Virus record (IMG/VR): IMGVR_UViG_3300026478_000749
Span: 22,001 to 86,000 of that record
Reading direction: 5' to 3' (one strand)
Source: a virus
DNA: 64,000 nucleotides
Under the pieces are notes generated by a model, which was not told where the DNA came from, ran no database searches, and was given only the letters and a program-made list of their open reading frames with translations. Positions 1-64,000 of this stretch are shown piece by piece. Numbering within the stretch: position 1 is the first letter of the stretch; every line of letters starts with the position of its first letter. The position numbers were made by a program, and so were the translations under genes.

Positions 1-2
1 AC

Positions 3-797
3 ATTTTTGCTACACCAGGTATTAACTGGAACGACCATAGCTCACTTGTAAATCAAGCGGTTGATATTATTGAGAATGATAGAGCGGACTCTCTTTATAT
101 CATCAATGCTCCTAATTTTAGCGGCACAACGGGTGCTAACGAAGTAATTGGTGCTTTAGATGATTTAGGATTCGATTCTAACTACTCAGCAACTTACTGG
201 CCTTGGATTCAAGTAAGAGATACAGATAACGCTACTCAGCTTTATATTCCACCAACAGGTGAGGTATTAAAGAATATTGCATTAACTGATAATGTATCTT
301 ACCCATGGTTCGCAGTAGCGGGTTACTCAAGAGGTCTTGTTAACTCAATCAAAGCAACTAAGAAGTTGACTCTTGATGAAAGAGACGAACTTTATAAAGC
401 AAGAATTAACCCAATTGCAACATTCTCTGATACAGGTACTATTATTTGGGGTAACAAAACGTTACAAGTTAGAGAATCAGCACTTGATAGAATCAACGTA
501 AGAAGATTGTTATTAAGAGCAAGAAAGTTAATCTCTGCAGTAGCTGTAAGATTATTGTTTGAACAAAATGATGATCAAGTTAGACAAGAGTTCTTAAGAT
601 TGGTTAACCCAATTCTTGAATCAATTAAGAAAGAAAGAGGTCTTTATGATTTCCGTGTAACAGTATCAAACGATCCAGAAGATATTGATGCTAACACATT
701 GAGAGGTAAGATTTACATCAAACCTACAAGAGCGTTAGAATTTATTGATGTTGAGTTTATTATTACACCAACAGGAGCTTCTTTTGAGAATATCTAA
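3..797 (+). CDS. Contractile tail sheath protein, C-terminal part (5' end lies outside the window)
   Basis: The frame is open from position 3 (IFATPGINW...YSATYWPWIQV...YPWFAVAGYSRG) into the 366..797 ORF. Sheath C-terminal motifs: RINPIATF, IWGNKTLQ, LDRINVRRLL, LLFEQND, IYIKPTRALEFI. Confidence 0.93.
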   Translation: MFATPGINWNDHSSLVNQAVDIIENDRADSLYIINAPNFSGTTGANEVIGALDDLGFDSNYSATYWPWIQVRDTDNATQLYIPPTGEVLKNIALTDNVSYPWFAVAGYSRGLVNSIKATKKLTLDERDELYKARINPIATFSDTGTIIWGNKTLQVRESALDRINVRRLLLRARKLISAVAVRLLFEQNDDQVRQEFLRLVNPILESIKKERGLYDFRVTVSNDPEDIDANTLRGKIYIKPTRALEFIDVEFIITPTGASFENI

Positions 798-817
798 TAG
801 TCAGAATCTGACTGAAT

Positions 818-847
818 AAGGGGTGGTTTTTAACCATCCCTTTTTTA
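818..847 (+). terminator. Rho-independent terminator after the sheath gene
   Basis: GGGGTGGTT / AACCATCCC stem with a G-U pair, followed by a T-run. Confidence 0.8.
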
Positions 848-978
848 TTAGTATAAAGTAGTAATTAAAGAATATTAGTACATTGAAAATCAGTACATTA
901 GAAATAATAGAACATAGAAATATTAGAATAAAGTAAAATAGTACTATTAGAACATTAGTATTTTAGTAACGTAGTAGC
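848..978. repeat. Degenerate AT-rich tandem array of about 15 AG(T/A)A units, mostly 7-9 nt apart
   Basis: Read directly: ttAGTAtaaAGTAgtaattaaAGAAtattAGTAcattgaaaatcAGTAcattAGAAataatAGAAcatAGAAatattAGAAtaaAGTAaaatAGTActattAGAAcattAGTAttttAGTAacgtAGTA. Non-coding. Confidence 0.75.
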
Positions 979-1010
979 AAAAAGCTAACGATTTTTTTCC
1001 AAAAAGTCAA
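977..1010 (-). promoter_or_regulatory. Putative Bacteroidota-type promoter on the minus strand, pointing into the repeat array
   Basis: The minus strand reads TTGAC...TAGCTTT, with 20 nt between TTG and TAnnTTT. The same spacing is seen at 1693-1722 and 55053-55083. Confidence 0.45.
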
Positions 1011-1046
1011 GTATTTTGAAAAATAAATTTATTTCTAATATTGATA

Positions 1047-1054
1047 TATTTATA
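1047..1054 (+). promoter_or_regulatory. Putative late promoter TATTTATA (representative copy)
   Basis: TATTTAT recurs shortly upstream of 11 mostly structural or lysis gene starts (see findings). Confidence 0.6.
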
Positions 1055-1091
1055 AGGAAAGAAATAAACAAAACAATATAACACAAACACA

Positions 1092-1580
1092 ATGGCAGAT
1101 TTATTAATGAAAATGCCGGTTCCATATGAACCGAAACGTAAAAATAGGTTTATCCTAAGATTTCCATCATCTTTGGGTATCAACGAGTGGTATGTAACAT
1201 CTACATCCCGTCCTAGTGCTAAAATTAATTCAACTGAAATTCCGTTTTTAAATACTTCAACATATGTAGCAGGTAGATTTACCTGGGACCCAATTAAGGT
1301 TACTTTTAAAGATCCAATTGGTCCATCTGCATCCCAAGCATTGATGGAATGGTTCCGTCTTCATGCTGAATCCGTAACTGGTAGAATGGGTTATGCTGCA
1401 GGTTATAAAAAGAACGTAGAACTTGAAATGTTAGATCCAACAGGGGTTGTTGTTGAGAAGTGGATTTTAGAAGGCTGTTTCTTAACAAGTTTAAACTTTG
1501 GTGATCTTAGCTATTCAGAAGATGCTTTAGCTTCAATTGACGCTGAACTAAGAATGGATAGATGTATCCAAGTTTACTAA
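1092..1580 (+). CDS. Tail tube protein (T4 gp19-like)
   Basis: 162 aa directly after the sheath. Motifs EPKRKNRF, YVAGRFTWDPIKVTFKDPI, ALMEW, YKKNVELEMLDPTG..VEKWILEG. Confidence 0.9.
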   Translation: MADLLMKMPVPYEPKRKNRFILRFPSSLGINEWYVTSTSRPSAKINSTEIPFLNTSTYVAGRFTWDPIKVTFKDPIGPSASQALMEWFRLHAESVTGRMGYAAGYKKNVELEMLDPTGVVVEKWILEGCFLTSLNFGDLSYSEDALASIDAELRMDRCIQVY

Positions 1581-1600
1581 TATTCAAATAGTTTTATTTA

Positions 1601-1641
1601 TAATCCCATATTCGTAAAAAACGGATGTGGGATTTTTATTT
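1601..1641 (+). terminator. Terminator after the tail tube gene
   Basis: AATCCCATATTCGT / ACGGATGTGGGATT stem (with G-U pairs) followed by a T-rich tail. Confidence 0.75.
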
Positions 1642-1668
1642 AATTGATAATCAATTAATTATATCAAG

Positions 1669-1684
1669 TGTTCCACGTGAAACG
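1669..1684. promoter_or_regulatory. parS-like centromere site TGTTCCACGTGAAACG
   Basis: 15/16 match to the bacterial parS consensus TGTTNCACGTGAAACA. Intergenic and GC-richer than its AT-rich surroundings. Confidence 0.7.
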
Positions 1685-1745
1685 CTGGTCTATTGATTTT
1701 TAATTATTTTATAGTTATATTAAAAGAAAAGAATTCAATACTATT

Positions 1746-2486
1746 ATGGAAAATATTAACCCAATGGTTGCGTATGATGTTGTTCAACTACCTTCTCAAG
1801 GTGTACATTATTCCAACGGAAAAAAATCATTAAGAGTTGCATACCTAACCGCATCAGACGAAAATATTTTAATGTCTCCAAACTTGATTCAATCTGAAAC
1901 GGTTGTGGATGAATTATTAAAAAGAAAAATTTTAGATAAAGATATTTCTTTTGACGAGATTGTAGAAGAAGACAGACAAGCAATATTAATATTTTTAAGA
2001 AATACTGCATTTGGAACTGAGTATACTGTAACAATTACTGACCCAGGAACAAAAAAACAATTTGAAGCAGTAGTGGATTTATCTGTTTTAAAGGTTAAGG
2101 ATTTTAAATTAACAGCGGATGCTAATGGTGAATATACATTTAGCCTTCCAGTATCAAAAAAGAATGTAACTTTTAAGTTTTTATCAAACACACAAGAAAA
2201 AGAATTACAATTAATTAAAGAAACAAGTGGTACAAATGTCGCACCTGTTAATACAAAGAGATTGGAGATGATGATAAAATCAGTAGATGGTCAAAGAGAC
2301 CAAATGGCTATTTATCAATTTATTCAAAATCTACCAATTAAAGATTCTTTAGAATTTAAAAAATTTGTATCAGAAAATAAACCAGGTTTAGACTTAATAG
2401 TAGATGTAATCGCCCCGTCAGGAGAAAAAGTCCCAGTTTTGGTTGACTTTGGGGTGGAATTTTTTCGTCCCTTCTACGGAATATAA
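1746..2486 (+). CDS. Tail/baseplate hub assembly chaperone (T4 gp26-like family)
   Basis: Lies between tube and tape measure. Motifs VQLPSQGVHY, YLTASDENIL, DRQAILIFLRNTAFG, TFSLPVSKKNVTFKFL, PGLDL...FGVEFF. Confidence 0.7.
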   Translation: MENINPMVAYDVVQLPSQGVHYSNGKKSLRVAYLTASDENILMSPNLIQSETVVDELLKRKILDKDISFDEIVEEDRQAILIFLRNTAFGTEYTVTITDPGTKKQFEAVVDLSVLKVKDFKLTADANGEYTFSLPVSKKNVTFKFLSNTQEKELQLIKETSGTNVAPVNTKRLEMMIKSVDGQRDQMAIYQFIQNLPIKDSLEFKKFVSENKPGLDLIVDVIAPSGEKVPVLVDFGVEFFRPFYGI

Positions 2487-2610
2487 AAAAAGTCAAATAG
2501 AAACTATACTATTTCTTGTCTCAAGAGGATTTAGTTATCAAGATATCTTAATCCTGCCAATTCACGAAAGAACAAGCATGATTAATGCTATATTACAAAA
2601 AACTGAATAA
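2461..2610 (+). CDS. Probable frameshift-derived C-terminal extension of the tail chaperone (49 codons; not in the ORF track)
   Basis: The +1 frame reads FFVPSTEYKKSQIETILFLVSRGFSYQDILILPIHERTSMINAILQKTE*. It fills the gap up to the tape measure promoter, has no usable ATG, and begins at the GAA TTT TTT CGT CCC T run. Confidence 0.65.
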   Translation, partial: FFVPSTEYKKSQIETILFLVSRGFSYQDILILPIHERTSMINAILQKTE

Positions 2611-2640
2611 AACTATTTATAATATTATAGCACTAGTAAT

Positions 2641-4596
2641 ATGGCAGACATAAAAAAAGATTTTTACGACTTTTTAAGAAGTTTAGGTATCGATGATGAT
2701 GATGCAAAAAAAGCATCAGAAAAACACGCTAGTGCGATTGCTGATACAGCAGCCAAAGCCTCTAAATCAACGTCAACAACCTCAAGTGGTGGTAATAGTG
2801 TTGCAAGTGCACTAGGTGCTGCTTTTATAGATCAACAAGCTCAAACCTTAGCTAGAATTAATACAGAAACTGGTAAAAAAATACTCAATACTGTAAAGGG
2901 GATGGCGACATTTAATCCTTTAGAATTAATATCAACGGTTTTCGATGCTGGACTTGCAACAACCGAGGTTTTGTTAGGGGATATAGCTAAATTAAATGCT
3001 GAATTATTAGAAAAAACAAGGGGTGCTGGTGGGTATGTCGGCAGAATTGCAACCGAAATGATGGATACAACCAGATTCGCTATGATTGAAGCTCAGCGAT
3101 TTGGTGTTACAACAAACGAAACAATAAGCGCTGTTGAGTCTTTAATGGTTAATTCTGAGAGAATGGCAACATATAATGACAAGACCATATCAAATAGCAT
3201 GGTTGCGTCGTTAGCATTCACAAAGAATTCAAAAACAATATTAGAGAACGCTGAAAATTTTAGAAATGTTGGTATTGGCCTCGATGGTGCTGCAAAATCT
3301 ATTGAACAAATTGGTTCAAGATCAATAAAATTAGGTCTTAGTGCAAAAGCTACATCAGAAACCTTAATAAGCCAACTCGGTAAACTAAACGCATTTGGAT
3401 TCCAAAACGGAATAGCTGGTTTGGGTAAAATGGTTCAAGAAGCTCAAGCTTTAAAAATAAACATGGAAAGTATTTTTACCGTTGCAGATAAATTATATGA
3501 TCCAGAAAGTGCAATAAATTTAGCCGCTAATTTACAAGTTGTTGGTGGCGCCGTTGGCGATTTAGCAGACCCAATTAAACTAATGTATGATGCAACAAAT
3601 AATGTTGAATCGTTACAAACAAGTATTATTGGTGCAGCAAGAAGCTTAGCAACATACAATGCAGAACAAGGAAGATTTGAAGTAAGTGGAGCGAATTTAA
3701 GAAGAGCTAAAGCTATGGCAGATTCATTGGGTATATCAATGGGCGAGCTAACAAATATGGCAGTTAAAGGAGCCGCTAAATTTGAAGCAATGAGCGAATT
3801 GAATATGTTCCCATCATTAACAGATGACCAAAGAGAATTTGTTTCAAATATTGCAACAATAAAAGATGGAAAAGTTGGTTTCGATATACCTAAAAATATG
3901 GTTCAACAGATGGGTCTAACCAACGTTAAAGATGGATTTGTTAGTTTGAGTGATTTAACAGATAAACAACTAGCAGAATTACAGGATTTACAGAAAAAAG
4001 CTGCAGATGAAAAGCCAATAGATATTGCTAGAAACCAATTTAATGAAACAACAAAAATATTAAACGTAGCAACAGCAATTTACTTAAGATTAATGGAGGA
4101 TGTGAGAAGTGGACCGGCTGGGGATGCTGCAGCTAATTTAATGAAGAAGGCAGTCGATTTTACTGAAAATATTAACCCAACACAAAATAATACCGCTCAA
4201 ACAGTTAGACAAGTATATGGTGAGGCTACAGGAGCTGCTGGTGAAGCTTTAGATAAAATAATAGATAAGGTAAAAGGAGGAATGCCAAAAGAGGTACAAG
4301 AAACAATTAACTATCTAGAAACAAAACTAAGTGATATAACTAAAGATTTGAATATTCAGGAAAAAGCAACTGAGGTCCTAGAAAAAGCAAAAGAGTTAAT
4401 CGAAAGAGGTATAGAAAAAGGTAAAGATGCTTATGAGAATTTAAAGGGCTTTACAGGCGCCGTAGACATTAAAGTGGATATAAACAGTAATAGCACACAA
4501 TTAGCGGGTATTGTTGTGGATGAATTATCTAAAAATCCACAAATGAGAGCTGAATTTGTTTCTAATATCGTTAAGAGCACTAAAACATTTGCATAG
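2641..4596 (+). CDS. Tape measure-like protein
   Basis: 651 aa, Ala/Gly/Leu-rich and predicted helical, in the canonical position after the tube and chaperone. Confidence 0.7.
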   Translation: MADIKKDFYDFLRSLGIDDDDAKKASEKHASAIADTAAKASKSTSTTSSGGNSVASALGAAFIDQQAQTLARINTETGKKILNTVKGMATFNPLELISTVFDAGLATTEVLLGDIAKLNAELLEKTRGAGGYVGRIATEMMDTTRFAMIEAQRFGVTTNETISAVESLMVNSERMATYNDKTISNSMVASLAFTKNSKTILENAENFRNVGIGLDGAAKSIEQIGSRSIKLGLSAKATSETLISQLGKLNAFGFQNGIAGLGKMVQEAQALKINMESIFTVADKLYDPESAINLAANLQVVGGAVGDLADPIKLMYDATNNVESLQTSIIGAARSLATYNAEQGRFEVSGANLRRAKAMADSLGISMGELTNMAVKGAAKFEAMSELNMFPSLTDDQREFVSNIATIKDGKVGFDIPKNMVQQMGLTNVKDGFVSLSDLTDKQLAELQDLQKKAADEKPIDIARNQFNETTKILNVATAIYLRLMEDVRSGPAGDAAANLMKKAVDFTENINPTQNNTAQTVRQVYGEATGAAGEALDKIIDKVKGGMPKEVQETINYLETKLSDITKDLNIQEKATEVLEKAKELIERGIEKGKDAYENLKGFTGAVDIKVDINSNSTQLAGIVVDELSKNPQMRAEFVSNIVKSTKTFA

Positions 4597-4635
4597 TAAA
4601 ATAATAAATTATCTATTTATTAGATAAAAGAATAG

Positions 4636-7600
4636 ATGCCAAGTTATTTAGATTTTAATTCTACAAAAAAACTTAGAGATGAGTTATTAGCCAAGACCCT
4701 ACAAAAACCAAACGGGCCTCAAACTTTTAACACGTCTAATTATTCTATTCAAAATACCAGAAATATTGCTAATAGAGATTTAGGAGATGTGACATTAAAC
4801 GATGACACATCTAGAGCCGCTCAATTAGTTTCAACAGATAGTAGTAATAGATTCGGACCCGAAAACAGTCAATACGAAGTTTTAGAAAATACAAGAATTT
4901 TAATTGATCCGGCTGGTAATATAGGTTTGTATCCTTATTTTCCAATAGCTGACAGTATATTAGGTAGAAGTCTTATTGGGGCTTTAAATTCTGGTAATTA
5001 CGAGTTTGAATCAACATTAGCAAAATTTGCTAACTATCATTTAACCGAGTCGCCAGATGGTCCAGTTCAATCTAGAATTAGACAAAATTTAAAAACAGCC
5101 ACAGAAGGTAGAGCAAGAATATTAGATGCGGTTAATGGTAACTTATCATCCGCAATTAATATTATAAGAGGTAGAGAAAGATTAATTGAAAAAAATTATA
5201 AGATTACTGTTGCAAAAACCATACCTGGTAAAGCAATAGATTTTTTACAAACAGTTTCTGGTATAGAATTTCCATGGTCAGAAATACCTGGTGATTATTT
5301 AACAAATCCAGCAAATCCTATTGTAAACAGACCAGTACCTAAAACTGAATTAGGAAAAATATTTCAAGATGCTACTGGTGTATTAGGTTCATTATTAGGA
5401 ATACAAAGAAGGCCAACACCAAGTAGAAAACCATCAGATTTAATGATTGAATATTTGAGTGATGGTCAAAAAGATGTTTTATTTGATAATTTATCTTTTT
5501 CAACCTATGCACCAAATTATACAACTAGAGCTAGGTCACAAAACACAAGTAAATTATTCAACTTTGTTGATAGTGTTGCTACCGGCATAAATAAAGTATT
5601 AGGTAGAGAGGCTCCTGAAGGTAAAGCATATATTGGTGATGATAGAGGTGATGACATTAAAAATGTTTTAGAAGATTTCAACCAAAACAAAGTATTAAGT
5701 CCATATTATCTTTCATATAAATTTGATTCAAAGGCAGCGGAATTATTTTCTAACGAAAAAAATATTTCAGAAAGAGGAACTATTCCAGGAAAACTAACTT
5801 GGTTTAGTATTAATTCAAAAAATAGATTAGGGGCTAACAATACTGAGTATTCATCAGAAAGAGGTGTTTTTGAAGATAGCCTATCAACAAAACACGAATT
5901 CAGAGACGATTCAATACTTGGTAAAACACAACAATTATTAAATTCATTACCAAAGAATGGTGGTGAATCTAGATCACATGTTGCAAATGTTATTGATCAA
6001 ACATCAAGAGTTTTCAGAGAAGGTACTAAATTAATATCAAGAGGTTCAGCAATAGCATATGTTGATAAAGCAACAGGTGTACAAGATGGTACTGAATATT
6101 GTAGAGTTTGGACAAAAGATAGAGCTTATATGAACTATAGCGATACTATGAAAAAAACTGGAACGATTAGAAAAATCGAAGACAGTGTTATGAGTACGCC
6201 ATGGAATTTAAACATAGCACCAATGTCAAATGGTAATAGATCTTTTGTTGGATCTACTAACATAGATGGTATAGAAGGTAAAGCTAAAAAATATATGTTT
6301 TCTATCGAGAATTTAGCATGGAAAACATCAAATAAATTTGGATATACTGTTAACGATTTACCAATATGTGAAAGAGGAGCAACCGGCGGTCGTGTTATGT
6401 GGTTTCCTCCATATGATTTAAAGGTAAACGAAACTAATACAGCTAACTGGGATAAAAATAATTTTTTAGGTAGACCAGAACCAATATACACGTATCAAAA
6501 TACAGAAAGAACAGGTACTATATCTTTTAAAGTTGTTGTTGATCATCCAAGTATTCTTAATTTGTTAATTAAAGAAATTTCTGACGAAGAAGCTGAGAAC
6601 TTTTTAAATTCATTCTTTGCAGGATGTTATGATGTTGATTTTTATACTTTAGTTAGAAAATATATTACGTTAGATCCATCTGATCTTCAATTGATAATGT
6701 CTTATCTTGAGTATTATAGAAAAGATTCAAGCGGAAATTTTAAAAGAGAAGATACAACGACATCTCTTGAATTTAATAATGTTGCTGGAGAAGTAATAGT
6801 AAAACCAGGAAGAGAAGAACCTATTGAAAGTCCAGCCGCTGATGGTAGAAATACCTTTGGACAAGTTTTGGCTGATAAAATTATTTATTTCCCTAATGAT
6901 ATCCCTGGTCCAAAAACTAACATTTATGTTGACGCTAAAAGTCAATCATATGATTTAGTATACAATGATTACATTAAAGATAAGGAAAACTTTAAAAATC
7001 AATTAGCTAGTGGACTTAATACTATCTTAACTGTCGATACAAAAGATAATAGAGCAGATAGAGTTGTTATATTTGGAACAGAAGATCCAACAAGCGGAGG
7101 CACAATTTCAATTCAAACATTAATAAATGATAAAAAGGGTTTAATTGATACTGCTTTTACAGAATTACAAACTAACTTTGGTGTAATAAGTGGAGCAACA
7201 GCAACACTTAAATCGGAATTAGAGAAAAAGAATATAAAACAAATAAAACTAACTATCGAGTCGTCAACATCATTTGTTGCGGATGATTCATACAATATTA
7301 AACTTTCACATAGAAGATCTGATAGTTTAATAAAATATATATTAAAGTCAATTTCAAAAGATTCAAATACAATACCAGAGTACAAATGGGATAAAACAAT
7401 TGACCAATTAAATACAGATACAGCACAAACTAATCAAACAATAACAATAGACCTTAAAAAATTAGGTTATGGTGAAGACATTGAAGGTTCTATGGTTGTT
7501 GATTTTATTAACAAGGGTGAGAAAGCGACAGCAAGTGGCCCGGAAACATATGATTGTACCGGTAAAGAAATTAAAAATAAAACTGGTTTAAAAAAATACG

Positions 7601-9447
7601 CCCCAATTACTTTCTATTGTAGATCTGCAAGTGTTGTAATAACTTATGAACAAGTTAATAAAACTGAACCAGAAAAGAAAACTAGATTTATTCCTGGAGA
7701 AACAATAGTAATCCCAGGTAAAACAGATATTTCAGAAATCACAACAACTAAAAAGAGAAAGCCGCCATTAGATGTTGTAAAGAAACTTATAATGAAGGCT
7801 TTATCTGAGTGTTTCTATTTTAAGAAATTAGAAGAAACAGATCCTGTTGTATTTGGTAGTTTAAAAGAGAAGCTAAGATATTTTCATCCAGCTTTCCACT
7901 CAATGACACCAGAGGGTTTAAATGCTAGATTAACGTTCTTACATCAATGTATTAGACCTGGTGATACTATACCGGTTAAACAATTAGGTACAGATATAAA
8001 TGGAACAGTTGTGGATGCAAGAAATACAACATTTGGCCCGCCGCCTGTTTGCGTTTTAAGAATTGGTGATTTCTACCATTCAAAGATTGTGATAACAGCT
8101 ATGAATATTACGTATGAGAATAGTACGTGGGATTTAAATCCCGAAGGTATAGGTGTTCAACCAATGGTTGCAGATGTAACCTTACAAGTTAACTTTATTG
8201 GTGGTCAAGGTATTAAAGAACCGGTGGCTAAATTACAAAATGCTTTAAGTTCAAACTTCTATGCAAACACTGAAGTGTATGATTATAGAGCAGATTCAAC
8301 CGTTGATCAAGACAAGCTTGTTAAATTCAATGTAGACTTTTTAGAAAAACTAACTGGTGGGATCGAGACACCAAAAATAAGTGAAATACCAACTGAAGAT
8401 AAAACTAAAAAAGATGGTACTTGGATTGGTTCACAAAATGGAACTAAAATGACTTACAAAGAAGTTATTCAAAATTTATTTAAATCAACCAATGATTATT
8501 TTACAGCGTTTAAAAACACATATACTAAATTAACCGAATCATATGGTAAAGAATTTTTACCTCTGTTTATATCACAAACCTATAGAACAATTAATCAAGT
8601 TGATGTTCAAAACACATTGTCATCAACAATACAAATTAACTTATTAGGTGAGTATAAACAATTCGTTGATTTTGCAAATCTTTATGGAAGAGTTGAAAAA
8701 GAATTATTAGCTAAAGTTAGTTCATCAGATCACAATGTTGTTTTAGATTTAGGATTTGATTCAGGAACTTCAAAGTATGATAGATCCAGAGAAATAATTG
8801 ACGCGTATATTAAAACAACAGTAACCGAGTTTTTAAATAAAATTAGAGACGAAAAAGCCGCTAAAGAACTGGAGCAAAATAGAAATAAACTTGTCGATTT
8901 AATTGATAGGGTTAATTTTATAGTTAAGACCAATGGTAAAGATGGAAGATTCGATAAAAAGGAAACAACAGTAGCTACATTAGCAAATTTTGATTATACT
9001 AAGTTTTATACACAATATGACGAAGCAATAAATCTTATAAAAGATAAACATTCAATTTTTACTAGCGAATTAGATAACACAATTAACTTTAATTTACCAT
9101 CTTTTGATGATACAGCTTACAAAAAGATATTAGCGTTTATAATAAAAGATAAGGTTTCTATAATTAAAAAATTGTATGATGATTCAAAGGACACAAAATA
9201 TTTTGATCAAAATGCAATAAACAGAATAGAGAAGAATATTGAAAAATTTATCAAAAACAATAAATCTAATTCTGATATTAAGAAATTTAAATATAAAGAA
9301 GCCAAACTTAAAAAAGAAATAAAACCATTTGATTTCAGTTATACTGGAACATTAAGTGGACAAGAAATCGAAATACTTGAAAAAGTACACGCAATAAAAG
9401 GTTCGGCGGGAGCAACTAAATTAAACTTTATAAAACCTAGTACATAA
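4636..9447 (+). CDS. Large baseplate/tail-initiator protein with an internal OmpA-like peptidoglycan-binding motif
   Basis: 1603 aa after the tape measure. Tube-initiator-like segments FLGRPEPIYTYQNTERTGTISF and PPVCVLRIGDFYHSKIVI; OmpA-like SSTS...YNIKLSHRRSDSL. Confidence 0.6.
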   Translation: MPSYLDFNSTKKLRDELLAKTLQKPNGPQTFNTSNYSIQNTRNIANRDLGDVTLNDDTSRAAQLVSTDSSNRFGPENSQYEVLENTRILIDPAGNIGLYPYFPIADSILGRSLIGALNSGNYEFESTLAKFANYHLTESPDGPVQSRIRQNLKTATEGRARILDAVNGNLSSAINIIRGRERLIEKNYKITVAKTIPGKAIDFLQTVSGIEFPWSEIPGDYLTNPANPIVNRPVPKTELGKIFQDATGVLGSLLGIQRRPTPSRKPSDLMIEYLSDGQKDVLFDNLSFSTYAPNYTTRARSQNTSKLFNFVDSVATGINKVLGREAPEGKAYIGDDRGDDIKNVLEDFNQNKVLSPYYLSYKFDSKAAELFSNEKNISERGTIPGKLTWFSINSKNRLGANNTEYSSERGVFEDSLSTKHEFRDDSILGKTQQLLNSLPKNGGESRSHVANVIDQTSRVFREGTKLISRGSAIAYVDKATGVQDGTEYCRVWTKDRAYMNYSDTMKKTGTIRKIEDSVMSTPWNLNIAPMSNGNRSFVGSTNIDGIEGKAKKYMFSIENLAWKTSNKFGYTVNDLPICERGATGGRVMWFPPYDLKVNETNTANWDKNNFLGRPEPIYTYQNTERTGTISFKVVVDHPSILNLLIKEISDEEAENFLNSFFAGCYDVDFYTLVRKYITLDPSDLQLIMSYLEYYRKDSSGNFKREDTTTSLEFNNVAGEVIVKPGREEPIESPAADGRNTFGQVLADKIIYFPNDIPGPKTNIYVDAKSQSYDLVYNDYIKDKENFKNQLASGLNTILTVDTKDNRADRVVIFGTEDPTSGGTISIQTLINDKKGLIDTAFTELQTNFGVISGATATLKSELEKKNIKQIKLTIESSTSFVADDSYNIKLSHRRSDSLIKYILKSISKDSNTIPEYKWDKTIDQLNTDTAQTNQTITIDLKKLGYGEDIEGSMVVDFINKGEKATASGPETYDCTGKEIKNKTGLKKYAPITFYCRSASVVITYEQVNKTEPEKKTRFIPGETIVIPGKTDISEITTTKKRKPPLDVVKKLIMKALSECFYFKKLEETDPVVFGSLKEKLRYFHPAFHSMTPEGLNARLTFLHQCIRPGDTIPVKQLGTDINGTVVDARNTTFGPPPVCVLRIGDFYHSKIVITAMNITYENSTWDLNPEGIGVQPMVADVTLQVNFIGGQGIKEPVAKLQNALSSNFYANTEVYDYRADSTVDQDKLVKFNVDFLEKLTGGIETPKISEIPTEDKTKKDGTWIGSQNGTKMTYKEVIQNLFKSTNDYFTAFKNTYTKLTESYGKEFLPLFISQTYRTINQVDVQNTLSSTIQINLLGEYKQFVDFANLYGRVEKELLAKVSSSDHNVVLDLGFDSGTSKYDRSREIIDAYIKTTVTEFLNKIRDEKAAKELEQNRNKLVDLIDRVNFIVKTNGKDGRFDKKETTVATLANFDYTKFYTQYDEAINLIKDKHSIFTSELDNTINFNLPSFDDTAYKKILAFIIKDKVSIIKKLYDDSKDTKYFDQNAINRIEKNIEKFIKNNKSNSDIKKFKYKEAKLKKEIKPFDFSYTGTLSGQEIEILEKVHAIKGSAGATKLNFIKPST

Positions 9448-9767
9448 TGAATCAGTATTTCAATAGATATGATTACTTTTTAGAAGATGGGGAACATAAA
9501 ATTGTTCCAGGTATTGAAATACCTCAAAAGTCTACTGATAAGTTTTTTAATTATAAAAAGGGTAAAGATCGTTTAGATAAAATATCACAAGAATATTATG
9601 GAACCCCATTATTTAGCTGGTTAATTTTAATGGCTAACCCTAAATTAGGCTCTGTAGAGTTTGAGATACCAGATAACGCAATCGTTAGGGTACCTTTTCC
9701 TTTGATTAATTCTTTACAAGATTATAAAAAGGGCGTAGAATTGTATAGACTATATTATGGCGAATAA
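9447..9767 (+). CDS. LysM-like baseplate protein (T4 gp53 / P2 gpX-like)
   Basis: KKGKDRLDKISQEYYGTPLFSWLILMANP...IRVP-type motif; 106 aa; coupled to both neighbours. Confidence 0.8.
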   Translation: MNQYFNRYDYFLEDGEHKIVPGIEIPQKSTDKFFNYKKGKDRLDKISQEYYGTPLFSWLILMANPKLGSVEFEIPDNAIVRVPFPLINSLQDYKKGVELYRLYYGE

Positions 9768-12700
9768 TCAATTAAATCAGAATGAAAACATATTAGTATT
9801 AGTAGATCAACAAAACATAGTACATATTGATCCTAATACCGTTGTTTCTTCATCTGGAGATTTACAGCCAAGATTTGTAGATCACGAAAATTTAGTAATG
9901 TATGCTAATCTTGAAGCCGATTTGGTCCCAAGAAGTGTTTTATATTCTGAATCTCAAACAAATACTTTAACATCGGTTGCACAAGGTAAGTTTAACTTAC
10001 TTAGAAACTCAGACCCAAAAAATGAGTTTGAAAACAACTTTGATACAAACTGGACAGAAACATTTGTTTCAAATAACAATATAGCAACCAGTAGAACAAC
10101 TGGTGAAGGGGTACATTACGACCCAACCGCACAAACATTTGGTATTGATTCAATAAACATTACGGTTAAAGGGGCTAATAATATTCCTCAAGTCGGTATA
10201 AATTTTATTGATGTTAGAGGTAAAACATTATTTGACGCGCCAGACAACTCACCGTATAAAGCATTCTTTCACCAGCCATGGCCAATATTTTATTTAACAA
10301 TTAAAGGCTATTATGGTAAAGCAATAAGATACAGACTTCAATTGGTTGATTTTAAATCCAAATTCAATGGAAGTAATGGTAATTTTGAGATAGCAACAAA
10401 GTTTGTTGGCTCAAGCTATGCGTTTTTAAACGATATCCTTTTACAAAACATTATTAATGCACCGTTTATGTATATGGTTGAAAAACCAGAACCGTTTAGG
10501 GTAAATGAAAAAACAGGTTTTGTTGAAAAAAAGATATCTAAAACAACAAAAGGATATGCGATATTAAAATCTGTTTATAATGAATACATAGCAAAGGGTT
10601 ATATTGATAAAGATTTCCCAGTCAAAACTCTTAGAGATTTATTAATGACTGCAACTGCATTAGACACAATTATAGAGAAAGCTCTTTTTTCTGAAACAAT
10701 CGAACCCGATGTTTTAAGTGATGTAGCACAATATGATAAGTCTCTTGATAAATTTGAAAAAGCAATTATTTCTTGGGGTAATAGATACCTTTCAGCAGAC
10801 AATCCCCCTTATTCTCAAACTTTAAGATTTCCAGGGTCAAGTGTTGATACCACTGTAAATTATTATAGATTAAACAAACCAACAAACGATAGTAGTAAAG
10901 TTACAAGTGGTCCCCTTAATTTTGATATAGTTACAGGGACAACAACCAATAACTCATTAGCTTCTATTATTAAATTTTATACGGATGATCTTGAAAATAA
11001 TAAAGCATTTGGTAGCAAACCCAAAGCCAAATTACAAAATGGTATAGAGACGCAAACAATATCCTTAGACACCGTAAAAAATATTAAAGACTTTTATGAA
11101 ATAAAAGACAGTCAAATACTTGTGTCAAATGAAAAATTAGTAAACTATATAAAATCAATACAAGCTACATTCATTAAGAAAAGAGATGCGGTTGAAAATG
11201 AAGTTGAAAACAAAATGAATGTAGTGATTCAAGACAAAAAAGTTGGCTTTGGTTTCAAGCCTACTATTAGAAATATTTTTGCTGTTATTTTAGCAAACGC
11301 AGATACGTACATTAGATTAATGAAAGATGTACATAACAAATCAATACAAAAATCTGATTTAAGAAAAAAAGAATTATCTGGGTACACATCAAATGATAAA
11401 AATGAAATTGTTTATCCTTGGCCAGAAGTTAAAAAGAATGGTCGAGATGATAAACCAACATTTTTTTATCCCGCTGATCCAGAAATAATAGGATTAACTA
11501 AAGGTAATAATTACAATATCTGGCCAGAGGTTGAATTTGTTGAAACATATAATAGTGTTGCTGTTAAAAGAGTCGATACTGGAACTGGTAAAGAAGTAAG
11601 CCCTGGAGAAATTACTTTTGTATTTGATGATGATAAAGAAACAAGAGAAACATTTAATGTTAGTTCATTATTAAAAATTGCGGTGCCATCACCATACATA
11701 GATAAATCTTTATCAAATATTCTTTACGAAATTTACGAGAGAGCTCAATTAATCACATCTTTAGAGAGTTTTGACTATGGAAAAGGTTTAGACGAAATTG
11801 TTGAAAATGAGTTTAAAAATATTAGTGGGGCAACACAAGGTGATCTTGAAATAAGAGCATTGCTTAGCACAAGAATTAAAAGCATAACAGATTTAACAAA
11901 CAATCTTGAAAAATTCGCAGAAAAGGAAAGATTTCCATATTTCCAAGATGGTCTAACAACAGTAGAATATATTAGAGGGTTACTTGATAGTGATTTTAAA
12001 ATTGAACACTATACTAAGTCTGTTCAAGAAAGTGGCACCAAAAGTAATGAATTTGAGAAGTTACAGTCCGCTTTAGATTCGTTTGTTATTCCAGAATATA
12101 GAACAAAAGAATTTCCTTTTAATTCTGAACTATACGGCTCATATGTTGCAAGTAATTTATTGAGTAACACTTTTGGTGTTGGTTCATCTATCGGTTATAA
12201 AGGTATCTTTAAAGTTAATGAAAATTCTAATTTCATTAGTTCGCCAATTAATCCAAAAGCTTGGGTAAATTCAAGTTACCATAAGAATATGTTTTCTAGT
12301 CAAATAAAGTATGATAACTTTACAAGAAATCTATTAAACACACCATATTTTCATAAGCAGCTATATGATGACTTTATGAAAGGTGGTGTTGAAGGTAGAT
12401 ATGTTGGATCGGCTTATATTTTATTAAATTCTTTACCATATAAAGACCTAGATGATGTTTTAGATTTTGATGGTAAAAAGACATTCATGTTTGCTTTACT
12501 TAAAGAAGTTGGCGCAACACATTACATACCACACCATTTAATCTTAAGATGGGGGGCACAATACCATAGATATAAAAAATATCTTACTGATGGTATTGAT
12601 ATTATAAGTGGGATTACAATTCCTATTAATGCCGCAACATTTTTTGATAATGCAACTAACGCTTCATTTAACTTATCTGGAAACACAACACCAGATCAAA

Positions 12701-15573
12701 CTGGAATGACCAGCACAATAACTGGGGCGACTTATAATAGTAATAGCTACGTGGGATTATATCCATTTTACCATGGTATATATTCTCAGATTGTTAATGG
12801 GTATAGTTTTTATAATCCATCTGGTTTTACAAAAACAAGTGCTAACGCTTCCAATGCCGCAAACCAATATTCTGCTGCAGTAGCATCAGGAATGACCAAG
12901 TTTGTTATTTCAAAACCAACATCAACATCTGGTTATACCTTTACGTGCTTAGTTGATAATTCTATATTTTCTCCTGACGATGTTCGTTATACCGTTTTAC
13001 CTTCATTTAATGGAGGTCAAATAAATGACTTAATCAATAACTTTAACACACTAACACAAGATTCATTTAGACTTATTTATGACTCAAATAATCTAAATAA
13101 TAACCCATCATATAGCACAGCATATTTCCCAACGTATGGCGAAAGATTTGAAAATATTTCTGGCGAATACACATTAAACGGTAACAAAAAACGTGTAATG
13201 GATTTAATTGCGGTCTTTAGTCCTGAAATATTAGACGAGTTTGAAAAAATGTTTATTGATTTTGCGTCATTAGATCTTGACTTAGATACAGTAAAAAAAG
13301 AAATTGACTATAGTTCTTTCCAAAGCTTTTTAAAAGAAATTACCAGTATATCTAAAAATGGTATTAATTTTAATTCTAGTGGTTACGAAGTAAAGATAAA
13401 AGAAAACCAAACAAAAAAGTTAGAAGATTTAACCAATCAACTATTAGATAATAAAGCTTTGGATATTTTAACAATTGGTAATCCTAGACAAATTGATGAC
13501 TATGTAATTCGTGGATATATTGGAAGATCAAAGACATATCGTCTAAATGAATATAATGCTTCTCAGTTAACCCCACAAAACCAAAAATTAATTGAATTAT
13601 ATATTGGCCAAAATATCACAGGTGCAACATATAGTGGCATTAGTTCTAATCTATACCATCACTTTTTTCAAATAAGCGATATTGAGGTTACACCTGAAAA
13701 TATATATGCACATAGAGAGTTAGCAAGAATTTATGCTGGATGGGTTAAAGATCAAATTGTAAACACTCCAGGATTTTCGCCAAACTACACAAATTTTAAA
13801 ACCTATATAGAATCTAGCATATTCCGTCCACAGGTAAACAGATTAAATGATTTTTTAAATAATCTTACCAGAAAATTTTCAGCTTTAAAAGAAGAGCCGA
13901 TTGAAGGAAGAGTCACAATATATCATGGTTTTAACGAAACAAAAACAACATTACTAGACTTATATCAATTTTTTAAATCTTTTAATGATAAATGGATTTC
14001 TGGTAACGCTATTGGGCAAAGGAGCCTTATGGAAGAATTTTTATTTTTAGATAGAGCTAATAGAGACATTGGGAATGAGGCATACATAAGCCTCGAACGT
14101 TTGATTTCTTTAGCGGACGAAAAAAATATTAAAATAGATTTATATAGTGCAGTTTCATTGTTAATTCAAGGTACAAACTTTGACTTAAGACCGTTACCGG
14201 CATATGTGAATTTCTATGGAACTAATTCAACCAATAAGAAAAAAATACTACCTTCTAAAAGTATTGCTCGTACATTATTTGGAACTCACTTAGATGTGGA
14301 CTACCAAGAATCATCACCAAAAATTATACTTCAGTATATTAACAAGACGTCTCAATATCTAGATATGTCTAAAGTTAGTAAAGAATATAAATTTAAAAAT
14401 GATGGGTTTGATATTAAAAATCCAAACAACAATCCGTTATTGATTGAGCCCAAAATATTCATGGATACTGATTTATCAAAATCAAATAGAGTGGTTTCAT
14501 TTGAGATAAATTTTGGAGATCAAGCACAAAATATATTTAAAAATATTTCTCTTGACCAAAGCACATACAAGAATACAACAGAAAGCGCTTTAGCACAAGA
14601 AAGGCTAGCAAGGTCACAAGGTGGAGGAGGTAGTCATTCTGTTGATATAGGTTTATTTGATATTTACAAAACTGCTTCTTATCAATGTAGTGTTACCTGT
14701 ATGGGTAATGCTATGATACAGCCAACAATGTATTTTTATTTGGCTAATGTCCCAATGTTTACAGGGACTTATTTGGTTTTTGATGTGAGCCACGCAATCA
14801 AACAGGGGACGTTTGAAACAACATTTACAGGTGTTAGAATTTCTAATAGTTCACTACCGTCATTAGAAAGTACATTTATGTCTAGTTATAGACCTTTGTT
14901 TAGTAGAATACTTTCAGCAGCGGTTAAGAAAAAACAACAAACAGCTCAAGCTCAAACAACTGCTAAATCAATTACAACTGCAGATAATAAAACCTTTACA
15001 ATTGATCCCGGCGCCCCAGCAAGAGGAGAAGATTTAAATAATATCAATAAAGCGTCAGGTTTTATATTTGGCGATTTAATCCCATATAATGGTCAATTGA
15101 TAAATGGTAAACCAGAGCAGTATATTCAATCTATTAATTACAAGAACGAAAATTGGTTAAGAGCGAGGGTTTGCGTTCTTGGTTCAGGTAAGTATACACC
15201 AATTAAAAACGGATCTCCAGCAGAATTATCTTTAGTTAGTGGGTGGAAAGCATATCCTAATAAACTTGTTAAGTTAGCAGATATCGGTGCGTTGTATGAA
15301 TATTATTCTATAAGAGCAAATGTAACAAACGCAAATAAAGAAATTCTTTTTGATTGGGATACTGTTTTCTATGTTCCTAAGTCGGACACTACATATACAC
15401 TTGAAACAAACGTTAATCCAAATGACGGTAGATTTGATGGCCCAGTTCATAGCGGTCCAAGTATAGATGACCCCACATATGCTCAATATGGGGTTGCTCT
15501 TAGCCCTAGTTTAATGAGAAAATTAAGACTGGTTGAGGGAGATGTTTTATATTTAAGACACGTAAGGAAATAA
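9757..15573 (+). CDS. Giant baseplate hub protein (gp27/gpD-like C-terminal region)
   Basis: 1938 aa. Hub-like motif CSVTCMGNAMIQPTMYFYL..VPMFTGTYLVFDVSHAI..GTFETTFTGVR; follows the LysM-like gene. Confidence 0.6.
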   Translation: MANNQLNQNENILVLVDQQNIVHIDPNTVVSSSGDLQPRFVDHENLVMYANLEADLVPRSVLYSESQTNTLTSVAQGKFNLLRNSDPKNEFENNFDTNWTETFVSNNNIATSRTTGEGVHYDPTAQTFGIDSINITVKGANNIPQVGINFIDVRGKTLFDAPDNSPYKAFFHQPWPIFYLTIKGYYGKAIRYRLQLVDFKSKFNGSNGNFEIATKFVGSSYAFLNDILLQNIINAPFMYMVEKPEPFRVNEKTGFVEKKISKTTKGYAILKSVYNEYIAKGYIDKDFPVKTLRDLLMTATALDTIIEKALFSETIEPDVLSDVAQYDKSLDKFEKAIISWGNRYLSADNPPYSQTLRFPGSSVDTTVNYYRLNKPTNDSSKVTSGPLNFDIVTGTTTNNSLASIIKFYTDDLENNKAFGSKPKAKLQNGIETQTISLDTVKNIKDFYEIKDSQILVSNEKLVNYIKSIQATFIKKRDAVENEVENKMNVVIQDKKVGFGFKPTIRNIFAVILANADTYIRLMKDVHNKSIQKSDLRKKELSGYTSNDKNEIVYPWPEVKKNGRDDKPTFFYPADPEIIGLTKGNNYNIWPEVEFVETYNSVAVKRVDTGTGKEVSPGEITFVFDDDKETRETFNVSSLLKIAVPSPYIDKSLSNILYEIYERAQLITSLESFDYGKGLDEIVENEFKNISGATQGDLEIRALLSTRIKSITDLTNNLEKFAEKERFPYFQDGLTTVEYIRGLLDSDFKIEHYTKSVQESGTKSNEFEKLQSALDSFVIPEYRTKEFPFNSELYGSYVASNLLSNTFGVGSSIGYKGIFKVNENSNFISSPINPKAWVNSSYHKNMFSSQIKYDNFTRNLLNTPYFHKQLYDDFMKGGVEGRYVGSAYILLNSLPYKDLDDVLDFDGKKTFMFALLKEVGATHYIPHHLILRWGAQYHRYKKYLTDGIDIISGITIPINAATFFDNATNASFNLSGNTTPDQTGMTSTITGATYNSNSYVGLYPFYHGIYSQIVNGYSFYNPSGFTKTSANASNAANQYSAAVASGMTKFVISKPTSTSGYTFTCLVDNSIFSPDDVRYTVLPSFNGGQINDLINNFNTLTQDSFRLIYDSNNLNNNPSYSTAYFPTYGERFENISGEYTLNGNKKRVMDLIAVFSPEILDEFEKMFIDFASLDLDLDTVKKEIDYSSFQSFLKEITSISKNGINFNSSGYEVKIKENQTKKLEDLTNQLLDNKALDILTIGNPRQIDDYVIRGYIGRSKTYRLNEYNASQLTPQNQKLIELYIGQNITGATYSGISSNLYHHFFQISDIEVTPENIYAHRELARIYAGWVKDQIVNTPGFSPNYTNFKTYIESSIFRPQVNRLNDFLNNLTRKFSALKEEPIEGRVTIYHGFNETKTTLLDLYQFFKSFNDKWISGNAIGQRSLMEEFLFLDRANRDIGNEAYISLERLISLADEKNIKIDLYSAVSLLIQGTNFDLRPLPAYVNFYGTNSTNKKKILPSKSIARTLFGTHLDVDYQESSPKIILQYINKTSQYLDMSKVSKEYKFKNDGFDIKNPNNNPLLIEPKIFMDTDLSKSNRVVSFEINFGDQAQNIFKNISLDQSTYKNTTESALAQERLARSQGGGGSHSVDIGLFDIYKTASYQCSVTCMGNAMIQPTMYFYLANVPMFTGTYLVFDVSHAIKQGTFETTFTGVRISNSSLPSLESTFMSSYRPLFSRILSAAVKKKQQTAQAQTTAKSITTADNKTFTIDPGAPARGEDLNNINKASGFIFGDLIPYNGQLINGKPEQYIQSINYKNENWLRARVCVLGSGKYTPIKNGSPAELSLVSGWKAYPNKLVKLADIGALYEYYSIRANVTNANKEILFDWDTVFYVPKSDTTYTLETNVNPNDGRFDGPVHSGPSIDDPTYAQYGVALSPSLMRKLRLVEGDVLYLRHVRK

Positions 15574-15625
15574 ATCCCGAAAAAACATAAAGATTGTAGT
15601 ATTTATATGTATACATTTTAACACT

Positions 15626-15823
15626 ATGGAAAAGTTAAATAACGCGGTCAATCAGTTTTTAAACCCAAAGGTTACTAAAGCTGTTTCTAATGACCAAATG
15701 GAAAGAGAAGAATGCGATTTGCAGACTGGTGAATGTTATGTCATCAGATCTAAAGATGGTATTGTTGAAAGAATAAATAAAAAATACATTACCGAAGACG
15801 GTAGACAATTATTACAAGACTAA
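15626..15823 (+). CDS. Hypothetical protein (65 aa)
   Basis: Clean ORF preceded by TATTTATA at 15600; contains CDLQTGEC and a C-terminal ITEDGRQLLQD. Confidence 0.7.
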   Translation: MEKLNNAVNQFLNPKVTKAVSNDQMEREECDLQTGECYVIRSKDGIVERINKKYITEDGRQLLQD

Positions 15824-15827
15824 AACT

Positions 15828-16469
15828 ATGTTAGAACAAAAGCTTTTACAAGAGGTAAATAGATTTAGAGAAATCAATAGAAATGCAACAAAGCATTATA
15901 TTATAAAAGAACAGGCTGAGCCTGCAGCTTTACCTCCAGCAGATGCTCCAGCAGCACCGGATGCTTCAGCTGCACCAGAAATGCCAACCCCAGATGCGGC
16001 CGTTCCAGCTGCACCAGGATTACCCGATAGCCCAGCTATGGGTGAAACAGAAGAGGTGGACGTTACGGATTTGGTTAATATGACCAAAAATATTAAAAAC
16101 GAGCTAGAGACCTCAAAAATGGAAAACGATAGCGTTATCCAGAAAATGGATACTGTGTTCAGCAAATTAGACGACTTAGAGTCTAAATTAAGCAATATGG
16201 ATGCTATCATATCTAAGATTGATCAATTGGGTGCTAGAGTTGAAGAAATGAAGCCACAAACCCCACAAGAGAAATTAGAAATGCGTTCATTGGATTCTTA
16301 TCCATTTAATGAAAAACCACAAGAGTTTTTTGCTCATAAACAAGATGAAATGAGAGCTAGCGGTAAAAATGAATATGTTTTAACAAAAAATGAAATTGAG
16401 AACTATTCAAAAGAAGAACTAGCTGGAAGCTTTAACCCTTATCAAGATGAACAACAACCTAAGTTCTAA
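15828..16469 (+). CDS. Hypothetical acidic coiled-coil protein, possibly head-associated
   Basis: 213 aa with an N-terminal LLQEVNRFREI helix, a Pro/Ala linker and a coiled coil. Confidence 0.6.
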   Translation: MLEQKLLQEVNRFREINRNATKHYIIKEQAEPAALPPADAPAAPDASAAPEMPTPDAAVPAAPGLPDSPAMGETEEVDVTDLVNMTKNIKNELETSKMENDSVIQKMDTVFSKLDDLESKLSNMDAIISKIDQLGARVEEMKPQTPQEKLEMRSLDSYPFNEKPQEFFAHKQDEMRASGKNEYVLTKNEIENYSKEELAGSFNPYQDEQQPKF

Positions 16470-16827
16470 TGTAAATTTCTTTTTAGGACTACAAAATCAG
16501 TTTAAAATATTACACTGGCAAACTAAAGGTTATGCTAGACATAAAGCATTTGGTGAAATTTATGAAACTTTAGATAGTCTTATTGATGAATATGTTGAAA
16601 TTTGTATGGGAAAACATGGTAGATTTATATTAGATAATTCTTCAAACACAATTCAAATGACCAACCTAGCTGATCTCAATATAGTTGAATTTTTACAAAC
16701 TGCAAAAAATAGACTTATAGGTTTTAGCGGTGAATTATCACAAGAAAGAGATACCGATCTTTTAAACCTTAGAGACGAAATGTTAGGTTCATTGAATAAA
16801 TTAGCCTACCTACTCACCCTAGAATAA
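16447..16827 (+). CDS. Dps/ferritin-like four-helix protein (DUF5856-like)
   Basis: Dps-type motif HWQTKGYARHKAFGEIYETLDSLIDEYVE and C-terminal DLLNLRDEMLGSLNKLAYLL. Confidence 0.75.
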   Translation: MNNNLSSNVNFFLGLQNQFKILHWQTKGYARHKAFGEIYETLDSLIDEYVEICMGKHGRFILDNSSNTIQMTNLADLNIVEFLQTAKNRLIGFSGELSQERDTDLLNLRDEMLGSLNKLAYLLTLE

Positions 16828-16854
16828 TTTTTAGGTATTTTTTAAAATATTTTT

Positions 16855-16883
16855 AGCCCAGATTTTGTAATCTGGGTTTTTTT
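16855..16883 (+). terminator. Rho-independent terminator
   Basis: AGCCCAGATT-ttgt-AATCTGGGTT followed by a T-run; marks the boundary between the late and replication blocks. Confidence 0.8.
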
Positions 16884-16921
16884 GTTTATATTTTACTATT
16901 GTCAATTTAAAAACAAATAAT

Positions 16922-17770
16922 ATGAGTACAGTAGATGCAGTACTAGCACAGTACGAAAAAAGCAAACAATCCGCAAGCGGAAACAACAACAGAGTATCTA
17001 GCGAAGAAAGACTTAAAAGGTATTTTACAACAGTATTACCTAAAGGCTCTAAAGGGGAAGAACGCAGAATCAGAATTCTCCCTACAGCAGACGGAACTTC
17101 TCCATTTAAAGAAGCTTATTTCCATGAAATTCAAGTAGATGGAAAATGGGTTAAATTATATGACCCAAAACAAGACGGTAAGCGTTCTCCATTAAATGAG
17201 GTGTATCAGAGTTTAATGAATACTGGTGTTGAATCAGATAAAGAATATGCTCGTCAATATCGTTCTAAGAAGTTCTATATTGTAAAAGTTATCGATCGCG
17301 ATAATGAGCAAGACGGACCAAAGTTTTGGAGATTTAAACACAATTCAAAGCAAGACGGTATTCTAGATAAAATTTTCCCATTATTCCAAAAGAAGGGAGA
17401 TATTACAGATCTACAAACAGGTAGAGATTTAACTTTGTTCTTAACATTAACAAAATCTGGTAATGGTAAAGAATACACAACAATTAACTCTATCATTCCA
17501 GAAGATCCATCACCACTTCACTCAGATGATACGGTGGCAAAAGGTTGGGTTAATGATGAGTTAACTTGGTCTGATGTTTATTCTAAAAAACCAGAAGAAT
17601 ATTTAGAGATGGTTGCAAAAGGTGAAACACCTACTTGGGATTCAGAAGGTAAAAAATGGGTTTCAGGTGCAAGTGGAGAAGATGTGATTGTTGGTAAAAA
17701 ACAAACAGTTTCTACACCAATTGAAGATCCACAAGAAGATGAAGATGCAGATGAAAATCTGCCATTCTAA
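16922..17770 (+). CDS. Single-stranded DNA-binding protein (T4 gp32-like)
   Basis: RRIRILP, FHEIQVDGKW, KFYIVKVIDRD..DGPKFWRF, DITD..TGRDL, and an acidic tail ending EDEDADENLPF. Confidence 0.8.
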   Translation: MSTVDAVLAQYEKSKQSASGNNNRVSSEERLKRYFTTVLPKGSKGEERRIRILPTADGTSPFKEAYFHEIQVDGKWVKLYDPKQDGKRSPLNEVYQSLMNTGVESDKEYARQYRSKKFYIVKVIDRDNEQDGPKFWRFKHNSKQDGILDKIFPLFQKKGDITDLQTGRDLTLFLTLTKSGNGKEYTTINSIIPEDPSPLHSDDTVAKGWVNDELTWSDVYSKKPEEYLEMVAKGETPTWDSEGKKWVSGASGEDVIVGKKQTVSTPIEDPQEDEDADENLPF

Positions 17771-17821
17771 CCCAACGGGCCGGAGATAACGTCAATGGCC
17801 CATTTTTAAAAAATTATTATT

Positions 17822-18853
17822 ATGGCTATAAAAAAACAAAACTTCTCGATTTCACAACTTGCTTCTAAGTATTCAAGTAAAACAACATATAAACCAGATC
17901 GTTTTTTGGATCTTGGCGACGCATTCTTGGATGCGACCGGTCTACCAGGCCCAGCATTAGGTCATATTAATATGTTTCTAGGTCACTCAGATACAGGTAA
18001 AACAACAGCATTACTTGGAGCAGCTGCAGACGGTATTAAAAAAGGTATGTTACCGATTTTCATAATTACGGAGCAGAAGTTTGATTTTGATCATGCTGCA
18101 ATTATGGGTATTCCTGTAACAAAAGATGTCGATCAATCAACAGGTGAAGTAACATATTCTGGTGATTTCATTTTCAGAAACGATTTTGAATATATTGAGC
18201 AGATTACAGATTTTATCAACGAGATGCTTGATTTACAGGAAAAAGGTGAATTACCATATGACTTGTTATTTCTATGGGATTCTGTTGGATCTGTACCATG
18301 TAAGATGACATGGGAAGGTAAAGGCGGAAAGCAACATAATGCGTCTGTTTTATCTGATAAGATTGGTATGGGTATCAACCAAAGAATATCTGGCTCTAGA
18401 AGAGCAGATAAGGCTCATACAAACACTTTGATTATCGTTAACCAACCTTGGGTTGAACTTCCTGATAATCCATTTGGTCAGCCTAAAATCAAAGCTAAGG
18501 GTGGCGAATCTATTTGGTTGAATTCAACATTAGTATTCAGATTTGGTAACGAGAAAAATGCCGGTACAACAAAAATTTCTATCACTAAAAACAAGAGAAC
18601 TGTAACTGTTGCAACAAGAAGCAAAATTACGGTTATGAAAAACCACGTAAATGGTATTCAATTTGGTGATGGTAAAATTATGGTAACACCTCATGGATTT
18701 ATGAGAGCAAAAGAAGCGGCAGAGGAGAAAAAATCTAGAGAGGATTATGTAAAGGACAACTTAGATTATATCAGTTCATTATTCGACGAAAAAGTTGATA
18801 ATGTTGAAGAGCTTAAGTTTGAGCCAATCCCAGAAGAAGAGAACGAAGATTGA
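17822..18853 (+). CDS. recA: RecA/UvsX-like recombinase
   Basis: Walker A GHSDTGKT, Walker B LLFLWDSVG, IIVNQ, KAKGGES and KITVMKNH motifs. Confidence 0.85.
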   Translation: MAIKKQNFSISQLASKYSSKTTYKPDRFLDLGDAFLDATGLPGPALGHINMFLGHSDTGKTTALLGAAADGIKKGMLPIFIITEQKFDFDHAAIMGIPVTKDVDQSTGEVTYSGDFIFRNDFEYIEQITDFINEMLDLQEKGELPYDLLFLWDSVGSVPCKMTWEGKGGKQHNASVLSDKIGMGINQRISGSRRADKAHTNTLIIVNQPWVELPDNPFGQPKIKAKGGESIWLNSTLVFRFGNEKNAGTTKISITKNKRTVTVATRSKITVMKNHVNGIQFGDGKIMVTPHGFMRAKEAAEEKKSREDYVKDNLDYISSLFDEKVDNVEELKFEPIPEEENED

Positions 18854-18880
18854 TTGTTTAACTATTAAAGACTAGACTAA

Positions 18881-19900
18881 ATGTCTAATACATTATTGGT
18901 TGATGGAGATAATCTATTAACCATTGGTTTCTACGGTTTAAAAAACCATTTTTATAAAGGTCAACATATAGGTGGATTGTTTCACTTTATTGACACGCTC
19001 AGAAGATCATTTGAGAATTATCAATTAGATAAGATCTGTGTATTCTGGGATGGTAAAGATGGTCATATATCTAGAAAGAAAATATATCATCACTACAAAG
19101 AGAACAGAAAGTCGAGAACAAGGACTGAAGAAGAAGTCTTCTCATACCAAAGGCAAAGATCTAGGATTAAACAATACTTGGAAGAACTTTATGTTAGACA
19201 AGGTGAATTCGAGTATTGTGAGTCCGATGATTGTATCGCCTACTACACACAAAATTCTCCTAAAGAGAAAAAGATAATCTATTCATCTGATAGGGACTTA
19301 GCACAGCTCGTAAATGAGAATGTTACACTCTATAACCCATCACACAGAAAGGTATACAAGAAGAATGACATAATTGATTATGATCATGAGAATATCTTGA
19401 TCGAAAATGTCAAACTAGTTAAAATCTTATGCGGTGATCCTTCTGATAATATCTTTGGGATTAAAAATATGGGCATCAAAAGATTAATCTCACTTTTCCC
19501 CGATATAAAGGAAAAGGAAATCACTCTAAGTGAGGCGAGAGAAAGGGGTAATCTTTTATTTTCCGAAGACAAAGAGAATAAATTGGTACAGAACTTTTTA
19601 ACTGGGGTCACTAAGCTCGGCGTTTTTGGTGACGAATTTTTTGATATAAACAATAAAATGGTTTGCTTGGATGAACCAATTTTAACTGAAGAAGCCAAAG
19701 AAGGTGTTAATTCTTTAATAAAAGAAAATCTTGATACTGAAGGTCGATCCTATAAAAACACTATGAAAATGATGATGGAAGATGGTATTTTCACTGTTTT
19801 GCCAAAGAGTGATGATGCGTGGATAAAATTTCTAAATCCTTTTCTAAGATTAACTACTAAAGAAAAAAATAAACATACAATTAAATTTAAAATTAAATAA
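18881..19900 (+). CDS. 5'-3' exonuclease / RNase H (T4 rnh or PolA 5'-nuclease family)
   Basis: LLVDGDN, VFWDG, YKENR, ESDDCIA, SSDRDLAQL, and the H3TH motif GDPSDNIFGIKNMGIK. Confidence 0.9.
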   Translation: MSNTLLVDGDNLLTIGFYGLKNHFYKGQHIGGLFHFIDTLRRSFENYQLDKICVFWDGKDGHISRKKIYHHYKENRKSRTRTEEEVFSYQRQRSRIKQYLEELYVRQGEFEYCESDDCIAYYTQNSPKEKKIIYSSDRDLAQLVNENVTLYNPSHRKVYKKNDIIDYDHENILIENVKLVKILCGDPSDNIFGIKNMGIKRLISLFPDIKEKEITLSEARERGNLLFSEDKENKLVQNFLTGVTKLGVFGDEFFDINNKMVCLDEPILTEEAKEGVNSLIKENLDTEGRSYKNTMKMMMEDGIFTVLPKSDDAWIKFLNPFLRLTTKEKNKHTIKFKIK

Positions 19901-19912
19901 AAACTAAGACTT

Positions 19913-20356
19913 ATGAACATTCAAGAACAAAACAAGTTTGAATTTTTACTTACACTAGACGGCAACATTATCTGCCAGCGATTTTTTAACGTTAAGGACT
20001 ATAATCCTGATACCAGGAAGTCTATGAATCTGCATTATGAAGTAAAAAATATTTGTGAAGAAATTTCGGAAGATTTGAAAATAAAAAGTTCCGAATACCT
20101 AATCGAAAATCAAGGATTTTTTATGAATAACGATGTTGTGGAAGATCCTAAAGAGATGGAAGAACAGTATTTTTTATTGCAAATTAAGCAAGGTGACGAT
20201 GTATTTATTTCAAGAATATTTGCTGCTCACTATTACCATCCAAAGGTTAGGTATGCTGTGGATATTCGACCAAAGTTGAGAAGAATTTTGGCAGATTTAA
20301 CTGAAGTTTTGTCAGTAAGCGATCCAGAAACGACATATCTTCAGTACGAACTTTAA
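19913..20356 (+). CDS. Hypothetical protein in the replication block
   Basis: 147 aa clean ORF between the exonuclease and helicase. Confidence 0.7.
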   Translation: MNIQEQNKFEFLLTLDGNIICQRFFNVKDYNPDTRKSMNLHYEVKNICEEISEDLKIKSSEYLIENQGFFMNNDVVEDPKEMEEQYFLLQIKQGDDVFISRIFAAHYYHPKVRYAVDIRPKLRRILADLTEVLSVSDPETTYLQYEL

Positions 20357-20385
20357 TTTATTTTATTTTATAACTTATATATTTT

Positions 20386-21777
20386 ATGACCGAGAAGAAT
20401 TTTGGCCATTTAGGGCAAACGTATCAAATATCACTATTAAAAACTATTATAGAAGACCGAAAATTCGGTGAAACTATTGTTGAGGTCATAGATCAAAACT
20501 ATTTTGATAATAATGGGTTCAAGTTCATTATGCAAAATATTAAGGAGTGTTATGAGAAATACGAAACACTACCTTCTTACACAGCATTAGAACAAAAGAT
20601 ATTGTCAGAAAGCGTTTCAGATACTGCTAGAACCGCTTTTATTGATACTATCAAGAACATACAAGAACATGTTATTGATCAGGGTGGAATTCCTTTAATT
20701 AAGGACAAAGCTATGAACTTCTGTAAGCAGCAAGTTCTTAAGAAAACCATCAAGAAAATAGAGGAGATAACAGCTAAGGGTGAATTTGAAGAGTATCACA
20801 AAATTGAGAAACTAATTCAAGATGCTCTACAAGTTGGTGTTAGTGATAACGATGTAGTAGACATCTTTGATAGTATTAGTTCAGCATTACAAGCTGACAA
20901 TAGAAGACCGATACCAACAGGCGTTGTAGGTATTGACAATTTATTAGATGGCGGATTAGGGAGAGGTGAGCTTGGGGTGGTTTTAGCTCCAACCGGAACA
21001 GGTAAAACAACTTTATTGACTAAATTCTCTAACGAAGCTTTTAATCAAGGGTATAATGTTGTTCAAGTTTTCTTTGAAGATAATGTTAATAACATTAAAC
21101 GAAAACATTTTACCATATGGACAGGCATTTCTCCAAAAGAACAACCATTACACGCAGAAGAGGTTGAAAAAATAGTTACTGAAAGAAAAAGTATTTCAAC
21201 TGGCGAGCTTAGATTATTAAAACTGCCTAGTGATTCTGTTACTATTTCTGAAATTAAATCAAAATTAAGAAAGATGCAAGCAGATGGTTTTAGAGTAGAT
21301 TTACTAACTTTGGACTATGTTGATTGTATCACTCCCGAGAAGACAAATTATAATGAAGAGTGGAAGGGAGATGGTGCAATCATGAGACAATTAGAAGCTA
21401 TGACATCTGAATTTGATATCGCAATATGGACTGCTACTCAAGGTAATAGAGAATCTATTAAGAGCGAAGTAGTAACAACAGATCAAATGGGTGGATCTAT
21501 CAAAAAGGCCCAAATTGGGCACGTTGTATTGTCTATTGGTAAAACAATTGAACAAAAAGAAATGAATCTTGCAACATTAACATTATTGAAATCCAGAATT
21601 GGTAAAGATGGTGTTGTATTCAATAACTGCAAATTCAATAACGAGTTTCTTGAAATTGATGTTGACCATCAGAATACTTTGCTTGGCTTTAAAACCGATA
21701 AGGAAGAAGAAGCAAAGCAGCGCAAGAACAAAATCTACAACGAATATCTAGCACAAAAAGAATTATTAAATAAATAA
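20386..21777 (+). CDS. dnaB: Replicative DNA helicase (DnaB / T4 gp41-like)
   Basis: Walker [22 protein letters not shown], and the LKSR arginine finger. Confidence 0.9.
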
Positions 21778-21790
21778 AAAAACAAACACT

Positions 21791-22768
21791 ATGACCGAGA
21801 AGATTCTAGTTGACAATCCCGGACGCTTTGTCCTTTTCCCAATCGAGCACCATGACCTATGGAAGCTTTATAAACAACAAGAAGCATGTTTTTGGACTGC
21901 TGAAGAAATTGATTTAGGGCAAGACATTTATGACTGGGAGAATAAATTAAACGCAGACGAACAGCATTTCGTTAAACATGTATTAGCATTTTTTGCAGCA
22001 TCTGATGGTATTGTTAATGAGAATATTGCAATGAATTTTGTTAACGCTGTCCAATACACTGAAGCTAAAATGTTTTATGGCTTTCAGATTATGATGGAAA
22101 ATATACACAGTGAAACTTATTCATTGTTAATTGACACATACATTAAAGATAAGGAAGAACAAAATAAATTATTTAATGCCATTGAAACTGTTCCTGCTAT
22201 TAAAAGAAAGGCGGAGTGGGCATTAAGATATATCGAAAAAGGAACTTTTGTTGAAAGACTTATTGCTTTTGCTGCGGTTGAAGGTATCTTTTTCTCTGGG
22301 TCATTCTGTGCAATTTTCTGGTTGAAAAAAAGAGGTTTGATGCCAGGTTTAACTTTTTCTAACGAATTGATTTCTCGTGATGAAGGTATGCATTGTGATT
22401 TTGCGTGCCACCTATTCAATCATCATATTGAAAACAAACTATCACAAAAGCAAATTAAAGATATTATCTGTGGTGCTTTAGAAATTGAGAAAGAATTTAT
22501 TCTTGAGGCTTTACCAGTAAGACTTATTGGTATGAACTCAGATTTAATGGCGCAGTATCTTGAATTTGTAACAGATAGATTATTAGTTGCTTTAGGCGTT
22601 CCTAAGGTTTACAATTCAGAAAACCCATTTGATTTTATGCAAAATATTGCTCTACAAGGAAAAACAAATTTCTTTGAAAAGAGAGTTGCTGAATATCAAA
22701 AAGCGGGTGTTAATAAAACTGCAGAAGCAGAAGATCTAGAATCAGCATTTGGTGATTTGGAATTTTAA
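21791..22768 (+). CDS. nrdB: Ribonucleotide reductase class Ia, beta subunit
   Basis: [21 protein letters not shown] (radical Tyr), [18 protein letters not shown]. Confidence 0.97.
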
Positions 22769-22782
22769 AAATATAATTTGAG

Positions 22783-25218
22783 ATGAAAGTACTAAAAAGA
22801 GATGGAACGTTAGAAGAGATGAGATATGACAAGATCACTAAAAGAATTAGTGCTCTATGTGATGATCTTAATATGGATTATGTTGACCCAACATTTATTA
22901 CACTTAAAGTTACTCAAGGAATTTATGATGGAATATCAACTAAAGAGTTGGATGTACTAGCAGCAGAAACTGCAGCATCTATGACAACAACACATCCTGA
23001 CTATGCAAAATTAGCAGGAAGATTAGCTGTCACAAATTTACACAAGACAACACCAAAGAAGTTTTCTCAGGCTATTAAAGAATTACATTCTTTTATTGAG
23101 CCAAAGACTGGTAAAGAGTCAACATTAATTTCTGATGAAGTGTATGAATTTGTAATGGACAATAAAGAAATTATTGACGGTGCAATCAACATTACAAGAG
23201 ATTTTGATTTTGATTATTTTGGTTTTAAAACTTTAGAAAGATCATATCTTTTAAAGATTGGCGAAAGAACAGTTGAAAGACCACAGTACATGTATATGAG
23301 AGTTGCTGTTGGTATTTGCAATGGTGATGTCCAAATGGCATTGAGAATTTATGACGATTTATCACAACATTTTTATACACATGCAACACCAACATTATTT
23401 AATGCTGGAACACGCAGACCACAAATGTCATCATGTTTCTTAATTGGAAACAAAGGTGATGATATCGATGGATTATTTGATACAATCAAAGATGTTGCGA
23501 AAATTTCTAAATGGGCTGGCGGTATTGGTCTACATGTTCACGATGTTCGTGCTAAAGGTGCTTATATTAAAGGTACCGGAGGTATGTCAGATGGCTTATT
23601 ACCAATGATGAAAACCTACAATGAAGTTGCTCGTTGGATTAATCAAGGCGGTAAAAGAAAAGGTTCTTTTGCAATTTATCTTGAGCCATGGCATTCAGAT
23701 GTGTTGGAATTCATCGATCTAAGAAAGAATCACGGTAAGGAAGAAATGAGAGCTAGAGATTTATTCTTAGCTATGTGGACACCAGATTTGTTTATGCAGC
23801 GCGTTGAATCTGATGGCGATTGGTCATTATTTTCACCAGACGAAGCACCAGGACTTTCTGATGCATACGATACACCGGAAGACAAAGCATTTACTCGTTT
23901 ATACGAACAATATGAGTCAGAAGGTAAAGCTAGAAAGGTGATGAAAGCCAGAAAACTTATGGACGCTATTTTAACAGCACAAATTGAGACAGGTACACCA
24001 TACATGTTATATAAAGATGCTGCTAATTATAAATCAAATCAAAAGAATTTAGGTACAATTAAATCCTCAAATTTATGTACTGAAATCATTGAATATAGTT
24101 CACCAACAGAACAAGCGGTGTGCAACTTAGCTTCTATCGCCCTACCAAAATATATTTTAGATGGTGAATTTAATCATCAATTATTATTTGAATACACTTA
24201 TCAAGTTGTTAAGAATTTAAATAATGTTATTGATTTGAATTTTTACCCAACAGAAGAAACTAAAAGATCTAACTTCAAACATAGACCAGTTGGTTTGGGT
24301 GTACAAGGATTAGCAGATGTGTTCTGCATGTTGTCACTACCTTTTGAAAGTGAAGAGGCAGATAAATTACAAACAGAAATTTTTGAAACAATTTATTTTG
24401 CTGCAGTAACATCATCAAAAGATATTGCAAAAGAAGTTGGGGCATATGAATCTATTTCCGGTTCACCAATAGAAAAAGGTATTTTCCAATACGAAATGTG
24501 GGGTAAGACAGATAAAGATATGTCTGGAAGATGGGATTGGAAATCCTTGAGAAAAGAAGTTGTAAAGTATGGTGTTAGAAATTCATTACTTGTTGCACCA
24601 ATGCCAACGGCATCAACTGCGCAAATTTTAGGTAACAATGAAGCGTTCGAACCATTTACAACAAATCTTTATTCAAGAAGAACATTAGGTGGTGAATTTA
24701 TTGTTGTAAACAAACACTTGGTTAAGGATTTAATGAACTTAGGCTTATGGAATGAAGAATTGAAAAAGAAGTTAATTCTTGAAAACGGTTCTATTCAAAA
24801 CATCCCAGAAATCCCTACACCGATTAAAGAAGTTTATAAAACTGTTTGGGAAATGTCTCAAAAGAGAATTTTACAAATGGCCGCTAACAGAAGTATTTTT
24901 ATTGATCAATCACAGTCAATGAATTTATTCATCGACAATGCAACAAAAGCTAAAGTACTTGCTGCTCATTTGTTCGGTTGGAAATTAGGTCTTAAAACTG
25001 GTATGTATTATTTGAGAACAAGATCTGCCGTTGATCCAATTAAAGGTTTAGGTTTAGATACATCAACAGTAAAACCTGTTGCTGAAACACAGCCAAAACA
25101 ACAAACAACATATACTACGCCTCAAAATACAATTATAAGTGAAGAAACACCTGAAGTTGTAATGATGGCTAGTAGACCAGATGATTCCCCATTTGAGTGT
25201 GAAGGATGTGGATCGTAA
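22783..25218 (+). CDS. nrdA: Ribonucleotide reductase class Ia, alpha subunit with ATP cone
   Basis: N-terminal ATP cone (VLKRDG), ATPTLFNAG, SSCFL, SNLCTEI, PMPTASTAQI, GMYYLR, and C-terminal CEGCGS. Confidence 0.97.
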   Translation: MKVLKRDGTLEEMRYDKITKRISALCDDLNMDYVDPTFITLKVTQGIYDGISTKELDVLAAETAASMTTTHPDYAKLAGRLAVTNLHKTTPKKFSQAIKELHSFIEPKTGKESTLISDEVYEFVMDNKEIIDGAINITRDFDFDYFGFKTLERSYLLKIGERTVERPQYMYMRVAVGICNGDVQMALRIYDDLSQHFYTHATPTLFNAGTRRPQMSSCFLIGNKGDDIDGLFDTIKDVAKISKWAGGIGLHVHDVRAKGAYIKGTGGMSDGLLPMMKTYNEVARWINQGGKRKGSFAIYLEPWHSDVLEFIDLRKNHGKEEMRARDLFLAMWTPDLFMQRVESDGDWSLFSPDEAPGLSDAYDTPEDKAFTRLYEQYESEGKARKVMKARKLMDAILTAQIETGTPYMLYKDAANYKSNQKNLGTIKSSNLCTEIIEYSSPTEQAVCNLASIALPKYILDGEFNHQLLFEYTYQVVKNLNNVIDLNFYPTEETKRSNFKHRPVGLGVQGLADVFCMLSLPFESEEADKLQTEIFETIYFAAVTSSKDIAKEVGAYESISGSPIEKGIFQYEMWGKTDKDMSGRWDWKSLRKEVVKYGVRNSLLVAPMPTASTAQILGNNEAFEPFTTNLYSRRTLGGEFIVVNKHLVKDLMNLGLWNEELKKKLILENGSIQNIPEIPTPIKEVYKTVWEMSQKRILQMAANRSIFIDQSQSMNLFIDNATKAKVLAAHLFGWKLGLKTGMYYLRTRSAVDPIKGLGLDTSTVKPVAETQPKQQTTYTTPQNTIISEETPEVVMMASRPDDSPFECEGCGS

Positions 25219-25222
25219 GATA

Positions 25223-25310
25223 ATGGGTGGCGCCCTCAAAGTTTAGCTGTCGTCAAGGCGTACCTTGAGCATCCAGGACTTGACAATACAGGGTGCGAAT
25301 ATCAAGTCAC
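25223..25310 (+). ncRNA. Candidate structured RNA (hairpin plus H-type pseudoknot) in the nrdA 3' region
   Basis: GC-rich intergenic stretch. Hairpin TCAAGG/CCTTGA; interleaved stems GCATCC/GGGTGC and GACTTGA/TCAAGTC. Confidence 0.4.
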
Positions 25311-25316
25311 AATACT

Positions 25317-25342
25317 AAAACCCAACTTCGGTTGGGTTTTTT
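25317..25342 (+). terminator. Terminator with a cUUCGg tetraloop
   Basis: AAAACCCAAC-TTCG-GTTGGGTTTT followed by TT. Confidence 0.9.
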
Positions 25343-25379
25343 ATTTATATCCATTTTAGTATTGTTTATATTTATTGAT

Positions 25380-25835
25380 ATGGCTACAAAATATGGTATA
25401 GATTTTCCTTTTAGAAATAGCGCGTTAGGTGACTATACTAGAATGACATTGAATATAGATGAAGAGGTAAGAGCAAACCTTATTCATTTGCTATTGACTA
25501 GAAAAGGAAGTAGATATTTTTTACCTGACTTTGGCACTAGATTATATGAATACATATTTGATTTAAACGACAGTATTACTTATAGCAGTATAGAGGATGA
25601 GATTAGAGAAACTGTTAAAATTTACATACCAAATCTAGAAATAAACGCAATAAAAATAACTAATCCTGATATAGATCCAGAAGACGGTGCCTCAAGCATT
25701 AGTGAAGATGAAGATACCAGATTATTTAGAGTTGGCGATGGTTCTACTAAACCATATACAGCTAAAATAAGAATTGATTATACAACAAATAATGGAACAT
25801 TTTCCAGTTCCGACTTTGTAATTATTAACATATAA
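25380..25835 (+). CDS. Baseplate wedge / sheath initiator (T4 gp25-like)
   Basis: Start moved to ATG 25380 (MATKYGIDFPF), since the longer ORF runs through the terminator. Motif LIHLLLTRKGSRYFLPDFGTRLYEYIFD. Confidence 0.88.
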   Translation: MATKYGIDFPFRNSALGDYTRMTLNIDEEVRANLIHLLLTRKGSRYFLPDFGTRLYEYIFDLNDSITYSSIEDEIRETVKIYIPNLEINAIKITNPDIDPEDGASSISEDEDTRLFRVGDGSTKPYTAKIRIDYTTNNGTFSSSDFVIINI

Positions 25836-25836
25836 T

Positions 25837-27669
25837 ATGAGCAAAAAGATAGCATATACCAACAGGGATTTTGCTGGGTTGAGACAAGACCTGGTAAATT
25901 TAACTAAAGAATATTACCCAGATATTATTCAAAATACAAACGACGCGTCGATTTATTCTGTTTTATTGGATTTAAACGCGGCTGTTTCTGATAACCTACA
26001 TTTTCATATTGATAGAGTTTGGCAAGAAACAATGTTAGATTTTGCTCAAAAAAGACAATCTTTATTTCATATTGCAAAAACATATGGTATTAGAATTCCT
26101 GGGTTAAGACCTTCAGTAGCTTTGTGTGATTTTAGTATTAATGTACCGGCTAGAGGTGATAAAGATGATGACAGATACGAAGGAATTTTAAGAGCTGGAG
26201 CACAAATTTCAGGCGGAGGACAAGTATTTGAAACAATTGAAGATATCGATTTTTCAAATCCTTTTAATAGTAAAGGCGAACCAAACAGATTAAAATTACC
26301 CAATTTTGATAATAACAACAGATTAATCTCTTACACAATTGTAAAAAGAGAGCCGGTTGTTAATGGGGTAACTAAGATTTTTAGAAAAGTAATTAGTCAA
26401 CAAGATCAAAAGCCCTTTTTAAAGATATTTTTACCAGAAAGAAACGTTCTTGGTGTTTCTTCTGTGATCCATAAAGAAGGAACCACATTTGCTGGTAATC
26501 CAGCTTACAGCGAGTTTATAAGCGATCCTAATAAATGGTATGAAGTTCAATCTCTAGTTCAAGACAAGGTGTTTGTTCCAAGCACAACCGGGGTTTCAGA
26601 TAGACCAAATTTCAAAGCTGGAGAATATGTTACAGTACAAAATAAATTTATTACTGAATACACCCCAGAAGGTTATTTCTTTTTAACATTTGGCTCAGGA
26701 AACGTCGATCCACTTGATAACTTAGACAATTATATTACAGATAAATTAAAAGTAAATTTATCATCATATCTAAACAATCTTTCATTAGGTTCAATCCCAA
26801 AACAAGATACAACACTATTCATAAAATATAGAATAGGTGGTGGTAAAGAAAGTAACATTGGGGTTGGTGTCATCAATAATGTGGAAAATTCGGATTTTAT
26901 CATTACAGGTCCTAATTCTGACACAAATAGCCAAGTTTCACAATCTTTGAGTGTAACTAACGTAACACCAGCTGTTGGTGGAGCTGATCAACCAACTGTT
27001 GAAGAACTAAGAGCAATGGTTGCATATAACTTTGCAGCACAAAATAGAGCGGTGACTCTAAATGATTATAAATCAATGATTGAAACGATGCCATCAACAT
27101 ACGGAGCGCCAGCAAAAGTCAATGTGATGGAGGAAGATAACAAAGTAAGAGTTAAGCTATTGTCCTATGATGAAAGCGGTAATTTAACAAACGTTGTTTC
27201 TAACACATTAAAACAGAACATATTAAATTATCTTTCTCAATTTAGAATGATAAACGATTATATTGATATCGTTAGTGGTGAAGTTATTGACATGGGACTA
27301 GAAATTGACCTTTTATTAGATAAAAATCAAAACCAAGGAGAAGTTATTAGAGATGTGATTTCAGCAACAACAGATTATTTTTCAATCGATAAAAGAAAAA
27401 TGGGTGATCCTTTGTTTGTTGGTGAATTAATGAAAGAAGTTAACAATGTTCCTGGGGTAGTAAACGTTATCGATGTGAGAGTTTTCAATAAAATCGGTGG
27501 CGAATATTCTTCATCACAGGTGTCACAGTCGTACAAAGACCCAGCAACAAAAGAAATTTTGCAAAATGATATGACGATTTTTATGAAAGCTAATCAAATA
27601 TTCCAGATTAGATTTCCTCAAAAAGACATAAAAATCAGGGTAAAAACATTAGGCACGACTACATATTAA
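25837..27669 (+). CDS. Baseplate wedge protein (T4 gp6 / baseplate J-like)
   Basis: YTNRDFAGLR, SLFHIAKTYG, YRIGGG, AVGGAD, AQNRAVTLNDY. Confidence 0.88.
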   Translation: MSKKIAYTNRDFAGLRQDLVNLTKEYYPDIIQNTNDASIYSVLLDLNAAVSDNLHFHIDRVWQETMLDFAQKRQSLFHIAKTYGIRIPGLRPSVALCDFSINVPARGDKDDDRYEGILRAGAQISGGGQVFETIEDIDFSNPFNSKGEPNRLKLPNFDNNNRLISYTIVKREPVVNGVTKIFRKVISQQDQKPFLKIFLPERNVLGVSSVIHKEGTTFAGNPAYSEFISDPNKWYEVQSLVQDKVFVPSTTGVSDRPNFKAGEYVTVQNKFITEYTPEGYFFLTFGSGNVDPLDNLDNYITDKLKVNLSSYLNNLSLGSIPKQDTTLFIKYRIGGGKESNIGVGVINNVENSDFIITGPNSDTNSQVSQSLSVTNVTPAVGGADQPTVEELRAMVAYNFAAQNRAVTLNDYKSMIETMPSTYGAPAKVNVMEEDNKVRVKLLSYDESGNLTNVVSNTLKQNILNYLSQFRMINDYIDIVSGEVIDMGLEIDLLLDKNQNQGEVIRDVISATTDYFSIDKRKMGDPLFVGELMKEVNNVPGVVNVIDVRVFNKIGGEYSSSQVSQSYKDPATKEILQNDMTIFMKANQIFQIRFPQKDIKIRVKTLGTTTY

Positions 27670-27729
27670 CGTCTTTTTTACTTATCTTTTTTCTATAGGA
27701 AAATTGATGAGTTTCTATTTATAGTTAAT

Positions 27730-30700
27730 ATGGTACAAAAGCACAGAATTAACACCACTTTAAACGGGGATAAGAAAGTAACTGTTGAATTAAAACAGGA
27801 TTATGATCTTTTAGAAATTTTATCCTTAAAATTCACACAACAAGACGCTTATACGTCATTATGTGCGGATTATGGTGTTGTTTGCGGTAGAGTAACAGCA
27901 AATAATGGCCTAGGTATACCAAATGCTAGAGTTTCTATTTTAATACCAATATCAGATCAAGACGAACAAGATCCAGTAATTTCCACACTTTACCCATTCA
28001 AACTTAGTAGTGATAAAAATGATGATGGTTATAGATATAACCTTTTACCATCTAGACAGCAACATGCTGGGCATACACCAACAGGTACATTCCCAGACCA
28101 AAATGACATTCTTAGTAGAGAAGAACAATTAGAAGTTTTTGAAAAATATTACAAGTTCACGGCGAAAACGAATTATGCCGGCGACTATATGATTTGGGGG
28201 GTACCTTTAGGCGAACAACAATTACATATAGATGTTGATTTATCAGATATGGGTTGTTTTTCACTTAGACCCTATGATTTTATAAGACAAGGCGAAGATG
28301 CTAATAAATTTGAGAGATTTTTTAAATTCAGATCGGATACCGATTTAGATGGGTTACCACAAATAGTTGCTTTCGATAAAACGATAGATGTTTCTCCTTT
28401 TTGGGGGAATATGGATTTGTGTCAAATAGGGATAACCAGGGCAGACTTTGATTTATCTAACTTAGGGATTAAAGTAGATCCTGTGTCATTAATGCTAGTA
28501 TCAACAGTTACCGATGCAGATAGTGATGCTGTTAAAAGAAGTGGTGTAATCAGAAGAAAAAGTGGTTATAAATGTAATCTACAAACTAGCGATGGAAAAA
28601 TTCAAGGGGTTAGATTTACAGGTAAAAAAGTTATAGGCTCAGACGGCGTAACAATATACCCAGAATTAGAATATTTTAATCCAGGTGTTATTGATGATGA
28701 TGGTACAGCTATGGCTGTTATCCCAATGAATCTTGATTATGTTTATACAAATGAATTTGGTGAACAAGAAACAACCAACGATCCAAATAAAGGGGTGGCC
28801 ACATCTACTGTGGCTAGACTTAAATTAGAATTGAATAACTCTAGCGGGGAAGGATCTTCCAGAGGAACATCAAGCGCAACCTATCTGGTTCCTAATATTA
28901 GAGAGTTTAATAAGTATACTAGCGGTGTTGCTAGTGAATATAGTGAGGCAATCATATCTTCATATGTTTTTTCAGATGTATTTGAAGACTACTTAAATGT
29001 TCCCGTTCCAACTGGTGTAACATTAGAACCGCTAACAAACGCAGAAAGATTACATAAAAAAGAATTAATATTAGGCACGAATAATAACGATATACCTGAA
29101 GACTATTTTTATAAATTTATTTACGGGAAAGTATACACACCTACATCGTTTCAAGGATCTCACTATGAAGTGTCTGCAGCCGAAAATTTACTTGGTTTAA
29201 GTAGAAGGGATGCGTTTTTAGGTATAAAAGAAATTAGACCAAATGCTGAAGATGATTGTGCCGGCACCGCAAATTACATTCCAACAAATTTTGCTTTTAG
29301 AAATAGAACTAAATTTGGTTTATTAATATCACAAGTATTATTATTTCTACAATTCATATTTGCATTAATATTGAATTTTGTTTTTGAATTGTTGGGAAGA
29401 TTTTTCATGAGTGTTGGTAAAGCCCTATATTCAATATACTTTGGTTGGCCTTTTAACTGGAGACCATTTGCAAGAATTGGTGAACAGTTTCAAGATATCG
29501 CACATAAATTACAAGTTAATGGTACACAAACATTGGCAATAACAACATATCCAGATTGTGAAGAATGTACAACAGATGATGAAGCGGCTACTCTAACTAC
29601 AGATCTATCAAACACATATTGTTCTGTTGGAGAAATAAAATTTAAAGTAATTGGTGTTGGTGCCGGAGGCGGTTATATATATCTAATTCCTATAGAATTT
29701 AATACAAGCACAAGTACAAATAGCTCAATAGTTTCTCCAGGAAATAGAGCTAGAGATTATGATCCAACCGATCAATACATGAGTGGTAACACTTTCTCTA
29801 TAACTGGCGCAACAAAAGCAGATACTCGAACAATTTTATCTGGGTTAGATGAACAAACAATAACACCAGCAGATCCTGGCGATACAAATAATGCAAGATT
29901 TATTGCACAAGGTATTTCTATTGTTGACGATAGTATATTACCATATTCTCCAGCAGGAGGAGACACTGTAACAAAATCTATATCATTTAGTGATTTTGAT
30001 TTAAATTTTAGTGCAAATACACAGTTAGGTAATCTAGCACAATTTACAACGGGTACAGCAACTCTTATTACCCAAGCACTATGGAATCAAGTCGGAAACT
30101 ACCCGTCTACTAAACTTAATGAATGGATTAACTATGCTGGTCAAAGTGGATCAACAGCAACTGTTTTATTAATGCCGTTTAACCACGCATCTTGGGCAGA
30201 AATAGCCGGTAGTAACTATGAAACGTATGATGGCCCAGATAGTGGTGATACACCAAATGGTAAAGGTAACTTTGGTGATAGAGGTACATATGTTGTCATT
30301 AGAATTTTTGATAGAAGCAAATTAAAATTTGATCCAACTGGGACTTCTACCACTTTTCAAATTGAAGAAGGTTGTAAAAAATATGATAAAGCATATGATG
30401 AGTCAATTTCTTACAAATATCTTTGGTCTACAGGTAACACTTACGGTAGTTCATATGTACCATTAGAACCTCAAAACGGATATCCGGCTGGATTTTCCGA
30501 ATCTACAACAAGTCCCGGATCAGGTTATTCAATTATGGCCGACATTATTGGTGGAGGTGGTAGATTGCCTAGGTTAAGGGTATGGTCAAAAATAGGAAAT
30601 TCATATTATGACAGAAAAACAAAATCGGGATTATCCGAAATCAGAGATGGCGTTTTTACAGTTATTCCGGTAATAGAAGGAACATCTAAAAACGCAAGCT

Positions 30701-32043
30701 TAATTCAAGAATGGTATAGAAGAAAACGTATTGGTATGTTTTTCTGTGGAGGCGTGGTTAATTATTCTTATATTGAAAACTGGTTACACGGTGTATTATA
30801 CTTTTTTAAATTTGATTATAGAATAAGATGGGACGATAAATCAGTAAGAGATTTAAATCAAAGAGGTAGCAAATATCCGAGAGAGCTAATTTTCTTTAAT
30901 GTTTTAGACGGTAAATTTTATTATAGAAGCACCCCATACAACCCAACATCTAAAACATTTATTGGTCAATCATATTCCGGATACAAAGAATTATTACATC
31001 CAACAACCTTTTATGATGTTGGTGTTAGAGATGAATTTTTTGATGAGATCTGTTTTGACCCAGCAGTAGACCCAACATGTTCTGTAATTAGAGATTTGAC
31101 AGTATCAAGTTATCAAGATCCAGCTAATATAATTGAACATGTTATTAACTATAGAATGGATGTTTCGGCTGCAAGAACTAATATTAATGATTTCTTCACA
31201 AATTCTGGATATACATTTAATGGAAGTGTAATGGATGGTGATGTACTTCAGCTAATCTCAATAAATTGCGAGGCAGGTATTGAAGCTTTTGATTTAGATA
31301 GCCCACATTATTTTATGTTTAATGGTGAGTTCTTAGATCCTGAAGACACAACATTTATGTCATATTTTAAAAATGGTTCTTCATGGGGGCCAACACCAAT
31401 TGATTTTAAATTAGATGTCAATGGTAGCTTTGTTAGGTATTGTTTAAATAATAGACTAGGCGACTTTACACAAAAAGTACCTTTTTATTTGTGGGATAAA
31501 AAAGCCAATGGCTTTGGATTAGATGATGATCAATTTTGGGATAGAACCGCAATAGGTGTACAAAAATTACAAAGAATGATTTCGGTATCTGGTGCAACTA
31601 ACACAACAACAAATTATTTAATGGCAGATGGGGAAGAAGAATATTTAATTAAACCAATGACAAAAACACACAACACGTTCTCATTTGTTGGTAACTATCC
31701 AGATTCTTTAGAAAGATTTGAGGCAATAAGATTAACAACACCAACAAGTGCAACAGAATTTGTTGAAGGTGACCTTTGGTTACATGTTTTAACTGGCACA
31801 CAAAAAAATCCATTAACAGGTAACATTTATGTTGTTGTAAACGGGGCTTGGTCTTCTCCAATACCGTATGTTAAAGATAACAATGAAACGTTCATTTATC
31901 AAACAGCATTAAACTATTCTGGAAACAAACAAGTACTCTCAACACCATTCCAATTCTATTTCGGATTAAGACCTGGGAGCACGGCTTATGATAAATTTAT
32001 AAAATATTATGGACCAAAAGGTGCATTCCCGTCAACTGAATAA
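27730..32043 (+). CDS. Large baseplate-associated virion protein with an internal hydrophobic segment
   Basis: 1437 aa after gp6. N-terminal beta-sandwich-like GVVCGRV..GIPNARVSILIP; preceded by TATTTATA. Confidence 0.6.
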   Translation: MVQKHRINTTLNGDKKVTVELKQDYDLLEILSLKFTQQDAYTSLCADYGVVCGRVTANNGLGIPNARVSILIPISDQDEQDPVISTLYPFKLSSDKNDDGYRYNLLPSRQQHAGHTPTGTFPDQNDILSREEQLEVFEKYYKFTAKTNYAGDYMIWGVPLGEQQLHIDVDLSDMGCFSLRPYDFIRQGEDANKFERFFKFRSDTDLDGLPQIVAFDKTIDVSPFWGNMDLCQIGITRADFDLSNLGIKVDPVSLMLVSTVTDADSDAVKRSGVIRRKSGYKCNLQTSDGKIQGVRFTGKKVIGSDGVTIYPELEYFNPGVIDDDGTAMAVIPMNLDYVYTNEFGEQETTNDPNKGVATSTVARLKLELNNSSGEGSSRGTSSATYLVPNIREFNKYTSGVASEYSEAIISSYVFSDVFEDYLNVPVPTGVTLEPLTNAERLHKKELILGTNNNDIPEDYFYKFIYGKVYTPTSFQGSHYEVSAAENLLGLSRRDAFLGIKEIRPNAEDDCAGTANYIPTNFAFRNRTKFGLLISQVLLFLQFIFALILNFVFELLGRFFMSVGKALYSIYFGWPFNWRPFARIGEQFQDIAHKLQVNGTQTLAITTYPDCEECTTDDEAATLTTDLSNTYCSVGEIKFKVIGVGAGGGYIYLIPIEFNTSTSTNSSIVSPGNRARDYDPTDQYMSGNTFSITGATKADTRTILSGLDEQTITPADPGDTNNARFIAQGISIVDDSILPYSPAGGDTVTKSISFSDFDLNFSANTQLGNLAQFTTGTATLITQALWNQVGNYPSTKLNEWINYAGQSGSTATVLLMPFNHASWAEIAGSNYETYDGPDSGDTPNGKGNFGDRGTYVVIRIFDRSKLKFDPTGTSTTFQIEEGCKKYDKAYDESISYKYLWSTGNTYGSSYVPLEPQNGYPAGFSESTTSPGSGYSIMADIIGGGGRLPRLRVWSKIGNSYYDRKTKSGLSEIRDGVFTVIPVIEGTSKNASLIQEWYRRKRIGMFFCGGVVNYSYIENWLHGVLYFFKFDYRIRWDDKSVRDLNQRGSKYPRELIFFNVLDGKFYYRSTPYNPTSKTFIGQSYSGYKELLHPTTFYDVGVRDEFFDEICFDPAVDPTCSVIRDLTVSSYQDPANIIEHVINYRMDVSAARTNINDFFTNSGYTFNGSVMDGDVLQLISINCEAGIEAFDLDSPHYFMFNGEFLDPEDTTFMSYFKNGSSWGPTPIDFKLDVNGSFVRYCLNNRLGDFTQKVPFYLWDKKANGFGLDDDQFWDRTAIGVQKLQRMISVSGATNTTTNYLMADGEEEYLIKPMTKTHNTFSFVGNYPDSLERFEAIRLTTPTSATEFVEGDLWLHVLTGTQKNPLTGNIYVVVNGAWSSPIPYVKDNNETFIYQTALNYSGNKQVLSTPFQFYFGLRPGSTAYDKFIKYYGPKGAFPSTE

Positions 32044-33809
32044 TGGAAAAGAAAACAATCATATTACCAGAGTTAAGGTATCATAAAGCCCCGGCCCTTG
32101 ATCTATCAACAAGAATTGGTTTAGAAACAAGTGAAGAATTGCTAAGGGAAGGAGATCGTTCAATTGTTCTAGATCTTGAAGAACACTTTAGCTACGAAAG
32201 AGCACAAAGTAACAAATACAAGATATATGGTAAGCTTAGAATGATATTCAGAAACATGTATGAAGGCGATAGCAATTACCAAAACTTGACTGAATACCTT
32301 TACTTAACTGGCGCAGGTGATATTGGAGACAATACTGGTTACATACCGTATGATGAATTCGCATTTATAAGAAGAGACACGTATAGACAAGACATTAGTG
32401 TCCCTTCAGTTAGTGGTACAACATATGGCACATACACACCAACTTTTTCATTACCAACAAAACCAAGAAACAAGCATCAAAATATATCAAATATGGACGC
32501 CCCATATCATAACTGGAATCTTTATACAAGTTATGTGTATAGCGGCGATACCAATTATCCAATGAAATATACACTCAGCGGAGCGACCAAAGTGGAGGGT
32601 ACAAATATTATTACATTTACTAGCGGTAAAGGAATACCATGTAGAGTAGAAACAACAGCAACAAATTACAAACTAACAACACCAGTTCCACATGGAATAG
32701 GTGAAGATGAGTTTGTTATAATATCTTCGGTTTCAGCTATTAGTGGAAAAACATATTCTGTTTCAAGTCTTGGTGATGACAAATATAATTCATCAAAATA
32801 TGTAATAAATCTAAATAGACAACAATTTAGTGGTGTAACCCTACCAACATTAATCACAATTAAAAGATGTATTAATGATAAAAATATATCAGGAACAACA
32901 TCAACATATTACGTACATAAACATAAAACATTAACCCCATATACCGATTATATTTTAGATAAAGCCGGATTTGAGGTACCAATATTTGAGGAAGAAAAAA
33001 AGATTTTATTTGAAGATAGTGTTGGTAATAATGATGTGTTGGTTGAAAGAAACAGACCAGAATCATTGTTATACGACTTTAGAAATAGTTTTATTTTAAC
33101 TGGTTTAACAAATAATCTTGGTTACACACCAACAGAAGTTTATGTAACTGTTTTATTTAAAAACGGATCTGGGTATTTCGAATATCCGCCAAAGGTTGGT
33201 TATAGATTTCATTTACATGACGGTTGGATAGATAATCATTTTAGTGGTACTACAGCTCAAGAAACCGCACTTAGTGGTACATCTGTTACTATTAGCGGGA
33301 TAACATTTACATCTGGTAGCACAATACCAACTGGAACAATTTTAACTGGTGCATTTGTCGAATACAATCCTTATGAATTAAAAGAAAGAATCATATCTGA
33401 AGCACTTCATAAAATTGTTCACCCAACAACAATTTTTGACCACAATCAAGACCATGATGTTGTAGGTTTTAGCGGTGCAACAGCTAATAATAAATCAGGC
33501 TTATTATATCAGCCACATTATCGAGTAAAATTAAGACAGCTTTCACCATATGTTGAAACATTTAATACCAATAATATAATAGATCTTCCAGATAATGCAA
33601 GATATTTTCCAGATGAAAAATTGTGGAAGTGGAGAGATTTATATGATCATGGTTTTGTTGATGACGAAGGTAACGGGACTGATTTCCCATTTGTAAATGG
33701 TCAACATTATGTTAAAACAGATTTTAATTTTTATTTCATAAACGAAAAAGAATTTAATAATAAATCAGATGGATTTAAAGGATTTGGAAATACAAACATA
33801 AATTGTTAA
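32043..33809 (+). CDS. Putative virion structural protein
   Basis: 588 aa, translationally coupled (TAATG); Thr/Gly-rich with 11 [ST]GxT motifs. Confidence 0.6.
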   Translation: MEKKTIILPELRYHKAPALDLSTRIGLETSEELLREGDRSIVLDLEEHFSYERAQSNKYKIYGKLRMIFRNMYEGDSNYQNLTEYLYLTGAGDIGDNTGYIPYDEFAFIRRDTYRQDISVPSVSGTTYGTYTPTFSLPTKPRNKHQNISNMDAPYHNWNLYTSYVYSGDTNYPMKYTLSGATKVEGTNIITFTSGKGIPCRVETTATNYKLTTPVPHGIGEDEFVIISSVSAISGKTYSVSSLGDDKYNSSKYVINLNRQQFSGVTLPTLITIKRCINDKNISGTTSTYYVHKHKTLTPYTDYILDKAGFEVPIFEEEKKILFEDSVGNNDVLVERNRPESLLYDFRNSFILTGLTNNLGYTPTEVYVTVLFKNGSGYFEYPPKVGYRFHLHDGWIDNHFSGTTAQETALSGTSVTISGITFTSGSTIPTGTILTGAFVEYNPYELKERIISEALHKIVHPTTIFDHNQDHDVVGFSGATANNKSGLLYQPHYRVKLRQLSPYVETFNTNNIIDLPDNARYFPDEKLWKWRDLYDHGFVDDEGNGTDFPFVNGQHYVKTDFNFYFINEKEFNNKSDGFKGFGNTNINC

Positions 33810-33810
33810 A

Positions 33811-34644
33811 ATGAATATATTATATAATAGAGATAGTAAATCGTTGGTTTTTAATCCGGAAACAGATTTTAGAACAAATGCTGGATGGGAAAAAAATTTC
33901 CTAGATTACCAGGAAGAAGTTCTAAGGTCAATTATCAATCCGGTTGAAAATTATGAAACGGTTAGATATATTCATGAACCATATGATGTAACAATATCTG
34001 GGGTAACAACTAAGCAGTGTGATATTTGGTATCAATTTTATTTTTTAAACAACCAGAACCCTAGAGATTATGACAATGGCTTTGATTACGATTTGATCGG
34101 TATAAGCCCAAAAGAAAATGCCAAATTGTTAAAGCACACCGTTAATAGTTTCTTTAGGTTAGAATTTTATACAACAAGGGAAAGAGAAACACAAAAACTT
34201 GTTTTTGCTAAAAATTTATCAATACCTCTTGGCCAAAAAGTTTTTGACCTAAACTTAAGAGAAGACATTTTTGTGCCGGTATTTAATGGTAACAACTATA
34301 GAAATACTGAAAACATGTATTTGTTTTGGTTTGGTGACGATAGTGTGTTTAGTGGACTAACCTTTTATATGACAGCTAGATTCTTTAACGCTGAAGACGG
34401 TACTATTACAAGATTCTTAAATAAAGATTTAACTGTAAATAATTCTGGTTTAGTTAATGGTGAAAGAGTGGGAACAACCGCTAATCCTGTTAAGTTTTAT
34501 GAGATGAACTATAGCAATACCGTGGACGAGGTTAATGATGTTTATTATCAAGTAAGATTTAAAAGATCAGATCATAGCTACAAAATAACAAGAGGAATTA
34601 CAAGTGATTGTGATTTTGGTAGTGGCACCGCAACTAAATTATAA
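33811..34644 (+). CDS. Putative virion structural protein
   Basis: 277 aa within the baseplate operon. Confidence 0.55.
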   Translation: MNILYNRDSKSLVFNPETDFRTNAGWEKNFLDYQEEVLRSIINPVENYETVRYIHEPYDVTISGVTTKQCDIWYQFYFLNNQNPRDYDNGFDYDLIGISPKENAKLLKHTVNSFFRLEFYTTRERETQKLVFAKNLSIPLGQKVFDLNLREDIFVPVFNGNNYRNTENMYLFWFGDDSVFSGLTFYMTARFFNAEDGTITRFLNKDLTVNNSGLVNGERVGTTANPVKFYEMNYSNTVDEVNDVYYQVRFKRSDHSYKITRGITSDCDFGSGTATKL

Positions 34645-34646
34645 AA

Positions 34647-35909
34647 ATGAAAAAATATAAGTACGAAATATTGCAAAAAAATATATTATCAGTTGTTTTA
34701 TATAACGCTGGGCAGTATTGGTATGATAACCATCTACAGTTAATACCCTGGTCAGCAACAACAGCTCCAACTAGCGGAACAACAGTTATGGATGTTAAAT
34801 GGTATAGTGACATTACTTATACTGCTGGTGATACCATTTATTACAATGGTAAAATTTACAAATCTTTAGTTGCATCAAATTTAAATAAAATACCATCAAC
34901 ACAAACATCTTTTTGGGTTGAACAACCTGAAGCACTAACCTGGACTGATAAAGGATATTATTACAGGTGGAATGGAACGTCTTGGGTTAATATTGGAAAA
35001 AATAAATCGGCAGCATATCCAGATTATAAATTACCAATACTTTTAAATGCAAAAGTGGATGAATTAGGTATTATGGTTGGATTTGATGGTGAAATCGATC
35101 AAGTAGAACAACTTTGTAATTTCACATATAAAGCGTCTGGTAATACTATAACTGTATATAATACAACAAATACAAATACATTAAAAAGAGTAGTTGACGC
35201 GACATTTCAAATTAATTGGGGGGATTTAACAACTTCCCCAATATCAATTTTAGGTAACGCAACTAAAACATATACAACCTCCGGAAATAAAACTATTTCA
35301 ATTACAATGAATAGTCCGTGGAAAGTTCAGACTTTATCAAGAACAATAAAGTTACCACTAGTAATTGGTGACCCAACTAGTTTAGGTACCCTAGCATTCA
35401 CATTCCCATATACAGATTATGGGGTAGCTGCTTCCGGATCAACACAAACACGATCATCAACAAGTTTAACTTTTGTTGCTGTTGGTAAAAGTAGAATCAT
35501 AGAAAAAAAATTATATGGTCAAACATCGTATACCGGGGTGACATCCACATCATTACCTGGTACAACTTTAAGTTGCTCAAAATATACGGTTGATGGTTTG
35601 GATTATTATGATTGCTCAGACGGTGTTACATATGTTACAGGAAAAGTACCAAATCATATTATAAATGGTACTTCTGGGTTTACAAACGGGAATACCACAG
35701 ATTTTGCAACAGAATATGTGGTAAATAAAATGTTAACCAGAAACGAGCATTTTCTAGGTTTTGTTTCTGATCCATCCGTTTATTCTGACATATTTGTTGA
35801 AAGAGGTAAGATGGGTGTATCTGAATTTAATTTAAGATTAGGAGAAATTGACAATATTGGCGAATTAGACATATATGGAAATGGATTTTTCGTTGTGAAA
35901 AAACAATAA
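34647..35909 (+). CDS. Virion protein with a CBM5/12-like carbohydrate-binding module and a PKD-like segment
   Basis: WYSDITYTAGDTIYYNGKIYKSL..N..P....W fits the CBM5/12 pattern; FQINWGD is PKD-like. Confidence 0.6.
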   Translation: MKKYKYEILQKNILSVVLYNAGQYWYDNHLQLIPWSATTAPTSGTTVMDVKWYSDITYTAGDTIYYNGKIYKSLVASNLNKIPSTQTSFWVEQPEALTWTDKGYYYRWNGTSWVNIGKNKSAAYPDYKLPILLNAKVDELGIMVGFDGEIDQVEQLCNFTYKASGNTITVYNTTNTNTLKRVVDATFQINWGDLTTSPISILGNATKTYTTSGNKTISITMNSPWKVQTLSRTIKLPLVIGDPTSLGTLAFTFPYTDYGVAASGSTQTRSSTSLTFVAVGKSRIIEKKLYGQTSYTGVTSTSLPGTTLSCSKYTVDGLDYYDCSDGVTYVTGKVPNHIINGTSGFTNGNTTDFATEYVVNKMLTRNEHFLGFVSDPSVYSDIFVERGKMGVSEFNLRLGEIDNIGELDIYGNGFFVVKKQ

Positions 35910-35933
35910 AATTATATTTATTAATAAAATGCT

Positions 35934-36851
35934 ATGGCAGTAGGAAGTTACGGAACAATAAGACCAGCGGATGTATCACCAGAAGATGTAGAAATACTAC
36001 TTCACTATGCTGCGGATAGGGGTGCAACTACCGATTCAACATTAACAAAGTTGGACTCGGCAGCTATCTTATCACCATTATATCATAATGCAAATACAAC
36101 TGACGACACAAATGCTCCAAATGTGGAGGTTTTGGGTGGTATGTACACATTAAGATTAGAAAGTACCACATTCTCTGAGTTAGGAATTTACACACTTCAC
36201 GTAAGACCAAAACAAATAAGAACACAAATAACAGATTGTGGTGTTTTAGCATCATTATCTTCAGTTAGGGGTATTGTAGTCGATCTTGGAAATGTTGACC
36301 AAGAGGATAGATCTAAATTCACCCCACAGGGCTTAGTTGGTTACAGAGTTGAGTATATAAGTGTTAGTGACAACAAAAAGGTCCCAAATTTTTATAAAAT
36401 TGTGACTTCGTCATTTTATTGTGAACCGGTAACAACAAATCTAACTAACACCACACAAAAATCAGTTAGATACAGATATTCAGATTCACCAACAAACTTG
36501 GTGTTTTTGACTGTTACCCCATCCTCTGCTCCTAGTAACAAACCAAACACTGTTCCATTTATTGGTCAACCACTACAAAAAATTATATTAACAAACAGCT
36601 ATTTTAATCCAACTACGATTGAGGTAGAAATGGTTGAACATGACGCATCTACGCTTGCACTTGCTCTTTATGGTAATCAAAGTAAGGCGGTATCTTCAGG
36701 TATCTACACGATTTATGATGGCTCAAATAACATTTATAAACAGTTTAACCTATACGAAGTTAAAGACGAATTTAATGAGACATTATATGAGATTCGTGAG
36801 GGAAGGACTGATATAGACCAAACGTTAAACTTTGACGATATTACTGATTAA
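35934..36851 (+). CDS. Putative virion structural protein
   Basis: 305 aa, preceded by TATTTAT at 35915, inside the structural block. Confidence 0.55.
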   Translation: MAVGSYGTIRPADVSPEDVEILLHYAADRGATTDSTLTKLDSAAILSPLYHNANTTDDTNAPNVEVLGGMYTLRLESTTFSELGIYTLHVRPKQIRTQITDCGVLASLSSVRGIVVDLGNVDQEDRSKFTPQGLVGYRVEYISVSDNKKVPNFYKIVTSSFYCEPVTTNLTNTTQKSVRYRYSDSPTNLVFLTVTPSSAPSNKPNTVPFIGQPLQKIILTNSYFNPTTIEVEMVEHDASTLALALYGNQSKAVSSGIYTIYDGSNNIYKQFNLYEVKDEFNETLYEIREGRTDIDQTLNFDDITD

Positions 36852-36853
36852 TA

Positions 36854-39800
36854 ATGGCAAAAAGAAAAGTTCCGAGTCAGGCGGCTAGTGGTTTTGAAAC
36901 GTTTAGCGATAGTCTCGTTGGTAGACAAATTACCGACGGTACTAGTCAATTGACTAATACGAACTTCGCTCTTGATACAATTGTCCCAGAGAAAGACTCA
37001 AAAAAATTCCAAACTGCGCCATTTTCAGATTTTATTACATTAGAAAATCTTAAGGTTGAGGAAGATGTTCCAACAACGGTTGTACAATCTGATGGTAAAA
37101 AGAGACCAGTAAGATTTAATACAAATAAAAGGGACGCATCTAAATCTCTTTTTGGTTCATTAAGAGAAAGAATTAGAGTCTCTATTGCTAGAATTGCTAA
37201 AAATTTTCCTGGTGCTATTTTTGTTGATAAAGATGCTTTAGCATCAATCACCAGCTACACTGCTGAAAATATATCATATAACCCAACAACTAACACAACA
37301 ACATTTAAAATTCAAGTTGGTAGATTTTTCAATCCTTTTGATATTGTATTAAAAGAGCCAACAGCAAGTCAATTAATTGAAGTTGAAAACAAAATAAGAA
37401 ATTTATTCTCTTCATATACAAAATATTGTATTGTAGTTGAGAATAAAACATATGCTATAACAAGCTATGTACAACCAGATCAGTTTAACCAAATATCACT
37501 TGTTGTTGATGGTAAACCGTTTACCGGGACAACATATTCAGATAGTTTTATTTTAAGACCCAATGATAGTGTTGTTGAAGAATTTTACTTAGGACTAGAC
37601 GATTTAGAGCAAACATTATTAAATAGAGATACCTATCCAATATATCAAGCTGGATTTACGGTTCCTAGAACTAGTTTAGATGAAACAAAAACAGAACTAA
37701 TTTCTATATTAGTTAACTGGCCAACATCAAAAGACGGATATAATATTCAAATTACCGGTCTTAAGTTTGAAGAGTACATAACACGTCTAAGTGATTTAGC
37801 AACTGAAATTGATAACTATAAATCTAACTTAGTTACAAGATTCCTTGTTGCCCCACAATTATTTGAATTTGATACTGAAGACCAAAAAATTGATAAGATA
37901 TTTCAATTATATGGTCAGAGTTTTGATAAGGTAAAATCTTATATTGATAATATTGCGAACATGAGAAATGTTTCTTATGACGCAATCGATAATATTCCAG
38001 ATGTTTTTCTTAAAAATTTAGCAAATACACTTGGTCTTAATACCATCAATTTATTTGATCAAAAAAGTTTAGAAGAACAAATATATAAAGCATCTTCTAC
38101 TGTTTACAATGGACAAGCTATTGGTAAAAATCTAGTAGAAGCTGAACTTGAATTTTACAGAAGATTATTAGTTAATCTAGCATTTATATACAAATCAAAA
38201 GGTACTAGAAGTAGTATTGAATTTTTCTTAAAGTTTATCGGTGCACCAGATCCAATGGTGAAAATAGACGAATATGTTTATAAAGTAACTAGCGCTTTAC
38301 CACCATCTACTTTAGATGATTTAAATAACACATTAAATAATATTAATGTTAGCAACAATGTAACATTTAATAGCGAAACATATACATATACCGTTTCTTC
38401 TTTAACAGGGTTAACAACAAATAGTCAATTAACGGATTATCCTATTGATGAAACAACGTTACTACCTAAAGCCCCAACAACAAACCAAGAAAATGTTTTC
38501 TTCCAAATGGGTTCAGGTTGGTCAAGCGTTACTTTAGATCACAGATCTTCAGATATTCTTGATACAGAAAATTCAGTATTATCAGGGAGAACTAAAACTT
38601 TACTAACAACATCGAAACCATATTCATATGGTGAAGAGTTTTTTGACAACTATAGAACATTACCTGGTTTGGATTATGGTTTTACAATACAAAGTGAAAT
38701 TGATAACCAGCAGGGGCAAATTTTAGAAGACGAAGCTCTTTCAAATTTAATTCTTAATAGAAAAAACATAAACGTTTTTGTATCTGCAGCAAATGCTGTT
38801 AATTATGATATTTGGAGAAAGTCTAGAGAACTTGAAGTGACTTTTGGAACAAATAGTTTACCACCACAAACAGGTGTAACTTTTGCGCAATACTTAGAAA
38901 ATATTTTCTCAAGTCAAATAACTAATTCGAATATAATAAGATATAAGAAAAATTATATCGCTTTAGAGGATGTTTATCAGGATTACATAAATCAATTAGT
39001 AGCGTCTGGATATACAACTTATGATATGATATCAACATCTGATTTTGTTAATCAGATGAGTCCATATTGGTCAAATGTTTTAGAACAAATTATACCATCA
39101 ACAACATTATGGATGGGGGGTAATTTAATTGAAAACAATGTTTTTGGTAGACCTAAGTTTTCATATAGAAAACCATGTAAGCCGTTAGAGATTGTAGAAA
39201 ATTTATATCCAGAATTTGAAACAGTAATTGAAGAAGATCTTGAAACAATAATTGGAGACCCAGATAACTTAAGAGGTTTAATTGAATTTAGTGGTGTAAC
39301 ATTTACTTTACATATTGATATTGATGGAACTGATTATAGTGGGACAACACAGGTAGTTTTAACCGGTAGCACACTATTCGGTACCGGCTTTACCGCAGTA
39401 GAAAACTGTAGTGTACTTACTTCTTCATCATCTAAAATACCACTTATTTGTGAATATAAAAATTGGATCAATTTAAATTTAACAACAATAAAGGCTGCTT
39501 GGAAAAACGCAATAGCCGCGCTTGTTAATCAGATTAATCAAACAGAAACACAATACAGCGCATTTAATACTCCTTCATATGTTCCTGGAAATGCTGTATT
39601 ATCGGGAAAAACACAATTAATATCTTATGAATTTTTCACAGATAATAATGGTGTTGAAAAAGTTAAATTTATTGCACACACAAACTCTTCCGGAGAATGT
39701 TTAGTAAAAGATAATTTAGATTTTTATTTTGATGTTGATTACAAATATACTGAACCTAAATGTCATTTAGATTTATCATTTGATGCGTCTTGTGATGTTT

Positions 39801-41815
39801 ATTCTGGTTATCCAACTTGTAAAGTTGCAACAGATGTTATTGTTAGCTTAACAGGTGTTACAGTTCAATCTGGTAACGATAGTGGATGGGGAGTATACGT
39901 TCAAAGAAATTGTACACCTGGAAATAACATTAGTACAGGATATCACCCAACCTATACAGATACAAGTTTCTTCCAAATTGTTGGAGAAAATTGTAAGTTC
40001 AAACTTACTAATGTAAGAGAAGATGAAGTTATTGATTTAATTTTTACTGATGCAGCAAACTGTGATAAAAAAGTAAAAATTGAAGGATTAGCATTAAGAT
40101 ACGTTGAGTATCCAACTGAAGCACCTGATTTACCATTGGTTGTTAACACCGGTTACACGTTAGTACCAAAAGTACAATATAGAAACACATACAATTATGG
40201 TTTAAAACACAATACAAAAGTTATTGTTGTTAGTGGCGCTACAATTAATTCATCTACAACACCGGCAAACATTACTAGTTATTTAGCTGCAGGTACTCTT
40301 GTTAAAAAAGACGTTAAAGATTTAGTTAATGGAAATGTTATATTAGGCGCAACATACTTATCATGCACTACACTTTCATCAAGCATGTTTGAATATGCTA
40401 GTGAAAACAATGATTATTCTTTTTCATATGATTATTCAACGCATACAATTAGTGATATTGATTGTTTGGGGTCAGTAAAGAAAAGTGAAATAACAGGTAT
40501 GACTTCAAATGGTCAACAGGTTGTTATTGAAGTTTTACCAACAACAAAACTACGTGTTTACACAAATAAAGAGGTTGATGAAGCAACATATAGAGTATCT
40601 AAACGAGATGGTTATTTCTTTGATTCTAGATCTCCAGAGTTTTTGCAATTAAAACCAGAAACACCTGAAGAGCCTTGTTGTTATTATCCATCAGATTACT
40701 ATGATACCGGAGATTTTTTAATTACAGAAAAAGGTGAATTATTAGAGGTCATTGCAGTTAATTTAAATTACTGTGAAAATAATCTTTATTATAACATTAA
40801 TGTAACAGGAACACAACCTCAAAATTTAGTATTATTTAATGGTAATAATGGAACACAAGTTTTAATACAACATTCATATACTAAGTTTAATAGACTTAAT
40901 ATGAATTTAAGTCAATATTATATTGATAATCAATGTTGTAAAACTGAAATTGAAGATCCTGTAAGAAATTATACAACTGAATGTGGTATTATAATTCCAG
41001 CAGTACCTTGTGGTAGCGCATATCCAATAGTTACCCCAACCCCAACATCTACACCGACACCAACAAATACATCTACCAGTACACCAACAGCAACGGGTAC
41101 ACCAACAGCAACGGGTACACCAACAGCAACCCCAACCCCTACTGTAACTCAAACATCAACTAATACCCCTACCAGTACACCAAGTAGTACCGCTACACCT
41201 ACTATAACTGAGACACCAACTAACACACCTACAGTAACAGATACACCAAATTGTGAATTTGTTATTGACACAAATATTGTAATAACAACGCCGACACCAA
41301 CAACAACGTCAACATCAACACCTAATTGTGAATTTATGGTTGATACTGTTGCGGTAATTGCTACCCCAACACCAAGCATAACAATCACCCCCACCTCTAC
41401 TTACACACCAAATTGTGAATTTGTAATAGACACTGTTGCGGTAATCGCCACACCAACACCAAGTGTTACTATAACACCTACATCAACTTTCACATCTAAT
41501 TGTGATTTTATTATTGATACTGTTGCTATAATTGCTACACCTACGCCAACGATCACAACTACACCAACAGTAACTGAAACCCCAACATCATCGGATAGTT
41601 GTGAATTTGTTGTTGATGTAAATGCAACGATTGCAACACCAACACCAACAATTACTACTACACCAACAATAACAACTACACCAACAATTACATTTACCGA
41701 AGGGTCTTGTGATATGGCATATGAAGTGGTTGAAAGTTCAGAGGGGATAATAGTTGAAAATGGTGCAAGTTTTATTGCAGATGAAAATAATACTGATATA
41801 TTAATAGTAGAATAA
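36854..41815 (+). CDS. Baseplate wedge protein (gp7 / tail protein I-like) with a C-terminal Thr-Pro-rich modular extension
   Basis: Tail-I-like IPDVFLKNLANTLG and LAFIYKSKGTRSSIEFFLKFIG; the last ~260 aa are TP linkers with repeated C(E/D)F strands. Confidence 0.65.
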   Translation: MAKRKVPSQAASGFETFSDSLVGRQITDGTSQLTNTNFALDTIVPEKDSKKFQTAPFSDFITLENLKVEEDVPTTVVQSDGKKRPVRFNTNKRDASKSLFGSLRERIRVSIARIAKNFPGAIFVDKDALASITSYTAENISYNPTTNTTTFKIQVGRFFNPFDIVLKEPTASQLIEVENKIRNLFSSYTKYCIVVENKTYAITSYVQPDQFNQISLVVDGKPFTGTTYSDSFILRPNDSVVEEFYLGLDDLEQTLLNRDTYPIYQAGFTVPRTSLDETKTELISILVNWPTSKDGYNIQITGLKFEEYITRLSDLATEIDNYKSNLVTRFLVAPQLFEFDTEDQKIDKIFQLYGQSFDKVKSYIDNIANMRNVSYDAIDNIPDVFLKNLANTLGLNTINLFDQKSLEEQIYKASSTVYNGQAIGKNLVEAELEFYRRLLVNLAFIYKSKGTRSSIEFFLKFIGAPDPMVKIDEYVYKVTSALPPSTLDDLNNTLNNINVSNNVTFNSETYTYTVSSLTGLTTNSQLTDYPIDETTLLPKAPTTNQENVFFQMGSGWSSVTLDHRSSDILDTENSVLSGRTKTLLTTSKPYSYGEEFFDNYRTLPGLDYGFTIQSEIDNQQGQILEDEALSNLILNRKNINVFVSAANAVNYDIWRKSRELEVTFGTNSLPPQTGVTFAQYLENIFSSQITNSNIIRYKKNYIALEDVYQDYINQLVASGYTTYDMISTSDFVNQMSPYWSNVLEQIIPSTTLWMGGNLIENNVFGRPKFSYRKPCKPLEIVENLYPEFETVIEEDLETIIGDPDNLRGLIEFSGVTFTLHIDIDGTDYSGTTQVVLTGSTLFGTGFTAVENCSVLTSSSSKIPLICEYKNWINLNLTTIKAAWKNAIAALVNQINQTETQYSAFNTPSYVPGNAVLSGKTQLISYEFFTDNNGVEKVKFIAHTNSSGECLVKDNLDFYFDVDYKYTEPKCHLDLSFDASCDVYSGYPTCKVATDVIVSLTGVTVQSGNDSGWGVYVQRNCTPGNNISTGYHPTYTDTSFFQIVGENCKFKLTNVREDEVIDLIFTDAANCDKKVKIEGLALRYVEYPTEAPDLPLVVNTGYTLVPKVQYRNTYNYGLKHNTKVIVVSGATINSSTTPANITSYLAAGTLVKKDVKDLVNGNVILGATYLSCTTLSSSMFEYASENNDYSFSYDYSTHTISDIDCLGSVKKSEITGMTSNGQQVVIEVLPTTKLRVYTNKEVDEATYRVSKRDGYFFDSRSPEFLQLKPETPEEPCCYYPSDYYDTGDFLITEKGELLEVIAVNLNYCENNLYYNINVTGTQPQNLVLFNGNNGTQVLIQHSYTKFNRLNMNLSQYYIDNQCCKTEIEDPVRNYTTECGIIIPAVPCGSAYPIVTPTPTSTPTPTNTSTSTPTATGTPTATGTPTATPTPTVTQTSTNTPTSTPSSTATPTITETPTNTPTVTDTPNCEFVIDTNIVITTPTPTTTSTSTPNCEFMVDTVAVIATPTPSITITPTSTYTPNCEFVIDTVAVIATPTPSVTITPTSTFTSNCDFIIDTVAIIATPTPTITTTPTVTETPTSSDSCEFVVDVNATIATPTPTITTTPTITTTPTITFTEGSCDMAYEVVESSEGIIVENGASFIADENNTDILIVE

Positions 41816-41837
41816 ACAAAAAAAATATTTAAATAAA

Positions 41838-42431
41838 ATGAGTATAGTTAGAATTTCGGAATTACAAAGATTAACAACCCCAACAAATGGCGCGTTATTT
41901 TATATGGCACAAGGAAATGGGCCAACATATAGTTCAAGTGCAATCACATATGACGATTTATTTGGTAATGTTATAACGACAGGGTCAACAAGATTTTTTG
42001 GTTCATATAGTAGTTCCGTTACTCAAACAGGAACAACAAATACCGAACATCTAATGACATTCAATAGTCTTGATGCAACAAATGGTTGTACTTGGGCAAA
42101 TGGAACACAAATGATTGTTAGTAATCCTGGGTCATATAATTTACAATTTTCTGCTCAATTATATAGAGTTCAAGGAGGAACAACCGAAAACATCTATATA
42201 TGGTTTAAGAAAAATGGTCAAAATGTGACAAATTCAAATACCGCAATAACATTTGCAAATAATGGTCAATATATTGTTGCCGCATGGAATATCATATACC
42301 CTAACTTAAGTAGTGGTGATAACGTTGAAATTGCGTGGGCTACAACAGATAGTAATATACAAATAAGAGCATTGACCCCATCCCTTGGGCCGTCAATACC
42401 ATCAGTAATAGCAACATTAACACAAGTATAA
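41838..42431 (+). CDS. Short fibre protein with a C1q/TNF/BclA-C-like domain
   Basis: N-terminal RISEL motif; jelly-roll pattern GSYNLQFSAQL...IYIWFKKNGQNV...LSSGDNVEIAW. Confidence 0.6.
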   Translation: MSIVRISELQRLTTPTNGALFYMAQGNGPTYSSSAITYDDLFGNVITTGSTRFFGSYSSSVTQTGTTNTEHLMTFNSLDATNGCTWANGTQMIVSNPGSYNLQFSAQLYRVQGGTTENIYIWFKKNGQNVTNSNTAITFANNGQYIVAAWNIIYPNLSSGDNVEIAWATTDSNIQIRALTPSLGPSIPSVIATLTQV

Positions 42432-42434
42432 TAA

Positions 42435-44006
42435 ATGGCAACAATAAGATTATATAGTACATCTGGCTTATACAATGGTTATTATGCTGACGTTGTTTTC
42501 CACCCATATAGTGGAGGAACAGCTGTCAATATTGGCACCAATGTACTTATACCTTATTTTTGGACATCCGATTATTACTATGGTACATATGATTTTAATT
42601 TTAAAAATGAGCTTGAGGGTTTTACATGTAATTTAGAAATTGTACCAAATGTAACACCAACCCCAACAACAACCCCAACAATCACATTTACACCTACTGA
42701 AACACCAACAGTAACATCTTCAGATAGTTGTGAATTTATAATTGATATTAATGCAATAATTGCAACACCAACCCCTACATTTACTACAACCCCAACTATC
42801 ACAGAAACACCAACGGTGACCTCTTCAGATAGTTGTGAGTTTATGATTAACATCGATGCTATTATTGCAACACCAACACCAACACCAACGTCTACCGGAA
42901 CACCAACAATAACTCAAACCCCAACTACAACCGAGACACCGACGCCAACAGAGACACCTACTATTACAATTACCCCAACAGAGACATATACACCAAATTG
43001 TGATTTTATTATCGATACTATTGCTATAATTGCTACACCAACACCAACTTCAACACCTACAATAACAGAGACACCTACGTCTACTGAGACACCAACTATC
43101 ACACAAACGCCAACTTCAACATCTACTGCGACACCAACGATAACTGAAACACCAACATCTACTTATACACCAAATTGTGAGTTTGTAATAGATACTGTTG
43201 CGGTAATCGCCACACCAACACCTACTTCAACTTCTACACCAACAACAACTGAAACGCCAACAGCAACCCCAACCTCTACTGCAACACCAACGGTAACTGA
43301 AACACCAACAGCAACGCCAACATCAACTTATACACCTGATTGTGCGTTCCAAGCTGCGTTTGGTACACCATTAGTTGTTGATGAAAATACTGAAATTAAT
43401 ATTTGGTTTGATGATAGCGGCTCAATGAATTCAACATTAGCACCATTACAAACTATGAGAGATACCATTTTAAGAGATTGTCTTGTTCAATTCTACAATA
43501 ATGATTATAACACATATGATCAAAACGTAACGGTAAGCAACTTCTCAAGTAAAACTGGTGGTACAGAGAGAACGATGTACATATTGAACACAACTGGAAC
43601 AACAGCTGGTATAACTAAGGTTATAAATTTAGTATTCCAAGATGAATCTTCACCATATGCTGCTGACGGTAGTTCATTTAATATTAGCGTCAGAACAGGA
43701 ACATATGATACAGACATAAGTGGCTTAAGATCAACGCTTGACAATGTTCCGAATAGCAGTTATTATAGAGGTATTGTGTTTAGAGTTAATACAGGACCAG
43801 ATTCGTATGACGGATTTAGACAATTCTTAGCTGCCGTTAAAAACGGGGCTGGAGCATATTCGGGAACAAATGGTCTATCAGATAAGAGTGAAATAACCTA
43901 CATTTCAAATGTTACAGCAGGATCAAATGCTCAGTATTATGCGGATCAAATAATAACAGCACTAAACACATTGGGGTATAATTTAAACCTGTGTAATCAA
44001 AGTTAA
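42435..44006 (+). CDS. Thr-Pro-rich fibre protein with a C-terminal vWA-like domain
   Basis: Long TP linkers, then [11 protein letters not shown] (MIDAS DxSxS) and VINLVFQDE. Confidence 0.6.
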
Positions 44007-44025
44007 TGAATAATTATATAGAATA

Positions 44026-47000
44026 ATGGCAAAACAATTCACAGTAACAATATCTTCAGGGACAGCACCAGGGCCATACAACATTTATTATGATGTTGTT
44101 GATCCGTTGAATATTGCTACTGTAGTTTCAACGTCACTACCTGCAACAGGAATAACATATTCAGATTTAACAAACATAAACGGCGTATTGGTATCGGTAC
44201 CAGATAATGCGTATAAAATAATTTTATATAACACAGATCCATATTGTTTAATCGGTGACGATTTAATTTTACCAACACCAACACCAACAGCTACACCAAC
44301 AACAACACCAACAATTACTGCTACACCTACTATAACACCAACCCCAACCCCAACATTTACAGCAACGCCAACATCAACTTATACACCAAATTGTGAATTT
44401 ATTATTGATACCTCGGCGACTATTATAACGCCGACACCAACATCTACCGCGACACCAACCCCAACAAACTCAACACCAACGGATATTACATTAAGTAATG
44501 ATAGTATAAATGAAAATAGTGCTATAAACACTATTATCGGTACATTGAGCACAACAGATGCAAATCCGGGTGATACACATACGTACAGCATTCAACCAGG
44601 TGGTAATGGGTTTAAATTTAATATATCTGGTAGTAGTTTAAGATCATCTGAATCTTTTAATTATGAAGCAGCAACTTCATACACAGTAACAATTAGATCA
44701 ACAGATAGTGGCGGATTATATTTTGATAAAACATTTACAATTTATGTAAACAATGTAAATGAAGCACCATACGGCTTGAATTTCAGTGGTTCAATTCCTG
44801 AAAATTCAGCAACAGGTACAACTGTTGGTACAATAACGGCTTTGGATGTTGATTCTGGTGATACATTTACATATGCATTAACAGATACAATAAATTATCC
44901 AGATAATAATAGTTTTACATTAACAACAGCGGGGGTTTTAAAATCAGCTGCGGTTTTTGACTATGAAACAAAAAATTCATATTCAATTAAAGTAAGAACA
45001 ACAGATGCTGGCGGATTAACATATGATGGTGTATTAACAGTACCAATTACAAACGTTAATGAGGCACCTTACGGTTTAACAATAAGCAGTAATACAATTG
45101 CAGAAAACTCTGCAACAGGAACAACTATTGGAACTCTATCTGGTTTAGATTATGATGCTGGATCGACATTTACTTACGCATTTACAGATACCATAAATTA
45201 TCCTGATAATAGTAGCTTTAGCATAAGTGGATCAACACTTAGATCTGCTGTTATCTTTAATTATGAAACCAAATCTTCATATTCAATTAAAATTAGGGTT
45301 ACTGACCAAGGTGGGTTAACGTATGATGGAACATTAACAATCAATGTAACAAATGTTAACGAAACACCAACAAATATTTCATTAAGCGCGTCTTCAATTG
45401 CTGAAAATGTTGCTACTGGTACAACAATTGGTACGTTATCAACAACAGATCCAGATGCTGGTGATACATTTACATATCAGCTATATGATACTGCAACCTA
45501 TCCTGATAACAGTAGCTTTAGCATAAGTGGATCAACACTTAGATCTGCTGCAGTTTTTAATTATGAAAGCAAAAGTTCGTATAGCATTAGGGTTAGATCA
45601 ACAGATGCTGGTGGATTAACATTTGATAAAACATTAACGATTACAATTACGAATGTAAACGAAACACCAACGGGCATTTCATTATCATCAAACACAATTG
45701 CAGAAAATTCTGCGACCGGAACAACAATTGGTACGTTATCAACAACAGATCCAGATGCAGGGGATACGTTTACTTATACATTAACAGATACAGTAAATTA
45801 TCCCGATAATAGCAGCTTTACCATTGTTGGTTCATCACTAAGATCTGCAGCAATATTTAATTTTGAATCTAAATCTTCTTATTCAATCAAAGTTAGATCA
45901 ACAGATGCGGGCGGATTAACAGTAGATCAAACTTTTGCAATTTCTGTTACAAATGTTAATGAAGCCCCAACAAATATAAGTTTAAGTTCTTCATCAATAT
46001 CAGAAAACGTACCAACCGGAACAACTGTTGGTACATTTAGTTCTACAGACCCAGACGCTGGTGATACATTCACATATGCATTAGTAGATACATCAACATA
46101 TCCAGATAATAGTAGTTTCTCAATTTCAGGAAGCACATTAAGAAGTGCGGCCATTTTTGATTTTGAAACACAATCAACATATTCAATAAGAGTTAGAGCA
46201 ACAGATGCAGGTGGACTAACCTATGACAAAACAATAACAATATCTATTACAAATGTTACAATATCTGTTGGAGCATCTGTAACAACAAATGTGACGTGTA
46301 ATGGCGGATCAAACGGTGTTATAACAGTATCGGGTGTCACTGGCGGAACTGCAAGTTATACATATTCTAAAGATGGGTCAACTTATCAGTCGTCAAATGT
46401 ATTTAGCGGCTTAACTGCTAATTCATATATTTTATATGCCAAAGATTCTTATGGTGAAGTTGGTAGTAGTGCTGTAGTAACAGTAACTCAACCAGCAGTA
46501 GTCTCACTTAGTGCATCTGGAACAAACCCAACGTGTGTTGGTAGTACCGATGGTTCAATTACAGTATCATCTGCATCTGGCGGGTCTGGAAGTGGTTATA
46601 CCTATTCTAAAGATGGTTCAAGCTATCAGACTGGGACAACATTTAGCAATTTAGCTAATGGAACATATACAATTTATGCAAAAGATAGTAATAATTGTAC
46701 TGGATCAACTTCAGTAACATTAAGTAGAACACAAGTTACTGCAACAATATCACAAACAAATGTAACTTGTAATGGAGGTAACGATGGGTCAATAGTTGTT
46801 TCTGATTTAGCTGGTGGTCAAGGCGGACCATATTCAACAAAATTAAATGCCGGAGGAACTTACCAAGTAATTACAACCTCAAGAACATATTCATCACTAA
46901 CAGCAGGTTCATACACAATTTATGTGAAAGATAGTGCTGGTTGTGAAAATACGTATGCAGTAACAATAACTCAACCATCTCAAGTAACAGTTAGTTCATC

Positions 47001-48963
47001 TTCATTGGTGTATCCAACTTGTTGGAATAGTACTAACGGTGGATTTACATTAAGTGCTTCTGGGGGTGTAGGAACATATCAATATTCTAAAGATAACGGG
47101 GCAACATGGCAAAGTAGTGGTGTTTTCACTAACTTAAGTTCTGGTGTTTATACTGTTAAATCAAAAGATAATAGTGGATGCCAATCTACTGGTTTAACGG
47201 TTGACATAACTAAGTCCGCACCAACACCGGTGGTCAACCAAACAAACGTTTCTTGTAATGGAGGAACTGGATCATTAAATGTTGTTGGCGCAAGTGGTGG
47301 TAATAATGGGCCGTATACTGTTTCATTAAATGATGTAACATACTATACGGTACAAAAATTATTTGACTCATTATCACCTGGGGTATATACATTATATATT
47401 AAAGATGCAACAGGATGTAAGGCGTCTTATACATATACAATCACACAACCATCTGCATTAACAATAAGTGTTAGCTCTGCAACAAATCCAACTTGTTGGA
47501 ATGGTACAAATGGTGAAATAGTTGTTTCGGCATCTGGTGGAACAGGAACAAAAACTTATTCAAAAGACGGTACAAACTACCAAGCAAGCGCAACGTTTAG
47601 CAATTTAGGTACAGGTACATATACATTGTATGTAAAAGATGCTAATGATTGTACCGCAACAGTATCACAAACCTTATCTAAATCAGCTCCTAATGCGCAG
47701 ATTCAAGTGACTAATCCATCTTGTTTTGGTGGTACAGGTTCAATAGTTGTTTCTGCAGGTACAGGAGGAAATGGCGGCACGTATCAATCAAAATTAAATG
47801 CCGGAGGAACTTATGGAAATCTCCCACAAACATATTCGAGTTTAGGTGACGGATCGTACACAATTTTTGTTAAAGATGGTTCAGGATGTGAGCAAACATA
47901 TTCTACTTCAATAAGTGTTCCAACTCAAGTGACAATCAGTACAAATGCAACATATCCAACATGTTATAATAGCTCTAATGGTGCTGTTACAGTTGGGGCT
48001 GGTGGAGGAACTGGCTCGTACGAATACTCTAAAGATGGTGGATCAACATGGCAATTAAGTAATTCATTTACTAGTCTCTTTGCTACAACATATACCTTTA
48101 GAGTAAAAGATAGCAACGGATGTTTATCATCAACACAATCTGTTAACTTAAGTAAAGCGGCGCCTTATGCTAATATTTCAGTTTCTAATGTGACTTGTAA
48201 CGGAGGATCAAACGGCTCAATTACATTAACTAACCCAACAAGTGGAAATAGTGGCCAAATTACCGCATCATTAACAGGTGGTGTATCTGATTACTATTCA
48301 TTTACACTTGGTACATTAACATTTAGTAATAAAACTGCGGGTACATATACTGTATACATAAAAGATTCTAGTGGTTGTGTTGCTACATATGAAGCTATCA
48401 TAACTCAACCTACAGCACAATCAGCTTCAATTAGTAGTCCTGTAAACCCACCATGCGCTGATCCAAATGGAGGTAGCTTGACAATTTCATCTGCAGGTGG
48501 TGTGTGGCCTAAGACATATAGATTATATGAAGACGAATCTTCGCCATATACAACTTGTGGCGGCACATTAAGAGCGACATATACTAACGTCACTTCAGAT
48601 AATACAAGTAGAAGTGTTACAGGTCTAACTTCTGGCGGATTCTGCTTAGAAGTAACAGATGCAAACGGATGTGTAGTTACAAGCGGAATAACAGTTTTAG
48701 TTGACGAAGCGGTAAATTATACATATCAAGTTATCAGATGTAGTGACAACGCATATTTAACAATGACTTCACCAGATGTATTAGTATCAGCATTCTTAGG
48801 TGGAACTAAAGTGGTGAAAATCAATAATGTATGTTACCAAATCGACTACTCAACTGGTACGCAGTGTTCAACTAGTTCAATTCATTTAGCTGACGGAAAT
48901 AACGCAGTAATCTATAACAATTGTACTAACTGTAGTAGTGGTAGCGGAGGTCAACAAGTATAA
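44026..48963 (+). CDS. Giant adhesin-like virion protein with 6 cadherin repeats and 10 SprB-like repeats
   Basis: Cadherin motifs I.ENS..GT.IGTLSTTDPD, FNYE, TDAGG, NVNE(A/T)P; SprB-type repeats TNVTCNGG.NG.I.V...GG...Y.YS.DG...L..G.YT.YVKD..GC. Confidence 0.85.
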   Translation: MAKQFTVTISSGTAPGPYNIYYDVVDPLNIATVVSTSLPATGITYSDLTNINGVLVSVPDNAYKIILYNTDPYCLIGDDLILPTPTPTATPTTTPTITATPTITPTPTPTFTATPTSTYTPNCEFIIDTSATIITPTPTSTATPTPTNSTPTDITLSNDSINENSAINTIIGTLSTTDANPGDTHTYSIQPGGNGFKFNISGSSLRSSESFNYEAATSYTVTIRSTDSGGLYFDKTFTIYVNNVNEAPYGLNFSGSIPENSATGTTVGTITALDVDSGDTFTYALTDTINYPDNNSFTLTTAGVLKSAAVFDYETKNSYSIKVRTTDAGGLTYDGVLTVPITNVNEAPYGLTISSNTIAENSATGTTIGTLSGLDYDAGSTFTYAFTDTINYPDNSSFSISGSTLRSAVIFNYETKSSYSIKIRVTDQGGLTYDGTLTINVTNVNETPTNISLSASSIAENVATGTTIGTLSTTDPDAGDTFTYQLYDTATYPDNSSFSISGSTLRSAAVFNYESKSSYSIRVRSTDAGGLTFDKTLTITITNVNETPTGISLSSNTIAENSATGTTIGTLSTTDPDAGDTFTYTLTDTVNYPDNSSFTIVGSSLRSAAIFNFESKSSYSIKVRSTDAGGLTVDQTFAISVTNVNEAPTNISLSSSSISENVPTGTTVGTFSSTDPDAGDTFTYALVDTSTYPDNSSFSISGSTLRSAAIFDFETQSTYSIRVRATDAGGLTYDKTITISITNVTISVGASVTTNVTCNGGSNGVITVSGVTGGTASYTYSKDGSTYQSSNVFSGLTANSYILYAKDSYGEVGSSAVVTVTQPAVVSLSASGTNPTCVGSTDGSITVSSASGGSGSGYTYSKDGSSYQTGTTFSNLANGTYTIYAKDSNNCTGSTSVTLSRTQVTATISQTNVTCNGGNDGSIVVSDLAGGQGGPYSTKLNAGGTYQVITTSRTYSSLTAGSYTIYVKDSAGCENTYAVTITQPSQVTVSSSSLVYPTCWNSTNGGFTLSASGGVGTYQYSKDNGATWQSSGVFTNLSSGVYTVKSKDNSGCQSTGLTVDITKSAPTPVVNQTNVSCNGGTGSLNVVGASGGNNGPYTVSLNDVTYYTVQKLFDSLSPGVYTLYIKDATGCKASYTYTITQPSALTISVSSATNPTCWNGTNGEIVVSASGGTGTKTYSKDGTNYQASATFSNLGTGTYTLYVKDANDCTATVSQTLSKSAPNAQIQVTNPSCFGGTGSIVVSAGTGGNGGTYQSKLNAGGTYGNLPQTYSSLGDGSYTIFVKDGSGCEQTYSTSISVPTQVTISTNATYPTCYNSSNGAVTVGAGGGTGSYEYSKDGGSTWQLSNSFTSLFATTYTFRVKDSNGCLSSTQSVNLSKAAPYANISVSNVTCNGGSNGSITLTNPTSGNSGQITASLTGGVSDYYSFTLGTLTFSNKTAGTYTVYIKDSSGCVATYEAIITQPTAQSASISSPVNPPCADPNGGSLTISSAGGVWPKTYRLYEDESSPYTTCGGTLRATYTNVTSDNTSRSVTGLTSGGFCLEVTDANGCVVTSGITVLVDEAVNYTYQVIRCSDNAYLTMTSPDVLVSAFLGGTKVVKINNVCYQIDYSTGTQCSTSSIHLADGNNAVIYNNCTNCSSGSGGQQV
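44464..46257 (+). repeat. Six tandem cadherin-coding repeats with about 300 bp period
   Basis: 45199-45250 vs 45499-45550 are near-identical; 45421-45458 vs 45721-45758 are identical. Confidence 0.9.
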
Positions 48964-49018
48964 AATATAAAGCAAATAAAACCAAATAAACGAATATTTA
49001 TATTAAAAAGAAAAAACA

Positions 49019-49585
49019 ATGATAGTTACTTTCACATTACAAAATCAATATTCTGGCGCAACATATGTAGCTGGGCCTTTTAATATTTCGGGAACAACTG
49101 ACGCTAACGTAACAACAGAATTAGCGACGGGAATAACCAAAGAACAGTTATTAACCGGACATACAATTACAGGTATTACTGATTCAACAACCGGTGGAAC
49201 AATTGCTAGTACTGGGGTTTGCACAAATACTCAACAATGGGTAGCTTTCCCATCACAATCAACACCAACACCAACAGTAACCCCATCAGCGTATGGATAT
49301 TGTTACAGTCTGACTTATTCAACAATACCAAATGATCTATATGTTAGATATAGAGACATGGAAGGTGTGGTTACAACGACTCTAATCCAAAATTTACAAA
49401 GTATGGATAATGGAAATGGAACATATACCGCCTACATATGCGTTATGCAAGGAGGTTCATACCAATCTCCGGTTTGTGTTCAATACAGTATGGAAGTTAC
49501 TTGCGACCCATACTTATGGTCAACAGATAACTGTATTTGTACCACAGTATCTGGTAGTGAATGTTTTGTACCATGTGCCAACTAA
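49019..49585 (+). CDS. Small Cys-rich virion/fibre accessory protein
   Basis: N-terminal domain related to that of 44026 (GPFNI, ATGIT), a TP linker and a Cys-rich C-terminal domain; preceded by TATTTATA. Confidence 0.6.
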   Translation: MIVTFTLQNQYSGATYVAGPFNISGTTDANVTTELATGITKEQLLTGHTITGITDSTTGGTIASTGVCTNTQQWVAFPSQSTPTPTVTPSAYGYCYSLTYSTIPNDLYVRYRDMEGVVTTTLIQNLQSMDNGNGTYTAYICVMQGGSYQSPVCVQYSMEVTCDPYLWSTDNCICTTVSGSECFVPCAN

Positions 49586-49606
49586 TTTTAAATTAAATAA
49601 TATTTT

Positions 49607-49634
49607 AAAACCCCTTCAAAACAAGGGGTTTTTT
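49607..49634 (+). terminator. Rho-independent terminator
   Basis: AAAACCCCTT / AAGGGGTTTT stem followed by a T-run. Confidence 0.8.
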
Positions 49635-49667
49635 ATTTATATTTTATAAGAGTTGTATTTATGTAGT

Positions 49668-50846
49668 ATGGGATTAAATCTAAAATTAAAAGGTATTGTT
49701 TCACCAAACCCATTTAAGTTATTATATAAAACTGGGCCAACCGCAGGTAATGAATCCGTGGTCACAACTGGGTATACATATTATCCAAATTCTACTACAA
49801 CTTATCAAGCAAGTTCTGATGGATCATATTACAACACAAATCCTATTATTTTTAGCGGGGCATCGTACAGTACTCAATACTGGTTTAAAATTTTAGACAC
49901 CGTAACCGGAGGCTATGTGATTGAAAATGTTTTCACAAATCACGAAGAGGTTTATGATAATTGTATAAATTGTTGTTTATTTACTGGGGGTACATCGAAC
50001 TATATTGATTGTAGATTTAGTGGAGGATCAGCAATAAGTGATCAAGTGATAACACCCTCACCAACAGGAACACCAACAAGTACATCAACTAATACAGCAA
50101 CGCCAACAAGTACTGCTGGGGTAACACCAACACCAACAAGTACACCAACACCAACAAGTACTCAAGGAGTAACACCGACTAGTACAGGTACACCGACAAC
50201 AACATCTACACCTACAATTACACCAACAGTAACTGGAACACCAACAGTAACAACATCTGGAGGTAGTGGTTGTATAACAATTAGTGAGTCAATTAGCAAT
50301 GAACAAATAAATTGTTTAGGTCAGGGGCCTTATAATAACACAATAACAAGGGTTACCGCAACCTTAAGTGCAATTGCTGGGGTTAGTGTAGAAGTTATGG
50401 TAAACGCAACAAGAAACTATTGTTACGGAGGGACAACCCCTGAAACTTATTCTATAACAATAACCGCAGGTAACCTATCAAATTACGTTGATATAACAAC
50501 AACAGGATATGTTGATTGTGGTGGTCAAGAAAGCTATTGTCAAGCTGAGACAATCACAATCGATAGTTATGCGTCAATAACACCAAATTATAGTGTATGC
50601 GCAGACCCAACCCCATCCCCAACCATAACACCAACATCTTCAGCGGTAACATATAATTGTAATAATGGTGTATGTGAAGCAGTATATGACGGAAGTGGTT
50701 TATATACCACATTACAAGATTGTCAATCTAATTGTGTACAAACCACATATTATTGTAAAGATAGTGAATTTTCACCATGTTACGCACAAGTTGGCCCATG
50801 CACAGGTACACAAATAACATGTAGCCAGTTTGAAGTACCGAATTAA
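49668..50846 (+). CDS. Thr-Pro- and Cys-rich virion/fibre accessory protein
   Basis: Start moved to ATG 49668, after TATTTAT at 49656. TP linkers and C-terminal YNCNNGVC...YTTLQDCQSNC. Confidence 0.6.
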   Translation: MGLNLKLKGIVSPNPFKLLYKTGPTAGNESVVTTGYTYYPNSTTTYQASSDGSYYNTNPIIFSGASYSTQYWFKILDTVTGGYVIENVFTNHEEVYDNCINCCLFTGGTSNYIDCRFSGGSAISDQVITPSPTGTPTSTSTNTATPTSTAGVTPTPTSTPTPTSTQGVTPTSTGTPTTTSTPTITPTVTGTPTVTTSGGSGCITISESISNEQINCLGQGPYNNTITRVTATLSAIAGVSVEVMVNATRNYCYGGTTPETYSITITAGNLSNYVDITTTGYVDCGGQESYCQAETITIDSYASITPNYSVCADPTPSPTITPTSSAVTYNCNNGVCEAVYDGSGLYTTLQDCQSNCVQTTYYCKDSEFSPCYAQVGPCTGTQITCSQFEVPN

Positions 50847-50875
50847 TAAAATAAAAGAAATAATATTTATAACAT

Positions 50876-51979
50876 ATGGCATTTAACGCTTCGGTAAATT
50901 TAGGAACAGTAGGAAACGGAATTACAGGACAAACCGTTTCAATATCAGGATGTACAGGTGCATCTTGTGGAAGCGGCTGTACAAGCTTAGCGACATCACA
51001 AGCTGTAACTAGTTTTCCAAAAACATTAACAGGAATACCCGATAACGTGGTTAGTTTATTTGTTAAAGTTGATGGAGGTGATTGTTCAGGAACATCACAA
51101 TGTATTTCTATTACAGGTATACCAGGAGCGACACCAACACCAACAACAACTTCTACTACTGTTAATCCAACGATCACGCCAACAACAACACCAACTATTA
51201 ACCCAACAATTACACCTACCACAACCACTACACCAACTATCAATCCAACAATTACACCTACAGTAACACCAACAACTTGTTTAAGCGGTGATTTAACAAC
51301 AACAGGTACTTGTAGTGGTTCAGATTTATCAACATTTACGTTGGCAAGCGGATACAAAGTAACAGTTGAACCACAAGGTTACTTCTACAGTGGTACAGGA
51401 ACAAGATACGCATATGCATATTTAAGAACAAGTACAGGGGTTGATATTCAACAATTTACATTAACACAAGTTAATAGTAACACACCAACATTCTCACCAA
51501 CAGGATATACATTAACAACACCAGGCACATATCAGCTATATGTACAACAAATAGATTGTAATCAAGGAGGAGGAACTGGAGGTTCCGGTCAAATGAATCT
51601 AGATGTTCGCGATTGTCAAGAATATACTGCAACGCCAACACCAACATTAACACCAACATTGCTTAATGAATTTTATATTGCTTCTCCGGTTGATGTAAGT
51701 TTAACTGGTAGCACATATTGTAGTAGCCCAGGTTATATAATGTCGGGGGTAATAAAATCAACATCATCAACTATTTCAGGAATGCTTAATAATCCTGTAT
51801 ACGATTCTGCTGGCGACCCATTTGTTGGGCCTGGATCAGGTTATGTTTACGCAATAAAAACAACACAATACGGAAATACATACAATGATGGTCAATTTAG
51901 TTGGATTGAAATTGATTCAATGGGTAATGTAACAGACGTAGGATCACAATCATGTGGTGGCGGAGGTGGACCGATGTAA
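50876..51979 (+). CDS. Thr-Pro- and Cys-rich virion/fibre accessory protein
   Basis: N-terminal anchor-like domain (LAT, GIPDN, C), TP linkers and two small beta domains; TATTTATA at 50864. Confidence 0.6.
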   Translation: MAFNASVNLGTVGNGITGQTVSISGCTGASCGSGCTSLATSQAVTSFPKTLTGIPDNVVSLFVKVDGGDCSGTSQCISITGIPGATPTPTTTSTTVNPTITPTTTPTINPTITPTTTTTPTINPTITPTVTPTTCLSGDLTTTGTCSGSDLSTFTLASGYKVTVEPQGYFYSGTGTRYAYAYLRTSTGVDIQQFTLTQVNSNTPTFSPTGYTLTTPGTYQLYVQQIDCNQGGGTGGSGQMNLDVRDCQEYTATPTPTLTPTLLNEFYIASPVDVSLTGSTYCSSPGYIMSGVIKSTSSTISGMLNNPVYDSAGDPFVGPGSGYVYAIKTTQYGNTYNDGQFSWIEIDSMGNVTDVGSQSCGGGGGPM

Positions 51980-52002
51980 ATAAAAACATATACTTTTAAC
52001 AT

Positions 52003-54204
52003 ATGAGCTTTTTAGATAGTAGTAATTCAGAATTCTTATCAGCAAGAATAACCAGAAAGGGTAGAAAATCTATCGCTGAAGGTAATTTTGTTATAAAATA
52101 TTTTCAGGTCGGTGATTCTGAGTTTGATTATACTTTCAGTGGATTTACTGGAGCAGGCACAACACCAAGACAAAGAGTATTGGCGCCTATGGATGGAGAT
52201 CAGCATGTAAAGTATCCCTATCTATTAACAGGTACAGATACAATTAACTATGGTAACGCTGTTGAACAATCAATAACAACCACATTAAAAAATGCAATGG
52301 GTCCAGCTGGATTTGTTACAAACTATAGACCATATAACGCTAGTCCTTGTACTGGCACAACAGTTGAATGCGTATCAAAAGAAATTTCAACGACAACAAT
52401 TAGTACTACAGTCATTGATGGGGTACCAGTACCAGTTACAGGTACAACTGAATTATCTTTAGGCGTTACAGGTAAAACTGCACAAGATTTTAGAGAATGT
52501 GAGTATATTACATTGGTATTTGATAATGAATTTAAACAGTCTAACAATGTAATAAGCGGTGGAACTCAAAGCTTAGTCTATAAAATTACAGATATTATCA
52601 TTAATACCGGAACGACATTGATAAATGGCGTCCAAACAATTACCGGAGATACTAAATTAGTTTTAGATAGAAGAACGCCAAATTTAGCCGGAGCATCGCC
52701 ATCAAGTGTTACTAGAGTTGTTTGCAACAGGTGTAGCTTAGAGTATCCAGAATCTCCAGCAGGGTCAAGTGTCTGTTCACCATTACCAGTTGACAATCTA
52801 GCGCAACACGATCCATGGACACTAGAAACAATATGGACACAAAAGCCAGCTGGTTTAGACGCGTCTGATGAGGCATTAAGTGGTTATACTGGAACTCAAT
52901 TTGCATCTCTAAAAGAGTATTTGGGATATACATCTACAGGCCAAACATTTACAAATTTAACTGGCGGAACAATTTCAAATCCAACATCATATACAAATTC
53001 ATTCGGTGAAAAAATTGATGTTAAACCAGAAGATCAAAGATGTATTGCTGTTATTCACTATTCAGAATTAGGAGACATTGTTAATGATCCAGAAAGATTT
53101 TTTAAATATGATGATTACATTGGAAGCGAAACGGATGAAGAATATTATACATACGATCCAGATGATTTAGTTTCTGACGTTAATCATTTTGAAGTTTATA
53201 TTCCTTTTATTTTTTATCATAGAAATACAGGAACAACAATCGGCGCAAAATTTGTGATGGATACAACTGATTATTATGTTTCATCAGCAAAAAATACTAA
53301 ACCAAACACAAACAATCTTAAGTTTAGATTTTTATTAGACGAACAAGGTATTCGTGTTGGTAAAGTATTTGTCGATAAAAAAATTATTGTATTTGATGAC
53401 CAAGAATTGGTGGCTGTATTAGAATATAAAACAAATAGAAAATATACATTACCAGCCCCTAGATTTAACACAGTACCATTAGATTTACCAACATTCTATG
53501 ATTTAGATCCAGTAGTTCTTACAGGAGAAACTGCTTGGGTTACATACATGTTCCAATACACTGGCGACACCTATAAAAACGGTATGCACTGTAACTATTA
53601 TGGTAAAATTACAGGTACAACAAATTCAAATATAGGATTTAGATTTGAAACAGGAGATTTTAAATACTTAAGCAATTCATCATATTTTACTGGATTCACA
53701 GCAAATAAATTTTATGCTTTGGTTCAGGTTGTACAAACAGGAAATCAACCGTCCTCAGACGCTTGGAAAATAATTGATTTAACATCTCAAATATCTGGCC
53801 ATACTGTTGGTAACTTAATATCCAAAACAAACATGTGCGGATATCAATTTGTGATAACAGGAGATATGTACGATTCAGCATCAACATATGATATTGAAAC
53901 TTATCTTGGACCATTACCAAATATTGATCAACCAACATTACCACAATTTGGGGATTCACAACCCTTTCCAGGTGCTGTTCAATTAACAAGAGCAACTGAC
54001 GTAGAGGTTTTAAATTTCATGGTTAATTTACCCGGAACACAATTCTTAACAAGCCAGAACCCAACATATGTTACTGGACAACCAAAAAGAATAACAGAGG
54101 TAGCATTATTAAATGAAAATAAAGAACCTTTAGTTACAGCTAAATTAGCTAAACCGTTAGAAAGAACAGGTAATCAGGTATTTTCAGTTAGAATTGATTT
54201 CTAA
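52003..54204 (+). CDS. Tail fibre-attachment / baseplate structural protein
   Basis: N-terminal ITRKGRKSIA...IKYFQVGD and C-terminal ITEVALLNENKEPLVTAKL resemble phage tail-collar/fibre base domains; 16 [ST]GxT motifs. Confidence 0.55.
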   Translation: MSFLDSSNSEFLSARITRKGRKSIAEGNFVIKYFQVGDSEFDYTFSGFTGAGTTPRQRVLAPMDGDQHVKYPYLLTGTDTINYGNAVEQSITTTLKNAMGPAGFVTNYRPYNASPCTGTTVECVSKEISTTTISTTVIDGVPVPVTGTTELSLGVTGKTAQDFRECEYITLVFDNEFKQSNNVISGGTQSLVYKITDIIINTGTTLINGVQTITGDTKLVLDRRTPNLAGASPSSVTRVVCNRCSLEYPESPAGSSVCSPLPVDNLAQHDPWTLETIWTQKPAGLDASDEALSGYTGTQFASLKEYLGYTSTGQTFTNLTGGTISNPTSYTNSFGEKIDVKPEDQRCIAVIHYSELGDIVNDPERFFKYDDYIGSETDEEYYTYDPDDLVSDVNHFEVYIPFIFYHRNTGTTIGAKFVMDTTDYYVSSAKNTKPNTNNLKFRFLLDEQGIRVGKVFVDKKIIVFDDQELVAVLEYKTNRKYTLPAPRFNTVPLDLPTFYDLDPVVLTGETAWVTYMFQYTGDTYKNGMHCNYYGKITGTTNSNIGFRFETGDFKYLSNSSYFTGFTANKFYALVQVVQTGNQPSSDAWKIIDLTSQISGHTVGNLISKTNMCGYQFVITGDMYDSASTYDIETYLGPLPNIDQPTLPQFGDSQPFPGAVQLTRATDVEVLNFMVNLPGTQFLTSQNPTYVTGQPKRITEVALLNENKEPLVTAKLAKPLERTGNQVFSVRIDF

Positions 54205-54243
54205 GACTTTACTATAGATTTATTTTTTCTTATTATTTGTTTT

Positions 54244-54846
54244 ATGGACCTTAAATTCAAAAACAAATCGAAGATTCTTGGTTTAGATATTTCAACCAAG
54301 ACAATTGGCTGGGCTTTATTTGACCTAACCGGAAAAAAGTTATTGGAATTAACACATTTTTCCCCCAAGATAAAACCACAACCAGAAGATAAATTAGAAG
54401 AATTAATAAAAAAGGCAGACGCTTTTAAAAAACATCTAGAAGCATATAAGAATCTAGGTATTGTAAAAGTTATTATTGAAGAGCCATTATTAAATTCCAA
54501 TAACATCTACACAGTAGGTACGTTACTTCGCTATAATACTATGATCTGCAAAGCAGTATATGATGTATTAGAGATTGTACCAACATTTATTTCAACATAC
54601 AACGCTAGAAAGTTTGCATTTCCAGATTTAGTTGGTGACAACGGTAAAGGTAAGAACGTATTATTCGGTGGATATCCAAAAGACATTGATAAAAAACACG
54701 TTATCTGGGAACACGTTAATGCAGTATGTACAGAGGTAAAATGGTTATATGGTAAAACAGGTAATTTAAAGAAAGAGAACTATGATATGGCTGACGCCGC
54801 AACGGCTGTTATAGGATATATAAACATGATAAAAGAAAACGATTAA
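54244..54846 (+). CDS. ruvC: RuvC-like Holliday junction resolvase
   Basis: ILGLDISTKTIGWALF, VIIEEP, and YDMADAATA supply the RNase H-fold catalytic acidic residues. Confidence 0.8.
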   Translation: MDLKFKNKSKILGLDISTKTIGWALFDLTGKKLLELTHFSPKIKPQPEDKLEELIKKADAFKKHLEAYKNLGIVKVIIEEPLLNSNNIYTVGTLLRYNTMICKAVYDVLEIVPTFISTYNARKFAFPDLVGDNGKGKNVLFGGYPKDIDKKHVIWEHVNAVCTEVKWLYGKTGNLKKENYDMADAATAVIGYINMIKEND

Positions 54847-54850
54847 AAAA

Positions 54851-55057
54851 ATGGAAAAAACAATTAAAAGAATGGTCGACGGCAAAGTGGTACTTGAAAA
54901 TGTTATCTATGATACTAGTATTAGTAAAAGAATTAATGTTACAAACCCAAACACTGGATATAAAATAAACTCAATTACTATTGATCAAATTACTTATTAT
55001 CCTGTTGGAATTATCAAAGAAAAGAAGACTAAAGAAAAAATGGCAACTAATGTTTGA
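54851..55057 (+). CDS. Hypothetical protein (68 aa)
   Basis: Short ORF starting 4 nt after the ruvC stop. Confidence 0.5.
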   Translation: MEKTIKRMVDGKVVLENVIYDTSISKRINVTNPNTGYKINSITIDQITYYPVGIIKEKKTKEKMATNV

Positions 55058-55083
55058 TAAAGAACTTTATTTGTGTTATATTT
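55053..55083 (+). promoter_or_regulatory. Putative host-type (Bacteroidota) promoter
   Basis: TTTG-N20-TATATTT resembles the TTTG-N19-21-TAnnTTTG consensus. Confidence 0.5.
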
Positions 55084-55127
55084 AATAATGTAGGCGGGAA
55101 TGTAAATTTATTTACATTTTGGTTGGT

Positions 55128-55162
55128 TCCCCAGAGGGTGGTGTCTCTGGGGATTTTTTTTT
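55128..55162 (+). terminator. Rho-independent terminator
   Basis: TCCCCAGAG / CTCTGGGGA stem followed by T9. Confidence 0.85.
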
Positions 55163-55189
55163 ACGGTTTTTTTTACTTATATTTAAAAT

Positions 55190-56128
55190 ATGACCGCAAC
55201 TGATACCGATTTCGATCAAATTGTTGAACTTTTAGAGGACATTCTTGGAAATTACAAGATGCACAATGACTATAAGGGTCAAATATCCTTTGATTGTCCT
55301 GTTTGTTCGTATGAGATTAAGGGTTTAGATGAAGGAGACGGTAAAGGTAACTTGGAAATCAACTATAGAATGGGGGTTTACAAGTGCTGGTCTTGTGGTG
55401 AAACTCACGAAACTCACGGAAATCTTTATAAGCTCATAAAAAAATATGGGACAAAAAAGCAACTTCAGTTTTATGAGTTAATGCGTCCGGAAGACGTGGA
55501 GCAACCACAGAAAATCACTAAAATAGCTAATCTTCCAAATGAATTTATTTCATTTTCAGGAGCGAGCATGGGGCTAAAACTAACACATCATTACAGGCAA
55601 GCATACAACTATATCAAAAGTAGAAATATAACGGATGATATGGTTAAAAAACATAATATTGGGTTTGCTTATGAAGGTTTATTTGCAAACAGAATTATTA
55701 TCCCCTCTTATGATGCGAATAGAAAACTTAATTATTTTGTTGCCAGGTCTTACTTAACTAAGACCAAGATGAAATATAAGAATCCTGATGTTCAGAAAGA
55801 AATAATAATCTTCAATGAACACCTAATAGATTGGAATAGAACAATTTATCTGGTTGAAGGCGCGTTTGATAGTATATTTGTTGATAATTCAATTGCTATG
55901 CTAGGTAAGGTTATGGGTGAATTTCTTTACTCTAAACTTTATGCAAATGCAAAAGAAATTGTTATTGTGTTGGATGGGGATGCATGGGAAGATGCACAAA
56001 GACTTTATCATAAATTAAACACGGGCAAGTTATTTGGTAAAGTATGGGTCGTTAAAATGCCTATAGACAAAGATATCGCTGATTTAAAAGGCGATTTCGA
56101 AAATTTAGAAAAACTACAATTAGATTAA
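55190..56128 (+). CDS. dnaG: DNA primase (Zn finger plus TOPRIM)
   Basis: CPVC...CWSC zinc finger, NRIIIPSY, YKNP, LVEGAFD, VLDGDA, KDIAD. Confidence 0.88.
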   Translation: MTATDTDFDQIVELLEDILGNYKMHNDYKGQISFDCPVCSYEIKGLDEGDGKGNLEINYRMGVYKCWSCGETHETHGNLYKLIKKYGTKKQLQFYELMRPEDVEQPQKITKIANLPNEFISFSGASMGLKLTHHYRQAYNYIKSRNITDDMVKKHNIGFAYEGLFANRIIIPSYDANRKLNYFVARSYLTKTKMKYKNPDVQKEIIIFNEHLIDWNRTIYLVEGAFDSIFVDNSIAMLGKVMGEFLYSKLYANAKEIVIVLDGDAWEDAQRLYHKLNTGKLFGKVWVVKMPIDKDIADLKGDFENLEKLQLD

Positions 56129-56129
56129 T

Positions 56130-56891
56130 ATGGATTTACTATTAGAATTAAACAAGTTTGATCACATCAAGTATCATGATGAGCCACATCACTATTATAT
56201 TGAAGATCAATTATTGACATCTGCGACCACTTTTATTGGAAAGTTCAAAAACAAATTTGACAGCGATGGTCAAGCTGAAAGATATGCAAATAAACATGGC
56301 CTAGTAAAAGAAGAGGTATTAGCTGAATGGGACCACAAAAGAGATTATAGCACCATCAAAGGAAGCGCAGTGCATGATTATGCAGAAAACCATTGGAATA
56401 ATAAAATTTTCCCATACGATTCATCACCAGCTGTTAATAGATTTGGTGAAGACATTGTTAAACCAGCATATGACAAATGTGTAAAACTATTTGATAGATT
56501 CTATAACGATAGTAAAGCAAATTTAATACCTTTAAAAAGCGAATTTGTAATTGGCGATGCTGAATTAGGTATATGTGGAATGGTAGACCAGCTATTCTGG
56601 AACAAGAAAAGCAATCAGATTCAAATCTGGGACTGGAAAACAAACAAAGCCATAAACATGAAGAGTGATTATGGAAATAGATTTAAAAGACCAATCTCAC
56701 ATTTAGATGAATGTGAATATAACACATATAGCCTTCAAACAAGTCTATACAAATATATTATCGAAAAGAACACAAACTTAAAGATAGGTGATCTATATTT
56801 CGTTTGGTTTTTTGAAGGTAATGACAATTACAAAGTTTTCAAATGTGCAGACATGAGAAAAGAGATTATCGACATGTTAAACTCAAAATAA
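56130..56891 (+). CDS. PD-(D/E)xK exonuclease
   Basis: SATT, KGSAVHDYAE, GMVDQL, IWDWKT, YSLQTSLY. Confidence 0.8.
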   Translation: MDLLLELNKFDHIKYHDEPHHYYIEDQLLTSATTFIGKFKNKFDSDGQAERYANKHGLVKEEVLAEWDHKRDYSTIKGSAVHDYAENHWNNKIFPYDSSPAVNRFGEDIVKPAYDKCVKLFDRFYNDSKANLIPLKSEFVIGDAELGICGMVDQLFWNKKSNQIQIWDWKTNKAINMKSDYGNRFKRPISHLDECEYNTYSLQTSLYKYIIEKNTNLKIGDLYFVWFFEGNDNYKVFKCADMRKEIIDMLNSK

Positions 56892-56892
56892 A

Positions 56893-57708
56893 ATGATTAA
56901 AAAAATTGTACACATTGCAGATTTACACATCAGAACAATTCAATTACATGATTTGTATAAAGAGCAATTTGAAAAGCTAATTGAAGAAATTAGAGAACAT
57001 AGTGCACAATGGACATCTGAAGGTGTTAAATGGGATGAGATTCGTATTGTTATTGCTGGCGATATTGCACATCAGAAAATCAATATTTCAAACGAACAAC
57101 TAATGTTAACCAGTTGGTTTTTAAATAAACTTTCTGGTTATGGTAAGGTTGTTATTATTCCGGGAAACCACGATTTCTTAGAAAATAATATGCAGCGATT
57201 AGATAGTATAACACCAGTTGTAGAATTAATAGACAATAAAAATATTGTTTATCTAAAAGACAAAGGTGTGTATGAAGATGAAAATGTTGACTGGGTTGTA
57301 TATTCATTGTACCAACACAATGAAAGACCAGATTTTAAAGCAGACGGTCGTTATAAAATTGGTTTGTTTCACGGAGCAATACAAGGTATGTCTACAGATC
57401 TCGGCTTTAAATTTGAAGATGGGTATGATCGATTAAACTTTGTTGGCTTAGATTTACTTTTATGCGGTGATATACATAAAAGACAAACATTTAAACTACC
57501 TGGTGGTGGATTAGCTATTATGATCGGTTCTCTTATTCAACAAAACTTTGGTGAAACAGTTAAACATCATGGTTATGGGATATTTGATATGGTAACAAAA
57601 AAATATGATTTCTTTGATTTACCAAACAATCAACCATACATGCATTTTACCATTTCAGATATAAACGATATTCAAGATGAAAAAGAAGAACTCGTTAACG
57701 CTGGATGA
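56893..57708 (+). CDS. Mre11/SbcD/gp47-like metallophosphoesterase nuclease
   Basis: ADLH, AGDIAH, PGNHD, FHG, GDIHKRQ, GSLIQQNFGE. Confidence 0.9.
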   Translation: MIKKIVHIADLHIRTIQLHDLYKEQFEKLIEEIREHSAQWTSEGVKWDEIRIVIAGDIAHQKINISNEQLMLTSWFLNKLSGYGKVVIIPGNHDFLENNMQRLDSITPVVELIDNKNIVYLKDKGVYEDENVDWVVYSLYQHNERPDFKADGRYKIGLFHGAIQGMSTDLGFKFEDGYDRLNFVGLDLLLCGDIHKRQTFKLPGGGLAIMIGSLIQQNFGETVKHHGYGIFDMVTKKYDFFDLPNNQPYMHFTISDINDIQDEKEELVNAG

Positions 57709-58177
57709 TGAATTTGTAAGGTACTGCGAACTTAACAATATTACAGACATCGAAGGAACAGCCAAAAAGATATTTCAAAGAGGATTTACCATAGAAAAAT
57801 ATGGTGAAACACCAACAACAGCAAAAGGAAAAGAAGTAGAGGTGATCAAAGAAGTGATCAAGGAAGTTCCTGTTGAAAAGATTGTTGAAGTTATAAAAAC
57901 AGTTGAAGTGGTTAAAGAGGTTCCTGTTGAGAAAATTGTTGAGGTTATCAAAGAAGTTCCGGTACAAGTTAAAGGCGAAAAACAAGTAATCATCAAAGAA
58001 GTAATTAAAGAAGTACCTATTGAAAAGGTAGTTGTTAATGATGATGAGGTTAAAGCTTTAAAGCTGGAAAATGATAAATTAAAAGACGAGCTAGCCAAGA
58101 TAACAACTGCTTTAGAAAAAATGAATAAAGCGAAATATCTAAAGGGTAGCGACTTGAATAATCTATATGACGAATAA
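57677..58177 (+). CDS. Hypothetical protein with VIKEVPVEKIVE repeats and a C-terminal coiled coil
   Basis: Four KEVP(V/I) units within a V/E/K-rich tract. Confidence 0.7.
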   Translation: MKKKNSLTLDDEFVRYCELNNITDIEGTAKKIFQRGFTIEKYGETPTTAKGKEVEVIKEVIKEVPVEKIVEVIKTVEVVKEVPVEKIVEVIKEVPVQVKGEKQVIIKEVIKEVPIEKVVVNDDEVKALKLENDKLKDELAKITTALEKMNKAKYLKGSDLNNLYDE

Positions 58178-58187
58178 AATTTAAATT

Positions 58188-58502
58188 ATGGTATCAGTTT
58201 TAATCTTGTGGGCATTTATGGGTTACGGTATGACCACTATTCTAGTTTACGGATCAATTTTTGAAAACCAACGAGCTTGGATTAAAAAGAAATCTAAATT
58301 CTTTGGTGATCTAATTAGTTGCATGATGTGTACATCTACATGGGTTGGCTTTTTTATGTCAATACTTCTCGGTAGCTTAACTTCAAGATTTTTAGAAGTT
58401 AATTGGTTATTTGGTGTTTTCTTCGATGGAATGTTTACCTGTGGAATTGTATGGGCAATTAATGGTATTGTAGAATTTTTCGAAGAAAGCAGAATTAAGT
58501 AA
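58188..58502 (+). CDS. Small membrane protein (DUF1360-like)
   Basis: About three hydrophobic segments with the motif FFGDLISCMMCTSTWVG. Confidence 0.65.
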   Translation: MVSVLILWAFMGYGMTTILVYGSIFENQRAWIKKKSKFFGDLISCMMCTSTWVGFFMSILLGSLTSRFLEVNWLFGVFFDGMFTCGIVWAINGIVEFFEESRIK

Positions 58503-58547
58503 GAAAAAATTTTTAATTTTAAATCAAAAACATTATCTTTAACAGAT

Positions 58548-60881
58548 ATGAATCCTTTTATTAAAGTTGAGTGGGAAGACGTTGCTGAGAACTTTACCCC
58601 AGAGAGAATTAAACGTGTTAAAACGTACTTCCAAAACAAGTACAATACAACACATGTGCAAGTTGTTACAAAAACTCTAAGTCAAAAGCAAAACACAAAG
58701 CTGAAGACTCTAGAGGTTACTGATAGTATACTAGACCATCAGTATCAAAAAACATTAATGAAAGATTTTCTAACTGAGAATAAGGTTAATGTTAAGTGGG
58801 AGCTGTTAGATAGATTAGACAATCGTGTTAATTCTCAAATTGATAAAATCAATGAGAATAAAGTAAGATACAATAAATGGTTCATTAAGAAAGTTGAGTT
58901 TTCAAACTTTCTTTCTTTTGGAAAGAACAACAGTATTGATTTTACCGAATTGAATGGTATCAGCGTTATCGAATCAAATCCTAGAAACTTTGGTGGTAAG
59001 TCAACATCTAGTGTTGATCTATTAATGTTTTTATTCTTTAATACAACAACTAAAACAAAAACAAACGGCGAGGTTTTCAATAAATTTACCGACGACGATG
59101 AAGTTGTTGTAAAGGGGCATATAACAATTGATGGAGAAAATTATGTTATCTCCAGAACATTAACCAGAAAGAAAGGTAGATCCGGCGAATACTCTGTAAA
59201 AAGCGAATTAGAATTCTATAAAGAAAAGGAAGATGGTGAGCTTGAGAATTTAACAGGAGAACAGAGAAGGGAAACTGAGACGTTTATTGAATCAGCGATC
59301 GGAACCCAAGAAGATTTTCTTTCTACAATTTTAACTACTGGTTATAATCTAGAAGAATTGATCGAATCTAAGCCAACAGCGAGAGGTCAAATCTTAACTA
59401 AGTTTTTGGGTTTAGAAAATCTAAAGCAAAAGGAAGAGATTTGTAAAGAAATCTATAATGATTGGTCTAGAAAATTAATTAGCAATACTCATAATATTGC
59501 ACAATTAGAAGTTGATATTGAAGCTAGTAACGAAAGTATTGAAAACTCTAAAGATCAAATATTTGAACATACTAATCTTTTGACCGACTATGGTAATAAG
59601 TTAAAAGAATTAGAAGATAGAAGAGATTATATTCTTGGCTTGAGATCAAATGATATTGACCAGGAACTAATTAAAACAAATCCTGTTGCACTTCAACGAG
59701 AGATTGAAGAATTAAACACACAAAAAGCAGCAAGCAAAAGAAACGCAGAAGCTGTAGATGTGAAAGAACCTTCCAAATATTACAGTGAAGATGAGCACAA
59801 AGACCTAAAAGAGAAAATGGGTGAGGTGTACTCACTTATTGTTGCATATAAGCATACCAAAGGAGAAAAGGAAAAGTTAATAAAACAACTTGAAGAGGGA
59901 AAGATATGTCCAACATGTAAGCGAGCTTTAGATGAAGTTGACCATACATACGAGATTGAAAACCTAAAGAAAGAGATTGAAGAAATTAGCTCTCAAATTG
60001 ATTCAACCGAAAAAGAACTTGATGAATTGAAAGTGCAATCAGGTGGTTTCGATTCTCTTAAATCTGAGTTTGATAACTACGAAAGAAACAAACTGCGCAA
60101 AGCAAGATACGAGCTTGAAGTAGATCAAAAAGATTTGGAGATTAATGTTAAACAAACTAAGCTAGATAATTACGAGAATAATAAAAAGAAGCTTGATGAG
60201 AATCAAAAAATAGATGCCGAACTTCTTTCGTTAAGAACTAGATTGGAAACTGTAAATGCTGATATCCGCGTTTCAAATTCAACAATTGAAAGAAACAAAA
60301 TCAATATCACAACGATGGAGGAAAAAATTAAAACCTACAACGAATTGATAACAAAGATAAAAGCGGAGGAAGAACTTCAAGGTGTATTTAAGGTTTATTT
60401 GATGACCTATGGTAAAAATGGTATTTCAAAAACAATTTTGAAAAATATGATACCACTCATTAATCAAGAATTGAGTAGATTACTTTCTGACAGTTGCTAC
60501 TTTGTTTTAGAATTAAATATAAACGATAAGAACGAATTAGAGTTTATTATGATTGATTCTGAAACTAGAGTTGTTAAACCATTAAATGCCGGTTCTGGGT
60601 ATGAAAGAACAATATCTTCTTTAGCATTAAGAAGTGTACTTACAAAAGTATCATCATTACCAAAACCAAATATTGTTGTTATGGACGAAGTGTTTGGTAA
60701 AATAGCTGATGAGAACTTGGAGATGGTTGGTGAATTCTTTAAGAAAATCAAAAACTATTTCGAGCATATTTTTGTAATATCACACAATCCATTGATCAGA
60801 AACTGGTCTGACAATTTGATTATGATCAAAAAAGAAGAGAATGTCTCGTCTATTGATTATGTAACAACAAAAATTTCTTAA
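58548..60881 (+). CDS. Rad50/SbcC/gp46-like ATPase
   Basis: IKKVEFSNFLSFG, Walker A-like NFGGKST, coiled coils with CPTC zinc hook, signature GSGYE, Walker B VVMDE, and VISH. Confidence 0.9.
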   Translation: MNPFIKVEWEDVAENFTPERIKRVKTYFQNKYNTTHVQVVTKTLSQKQNTKLKTLEVTDSILDHQYQKTLMKDFLTENKVNVKWELLDRLDNRVNSQIDKINENKVRYNKWFIKKVEFSNFLSFGKNNSIDFTELNGISVIESNPRNFGGKSTSSVDLLMFLFFNTTTKTKTNGEVFNKFTDDDEVVVKGHITIDGENYVISRTLTRKKGRSGEYSVKSELEFYKEKEDGELENLTGEQRRETETFIESAIGTQEDFLSTILTTGYNLEELIESKPTARGQILTKFLGLENLKQKEEICKEIYNDWSRKLISNTHNIAQLEVDIEASNESIENSKDQIFEHTNLLTDYGNKLKELEDRRDYILGLRSNDIDQELIKTNPVALQREIEELNTQKAASKRNAEAVDVKEPSKYYSEDEHKDLKEKMGEVYSLIVAYKHTKGEKEKLIKQLEEGKICPTCKRALDEVDHTYEIENLKKEIEEISSQIDSTEKELDELKVQSGGFDSLKSEFDNYERNKLRKARYELEVDQKDLEINVKQTKLDNYENNKKKLDENQKIDAELLSLRTRLETVNADIRVSNSTIERNKINITTMEEKIKTYNELITKIKAEEELQGVFKVYLMTYGKNGISKTILKNMIPLINQELSRLLSDSCYFVLELNINDKNELEFIMIDSETRVVKPLNAGSGYERTISSLALRSVLTKVSSLPKPNIVVMDEVFGKIADENLEMVGEFFKKIKNYFEHIFVISHNPLIRNWSDNLIMIKKEENVSSIDYVTTKIS

Positions 60882-60924
60882 TACCACAAATTTTATTTAT
60901 ATTTGTATTAAACAACAAAGAATT

Positions 60925-61590
60925 ATGATTACAAAAGATTTTAGTCTTTATGCGAAAGACAGAGGTATTGGTTCATTAGATTTACATCGTTTTAACAAAA
61001 ACATTGAAAATAGTTTGACACCATATATTCTTGAGGAGAGATCCCTTAATGTTACTGTGATGGATGTATTCAGTAGACTTATGATGGAAAGAATCATTTG
61101 GGTTGCGGGTGAAGTGAATGATCATATGTCAACAATTGTTCAAGCACAGTTAATGTTTTTGGATAGCTTAGACAATAACGATATTACAATGCACATCGAC
61201 AGTCCAGGTGGATCTGTTAAATCTGGTTTATCAATGGTTGATGTTATGGAATATATTAATTCAGATATCAGAACAATTAACACTGGAATGGCTGCATCTA
61301 TGGGATCAATCCTTTTAGGTGCTGGTACAAAAGGTAAAAGAGGGTCACTTAGATTTTCACGTACAATGCTGCACCAGTCCAGCGGAGGATTTCACGGAAA
61401 TATCCAAGATGCTAAAATCGATATGCTTGAGTGGGAAAAACTTAATAACTTACTTTTTGATTTGTTAGGAGGATATTGTGGTAAAGACGCAAAACAAGTA
61501 ATGCAAGACGCATCAAGAGATTTATGGTTATCTGCTGAAGACGCATTGGCTTATGGTATTATTGACGAAATAGTCAAAAAGAAAAAATAA
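60925..61590 (+). CDS. clpP: ClpP protease proteolytic subunit
   Basis: DVFSRLMMERII, AQLMFLDS, IDSPGGSV, GMAASMG (catalytic Ser), MLHQ (His), RDLWLSAEDALAYGIID. Confidence 0.95.
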   Translation: MITKDFSLYAKDRGIGSLDLHRFNKNIENSLTPYILEERSLNVTVMDVFSRLMMERIIWVAGEVNDHMSTIVQAQLMFLDSLDNNDITMHIDSPGGSVKSGLSMVDVMEYINSDIRTINTGMAASMGSILLGAGTKGKRGSLRFSRTMLHQSSGGFHGNIQDAKIDMLEWEKLNNLLFDLLGGYCGKDAKQVMQDASRDLWLSAEDALAYGIIDEIVKKKK

Positions 61591-61607
61591 ATTAGTGGTT
61601 AGTGTTT

Positions 61608-61639
61608 AAAGGGGGAAGTTTTTAACTTCCCTTTTTTTT
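61608..61639 (+). terminator. Rho-independent terminator after clpP
   Basis: GGGAAGTT / AACTTCCC stem followed by T8. Confidence 0.85.
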
Positions 61640-61756
61640 ATTTTTTCATTATACTTATTATTAGACCTTGTGGTTGAATCGGAAGTGTCCTTGTGACATT
61701 TGAGTTGGAATCGATACCAACGAATTCGGGTTCAAATACAAAAAAATATAAGGAAA

Positions 61757-62590
61757 ATGAACAGAAGAATTTCAGTTAACACTGGTCTTGCTGTACCACA
61801 ATCTTTCATTACCAAAGGTAAACAAAGATTAAAACAGCACGTAGACACCGTATATCTTAACAACGGTGACGAGTTCGAAATCGAACTTTACAATCCCACA
61901 CAAAATAAAGTTTTAGCAAAAATCGAATTGAATGGTAATTCAATAGGATCTGGTATTATTCTTCGTCCAGGCGAAAGAGTGTTCCTAGAAAGATATTTGA
62001 ATGAAGCCAAAAAGTTTTTGTTTGAAACTTATACTGTAAATGGGAATAATGAGGAAGTACAAAGAGCTATTGCAGAAAATGGTGATGTTACCGTTAAATT
62101 TTATAACGAAACAACACCAATTTATGGAACATATGGGACAGGTAGTACTTTAACAATTAACAATCCAAATTGGAATTGGAGCTCAACAACAAATAATCCA
62201 TTTACTTACACAACACATAATACGTTAGGAGTGAGTAATTTTAATCCTCCAGGAACAAATGCATATTATACTAACACTTCATTAACAAGTGGAACATCCA
62301 GCACCTCAACTTTTAGCACTTCAAACACGCTTCTTAAAAGTAATTCAACAAGTCCTTTAAGAAGTCTTGAAACAGGAAGGGTGGAAAAAGGGTCAAATTC
62401 GGATCAATCATTTACATATGATAATTCGTCATTTTACACCTCCCCATTCCATACAAATTGGTGGAAATTAAAGCCACAGTCTACTAAACCATTAGTTGCT
62501 GAGGATTTAGCCGTTTATTGCACAGAGTGTGGTGCAAAACGTAAAAAAGATAATCATAAGTTCTGTCCACACTGCGGAACAAAATATTAA
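61757..62590 (+). CDS. Hypothetical protein with an N-terminal beta domain, low-complexity linker and C-terminal zinc ribbon
   Basis: Start moved to ATG 61757 (preceded by AAGGAAA). Contains YLNNGDEFEIELYNP and C-terminal CTECG...FCPHCG. Confidence 0.75.
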   Translation: MNRRISVNTGLAVPQSFITKGKQRLKQHVDTVYLNNGDEFEIELYNPTQNKVLAKIELNGNSIGSGIILRPGERVFLERYLNEAKKFLFETYTVNGNNEEVQRAIAENGDVTVKFYNETTPIYGTYGTGSTLTINNPNWNWSSTTNNPFTYTTHNTLGVSNFNPPGTNAYYTNTSLTSGTSSTSTFSTSNTLLKSNSTSPLRSLETGRVEKGSNSDQSFTYDNSSFYTSPFHTNWWKLKPQSTKPLVAEDLAVYCTECGAKRKKDNHKFCPHCGTKY

Positions 62591-62616
62591 ATAAACTAAT
62601 CACAAGGTCTTACTTT

Positions 62617-62639
62617 GAGGTCGCTTTTGCGACCTCTTT
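62617..62639 (+). terminator. Terminator-like hairpin
   Basis: GAGGTCGC-TTTT-GCGACCTC followed by TTT. Confidence 0.75.
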
Positions 62640-62663
62640 GTATTTATATGAAAAAGGATTTTT

Positions 62664-63008
62664 ATGAAAATAAACAAGCAAAACATTTTACTAGGTATTA
62701 TAGCTTGTTTGGCAGCTTATAGCATTTTTCAGGGACATGGTATCAAAACCGACGTTGCTGGCTACAATGCTAAAATAGATTCAATCCAAAATGAAATTGA
62801 TTCTATACAAGATGTCAATACGGCTCTAACTCAGCAAATTTTAACTATCGATAAGGAAATCGATAATATTGATGGCGACATCAATAGCGTTACTAAAAAC
62901 ATAACTATTATTAAAAAGCAAACCGATGAAAAAATTGATTCTGTTAACAACTATAATTTTTCTGACCTCGAAAAGTTTTTCACAGACCGTTACAATAACA
63001 AAAATTGA
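62664..63008 (+). CDS. Membrane-anchored coiled-coil protein (i-spanin-like)
   Basis: N-terminal TM segment followed by a long heptad coiled coil; TATTTATA at 62641. Confidence 0.55.
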   Translation: MKINKQNILLGIIACLAAYSIFQGHGIKTDVAGYNAKIDSIQNEIDSIQDVNTALTQQILTIDKEIDNIDGDINSVTKNITIIKKQTDEKIDSVNNYNFSDLEKFFTDRYNNKN

Positions 63009-63342
63009 TACAATAGTACCGTTAAAAGTACCAGTTGCTAAATTGGTTATTAAAGATCTTATTAGTGGGGACGGTGCAAAAGCTGAGGTTATAGATTTGA
63101 ATAAAGTTATTGGTCTAAAAGACGATCAGATCAAACTTTTCAAAGAAAAAGACACACTTAAAGACCAAAAAATCTCTAACCTAGAATTGATCATTAGTAA
63201 AAAAGATGAGCAATTTAATTTAGAAAGACAAAAATCAGAAAGTTTATTAAAAGAACTTAAAGGACAAAGAAGAAAGACCTTTTTATATAAAGTAGGATCT
63301 TTTGTTGGGGTTATAGCCACATCAATGCTATTGTTAAAATAA
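62926..63342 (+). CDS. Secreted coiled-coil protein with a C-terminal hydrophobic anchor (spanin-like partner)
   Basis: Signal peptide MKKLILLTTIIFLTSKSFSQ; overlaps the upstream gene by 83 nt in another frame; C-terminal VGSFVGVIATSMLLL. Confidence 0.5.
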   Translation: MKKLILLTTIIFLTSKSFSQTVTITKIDTIVPLKVPVAKLVIKDLISGDGAKAEVIDLNKVIGLKDDQIKLFKEKDTLKDQKISNLELIISKKDEQFNLERQKSESLLKELKGQRRKTFLYKVGSFVGVIATSMLLLK

Positions 63343-63343
63343 A

Positions 63344-63985
63344 ATGAAGAAAATTTTTGATATTAGACACATAGTAATAGTATTACTAATATTATTAGCC
63401 CTCCTGGAATTCATAAATCCTGGAGGGTTTATGCCCAATAGGGTTATCAAAACGGTACAGACAGACTCTATACCATATGCAGTACATGATACTATTCCTT
63501 ACGAAACAGAAGTAGAGGTTGAAGTACCAGTACCATATGAAGTTCAAGTTGTTGTTCACGACACAGTTCTAACACCTGTAGATACCGCAGCAATCCTTAA
63601 GGATTTTTACGTAAAAAATGAGGTTAAAGAAACCTTAACACTACCTAATGGATTGGGTACCATAGCATTAAATGAAACAATCAGTCAAAATAAAGTTTTG
63701 TCTAGATCTTTTGATGCAAAAGTTAAACAAAAAGTAGTTAAAGATACAATTTACACCCCAGAACCAAAGAAAACACAACTATTCTTTGGGTTTGATGCCA
63801 ATTTTGACAAACCAAATGTGGTTAGGCTTATGGGTTTAGGGTTGATTTTAAAAGATAAAAGCGATAGATTATACAAGGTGTCGACTGGCGTTAACAATAC
63901 GGTTGTAAACGGATTAAGTGGCGAATTCCAACCATATATCGGTGGTGGTGTATATTGGAAAATAAATCTAAAGAAAAAGAAATAG
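63344..63985 (+). CDS. Envelope protein with an N-terminal TM segment and C-terminal amphipathic beta strands (unimolecular spanin-like)
   Basis: IVIVLLILLALL TM segment, an extended V/E/P linker, and C-terminal YIGGGVYWKI resembling an outer-membrane beta-signal. Confidence 0.45.
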   Translation: MKKIFDIRHIVIVLLILLALLEFINPGGFMPNRVIKTVQTDSIPYAVHDTIPYETEVEVEVPVPYEVQVVVHDTVLTPVDTAAILKDFYVKNEVKETLTLPNGLGTIALNETISQNKVLSRSFDAKVKQKVVKDTIYTPEPKKTQLFFGFDANFDKPNVVRLMGLGLILKDKSDRLYKVSTGVNNTVVNGLSGEFQPYIGGGVYWKINLKKKK

Positions 63986-64000
63986 TTTTATTTCTTTTTT

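Follow-up and report, generated by a model that had tools for sequence, protein, structure and literature searches.

The window analysed here, a stretch of 64,000 nucleotides of viral DNA, contains a 16-bp palindrome, TGTTCCACGTGAAACG, at positions 1669 to 1684 (match on the + strand), and the identity of this palindrome as a host-type parS site is well supported by sequence comparison. The explanation that we favour, with somewhat more confidence than doubt, is that it represents a genuine chromosomal-type orphan parS carried by a virulent-looking T4-like jumbo phage, and that it would load the ParB protein of the host. Use of the host ParB by the phage is likely, judging from the comparisons described below. 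The 14-bp core of the site, GTTCCACGTGAAAC (positions 1670–1683), is composed of the half-sites GTTCCAC and GTTTCAC, and the complete 16-mer differs from the Bacillus-type consensus TGTTNCACGTGAAACA in its last base only (15/16); chromosomal-type parS sites are 16-bp palindromes of the pattern tGTTNCACGTGAAACa or tGTTCCACGTGGAACa.

To evaluate the specificity of this match, motif scans were performed on the window and on the whole 86-kb virus record, which is rated 28% complete. Allowing up to two mismatches, the palindrome at 1669–1684 was the only parS match in both the 64-kb window and the 86-kb record, and the reversed control yielded none. Under a base-composition model, matches with at most one mismatch are expected 0.0066 times per 64 kb and 0.0088 times per 86 kb, and exact host-type 14-mers 0.0003 times per 86 kb. 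The preliminary description of this DNA had reported an intergenic site with 15 of 16 consensus positions matched and had judged a chance match improbable in such AT-rich DNA; both statements are confirmed, and the whole-genome scan that it had proposed returned a single site in the 86-kb record. At three mismatches, four matches were obtained compared to a shuffle mean of 3.1, which is no better than chance. A sequence similar to GTTCC-N4-GGAAC, GTTCCACATGGAAT at window position 32685, was dropped, because it lies in frame within the open reading frame 32043..33809 and codes for V-P-H-G; the nearly identical sites of relatives (G003:41403, G001:41501, and G004:21544) probably reflect this coding coincidence as well.

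The hexamer CACGTG at the centre of the palindrome occurs once in the 86-kb record, namely, inside parS. Specific avoidance of CACGTG was considered and rejected: the single occurrence compares with 7.0 expected from base composition but with only 2.3 expected under a Markov model, and an equal depletion was seen for many other palindromic hexamers that contain GC. The half-sites are not avoided either, GTTCCAC being found 9 times (4.8 expected) and GTTTCAC 17 times (9.8 expected). As a separate observation, GGATCC is missing from the 86-kb record (10.7 expected under the Markov model), as are AGGCCT, CTCGAG, and GCATGC (7.0 expected each by composition), which suggests the avoidance of restriction sites.

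The site resides in the intergenic spacer between the end of a tail-tube gene at position 1580 and the start of a baseplate-hub gene at position 1746. The tail-tube gene (1092..1580, + strand) encodes 162 amino acids and was assigned to phrog_4542 (tail tube, E 5e-28), the baseplate-hub gene (1746..2486, + strand, 246 amino acids) to phrog_150 (E 1.7e-10) and to PF12322 (T4_baseplate, E 1.9e-7), and the 3' part of the tail-sheath gene upstream (3..797, + strand) to phrog_23 (tail sheath, E 9e-52). A terminator-like hairpin of 14 pairs followed by a T run was found behind the tube gene (1602..1634, + strand), and parS lies approximately 28 nt past this T run. On the other side, a promoter-like element, TTGATT-17-TATATT (1693..1721, + strand), precedes the baseplate-hub gene, with its TTGATT hexamer beginning 9 nt past the parS core; it represents a consensus match only, and promoter-like matches around parS showed no excess over shuffled sequences. 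A small palindrome, TTGATAATCAA (1644..1654), is located 15 nt upstream of parS, and ttgatNatcaa-like elements likewise precede the palindrome in many relatives carrying it after the tube gene (L002–L008, L016–L018, L042–L043, L046–L049, and L051).

The stretch was detected in 14 riverine DNA runs, from which it may originate, and six riverine metatranscriptome runs contained between 79% and 87% of its sampled words. One metatranscriptome contig (run X15, positions 1048 to 2973) spans parS. In three further runs, the contigs of the tube gene end at 1558 (X16, with a loose adaptor end), 1592 (X17), and 1630 (X18), and the next contigs begin at 1745, 1663, and 1733, respectively. At most, this gap hints weakly at an end of the tube message at the 1602–1634 hairpin, an uncovered stretch as such proving nothing. 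Positions 1 to 3000 are represented in runs X15 to X18 by separate sheath and tube contigs of high depth and by hub contigs of lower depth; this part of the window is therefore present in river RNA libraries, which may contain DNA.

The preliminary description had also placed the site about 700 bp from a candidate origin. The distance to the AT-rich repeat array concerned (positions 850..1010, no Rfam family) is correct, whereas the association with a replication origin found no support, the cumulative GC skew merely mirroring the strand of the genes and reaching no extremum at parS. Clustering of several sites near an origin, as known for chromosomal parS, was likewise not observed, with one site per genome; such clustering defines a chromosomal parS and is not needed for a borrowed one. 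The array is preceded by the terminator-like hairpin of the sheath gene (818..842, + strand), behind which no palindrome was found in this phage. In those relatives that carry the palindrome after the sheath gene, the equivalent hairpin directly precedes it, and the parS module abuts the homologous repeat array. The sheath–tube spacers of the loci L019 to L069 follow a conserved plan, from terminator to parS (where present) to array. The inverted repeat CCCAGTAT...ATACTGGG delimits their array, and the array units, cTGGAACtag or cTAGAACtag, look like a parS half-site; beyond the array, a conserved promoter-like TTGAYT-17-TAGNTT on the minus strand is followed by atatatttataag and the tube gene. 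The phage's own array has diverged and does not possess the bounding inverted repeat.

Relatives of the tube protein were detected at least 596 times in viral contigs, the contigs being up to 333 kb long. The closest matches among cultured phages, Microcystis phage Mel-JY01 and Flavobacterium phage immuto, share only 34–40% identity, and the latter exhibits the same order of sheath, tube, hub, and tape-measure genes as this phage. The distance to cultured phages and the size of the contigs indicate that the phage belongs to an uncultured clade of T4-like jumbo phages. The pattern GTTYC-N4-GRAAC is absent from the 160 kb of phage immuto. Five partial genomes of the clade were searched for partition genes, namely, the phage's own record and four relatives rated 50–75% complete (28–75% overall). 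The domains ParB_N, HTH_ParB, and AAA_31 were found in none of the five, which confirms the earlier remark that the window contains no parA or parB gene and extends it to these partial genomes, and each of the five records possesses at most one intergenic site. A gene of the thymidylate-synthase family was identified in two of the five records, and the TGT family gave no match; a modified base in the phage DNA could block ParB.

In the species-genome collection, the tube gene has a single relative, located on a 248-kb contig within a MAG designated 'Flavobacteriaceae bacterium' (G005). Furthermore, a fibre-like protein of 1645 amino acids (window 44026–48960) features six cadherin domains (PF00028, E 3e-52) and SprB repeats (PF13573, E 7e-38). 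Based on this one binned contig and the domain hint provided by SprB, members of the Flavobacteriaceae are the likely hosts. The phage contig of G005 itself does not carry the site. The G005 genome contains exactly two perfect GTTCCACGTGGAAC sites, which are 1.9 kb apart on contig C36 (3342–3355 and 5236–5249; L205 and L206) and reside in the spacers flanking mnmG/gidA (PF01134, E 8.5e-159); its ParB gene is on a different contig. Among 61 genomes sampled from the family of G005, 52 possess perfect GTTCCACGTGGAAC sites, mostly as two sites approximately 1.9 kb apart, compared to 0 of 61 for the reversed control. With at most one mismatch, 61 sites were recovered from 31 family genomes (control: 6), comprising 47 perfect sites, 12 copies of GTTCCACGTGAAAC, and 2 others. 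The GTTCCACGTGAAAC variant, which is letter-identical to the phage core, thus accounts for 12 chromosomal sites in 11 of the 31 genomes, often as the second site, and CACGTG is intact in all 61. ParB_N genes were present in all six family genomes tested, including G005, the host itself being proposed from the MAG bin and the SprB repeats. No description of this very regular pair of sites was found in the literature searched. A clear chromosomal parS pair for this family (flanking mnmG in one genome) represents a practical yield of this analysis.

According to two publications (PMC7022226, PMC4368675), the perfect parS in Pseudomonas aeruginosa and in P. putida reads TGTTCCACGTGGAACA, the parS consensus of Myxococcus xanthus differs from it by one base, and both GTTCCAC and GTTTCAC are half-sites bound by ParB. 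The 14-bp core of the phage is the same as that of chromosomal parS in Flavobacteriaceae, Pseudomonas, and Myxococcus xanthus, including the mixed GTTCCAC/GTTTCAC variant, and the sites are intergenic in both settings. Chromosomal sites, in contrast, are found near origin-linked genes (mnmG in G005) and retain CACGTG in 61 of 61 cases, whereas the phage carries just one site, placed within a tail operon, and the core is often mutated in relatives.

To determine the conservation of the site, the 80 closest of at least 596 loci of relatives were inspected, near-duplicates included, and a palindrome was called at up to two mismatches to GTTCCACGTGGAAC (three for L077 and L080, both with the sequence GTTTCACGAGAAAC). 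The GTTCC-N4-GGAAC palindrome was present in 61 of the 80 loci. It occupies one of two positions, either after the tube gene, 42–96 nt past its stop codon (28/80), or after the sheath gene, past the sheath terminator and 233–282 nt before the tube start (33/80), and never both (0/80). No palindrome was found in 17 loci, and two could not be assessed upstream. An exact host-type 14-mer is present in 16 of the 80 loci. Absence from relatives, which the preliminary description had named, together with a lack of binding by host ParB, as evidence against its reading, applies to 17 loci, compared to 61 in which the palindrome is retained.

A tree of the tube genes (82 rows, 63 distinct sequences) implies that the after-tube state changed about twice and absence of the site about six times. 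The palindrome lies 0–30 nt past the T run of a terminator or, in L042 and L046–L051, occupies the apex of the terminator hairpin. When the 74-mers centred on the site (41 distinct ones) are compared column by column, the information content is between 0.76 and 2.64 bits in the 14 columns of the core and at most 0.96 bits in each flank column, a difference that is inflated, since the sites were chosen by the same pattern. In the after-tube group, a ttgatttt element is kept 5, 8, or 14 nt past the palindrome. Moreover, the module palindrome-TTTT-N-TATAAT-NN-ATTG is common to L009 (after the tube gene) and L025 (after the sheath gene), indicating that the element moved as a unit. In some relatives, a third half-site beside the palindrome results in three consecutive half-sites (GTGGAAC abutting in L025–L033 and L045; GTTCCAC-AT-palindrome in L062/L063).

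The site is also retained in a second phage lineage. Contig L160 is an AT-rich 27-kb contig of a distant T4-like phage, whose proteins are only about 30% identical to those of the phage studied here. It carries a 30-nt module with the perfect 16-mer twice, in consecutive spacers (1503–1518 and 1800–1815), upstream of a gp47-like exonuclease gene (phrog_107). In relatives of L160 (L322–L326; exonuclease 59–66% identical, the range over the lineage being 59–100%), a perfect TGTTCCACGTGGAACA was found in the homologous spacer of five out of five assessable loci, representing four distinct phages with diverged flanks. Three loci (two distinct phages) possess a second copy, L324 and L325 feature an additional TGTTCCACGTGAAACA immediately before the exonuclease start codon, and CACGTG is intact in all seven sites of this lineage. 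The claim of the preliminary description that the site is of bacterial parS type gains support from the identity of its core with a variant of the host family, from the 61 relatives, and from this second lineage.

A 15-mer scan of viral contigs returned at least 119 loci; among the matches listed, proteins in common with the phage studied here were found only for L150 (the contig of L056) and L160. For the perfect 14-mer, at least 120 stretches were obtained from the whole collection compared to 58 for the reversed control, the former value being a lower bound. Intergenic TGTTCCACGTGGAACA sites were also observed on AT-rich viral contigs with no detected shared proteins, among others L090, L109, L120, L176 (350 kb), and L114. 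The sites of L090 and L109 are located directly past a T run, as in the clade studied here, and L114 possesses two sites 100 bp apart. PHROG annotation of the open reading frames flanking the site in five other AT-rich contigs provided almost nothing.

The position of the site raises the question of whether another dimeric DNA-binding protein, of phage or host, uses the palindrome as an operator or as part of a promoter, with its parS identity being coincidental. The site is always promoter-proximal: relatives with the palindrome after the sheath gene feature a TATAAT- or TATAAA-like box 6–8 nt downstream, the phage's own site ends 9 nt ahead of the TTGATT-17-TATATT match, and L160 repeats its 30-nt module in two consecutive spacers. 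Furthermore, the central four base pairs vary and the outer GTTCC/GGAAC arms are kept, as if a regulator read the outer bases only. However, an unrelated 7-bp half-site would equal either of the two parS half-sites in roughly 1 of 8000 cases, and this coincidence would be needed twice, while the exact 16-mer is kept at another locus in the second lineage as well. Spacings of 5, 8, or 14 nt to the ttgatttt element are ill-suited to a factor touching RNA polymerase, the downstream boxes are low in information (at most 0.6 bits), and across the clade there is one site per 170–250 kb of genome, none of them adjoining a regulator gene. An operator of this kind is therefore an unlikely explanation.

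The variation within the core speaks against the favoured reading. CACGTG is intact in 17 of the 41 distinct sites of the clade, the phage's own site among them, and mutated in the remaining 24 (CATGTG or CACATG in 13, CACAAG in 6, CACGTA in 3, and CACGGG and CACGAG in 1 each). According to passages in PMC4368675, an intact CACGTG core matters for the affinity of P. aeruginosa ParB; taken together with the mutated cores, this suggests that the sites of many relatives are probably weak, and the sequences of the clade give no clear sign that strong binding is selected for. Near-identical phages were observed to be split at the central CpG between CACGTG and CATGTG (L009/L012 vs. L010/L011; L022/L023 vs. 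L021). These differences could stem from decay of the CpG, from an adjustment of affinity, or from evasion of a nuclease cutting CACGTG, and the closely related phages supply natural variants with strong and weak sites that are amenable to testing.

These data argue for a neutral or decaying relic, in which a parS-like sequence, formed a single time in an ancestor or acquired there from host DNA, persists by descent with no benefit to the phage. The 24 mutated cores among the 41, the 17 assessable relatives with no site, and the change from CG to TG between close phages (L009 vs. L010, L022 vs. L021), which resembles CpG decay, all point in this direction. On the other hand, the outer arms are nearly invariant despite scrambled flanks, the site survived about two relocations between spacers and was never present in both, an independent lineage retains perfect 16-mers across 59–66% protein identity, and the phage flanks are unlike those of the chromosomal sites. 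We consequently regard a relic as rather unlikely.

Terminator proximity, finally, could mean that the functional form is an RNA or single-stranded DNA hairpin (GUUCC, a 4-nt loop, and GGAAC) that takes part in terminating or processing the tube or sheath transcript. The stem is kept and the 'loop' varies (ACGT, ATGT, ACAT, ACAA, ACGG), the palindrome is always adjacent to a terminator, in L042 and L046–L051 even as the apex of its hairpin, and a double change in L077 and L080 (GTTTC...GAAAC) preserves pairing. Yet the spacer of this phage folds no more stably than shuffled sequences (z between -0.5 and -1.0, both strands), the fold of the + strand leaves the palindrome arms unused, and the phage's own site has a broken stem pair on that strand. 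The stems keep one sequence and display no covariation, the one compensatory double change (L077/L080) standing against four kinds of uncompensated change, and no Rfam family was recovered, with six sub-threshold matches, none of them on the site. A hairpin function is accordingly very improbable.

Taking the site as a chromosomal-type parS, the following course of events can be proposed. In an infected Flavobacteriaceae cell, a dimer of the host ParB would recognise the half-sites GTTCCAC and GTTTCAC, close into a CTP-bound clamp, and spread over the adjacent phage DNA, so that the phage genome would be marked by ParB in the same way as the origin region of the host. The gap between terminator and promoter would suit a loading site sheltered from heavy late transcription. 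Both the binding of ParB and the resulting pay-off are inferred from the sequence comparisons presented above. Among the possible pay-offs, we rank hitch-hiking on the host ParABS system as the most likely, by which the phage genome may be positioned or inherited in delayed, starved, or carrier-state infections; this would be the non-sporulating counterpart of the Spo0J-dependent spore entrapment of phi29. Organisation of the replicating phage DNA through ParB-dependent loading of SMC is ranked second, and tuning of downstream tail-gene expression by promoter-adjacent ParB third. Titration of ParB is ranked last. The co-option of host ParB put forward in the preliminary description is thus partly upheld: it is strengthened by the absence of phage-side ParB/ParA domains from the five records and by the phi29 precedent, and weakened by the 17 relatives with no site and the 24 mutated cores out of 41. 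Its further suggestion that ParB titration disturbs host segregation received no specific support.

In a wider and tentative reading, which we regard as possible, if doubtful, centromere mimicry would be a general phage strategy beyond spore-formers. Unrelated virulent phages, here two T4-like lineages of Flavobacteriaceae, would then keep an orphan host parS in transcription-free gaps, ParB-CTP clamps (and through them ParA and SMC) would position, compact, or pass on the genome in slow or stalled infections, and the CG-to-TG changes in the core would reflect affinity tuning or escape from a CACGTG-cutting nuclease instead of decay. As a single instance, the site represents a modest addition. 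If host ParB does load at the site, the chromosome partition of a freshwater bacterium that forms no spores would be exploited by a jumbo phage of lytic appearance. Candidate benefits would then include inheritance in the starved or carrier state, SMC-driven organisation of the phage DNA, and ParB-timed expression of tail genes.

Several known systems can be compared with this phage. The plasmid prophages P1 and N15 and the extrachromosomal mycobacteriophages encode their own ParA and ParB and use private parS sequences. Their cassettes resemble the case described here in that a centromere-like partition site is located on a phage genome; in contrast, ParB_N, HTH_ParB, and AAA_31 domains are missing from the five partial genomes of this clade, and the site is of the host's own type. 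Among regulators, KorB, a repressor of the ParB family, acts at the OB operators of RK2. Moreover, P. aeruginosa ParB represses the promoters beside parS3 and parS4, as reported in 10.1101/151340. In these repressor systems, as in this phage, a few bases separate a ParB-type site from a promoter or promoter-like element, and binding could affect transcription. However, the spacing between site and promoter is variable in this clade, and regulation is hypothetical here.

The closest parallel is provided by the Bacillus phages phi29 and Nf, and the principle is already known from them. According to passages in PMC2731898, these phages are likewise virulent, possess no ParB of their own, and carry chromosomal-type parS used by the host Spo0J/ParB; phi29 has five parS sites in its genome, and the host Spo0J is implicated in the movement of the phage genome into the prespore. 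The features expected of such a phage were recovered here as well, namely, a host-type parS with no ParB or ParA detected (none in five records, 28–75% complete) and conservation of the site among relatives (61/80, and 5/5 assessable loci of the second lineage). The pay-off described for phi29 is spore entrapment in a sporulating Firmicute. Phage phi29 is the only studied case, and its benefit is inapplicable here, so that a new one is needed if the host ParB is indeed used. The Flavobacteriaceae, as the likely hosts, are not known to sporulate, and the benefit must therefore differ from that of phi29. In the literature searched, no report of a host-type parS was found for a jumbo, T4-like, or Flavobacterium phage. 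Compared to phi29, a 19-kb protein-primed podovirus with five sites, the phage of this study is a T4-like jumbo myovirus with one; what sets this case apart is the single site, its presence on a T4-like jumbo phage, the host family with no known sporulation, and its placement in the gap between a terminator and a promoter.

What the first reader, a model, noticed from the sequence alone, without database searches (positions are those of the whole stretch)
9757..54204. Virion-wide [S/T]-G-x-T motif: candidate sequon for an undescribed virion modification system
Seen (hand counts): 16 copies in the 733-aa 52003 protein, 11 in the 588-aa 32043 protein, 14 in 36854, 11 in 9757 (7 clustered in one short region), 8 in 27730, and more in 34647, 33811 and the sheath (FSGTT). 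The motif is usually preceded by a hydrophobic residue (ISGAT, LTGST, FSGVT). I found none in NrdA, NrdB, the Rad50-like ATPase, the tape measure, the tube or the gp6-like wedge. A rough composition-based expectation is about 1-2 per 600-700 aa. The motif is scattered through unrelated folds, so it is not a tandem repeat. Inference: it is a recognition signal for post-translational modification, such as O-glycosylation by a phage enzyme, or a docking site that decorates the outer virion surface.
Basis: partly seen in the sequence, partly recalled or inferred. Interest (0 to 1): 0.82.

Follow-up and report, generated by a model that had tools for sequence, protein, structure and literature searches.

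The report
Ser/Thr-Gly-x-Thr tag on phage tails
The outer tail, baseplate, fibre and sheath proteins of this uncultured jumbo phage and its relatives carry the four-residue word Ser/Thr-Gly-x-Thr about six times more often than chance, and it behaves like a recognition tag, possibly for sugar attachment, rather than a folding requirement, although no chemistry has been shown.

Summary
Observation confirmed. All five hand counts are exact. Ten motif-rich ORFs, leaving out the cadherin/SprB protein, hold 88 sites against 12.8-16.0 expected, even when residues are shuffled only within 10-40-residue blocks. The reversed word and all permutations are at chance. Only S/T at position 0 and only T at +3 are enriched. 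Codons vary, so the signal is at the protein level.

It is not virion-wide. Tube, hub and gp25/gp6-like wedge have none. In a complete 335-kb relative, 8 orthologous tail/sheath proteins carry it, and the other 343 ORFs have 102 sites against 102.2 expected. T4, phi92, a Flavobacterium phage and the nearest GenBank relative show only 1.1-1.9x.

In the 52003 family, motif-free clades nest among motif-rich ones. One such clade kept 2/20 motif glycines but 60/72 other conserved glycines. The fold therefore does not need the motif, which implies a lineage-level reader.

Three relatives share at least four glycosyltransferases (GTs), and most relatives examined carry sugar-nucleotide genes.

Best reading (about 0.4): an O-glycosylation sequon on exposed beta-turns. 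This is unproven. The scan noted the same motif before on other genomes (e1-6025513, e1-5790905).

The parts
3..797 (+). C-terminal 264 aa of the tail sheath. The full protein is 947 aa and starts upstream of the window, at genome 19954. It has 1 motif in the window part (FSGTT) and 8 in the whole protein against 1.5 expected.
   Evidence: PHROG tail sheath phrog_23, E 2.5e-65. Counts. Seven of the 8 sites lie in residues 97-666, which do not align with the T4 gp18 core.
9757..15573 (+). 1938-aa structural protein of unknown family, next to hub and wedge genes. 11 motifs against 1.3 expected, 7 of them in residues 951-1058.
   Evidence: No Pfam, PHROG or PDB match. Orthologues in G002, G006 and G008 are also enriched: 9, 10 and 9 sites.
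27730..32043 (+). 1437-aa protein just after the gp6-like wedge gene (the gp7 position). 8 motifs against 1.6 expected.
   Evidence: Only 1 of the 8 sites is shared with the G002 orthologue, which has 4, so sites turn over.
32043..33809 (+). 588-aa baseplate-periphery protein. 11 motifs against 0.8 expected.
   Evidence: 9 of 11 sites are kept in G002. The 120 nearest homologues listed (55-96% identity) carry 4-17 each: 1174 sites against 83.8 expected.
33811..34644 (+). 277-aa protein. 2 motifs against 0.17 expected.
   Evidence: p 0.011. Orthologues in G006 and G008 have 7 and 5.
34647..35909 (+). 420-aa protein. 5 motifs against 0.95 expected.
   Evidence: The G002 orthologue has 10, of which 3 are shared. 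Weak CBM_5_12 match below cut-off.
36854..41815 (+). 1653-aa fibre or baseplate protein. 14 motifs against 2.2 expected.
   Evidence: 12 of 14 sites are kept in G002, which has 18. No PDB relative.
44026..48963 (+). 1645-aa adhesin-like protein with 6 cadherin stretches and 6 SprB repeats. 20 motifs against 8.6 expected, mostly inside the tandem domains.
   Evidence: Pfam Cadherin E 3.3e-52 and SprB E 7.4e-38. Contexts.
49019..49585 (+). 188-aa protein with 6 motifs in its first 61 residues (0.76 expected).
   Evidence: The G002 orthologue has 5.
52003..54204 (+). 733-aa protein, the densest case: 16 motifs against 1.3 expected. It belongs to a large metagenome-only family (597 representatives at E <= 0.001).
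1092..1580 (+). Tail tube, an interior protein. Negative control with 0 motifs.
   Evidence: PHROG tail tube E 5.2e-28. Count.
25837..27669 (+). gp6-like baseplate wedge, an inner baseplate protein. Negative control with 0 motifs.
   Evidence: PHROG baseplate wedge E 8e-19. Count.

Best explanation
Hydrophobic-[S/T]-G-x-T is a short linear motif kept by selection in about 8-10 outward-facing proteins: the sheath insert domains, a neck or tail protein, baseplate-periphery proteins and fibres. It occurs in a clade of ~290-335-kb uncultured jumbo myophages, and a cadherin/SprB-repeat protein hints at Bacteroidota hosts.

The motif is not needed by the folds that carry it. It is read by something that a lineage either has or lacks.

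The most likely reader is one of the clade's own soluble glycosyltransferases. It would O-glycosylate a hydroxyl of the motif (Thr +3 and/or Ser/Thr 0) on exposed beta-turns in the cytoplasm, before or during tail assembly. This would give the tail apparatus a glycan coat.

Shown here: the specificity of the motif, its restriction to exterior tail proteins, its lineage specificity, its concerted and specific loss, and the presence of GT and sugar-nucleotide genes.

For: (1) Specificity.
- In 15 structural ORFs (10,721 aa), among all aG.b words only SG.T (51 against 7.8) and TG.T (53 against 11.2) stand out.
- [ST]G.b is enriched only for b = T (104 against 19.1); S is 1.2x and V is 0.9x.
- aG.T is enriched only for a = S or T; N is 0.66x and D is 0.99x.
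- The reverse word T.G[ST] gives 17 against 14.7, and seven other permutations are at 0.7-1.3x.
- Position -1 is I/L/Y/F/V in 60% of 999 sites. E and R are almost excluded there (0.05x and 0.04x). P is excluded at x (0.05x), and K at +5 (0.12x).

(2) Protein-level signal. All synonymous codons occur at every fixed position.

(3) Restriction to exterior proteins.
- In the complete relative G006 (353 ORFs), 10 ORFs reach p < 0.01. Eight of them are orthologues of the window's set. The remaining 343 ORFs hold 102 sites against 102.2 expected.
- Tube, hub, gp25-like and gp6-like proteins have 0.

(4) Lineage-specific strength. The ratio is 6.4x in 90 enriched non-redundant proteins of the clade (1001 against 157). 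In the structural regions examined it is 1.07-1.51x in T4, 1.80x in Flavobacterium phage immuto, 1.86x in phi92 and 1.49x in LR756508. None of these has a strongly enriched ORF.

(5) The fold does not need the motif.
- Among 101 full-length members (600 aa or more) of the best 150 representatives of the 52003 family, at least 9 have 0 sites (60 of the 101 were printed).
- On the tree of the 71 aligned members, the motif-free ones form clades nested among members with 4-17 sites.
- In the clade P0008/P0016/P0018/P0019, motif glycines are kept 2/20 against 60/72 for other equally conserved glycines. S/T at position 0 is kept 2/16 against 109/188. T at +3 is kept 6/16 against 34/52.

(6) Turnover by point substitution in conserved context, with density maintained. 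Examples are YSGLT/YSGLQ, PTGVT/PDGVT and CAGTA/CTGTT. The 34647 protein has 5 sites and its orthologue 10, with 3 shared.

(7) Candidate enzymes.
- A 408-aa GT-B on the same contig (phrog_7162, E 1.3e-43) is present in 4 of 4 near-complete relatives.
- GT2 matches number 2-7 per genome in 5 of 5 relatives.
- Four GTs are shared by G006, G008 and G002.
- A glycan island in G006 holds GT2, GT1/4, GT92-like and Anp1-like genes, epimerase/dehydratases, an RmlC-like gene and sugar O-methyltransferase-like genes.

(8) Precedent. A soluble GT-A enzyme, C. difficile SgtA, puts GlcNAc on Thr of G-P-T repeats (PMC7157674, passages read).

(9) Indirect signs of turn or loop location. 11 of 16 sites in the 52003 protein lie within 3 residues of indel-prone alignment positions, against a background of 41% (p 0.023).
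Against: - There are no chemical data of any kind.
- No GT is linked to the motif. phi92 carries a homologue of the GT-B (27% identity) without any enriched ORF.
- Phage GTs and sugar genes have other known uses, namely DNA glycosylation and host-envelope modification. The moraphage paper discusses them that way (PMC12619734).
- No TATTTAT late-type promoter word lies directly upstream of any of the 12 GT-type ORFs of G006. In the window's genome only the gene upstream of the GT-B has it.
- A hydrophobic residue at -1, Pro exclusion and many position-conserved sites (9/11 in 32043, 12/14 in 36854) also fit a structural beta-hairpin motif. Other phages show a weak 1.1-1.9x baseline.
- No GT41-type protein glycosyltransferase was found (0 of 5 genomes).
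- The genomes of the motif-free lineages could not be reached, so the key co-occurrence test was not done.
Confidence: 0.4

Rival explanations
1. A structural idiom. Hydrophobic-[S/T]-G-x-T is a favoured beta-hairpin turn: the last core residue of one strand, an S/T-Gly turn, then Thr early in the next strand. It would stabilise exposed beta-rich tail domains. This lineage happens to use it heavily and nothing reads it.
For: - Hydrophobic residues at -1 (60-65%) and to a lesser degree at +4, with Pro excluded at x.
- Many sites are position-conserved down to 48% identity (9/11 and 12/14).
- In the low-confidence model, sites sit at strand starts or hairpin turns.
- A weak general excess of 1.1-1.9x occurs in unrelated phages and 1.37x in the clade's other proteins.
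Against: - The physics of turns is universal, yet the excess is 6x only in this clade and only in about 8-10 proteins.
- A turn should tolerate N/D at position 0 and V/I/S at +3, but these are at or below chance ([ND]G.T 0.89x and [ST]G.[VI] 0.99x).
- Homologues of the same fold have zero sites, and they lost motif glycines (2/20 kept) while keeping other conserved glycines (60/72).
- Sites flip between motif and non-motif states by single substitutions in conserved context.
Confidence: 0.27
2. A non-covalent recognition tag. The motif would be bound by a phage assembly chaperone or a decoration protein, or it would contribute many weak contacts to a host surface polymer, so that a lineage with a different partner or host can drop it.
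For: The same lineage-level all-or-none pattern and the same restriction to exterior tail proteins. The motif-rich set is the host-contacting apparatus, and it includes a cadherin/SprB adhesin-like protein.
Against: Stable binding to a 4-residue word in dozens of unrelated contexts is unusual, whereas enzymes commonly read such words. No candidate partner gene was identified. The sheath does not contact the host, and neither it nor the capsid protein is known (recalled) to need fibre chaperones, yet the sheath is enriched and the capsid protein mildly so.
Confidence: 0.15
3. A sequon for a covalent modification other than glycosylation, for example phosphorylation, nucleotidylation, or dehydration or cross-linking of Ser/Thr.
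For: The strict requirement for hydroxyl residues at two positions and the lineage-level loss fit any enzyme-read tag.
Against: No Hanks-type kinase in 0 of 5 relatives' records, four of them at least 92% complete. No other candidate enzyme family was found or searched for. Glycan genes are the abundant candidates.
Confidence: 0.1
4. An artefact of composition, cryptic repeats or post-hoc motif picking.
For: The proteins are S/T/G-rich. 44026 really is built of tandem domains. The motif was chosen by eye.
Against: - Block shuffles that keep local composition give 88 against 12.8-16.0.
- An unbiased scan of all ab.c words ranks SG.T second and TG.T fifth, behind only the PT-linker word PT.T.
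- Flanking residues are not conserved and spacing has no period (median 29).
- Pfam and PHROGs find no domains in 8 of the 10 motif-rich proteins tested.
- The excess recurs in 80 of 80 further family loci.
Confidence: 0.02

Closest known systems
Virion O-glycosylation of mycobacteriophages by phage-encoded glycosyltransferases (Freeman et al. 2023, Cell Host Microbe). I know this only from the citing passage in PMC12619734 and from recall; the paper itself is not held.
   Same: A tailed phage would sugar-coat its own particle proteins with its own cytoplasmic enzymes.
   Different: According to the citing passage, the glycans there sit on the C-termini of the capsid and tail-tube subunits. 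Here the sites are internal and scattered over about 8-10 tail, baseplate, fibre and sheath proteins. The tube has none. A defined four-residue word is implied. No chemistry exists here.
Clostridioides difficile SgtA acting on BclA3 (PMC7157674; passages read)
   Same: A soluble GT-A enzyme adds an O-linked sugar to Thr two residues after Gly (G-x-T) on a surface fibre protein. GT2-family genes are shared among the relatives compared.
   Different: SgtA's substrate is a collagen-like G-P-T triplet array. Here Pro at x is almost excluded (0.05x), sites are isolated with irregular spacing, and an S/T before Gly and a hydrophobic residue at -1 are also required.
General protein O-glycosylation of Bacteroidota, sequon D-[S/T]-[A/I/L/V/M/T] (recalled: Fletcher et al. 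2009, Coyne et al. 2013; seen in no call)
   Same: A short sequon-directed O-glycosylation in the presumed host phylum.
   Different: That system is periplasmic (recalled). Asp at -1 is disfavoured here (0.27x), and D[ST][AILVMT] is itself depleted in the enriched proteins (0.61x).
AAH/TibC autotransporter heptosyltransferases acting on AIDA-I, TibA and Ag43 (recalled; pointed to by earlier notes; paper not read)
   Same: Cytoplasmic enzymes that hyper-glycosylate many Ser/Thr on short turns between beta-strands of a surface adhesin.
   Different: GT9-family matches occur in only 2 of 5 relatives. No beta-helix passenger repeats were detected. The acceptor word differs.
Glycosylated fibrils of giant viruses made by virus-encoded sugar pathways (PMC9614988 and PMC10117803; search listing and abstracts only)
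   Same: A large virus genome encodes its own nucleotide-sugar enzymes and many GTs, with outer fibres as the proposed target.
   Different: Those are eukaryotic viruses with a different particle architecture. I know of no four-residue sequon there (recalled; only abstracts were seen).

Membership tests
Bacteroidota general O-glycosylation sequon D-[S/T]-[AILVMT] | Asp directly before the acceptor Ser/Thr, and an aliphatic residue or Thr after it | tested here: not met
   D at -1 is 0.27x background in 999 sites. Position +1 is invariably Gly. D[ST][AILVMT] is 216 against 353.1 (0.61x) in the 90 enriched proteins.
Bacteroidota general O-glycosylation sequon D-[S/T]-[AILVMT] | Substrates are exported and glycosylated in the periplasm | not testable with these tools
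   Virion proteins of tailed phages assemble in the cytoplasm (established knowledge). No signal-peptide analysis was run.
N-linked sequon N-x-[S/T] | Asn two residues before Ser/Thr, in excess | tested here: not met
   N[^P][ST] is 937 against 1075.9 (0.87x) in the enriched proteins. The residue two before Thr is invariably Gly.
Mycobacteriophage-type virion glycosylation | Phage glycosyltransferase genes present, near the structural genes | tested here: inconclusive
   The GT-B lies at genome 2638-3864, 3.5 kb from the first motif-rich late gene (7425), but on the other strand among PhoH and dUTPase genes. Four GTs are shared by three relatives. No late-promoter word lies directly upstream of them.
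Mycobacteriophage-type virion glycosylation | Glycans on the C-termini of the capsid and tail-tube subunits | tested here: not met
   The tube has 0 motifs. The capsid protein of G002 has 3 against 0.55. Sites are internal.
Mycobacteriophage-type virion glycosylation | Sugar demonstrated chemically on virion proteins | not testable with these tools
   Uncultured phage; no proteomic data were examined.
SgtA/BclA-type glycosylation of collagen-like G-x-T repeats | Thr acceptor two residues after Gly | tested here: met
   G.T is part of the motif, and +3 is Thr-specific: [ST]G.T is 5.45x and [ST]G.S is 1.2x. This matches the form only; acceptor use is not shown.
SgtA/BclA-type glycosylation of collagen-like G-x-T repeats | Tandem G-P-T triplets (collagen-like region) | tested here: not met
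   P at x is 0.05x. [ST]GPT is 3 against 9.5. The median gap between sites is 29 residues, with no 3-residue array.
Tandem structural repeats (cadherin, SprB, Ig-like, beta-helix, triple beta-spiral) | Recognisable repeated domain, or a regular period that carries the motif | tested here: not met
   Pfam and PHROGs find repeats only in 44026. Eight of the 10 motif-rich proteins have no family match, and 34647 has only a weak CBM_5_12 match below cut-off. Spacing is broad. Flanks are not conserved.
AAH/TibC (GT9) adhesin heptosylation | A GT9-family enzyme conserved with the substrates | tested here: not met
   PF01075 matches in 2 of 5 relatives only (G006, G007). The motif is equally present in G008 and G002, which have no match.

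The most novel reading that the evidence does not exclude
A written address for sugar-coating a contractile tail. Soluble phage glycosyltransferases would read hydrophobic-[S/T]-G-x-T on exposed beta-turns and O-glycosylate about 100 sites per genome, spread over roughly ten exterior proteins (sheath inserts, baseplate periphery, fibres). Lineages that lose the enzyme would shed all their sites together. As far as my searches show, this would be the first short sequon for protein glycosylation in tailed phages, and a glycan-shielded tail apparatus in a widespread clade of jumbo phages known only from metagenomes.
Probability: 0.35. Interest if true: 0.85.

Novelty: new variant of a known kind. 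Interest (0 to 1): 0.72.

Why it matters
If the motif is a glycosylation sequon, virion glycosylation would extend from mycobacteriophages to a large clade of uncultured jumbo phages. At least 552 IMG/VR stretches encode the 52003 family. The hypothesis is directly testable, because the sites are predictable from sequence and there is a short list of four shared candidate enzymes. It would also offer an explanation for why large phages carry so many glycosyltransferase and sugar genes.

A glycan coat on the receptor-binding apparatus would bear on host recognition, particle stability and resistance to proteases or to host and predator recognition.

If the motif is not a sequon, the concerted, motif-specific loss in nested clades still shows that a four-residue word on tail proteins is read by some lineage-level factor. 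I found no description of this in the papers searched.

Tried and rejected
- **Structure mapping.** AlphaFold2 of the 52003 protein with 11 sequences gave mean pLDDT 39.8, too poor to map sites. A 100-sequence alignment (A3) was built for a second run, but that run was not accepted.
- **PDB sequence searches.** The 36854 protein, the 9757 protein and the 52003 profile found nothing.
- **ESM Atlas.** The 32043 protein gave only sub-threshold viral hits.
- **DNA-level explanation rejected.** Codons at the fixed positions are diverse.
- **Composition and local-composition artefact rejected**.
- **Known sequons rejected.** D[ST][AILVMT] and N-x-[ST] are at or below chance.
- **Kinase and GT41 candidates.** 0 of 5 genomes each.
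- **GT-motif co-occurrence outside the clade.** phi92 has a 27%-identical GT-B homologue but no enriched ORF. That enzyme family alone therefore does not predict the motif.
- **Concerted variation between the 52003 homologue and its neighbours.** Across 78 loci there was no positive correlation (Spearman -0.35). All 80 retrieved loci were motif-rich, so this test had no motif-free class and is uninformative.
- **Late expression of the GTs.** The TATTTAT word lies upstream of many structural genes but not directly upstream of any of the 12 GT-type ORFs in G006.
- **Sheath domain test.** 7 of 8 sites fall in the 60% of the protein outside the T4-like core. That is about p 0.1 by my own binomial arithmetic on the coordinates, so it is only suggestive.
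- **Genome context of motif-free homologues.** It was not found in IMG/VR, in JGI metagenome contigs or in GenBank phages. The window's own 52003 protein also has no GenBank phage match.
- **Papers.** Freeman et al. 2023 is not held. Supplementary files were not requested. Supplements of PMC12619734 might show whether this clade is the 'moraphage' lineage, which I did not test.

Full report
**What the window is.** The 64-kb window is bases 22001-86000 of an 86-kb IMG/VR-type virus record, with GC of about 0.30-0.37. It is a T4-like myophage fragment. PHROGs identify:
- a tail tube (1092-1580), a baseplate hub (1746-2486), a gp25-like wedge (25293-25835) and a gp6-like wedge (25837-27669);
- NrdB, NrdA, a DnaB-like helicase, a UvsX-like recombinase, SSB, primase, SbcCD-like nuclease, a RuvC-like resolvase and a prohead protease;
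- the tail sheath, which starts upstream of the window.

The best GenBank phage matches of the gp6-like protein are only 25-30% identical: LR756508, Flavobacterium phage immuto and Microcystis phage Mel-JY01. Relatives in IMG/VR reach 288-335 kb at 92-100% estimated completeness, so this is a piece of a jumbo phage. One tail protein (44026-48963) carries cadherin domains and SprB repeats. From recall, SprB repeats are typical of Bacteroidota gliding adhesins, which hints at the host.

**The observation.** Every hand count is exact: 16, 11, 14, 11 and 8 for the proteins starting at 52003, 32043, 36854, 9757 and 27730.
- Seven of the eleven sites in the 9757 protein lie in residues 951-1058.
- 0 of 1000 whole-protein shuffles reach the observed count for seven proteins.
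- The proteins have S/T/G-rich patches, so I also shuffled within 10-, 20- and 40-residue blocks. Ten ORFs without the cadherin protein hold 88 sites against 16.0, 14.1 and 12.8, and the largest shuffled total was 31.
- One correction: ORF 4636-9447, presumably the 'tape measure', has 2 sites (1.34 expected).

**Specificity.**
- In the tail set without 44026, [ST]G.T is 83 against 14.3.
- The reverse word T.G[ST] is 17 against 14.7. [ST].GT, G[ST].T, T[ST].G, [ST]T.G, G.T[ST] and G.[ST]T lie between 0.67x and 1.26x. [ST]G.S is 1.07x, [ST]A.T is 0.78x and [^ST]G.T is 0.73x.
- A full table of aG.b words shows enrichment only for a = S (6.5x) or T (4.7x), and only for b = T (5.45x; every other b is 0-2.4x). 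An unbiased scan of all ab.c words ranks SG.T second and TG.T fifth, behind the PT-linker word PT.T.
- The pairwise excesses of [ST]G and G.T are therefore consequences of the full word.
- With 999 sites from 90 non-redundant enriched proteins of the clade: position -1 is I/L/Y/F/V in 60% of sites (background 32%), and E and R are nearly absent there (0.05x, 0.04x). Pro is nearly absent at x (0.05x). Position +4 favours I/F/G/A. K and R are avoided at +5 (0.12x, 0.26x).
- [ILVFY][ST]G.T is 582 against 46.7, or 12.5x.
- All synonymous codons occur at the fixed positions, so the signal is in the protein and not in the DNA.

**Where it is and is not.**
- Upstream of the window, the full sheath (947 aa) has 8 sites against 1.5. 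A 489-aa late protein has 7 against 0.46. A 659-aa fibre-like protein has 6 against 2.4.
- Tube, hub, gp25-like and gp6-like wedge proteins and all replication enzymes in the window have 0 or 1.
- In the 251-kb relative G002, only 9 of 235 ORFs reach p < 0.01. Seven are orthologues of proteins enriched in the window's contig. The other two are the DNA polymerase (3 against 0.32, probably chance) and the orthologue of the 49019 protein. The rest hold 100 sites against 81.1.
- In the complete 335,630-bp relative G006, 10 of 353 ORFs reach p < 0.01. Eight are orthologues of the sheath, the 489-aa protein and the 9757, 32043, 33811, 34647, 36854 and 52003 proteins. The other 343 ORFs hold 102 sites against 102.2 expected.
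- G008 gives the same set.
- The capsid protein is only mildly enriched: 3 against 0.55 in G002. A 576-aa G008 ORF of matching size, which I did not confirm as the capsid protein, has 4 against 0.55.
- The motif therefore marks a conserved set of about 8-10 exterior tail proteins, not the whole virion.
- In the sheath, 7 of 8 sites lie in residues 97-666. This segment does not align with the conserved T4 gp18 core (residues 8-96 and 667-947 do). From recall (Aksyuk et al. 2009), it corresponds to the exposed domains.

**Lineage specificity.** I applied the same count to the regions examined in other phages:
- T4: 11 against 10.3 and 13 against 8.6. gp7, gp10, gp12 and gp34 are at chance; gp37 has 6 against 2.1.
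- Flavobacterium phage immuto: 27 against 15.0.
- phi92: 25 against 13.5.
- The baseplate region of LR756508: 7 against 4.7.

None of these has a strongly enriched ORF. There is thus a weak general excess of 1.1-1.9x, probably structural, and a 6x excess in this clade only. Within the clade it is universal:
- 15 of 15 close loci and all 80 loci of a wider scan encode a 52003 homologue with 3-21 sites, against about 1 expected.
- The 120 nearest homologues of the 32043 protein have 4-17 each.

**Is it needed by the fold?** The 52003 family has 597 representatives at E <= 0.001.
- The best 150 show 5.3-9.2x enrichment in every block of 25, with the reverse word at 1.1-1.6x.
- Among the 101 full-length members, at least nine have no site at all: P0008, P0016, P0018, P0019, P0039, P0043, P0054, P0069 and P0081. 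Members at the same 34-45% identity to the window protein have 12-17.
- On a maximum-likelihood tree of 71 members, the motif-free ones form clades nested within motif-rich ones: (P0016, P0018, P0007 with 2 sites, P0019, P0008), (P0081, P0043), (P0054, P0039), and P0069 alone.
- These lineages are Asn/Lys-rich, so I asked whether they had simply lost Gly, Ser and Thr. They had not. I took alignment columns where at least 60% of 14 motif-rich sisters share the residue. The four free sequences keep 60/72 non-motif glycines but 2/20 motif glycines. They keep 109/188 other S/T but 2/16 at position 0. They keep 34/52 other Thr but 6/16 at +3.
- Between the window's genome and G002, 50 of 100 sites are retained, against 34% for control triplets. 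Several proteins keep the density while moving the sites: 7 and 4 with 1 shared, 5 and 10 with 3 shared, and 8 and 4 with 1 shared. This happens through single substitutions in well-aligned context, for example YSGLT/YSGLQ, ASGWT/EKGWT, PTGVT/PDGVT and CAGTA/CTGTT.

A site can thus be in the motif state or not without disturbing the protein. The motif state is nonetheless strongly favoured, and a whole lineage can give up all its sites together. This is the behaviour of a tag read in trans, not of a folding requirement.

**Candidate readers.**
- The contig itself encodes a 408-aa GT-B glycosyltransferase at genome 2638-3864, which is outside the window. It matches phrog_7162 at E 1.3e-43. Pfam Glyco_transf_4 scores 27.5 bits, just under the cut-off, and there is a weak C-terminal Glyco_trans_1_4 match.
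- It is present in 3 of 5 fragmentary relatives and in 4 of 4 near-complete relatives at 62-77% identity, plus one at 95%.
- GT2 matches number 2-7 per genome in 5 of 5 relatives. NAD-dependent sugar epimerase/dehydratase matches number 0-7, in 4 of 5 relatives.
- G006 has two relevant gene groups. An island at about 297-306 kb holds three GT2, a GT92-like, two GT1/GT4-like and an Anp1-like enzyme, an epimerase and two methyltransferases, one of them rhamnosyl-O-methyltransferase-like. A second group at 262-271 kb holds an RmlC-like epimerase, epimerase/dehydratases fused to a 2OG-oxygenase, and TPP enzymes.
- Four GTs (the GT-B, GT2_a, GT2_c and GT2_d) are shared by G006, G008 and G002.
- No GT41 and no Hanks kinase were found. 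GT9 occurs in 2 of 5.
- A paper on 'moraphages' describes large aquatic phages with predicted Bacteroidota hosts and reports four core glycosyltransferase groups. It cites DNA glucosylation, serotype conversion and mycobacteriophage virion glycosylation as possible roles (PMC12619734, abstract and passages). I did not test whether this clade is that lineage.
- A precedent for a soluble GT-A that puts GlcNAc on Thr in G-x-T is C. difficile SgtA on the G-P-T repeats of BclA3 (PMC7157674, passages).

**Weighing.** The evidence shows a real, specific, lineage-level, exterior-protein tag. It does not show what reads the tag. Points against the glycosylation reading:
- There are no chemical data.
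- No enzyme is linked to the motif. phi92 has a distant GT-B homologue without the motif.
- Phage GTs have other known uses.
- No late-promoter word lies at the GT genes of G006.
- The hydrophobic -1 residue, the Pro exclusion and many conserved positions also fit a beta-hairpin.
- The only structural hints are weak. In the pLDDT-39.8 model the sites fall at strand starts or hairpin turns. 11 of 16 sites are near indel-prone alignment positions, against a background of 41% (p 0.023).

I put O-glycosylation by a phage GT at about 0.4, a purely structural idiom at about 0.27, a non-covalent tag at about 0.15, another modification at about 0.1, and artefact at about 0.02.

**Novelty.** Four literature searches returned no paper that describes a short sequon on tailed-phage particle proteins or this motif. 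Earlier notes of this scan report the same or a near-identical motif on other genomes (e1-6025513, e1-5790905, e1-5648756, e1-5633868). I treated these as leads, and my own tests agree with them.

**Limits.**
- The genomes of the motif-free lineages could not be reached. As a result, the decisive test, whether a particular GT disappears together with the motif, remains undone.

Noticed in passing
L019:2638-3864 (-), genome coordinates; upstream of the window: A 408-aa GT-B glycosyltransferase (phrog_7162) lies among PhoH, dUTPase and unknown genes. It is shared at 62-95% identity by every relative in which it was found, including 4 of 4 near-complete ones. Distant homologues occur in phi92-like, Klebsiella and Campylobacter phages and in 735-kb uncultured phages.
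   Followed up: yes
G006:C1:262000-271000 and 297000-306000 (loci L126, L127): Two gene groups for glycan synthesis in a complete 335-kb relative. They hold several GT2, GT1/4, GT92-like and Anp1-like transferases, an RmlC-like enzyme, SDR epimerase/dehydratases (one fused to a 2OG-Fe(II) oxygenase), split TPP enzymes and sugar O-methyltransferase-like genes.
   Followed up: partly
G006:C1:226505-245424 and 294170-296197: Five paralogous fibre-like proteins with long collagen-like Gly-[S/T]-[S/N] triplet arrays. They account for the large count of the reversed word T.G[ST] in that genome. Their N-terminal regions, with their I/V-S-G-S words, recall by eye the 659-aa protein at genome 8908-10887; I did not compare them.
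   Followed up: no
window 44026-48963: A phage tail-module protein built of 6 cadherin stretches and 6 SprB repeats. From recall, SprB repeats are typical of Bacteroidota gliding adhesins, so this may be a host-like adhesin module and a hint at the host phylum.
   Followed up: partly
window 42435-44006 and neighbours: Long Thr-Pro linker runs: TPT. occurs 83 times against 8.5 expected across 15 structural ORFs. This is the only gapped word more enriched than SG.T.
   Followed up: no
motif sites throughout 9757-54204: Ser at position 0 uses AGT or AGC in 31 of 53 cases, against 33% genome-wide, and TCA in only 5 of 53, against 33%. This is an unexplained codon or codon-pair bias at the motif.
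   Followed up: no
upstream of many late genes, e.g. window 27716, 35915, 49000, 50864; genome 3917-4474 (-): A TATTTAT(A) word lies 10-25 nt before the start codon of many structural genes and is mostly absent before replication genes. This fits another first-stage note about a late-promoter motif.
   Followed up: partly
L019:5517-6170 (-), genome coordinates: A 217-aa protein made of about four copies of a ~45-residue repeat, each containing a GD[DE]KGKGE-like word. No family match was found.
   Followed up: no
G002:C1:79581-81314 and G008:C1:276500-278230: The T4-type major capsid protein of G002 (Pfam Gp23) has 3 motifs against 0.55 expected. A 576-aa G008 ORF of matching size, not confirmed as the capsid protein, has 4 against 0.55. 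This is a mild excess, far below that of the tail proteins.
   Followed up: partly

Follow-up and report, generated by a model that had tools for sequence, protein, structure and literature searches.

Modular phage receptor-binding proteins combine a conserved N-terminal anchor with exchangeable distal domains. The locus described here resembles them in having small N-terminal domains followed by highly variable payloads, encoded beside baseplate genes. It differs in its long Thr-Pro (TP) tethers carrying a strand with one cysteine, and in the fusion of payloads to a stalk protein in relatives. Recombination at conserved motifs in T-even tail-fibre adhesins was reportedly described by Tetart et al. 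in 1996 and 1998. In the T-even gp37/gp38 adhesins short conserved motifs set apart variable segments (Trojet et al. 2011, PMC3157838); these motifs are glycine-rich and lie inside one folded domain. Like the segments so described, the present locus loses collinearity at conserved elements, in this case strand/TP arrays. In contrast to them, these elements are single strands in disordered-looking TP tethers, and whole domains are exchanged and genes fused or split.

Cellulosome scaffoldins have Pro/Thr-rich linkers between modules and are bound by dockerins, Ca-binding domains of ~70 residues. The linkers are alike, and here too binding or catalytic modules could conceivably be displayed multivalently. 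However, the proposed plug is a strand of only 12 residues, and Pfam gave no cohesin or dockerin match in the 8 proteins scanned. Chaperone-usher pili assemble by donor-strand complementation, in which one N-terminal extension is donated. A short strand of alternating hydrophobic residues could likewise complete or extend a small beta sandwich, as one AlphaFold model suggests. Unlike the pilus strand, it is repeated inside linkers; the domain looks complete with its own last strand, its best fold match reaches Z 5.3, and no chaperone or usher is involved. A literature search found no report of long TP tethers punctuated by a conserved one-Cys strand, which seems to be undescribed so far.

The adhesion block and its strand unit

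The window is the whole stretch of DNA analysed (64,000 nucleotides), part of an 86-kb contig with an estimated completeness of 28% (CheckV). Its source is an uncultured jumbo contractile-tailed phage, the host of which is probably a member of the Bacteroidota, and it holds the distal host-adhesion block of the phage. A gp6/Baseplate_J homologue (25837-27669) lies upstream of the stalk gene (36854-41815), bearing out an earlier preliminary description of a modular array of adhesin-like proteins on TP tethers adjoining baseplate genes. Five proteins downstream of the stalk protein each consist of a small N-terminal adaptor domain, a TP tether and an adhesive payload (a vWA/integrin-like domain, cadherin plus SprB repeats, or Cys-rich domains). 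All six TP-linked proteins share one architecture, in which the last Cys of the small N-terminal domain (or body) stands ~8-17 residues before the TP tract.

The same description had noted a repeated ~12-residue module with one Cys in the stalk protein and its neighbours at 42435 and 44026. A regex scan in six frames confirms it, with 10 copies in the 86-kb contig and no others, in three adjacent genes only: five in 36854-41815, four in 42435-44006 and one in 44026-48963. The consensus is [N/D/S]-C-[E/D]-F-x-[I/V]-[D/N]-x-x-x-x-x, then TPTP. TP tracts flank each unit, and two flavours occur in the window, '..YTPN-CEF..' and '..SSDS-CEF..'. The stalk gene and its small neighbour are laid out as follows.

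36854..41029, plus strand: body of the 1653-residue stalk protein (residues 1-1392); ORF within the baseplate region
41030..41689, plus strand: TP stalk of this protein, ~260 residues including the tail, with five units
41252-41287, 41327-41362, 41414-41449, 41501-41536 and 41600-41635, plus strand: stalk units (regex scan)
41690..41812, plus strand: C-terminal tail of the stalk, 41 residues, acidic and strand-rich, starting TFTEGSC
41838..42431, plus strand: 197-residue protein (ORF) without Pfam or PHROG family

The body has orthologues in relatives that are 54-97% identical. The whole protein matched no family in Pfam or PHROGs and nothing below E 0.1 among PDB sequences, and an Atlas search gave a single lead (0.76), so its former label of gp7-like wedge protein has no backing. 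Conservation of its tail extends to the L002 and L019 orthologues; fused forms lack it. The 197-residue protein is found only in relatives retaining the tail and is missing in L016, L017, L018 and L053.

Among the 10 window copies pS is 0.61 and pN 0.20 (pN/pS 0.33); amino acids are held while codons drift, and on this measure the unit is constrained at the protein level. When hydrophobic 12-mers next to TP tracts were sought with no requirement for Cys or Phe, 43/45 unique hits had Cys first and Phe third; the other two were out of register on units that also bear C-x-F. All fetched loci together hold 401 instances in 175 unique versions, from 93 unique proteins. Hydrophobic residues occupy positions 3, 5, 7 and 9; those at 4, 6 and 8 are mostly D/N/G, V being frequent as well at 4 and 8. 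The unit is predicted to be an amphipathic beta strand of 12 residues in which one Cys and one Phe are invariant. In both AlphaFold models every unit is a strand (DSSP E, an assignment that needs a ladder partner).

A sister motif, C-x-F-[SGT]-G-x-x-[AG], occurs 21 times in unique ORF segments of relatives vs 0.2 in shuffles and is followed by a TP tract in 13 of 18 unique contexts. CDFGSGTA and CRFSGGSA, previously listed as weaker relatives of the module, are rightly so placed, and the orthologue of the 277-residue protein in L042 has the same type of C-terminal motif.

34609..34632, plus strand: CDFGSGTA at the C-terminus of a 277-residue protein (33811-34644); sister motif of the strand unit
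49653..50846, plus strand: 397-residue protein with a ~130-residue N-terminal domain ending in CRFSGGSA (50010-50033), a TP tether and a Cys-rich payload

A two-unit DNA pattern matched 45 IMG/VR viral contig stretches vs 0 in 185,579 cellular species genomes. A window-type pattern matched 10 viral and 13 metagenome stretches, with 0 matches in cellular species genome contigs. By these two patterns the unit occurs in phage contigs only. Within one locus, units from different proteins have an identity of 0.66, vs 0.37 between loci (27 loci, 351 pairs), so among these loci each genome has its own version, common to its different proteins.

Adaptor domains and payloads

The 523-residue protein encoded at 42435-44006 has the following parts.

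42435..42650, plus strand: N-terminal domain, residues 1-72; last Cys C65, 9 residues before the TP tract
42651..43340, plus strand: TP tether with four units
42729-42764, 42834-42869, 42999-43034 and 43176-43211, plus strand: tether units (regex scan)
43341..43370, plus strand: 'terminal' strand variant (C-x-F-[EDNQ]-A-x-F type) directly before the payload
43371..44003, plus strand: vWA/integrin-beta-I-like alpha/beta payload; DDSGS (DxSxS) motif at 43410-43427

AlphaFold, which had few homologues for the N-terminal domain, gives it pLDDT 29-40 over residues 1-70. The four units are strands of 10-11 residues with block pLDDT of only 31-52. The payload is confidently folded (pLDDT 93-99 over residues 311-510). 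The terminal strand, with surrounding pLDDT of 37-42, is no part of that domain, and the same type precedes different payloads in L006, L013, L011, P0007 and P0022. The payload fold matches 6om1_F (VIA) at Z 10.4 (rmsd 3.4 A, 158 aligned residues) and vWF A1 at Z 9.3. It is thus like vWA and integrin beta-I domains in fold and in its DxSxS motif and unlike them in that Pfam models, VWA included, find no match to 43371-44003 even at E 0.1. A Pfam-recognised VWA domain occupies the equivalent position in L006, and the payload has 90 homologues, among them two named Flavobacteriaceae proteins.

The 1645-residue protein (44026-48963) and the two shorter adaptor-type proteins beyond it are arranged as follows.

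44026..44280, plus strand: N-terminal adaptor domain, residues 1-85, small beta sandwich with near-invariant Cys74
44392..44427, plus strand: single strand unit CEFIIDTSATII in the tether (regex scan)
44482..48960 (approximate boundaries), plus strand: payload of six cadherin repeats, SprB-type repeats and a Cys-rich end (Pfam)
49019..49585, plus strand: 188-residue protein (ORF) with an N-terminal domain, a short TP tract and a Cys-rich payload
50876..51979, plus strand: 367-residue protein (ORF) with a Cys-rich N-terminal domain (residues 1-85), a TP tether and a payload

Pfam upholds the cadherin and SprB repeats that had been assigned by eye to this protein (E 3.3e-52 and E 7.4e-38, six stretches each). 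The protein also matches PHROG 26672 'virion structural protein' (E 6.5e-32), and 300-nt direct repeats span 44639 to 46290. Its adaptor domain belongs to a large family: a profile search at E<=1e-3 gave 305 clusters, nearly always at residues 1-85, heading proteins of 64 to 1718 residues. C74 is kept in >=90% of 123 sequences and has no partner Cys inside the domain. AlphaFold predicts a sandwich that looks complete and has a last strand of its own (E77-81), at block pLDDT 85-96 over residues 1-80 and 81 over 81-90, and the best PDB fold match (Z 5.3) is a generic sandwich.

A ~75-residue N-terminal domain had been thought common to 44026, 49019 and 50876. The first two are marginally related (E ~0.003), and 50876 is not detectably so. 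BLASTP gave E 0.078 for 44026 vs 49019 and no alignment for 44026 vs 50876, and a shallow profile-profile comparison gave E 0.002 (global) for the former pair and 0.03-0.95 for the others. An HMM built from 145 sequences of the 44026-type domain and run against all ORFs of the contig in six frames listed 44026 (2.8e-34) and 49019 (0.0027, in register) and, at E<=10, none of 50876, 42435 and 49653. In other phages the vWA-like payload comes after N-terminal domains of four different types, and therefore these types appear to behave as interchangeable adaptors; the 50876 type precedes it in P0013, P0015 and P0016. The 188-residue protein's payload is found at the C-terminal end of the 1645-residue orthologue in G001, G002 and L016.

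Fusions and junctions in relatives

In several relatives collinearity with the window breaks inside the strand/TP arrays. L016 is collinear to 41657, just past unit 5 of the stalk, and becomes so again from 42763, where unit 1 of the 523-residue gene ends. Collinearity stops at 41569 in L017 and L018 and resumes at 44275-44452, around the unit of the 1645-residue gene; in L053 it stops at 41685 and resumes at 44434. The products are a stalk with a vWA-like payload (L016), with cadherin/SprB (L014, L017, L018) or with a Pfam VWA domain (L006/L053). These architectures come from short-read metagenome assemblies, in which misjoins across repeats are possible, and they recur in several of them at ~80% identity to the window. 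The fused payloads of 42435 and 44026 sit on a 36854-type stalk without their N-terminal domain, and such chains keep 7-8 well-conserved units. This Rosetta-stone pattern argues that the separate adaptor-bearing proteins of the window join one structure with the stalk. From the same breakpoints, recombination at the strand/TP arrays may be inferred.

Possible roles of the strand

The job of the strand has to be inferred from these patterns. Tentatively, and with a likelihood somewhat short of even, the strands are best explained as sticky, probably disulfide-fixed beads of the stalk itself that double as recombination junctions. Each would pair with an exposed beta edge, possibly that of a strand in a neighbouring stalk copy or of a nearby small beta-sandwich domain. 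Disulfides would fix the paired strands once the virion has left the reducing cell, and the pairing would bundle and register otherwise floppy tethers. At the DNA level, the conserved units and TP codons would serve as crossover points where payloads are swapped, fused or detached. The protein-level constraint, the phage-only distribution, the genome-specific versions, the breakpoints in the arrays, the folded inserts between units, the 7-8 units kept by fused chains, the proteins with a single unit and the strands drawn by AlphaFold are in favour of such beads. The low pLDDT of the four units in the 523-residue protein counts against them. Genome-specific versions could, however, arise by gene conversion alone, as the units at 41414 and 43176 differ at only 2/36 bases. 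A search for a thiol oxidase gave no match in four fragments, and the control matched nowhere either.

The preliminary description saw the strands as docking sites. The modular array of that interpretation stands, and the N-terminal domains behave as interchangeable adaptors; docking by the strands is unsupported or undecided, yet it is a live if unlikely rival. Here the strand would be a donor strand inserting into, or lying along the edge of, the N-terminal beta sandwich of an adaptor-bearing adhesin, possibly locked by a disulfide, with the stalk a rack displaying several different adhesins. In the AlphaFold model of 44026 residues 1-150 the unit is a strand (E126-131) at block pLDDT 76 vs 54-65 for the linker, presumably in a beta ladder against the N-terminal domain, which has the model's only other strands. 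This placement (pLDDT ~76) counts against beads and favours docking, although AlphaFold is prone to placing a solitary hydrophobic strand on whatever beta edge is free. Many structural superpositions, all of them weak (Z<=5.3), extend from residue 1 of the model to 134-138, which suggests that unit and domain pack together. The near-invariant C74 lacks an intradomain partner, relatives have the adaptor-bearing payloads covalently attached to the stalk, unit versions are genome-specific, and the window has five stalk units and five adaptor-type proteins. However, these counts do not match elsewhere: 6 stalk units go with 5 adaptor proteins in the L002 type, 7-8 units with 3 in L017 and L018, and 8 units with 4 in L053. 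The domain is far wider than the strand, with the strict unit in only 10 of the 126 family members of >=130 residues. No unit lies within 10 kb of the domain in 17/58 viral loci, among them L035, L058, L070 and L082, which nevertheless have stalk-protein homologues. Among the five N-terminal domain types no homology is detectable beyond the marginal 44026-49019 link. Nor is there co-variation between the domain's last strand and the unit version (0.164 vs 0.149 shuffled, with 13% of shuffles reaching the observed value).

Stacking of the units within a single chain, as a sheet or solenoid connected by TP arcs that would make the stalk a rigid rod, is improbable. Some arrays are very regular (12 units in L011, several at a 23-residue period), and the 10-11-residue strands of the 523-residue model need ladder partners of similar length, but those units have low pLDDT. 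Linkers between successive units vary from 7 to 95 residues, and relatives have a folded insert of ~300 residues between units. Single-unit proteins make up 28/93, and therefore a partner outside the array is needed. Spacing, which in the window stalk is 25, 29, 29 and 33 residues from start to start, grows toward the C-terminus in 24/25 arrays; a uniform solenoid would not behave in this way, and the bead model also leaves the widening unexplained. Little credence is likewise given to the units having no protein role, as passengers of linker expansion by slippage and recombination whose importance, if any, would be as DNA homology for shuffling. Direct repeats at the DNA level make up the arrays (e.g., 128-nt copies at 63-80% identity), architectures break within them, and copy number ranges from 1 to 14. 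Yet synonymous divergence is three times the non-synonymous, and Cys, Phe and the amphipathic pattern are kept over the 175 versions while linkers and bodies have diverged to ~50% identity. Linkers, moreover, do not need units, since relatives have plain TP linkers.

The host-gripping tail proteins of this phage appear to be assembled from swappable sticky tips on floppy Thr-Pro tethers.

Genes and payloads of the adhesin block

The 64-kb window is part of an 86-kb viral contig of ~33% GC on which nearly all long ORFs lie on the plus strand. The whole genome is probably near 300 kb, because CheckV puts the contig at 28% completeness. UvsX-like, DnaB-like and ribonucleotide-reductase genes are found upstream of the adhesin block, as is a gp6/Baseplate_J homologue (25837-27669) on the same strand. 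The genes of the block, referred to below by their start positions or the length of their products, are as follows.

Genes of the adhesin block (window positions)
36854-41815: stalk protein, 1653 aa
41838-42431: 197-aa protein, no family
42435-44006: 523-aa protein
44026-48963: 1645-aa protein
49019-49585: 188-aa protein
49653-50846: 397-aa protein
50876-51979: 367-aa protein

A Pfam scan of the eight proteins of 36854-54204 at E<=0.01 leaves seven without any family. The exception is the 1645-aa protein, which also matches PHROG 26672 ('virion structural protein'). It carries cadherin domains (six stretches, E 3e-52, 175.3 bits, Pfam cut-off 28.8) and SprB repeats (E 7e-38, 128.3 bits, cut-off 28), as the preliminary description had proposed. 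The 'gp7-like' label that it gave the stalk protein finds no support. Pfam and PHROGs return no family for this protein at E<=0.01, PDB sequences return nothing below E 0.1, a tblastn search of 50,697 phage records returns no match, and Atlas offers no better lead than one at rank 20 (score 0.76, with Baseplate_wedge on 12% of members). By gene order a 1437-aa protein encoded further upstream is the better candidate for gp7, as a prediction. Five large ORFs (1437, 588, 277, 420 and 305 aa) occupy 27730-36851, between the gp6-like gene and the stalk gene, and are kept in relatives. The 1437-, 588-, 420- and 305-aa products have no PHROGs family, and the first two have no Pfam family. A minus-strand ORF of 209 aa (50728-51357), with a Gly/Val-rich product, is the antisense of the Thr-Pro codons in the 50876 gene and is almost certainly not a gene.

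The payload of the 523-aa protein (43371-44003) is vWA-like by predicted fold. It is not filed as a VWA member, and the wording is chosen because its sequence fits none of the VWA models in Pfam (0 families at E<=0.1). AlphaFold, with 48 homologues, models residues 311-520 at pLDDT 87-99 (93-99 up to residue 510). A Foldseek search with the whole model gives no hit at E<=0.001; the match comes from a second look with VIA, which superposes the payload on integrin beta-I (6om1_F; Z 10.4, rmsd 3.4 A, 158 aligned residues) and on vWF A1 (Z 9.3). The MIDAS motif DxSxS is present as DDSGS at residues 326-330, and D326, S328 and S330 are each at least 90% conserved in the payload alignment. The payload has 90 homologues at E<=0.001, of which 13 carry strict units of the kind described below. 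Homologues from the Flavobacteriaceae Salegentibacter echinorum and Salinimicrobium marinum share 46-52% identity and have neither Thr-Pro tether nor Cys-led strand. Together with the SprB repeats, these sequences hint that the host is a member of the Bacteroidota with which genes have been exchanged.

A one-cysteine strand unit in Thr-Pro tethers

The C-terminal ~260 residues of the stalk protein are Thr-Pro sequence holding five copies of a 12-residue unit (C-E/D-F-V/I/M-I/V-D-...). A regex search through all six frames of the contig turns up ten units and none beyond, which bears out the recurring one-Cys strand module first noticed from the sequence alone; four of the others are in the 523-aa protein and one is in the 1645-aa protein. 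The unit is also repeated as DNA, for example in 128-nt copies at 63-80% identity. It is real and held at the protein level, because pS among the ten copies (0.61) is three times pN (0.20) and because Cys and Phe are kept in an unbiased search. When hydrophobic 12-mers in TP context are collected with neither residue required, 43 of 45 unique hits start with Cys and have Phe as their third residue; the remaining two are out-of-register matches on the same kind of unit.

All fetched loci together contain 401 unit instances in 175 unique versions and 93 unique proteins, with 1-14 units per protein and a single unit in 28 of the 93. The consensus is an amphipathic strand with invariant Cys and Phe, hydrophobic at positions 3, 5, 7 and 9 and mostly Asp, Asn or Gly at positions 4, 6 and 8 (Val is also common at 4 and 8). 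It ends in Ala or Pro followed by TPTP, and the residue ahead of it is usually Asn or Asp. Successive units are separated by TP-rich linkers of 7-95 residues, and gaps of 172-324 residues contain folded inserts. A Cys-bounded domain of ~300 residues is found between units in the related loci L016 (L016:7808-8710, minus strand), L001 and L019 and in the payload homologues P0002 and P0022; the window is without it, and in Pfam it comes no closer to a family than PA14, with a sub-threshold E of 0.016. A 'terminal' variant of the unit, C-x-F-[E/D/N/Q]-A-x-F..., occupies 43341-43370, just before the vWA-like payload, and is found in relatives too, upstream of quite different payloads. The weaker relatives of the unit reported earlier are also present, as CDFGSGTA in the 33811 protein (34609-34632) and CRFSGGSA in the 397-aa protein (50010-50033). 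This sister motif recurs in relatives, with 21 occurrences in their unique ORF segments where shuffles give 0.2, and stands directly before a TP tract in 13 of 18 unique contexts.

The version of the unit in the window, written as a degenerate DNA pattern, matches 10 IMG/VR stretches and 13 metagenome stretches, and none among 185,579 bacterial and archaeal species (one genome each). A looser two-unit pattern matches 45 viral stretches and is likewise absent from the genomes of the same 185,579 cellular species; both patterns capture only part of the unit diversity. Units of different proteins within one genome are 0.66 identical, against 0.37 between genomes (27 loci, 351 pairs), and such a genome-specific version could be caused by gene conversion or by selection for a matching partner. 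Towards the C-terminus the units become more widely spaced. This holds for 24 of the 25 arrays of five or more units (arrays in L014, L018, L044, L053 and L055 among others), where the binomial p of 1.5e-6 overstates independence as the arrays are related. Start-to-start distances are 25, 29, 29 and 33 residues in the window's stalk (41252-41635) and 29, 29, 31, 45, 45, 61 and 75 residues in the related locus L014. None of the models considered accounts for this gradient.

Several known kinds of motif, considered from sequence alone, were set aside for the unit. An intein-like or autoproteolytic N-C junction is at odds with the unconserved residue before the Cys, a Cys-Gln thioester domain with the lack of Gln in the unit, and a Bacteroidota O-glycosylation sequon with the presence of D-T-V in only some units. 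The Ca-binding pattern D-x-D-x-D is absent from the window's version, and a lipobox was set aside as having no defining feature or test. No described strand/Thr-Pro module was found in the literature, as judged by titles and the beginnings of abstracts. The available part of PMC12619734, on a 'moraphage' lineage in which this phage's membership is not established, does not mention these proteins.

Adaptor domains and alternative architectures

A small N-terminal adaptor domain precedes the tether and payload of the separate adhesins. The preliminary description had a ~75-aa domain shared by the 44026, 49019 and 50876 proteins, of which only a marginal link between the first two stands. BLASTP among the N-terminal domains gives no single family, a shallow profile comparison (hhalign) pairs only 44026 with 49019 (E 0.002), and an HMM built from 145 sequences of the 44026 type recovers 44026 (E 2.8e-34) and, in register, 49019 (E 0.0027), with the 50876, 42435 and 49653 proteins absent at E<=10. 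Homology of all the N-terminal domains was therefore rejected. A profile search with the 44026 type returns 305 clusters at E<=0.001, nearly always over residues 1-85, the proteins listed being 64-2736 aa long. C74 is at least 90% conserved among 123 sequences of this family, and in all six TP-linked proteins the last Cys of the N-terminal part lies ~8-17 residues ahead of the TP tract. In BFVD the domain matches uncharacterised viral proteins only (best E 1.7e-3), and against the whole PDB VIA gives Z<=5.3 and no assigned fold.

The N-terminal domains are interchangeable in evolution, because one vWA-like payload stands behind four types of them in its homologues.

N-terminal domain types in front of the vWA-like payload (payload homologues)
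42435 type: P0001, P0002, P0004
44026 type: P0005, P0006, P0007, P0014
50876 type: P0013, P0015, P0016
49019 type: P0061, P0072

Related contigs were compared by BLASTP of their ORFs against the window proteins and by DNA collinearity, and fall into four layouts.

Architectures of the block in related contigs
Layout A (as in the window): L001, L002, L003, L008, L012, L019, L022
Layout B: L016; a 2276-aa protein with the stalk to its fifth unit, the ~300-aa insert, three units and the vWA-like payload
Layout C: L014, L017, L018; one protein of 2464-2573 aa with the stalk body, 7-8 units and, from residue 153 on, the cadherin/SprB payload
Layout D: L006/L053; the stalk body, eight units and a VWA domain (Pfam 29 bits, cut-off 23.8)

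L016 is collinear with the window to 41657 and again from 42763, both edges lying at 'SSDS-CEF' units; it lacks the stalk tail, the 197-aa gene, and the part of the 523-aa gene that encodes the N-terminal domain and first unit. In layout C, where the L017 protein is cut by the contig end, collinearity ends at 41569 and restarts at 44275-44452, an interval around the one unit that the 1645-aa gene has; L015, L020 and L021, which are shorter contigs, have a unit array as in this layout. In L006/L053 the next gene encodes an orthologue of the 1645-aa protein, with its N-terminal domain. Overall, collinearity with the window ends at 41569-41685 and restarts at 42763 or 44275-44452, each of these points lying within a unit or beside one. 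The fused forms come from short-read assemblies, in which misjoins are possible; their recurrence in several assemblies, in a lineage ~80% identical to the window, speaks against misjoins by chance without excluding them.

Thus payloads carried on separate adaptor-bearing proteins in the window are covalent ends of the stalk protein in relatives. These fusions make it most likely that the separate proteins belong to one structure with the stalk (a Rosetta-stone argument), and a payload would need an N-terminal domain only when unfused. Since every architecture edge lies in a unit/TP array, the arrays would also be sites where recombination re-sorts the block, a second role of the unit. T-even adhesins recombine at conserved-motif junctions, according to the available part of PMC3157838, and the architecture breakpoints here likewise fall at conserved motifs, as seen by comparison and not in crosses. 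The block also resembles modular phage receptor-binding proteins, in which a conserved N-terminal domain is combined with unrelated C-terminal domains among phages; the genes lie in a tail/baseplate block here too, and their products would be part of the virion and bind the host.

The Cys-rich payload of the 188-aa protein (49290-49585) is a further payload move. It forms the C-terminal end of the 1645-aa orthologue in the related contigs G001, G002 and L016, with 54-67% identity to the copies there (G001:C1:12770-13108, L027, in G001). A 41-residue acidic tail of the stalk (41690-41812) occurs together with the 197-aa gene (41838-42431) in the window, L002 and L019, and both are missing from L016, L017, L018 and L053. 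The 197-aa protein may sit on this tail.

Stalk strands or docking plugs

On balance the strands are less likely to be docking sites, as the preliminary description had it, than to have a role within the stalk, where they would pair with strands of other stalk copies or with beta edges close by and, outside the cell, would probably be fixed by disulfides. The docking proposal holds that the units are plugs between chains. Each would complete or extend the small N-terminal beta sandwich that a separate adhesin carries, and a disulfide would lock it once the cell has lysed. The Thr-Pro stalk would be a programmable rack of branched, mixed adhesins, and the units as DNA would rewire which adhesins are plugged, fused or lost. 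We consider this unlikely. The AlphaFold model of residues 1-150 of the 1645-aa protein (122 homologues) speaks for it in that the domain block (residues 1-80) reaches pLDDT 85-96, the unit forms a strand (E126-131) at a block pLDDT of 76 against 54-65 for the linker, and many weak superpositions (all Z<=5.3) extend from residue 1 to 134-138, suggesting that the unit packs with the domain; pairing was judged from DSSP strand calls and alignment ranges in both AlphaFold models. However, in the model of the 523-aa protein the four units are 10-11-residue strands with a block pLDDT of only 31-52, and AlphaFold seems to treat the unit as a generic sticky strand, laid on any available beta edge. 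Plain Thr-Pro sequence after the unit in the 44026 model (residues 141-150, 44446-44475) has a mean pLDDT of 81, above that of the unit.

The distribution of units among relatives also counts against docking. Among the 126 members of the 44026 family that reach 130 aa, 41 follow the domain with a TP/S-rich tract but only 10 carry a strict unit; a unit lies within 10 kb in 41 of the 58 viral loci with a 44026-type domain and is lacking at that distance in the other 17; and stalk-protein homologues in L035, L058, L070 and L082 have plain linkers or none. The fused forms keep 7-8 units while their adaptor proteins drop from five to three, and the last strand of the domain does not co-vary with the unit version of the genome. 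A stoichiometry rule between units and adaptors was rejected, the ratio being 5:5 in the window and 6:5, 8:4 and 7-8:3 in relatives. So was derivation of the units as copies of the domain's last strand (identity 0.164, against 0.149 when shuffled, reached by 13% of shuffles; 30 locus pairs). In L065, L066 and L069 the sole strict-regex hit is the kind of sequence that ends an N-terminal domain. A search for the PF04777 thiol oxidase gives no match in four contig fragments and is uninformative, as its control matched no genome.

In chaperone-usher donor-strand complementation the acceptor is an Ig-like fold without its last strand, and another subunit supplies a strand with alternating hydrophobic residues. 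The unit shows alternation at positions 3, 5, 7 and 9 and was modelled here within the same chain. The 44026 domain is predicted as a small beta sandwich with a last strand of its own (E77-81); its best PDB matches (C2, FN3 and Ig-like, Z 4-5.3) are within the tool's stated noise range. Cellulosome scaffoldins share with this block the Pro/Thr-rich linkers between modules, seen here in the translations and in DNA repeat families. The block is not a scaffoldin by membership, as the Pfam scan of the eight proteins of 36854-54204 (E<=0.01) finds neither cohesin (PF00963) nor dockerin, and in contrast to the dockerin, a duplicated Ca-binding segment, the candidate plug is a 12-residue strand. Of the earlier interpretation there remains an adhesin apparatus that is modular and probably multivalent, its adaptors and payloads being interchangeable.

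To our knowledge, almost nothing is known of how uncultured jumbo phages recognise aquatic hosts of the Bacteroidota type. The block offers a compact building grammar for their adhesins, made of adaptor domain, Thr-Pro tether, one-Cys strand and payload, in which one payload occurs as a separate protein, fused or absent. The unit is short, strictly conserved and phage-only, and has no counterpart in the literature searched. If it were a plug, it would represent a virion assembly principle that is not known from any phage. Pairing or disulfide cross-linking of the strands, if true, would be a new route to ordering disordered tethers and a simple tag for the engineering of phage or protein display. 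Even as a mere bead on the stalk, the unit is a marker by which the host-recognition genes of this large phage family can be found in metagenomes.
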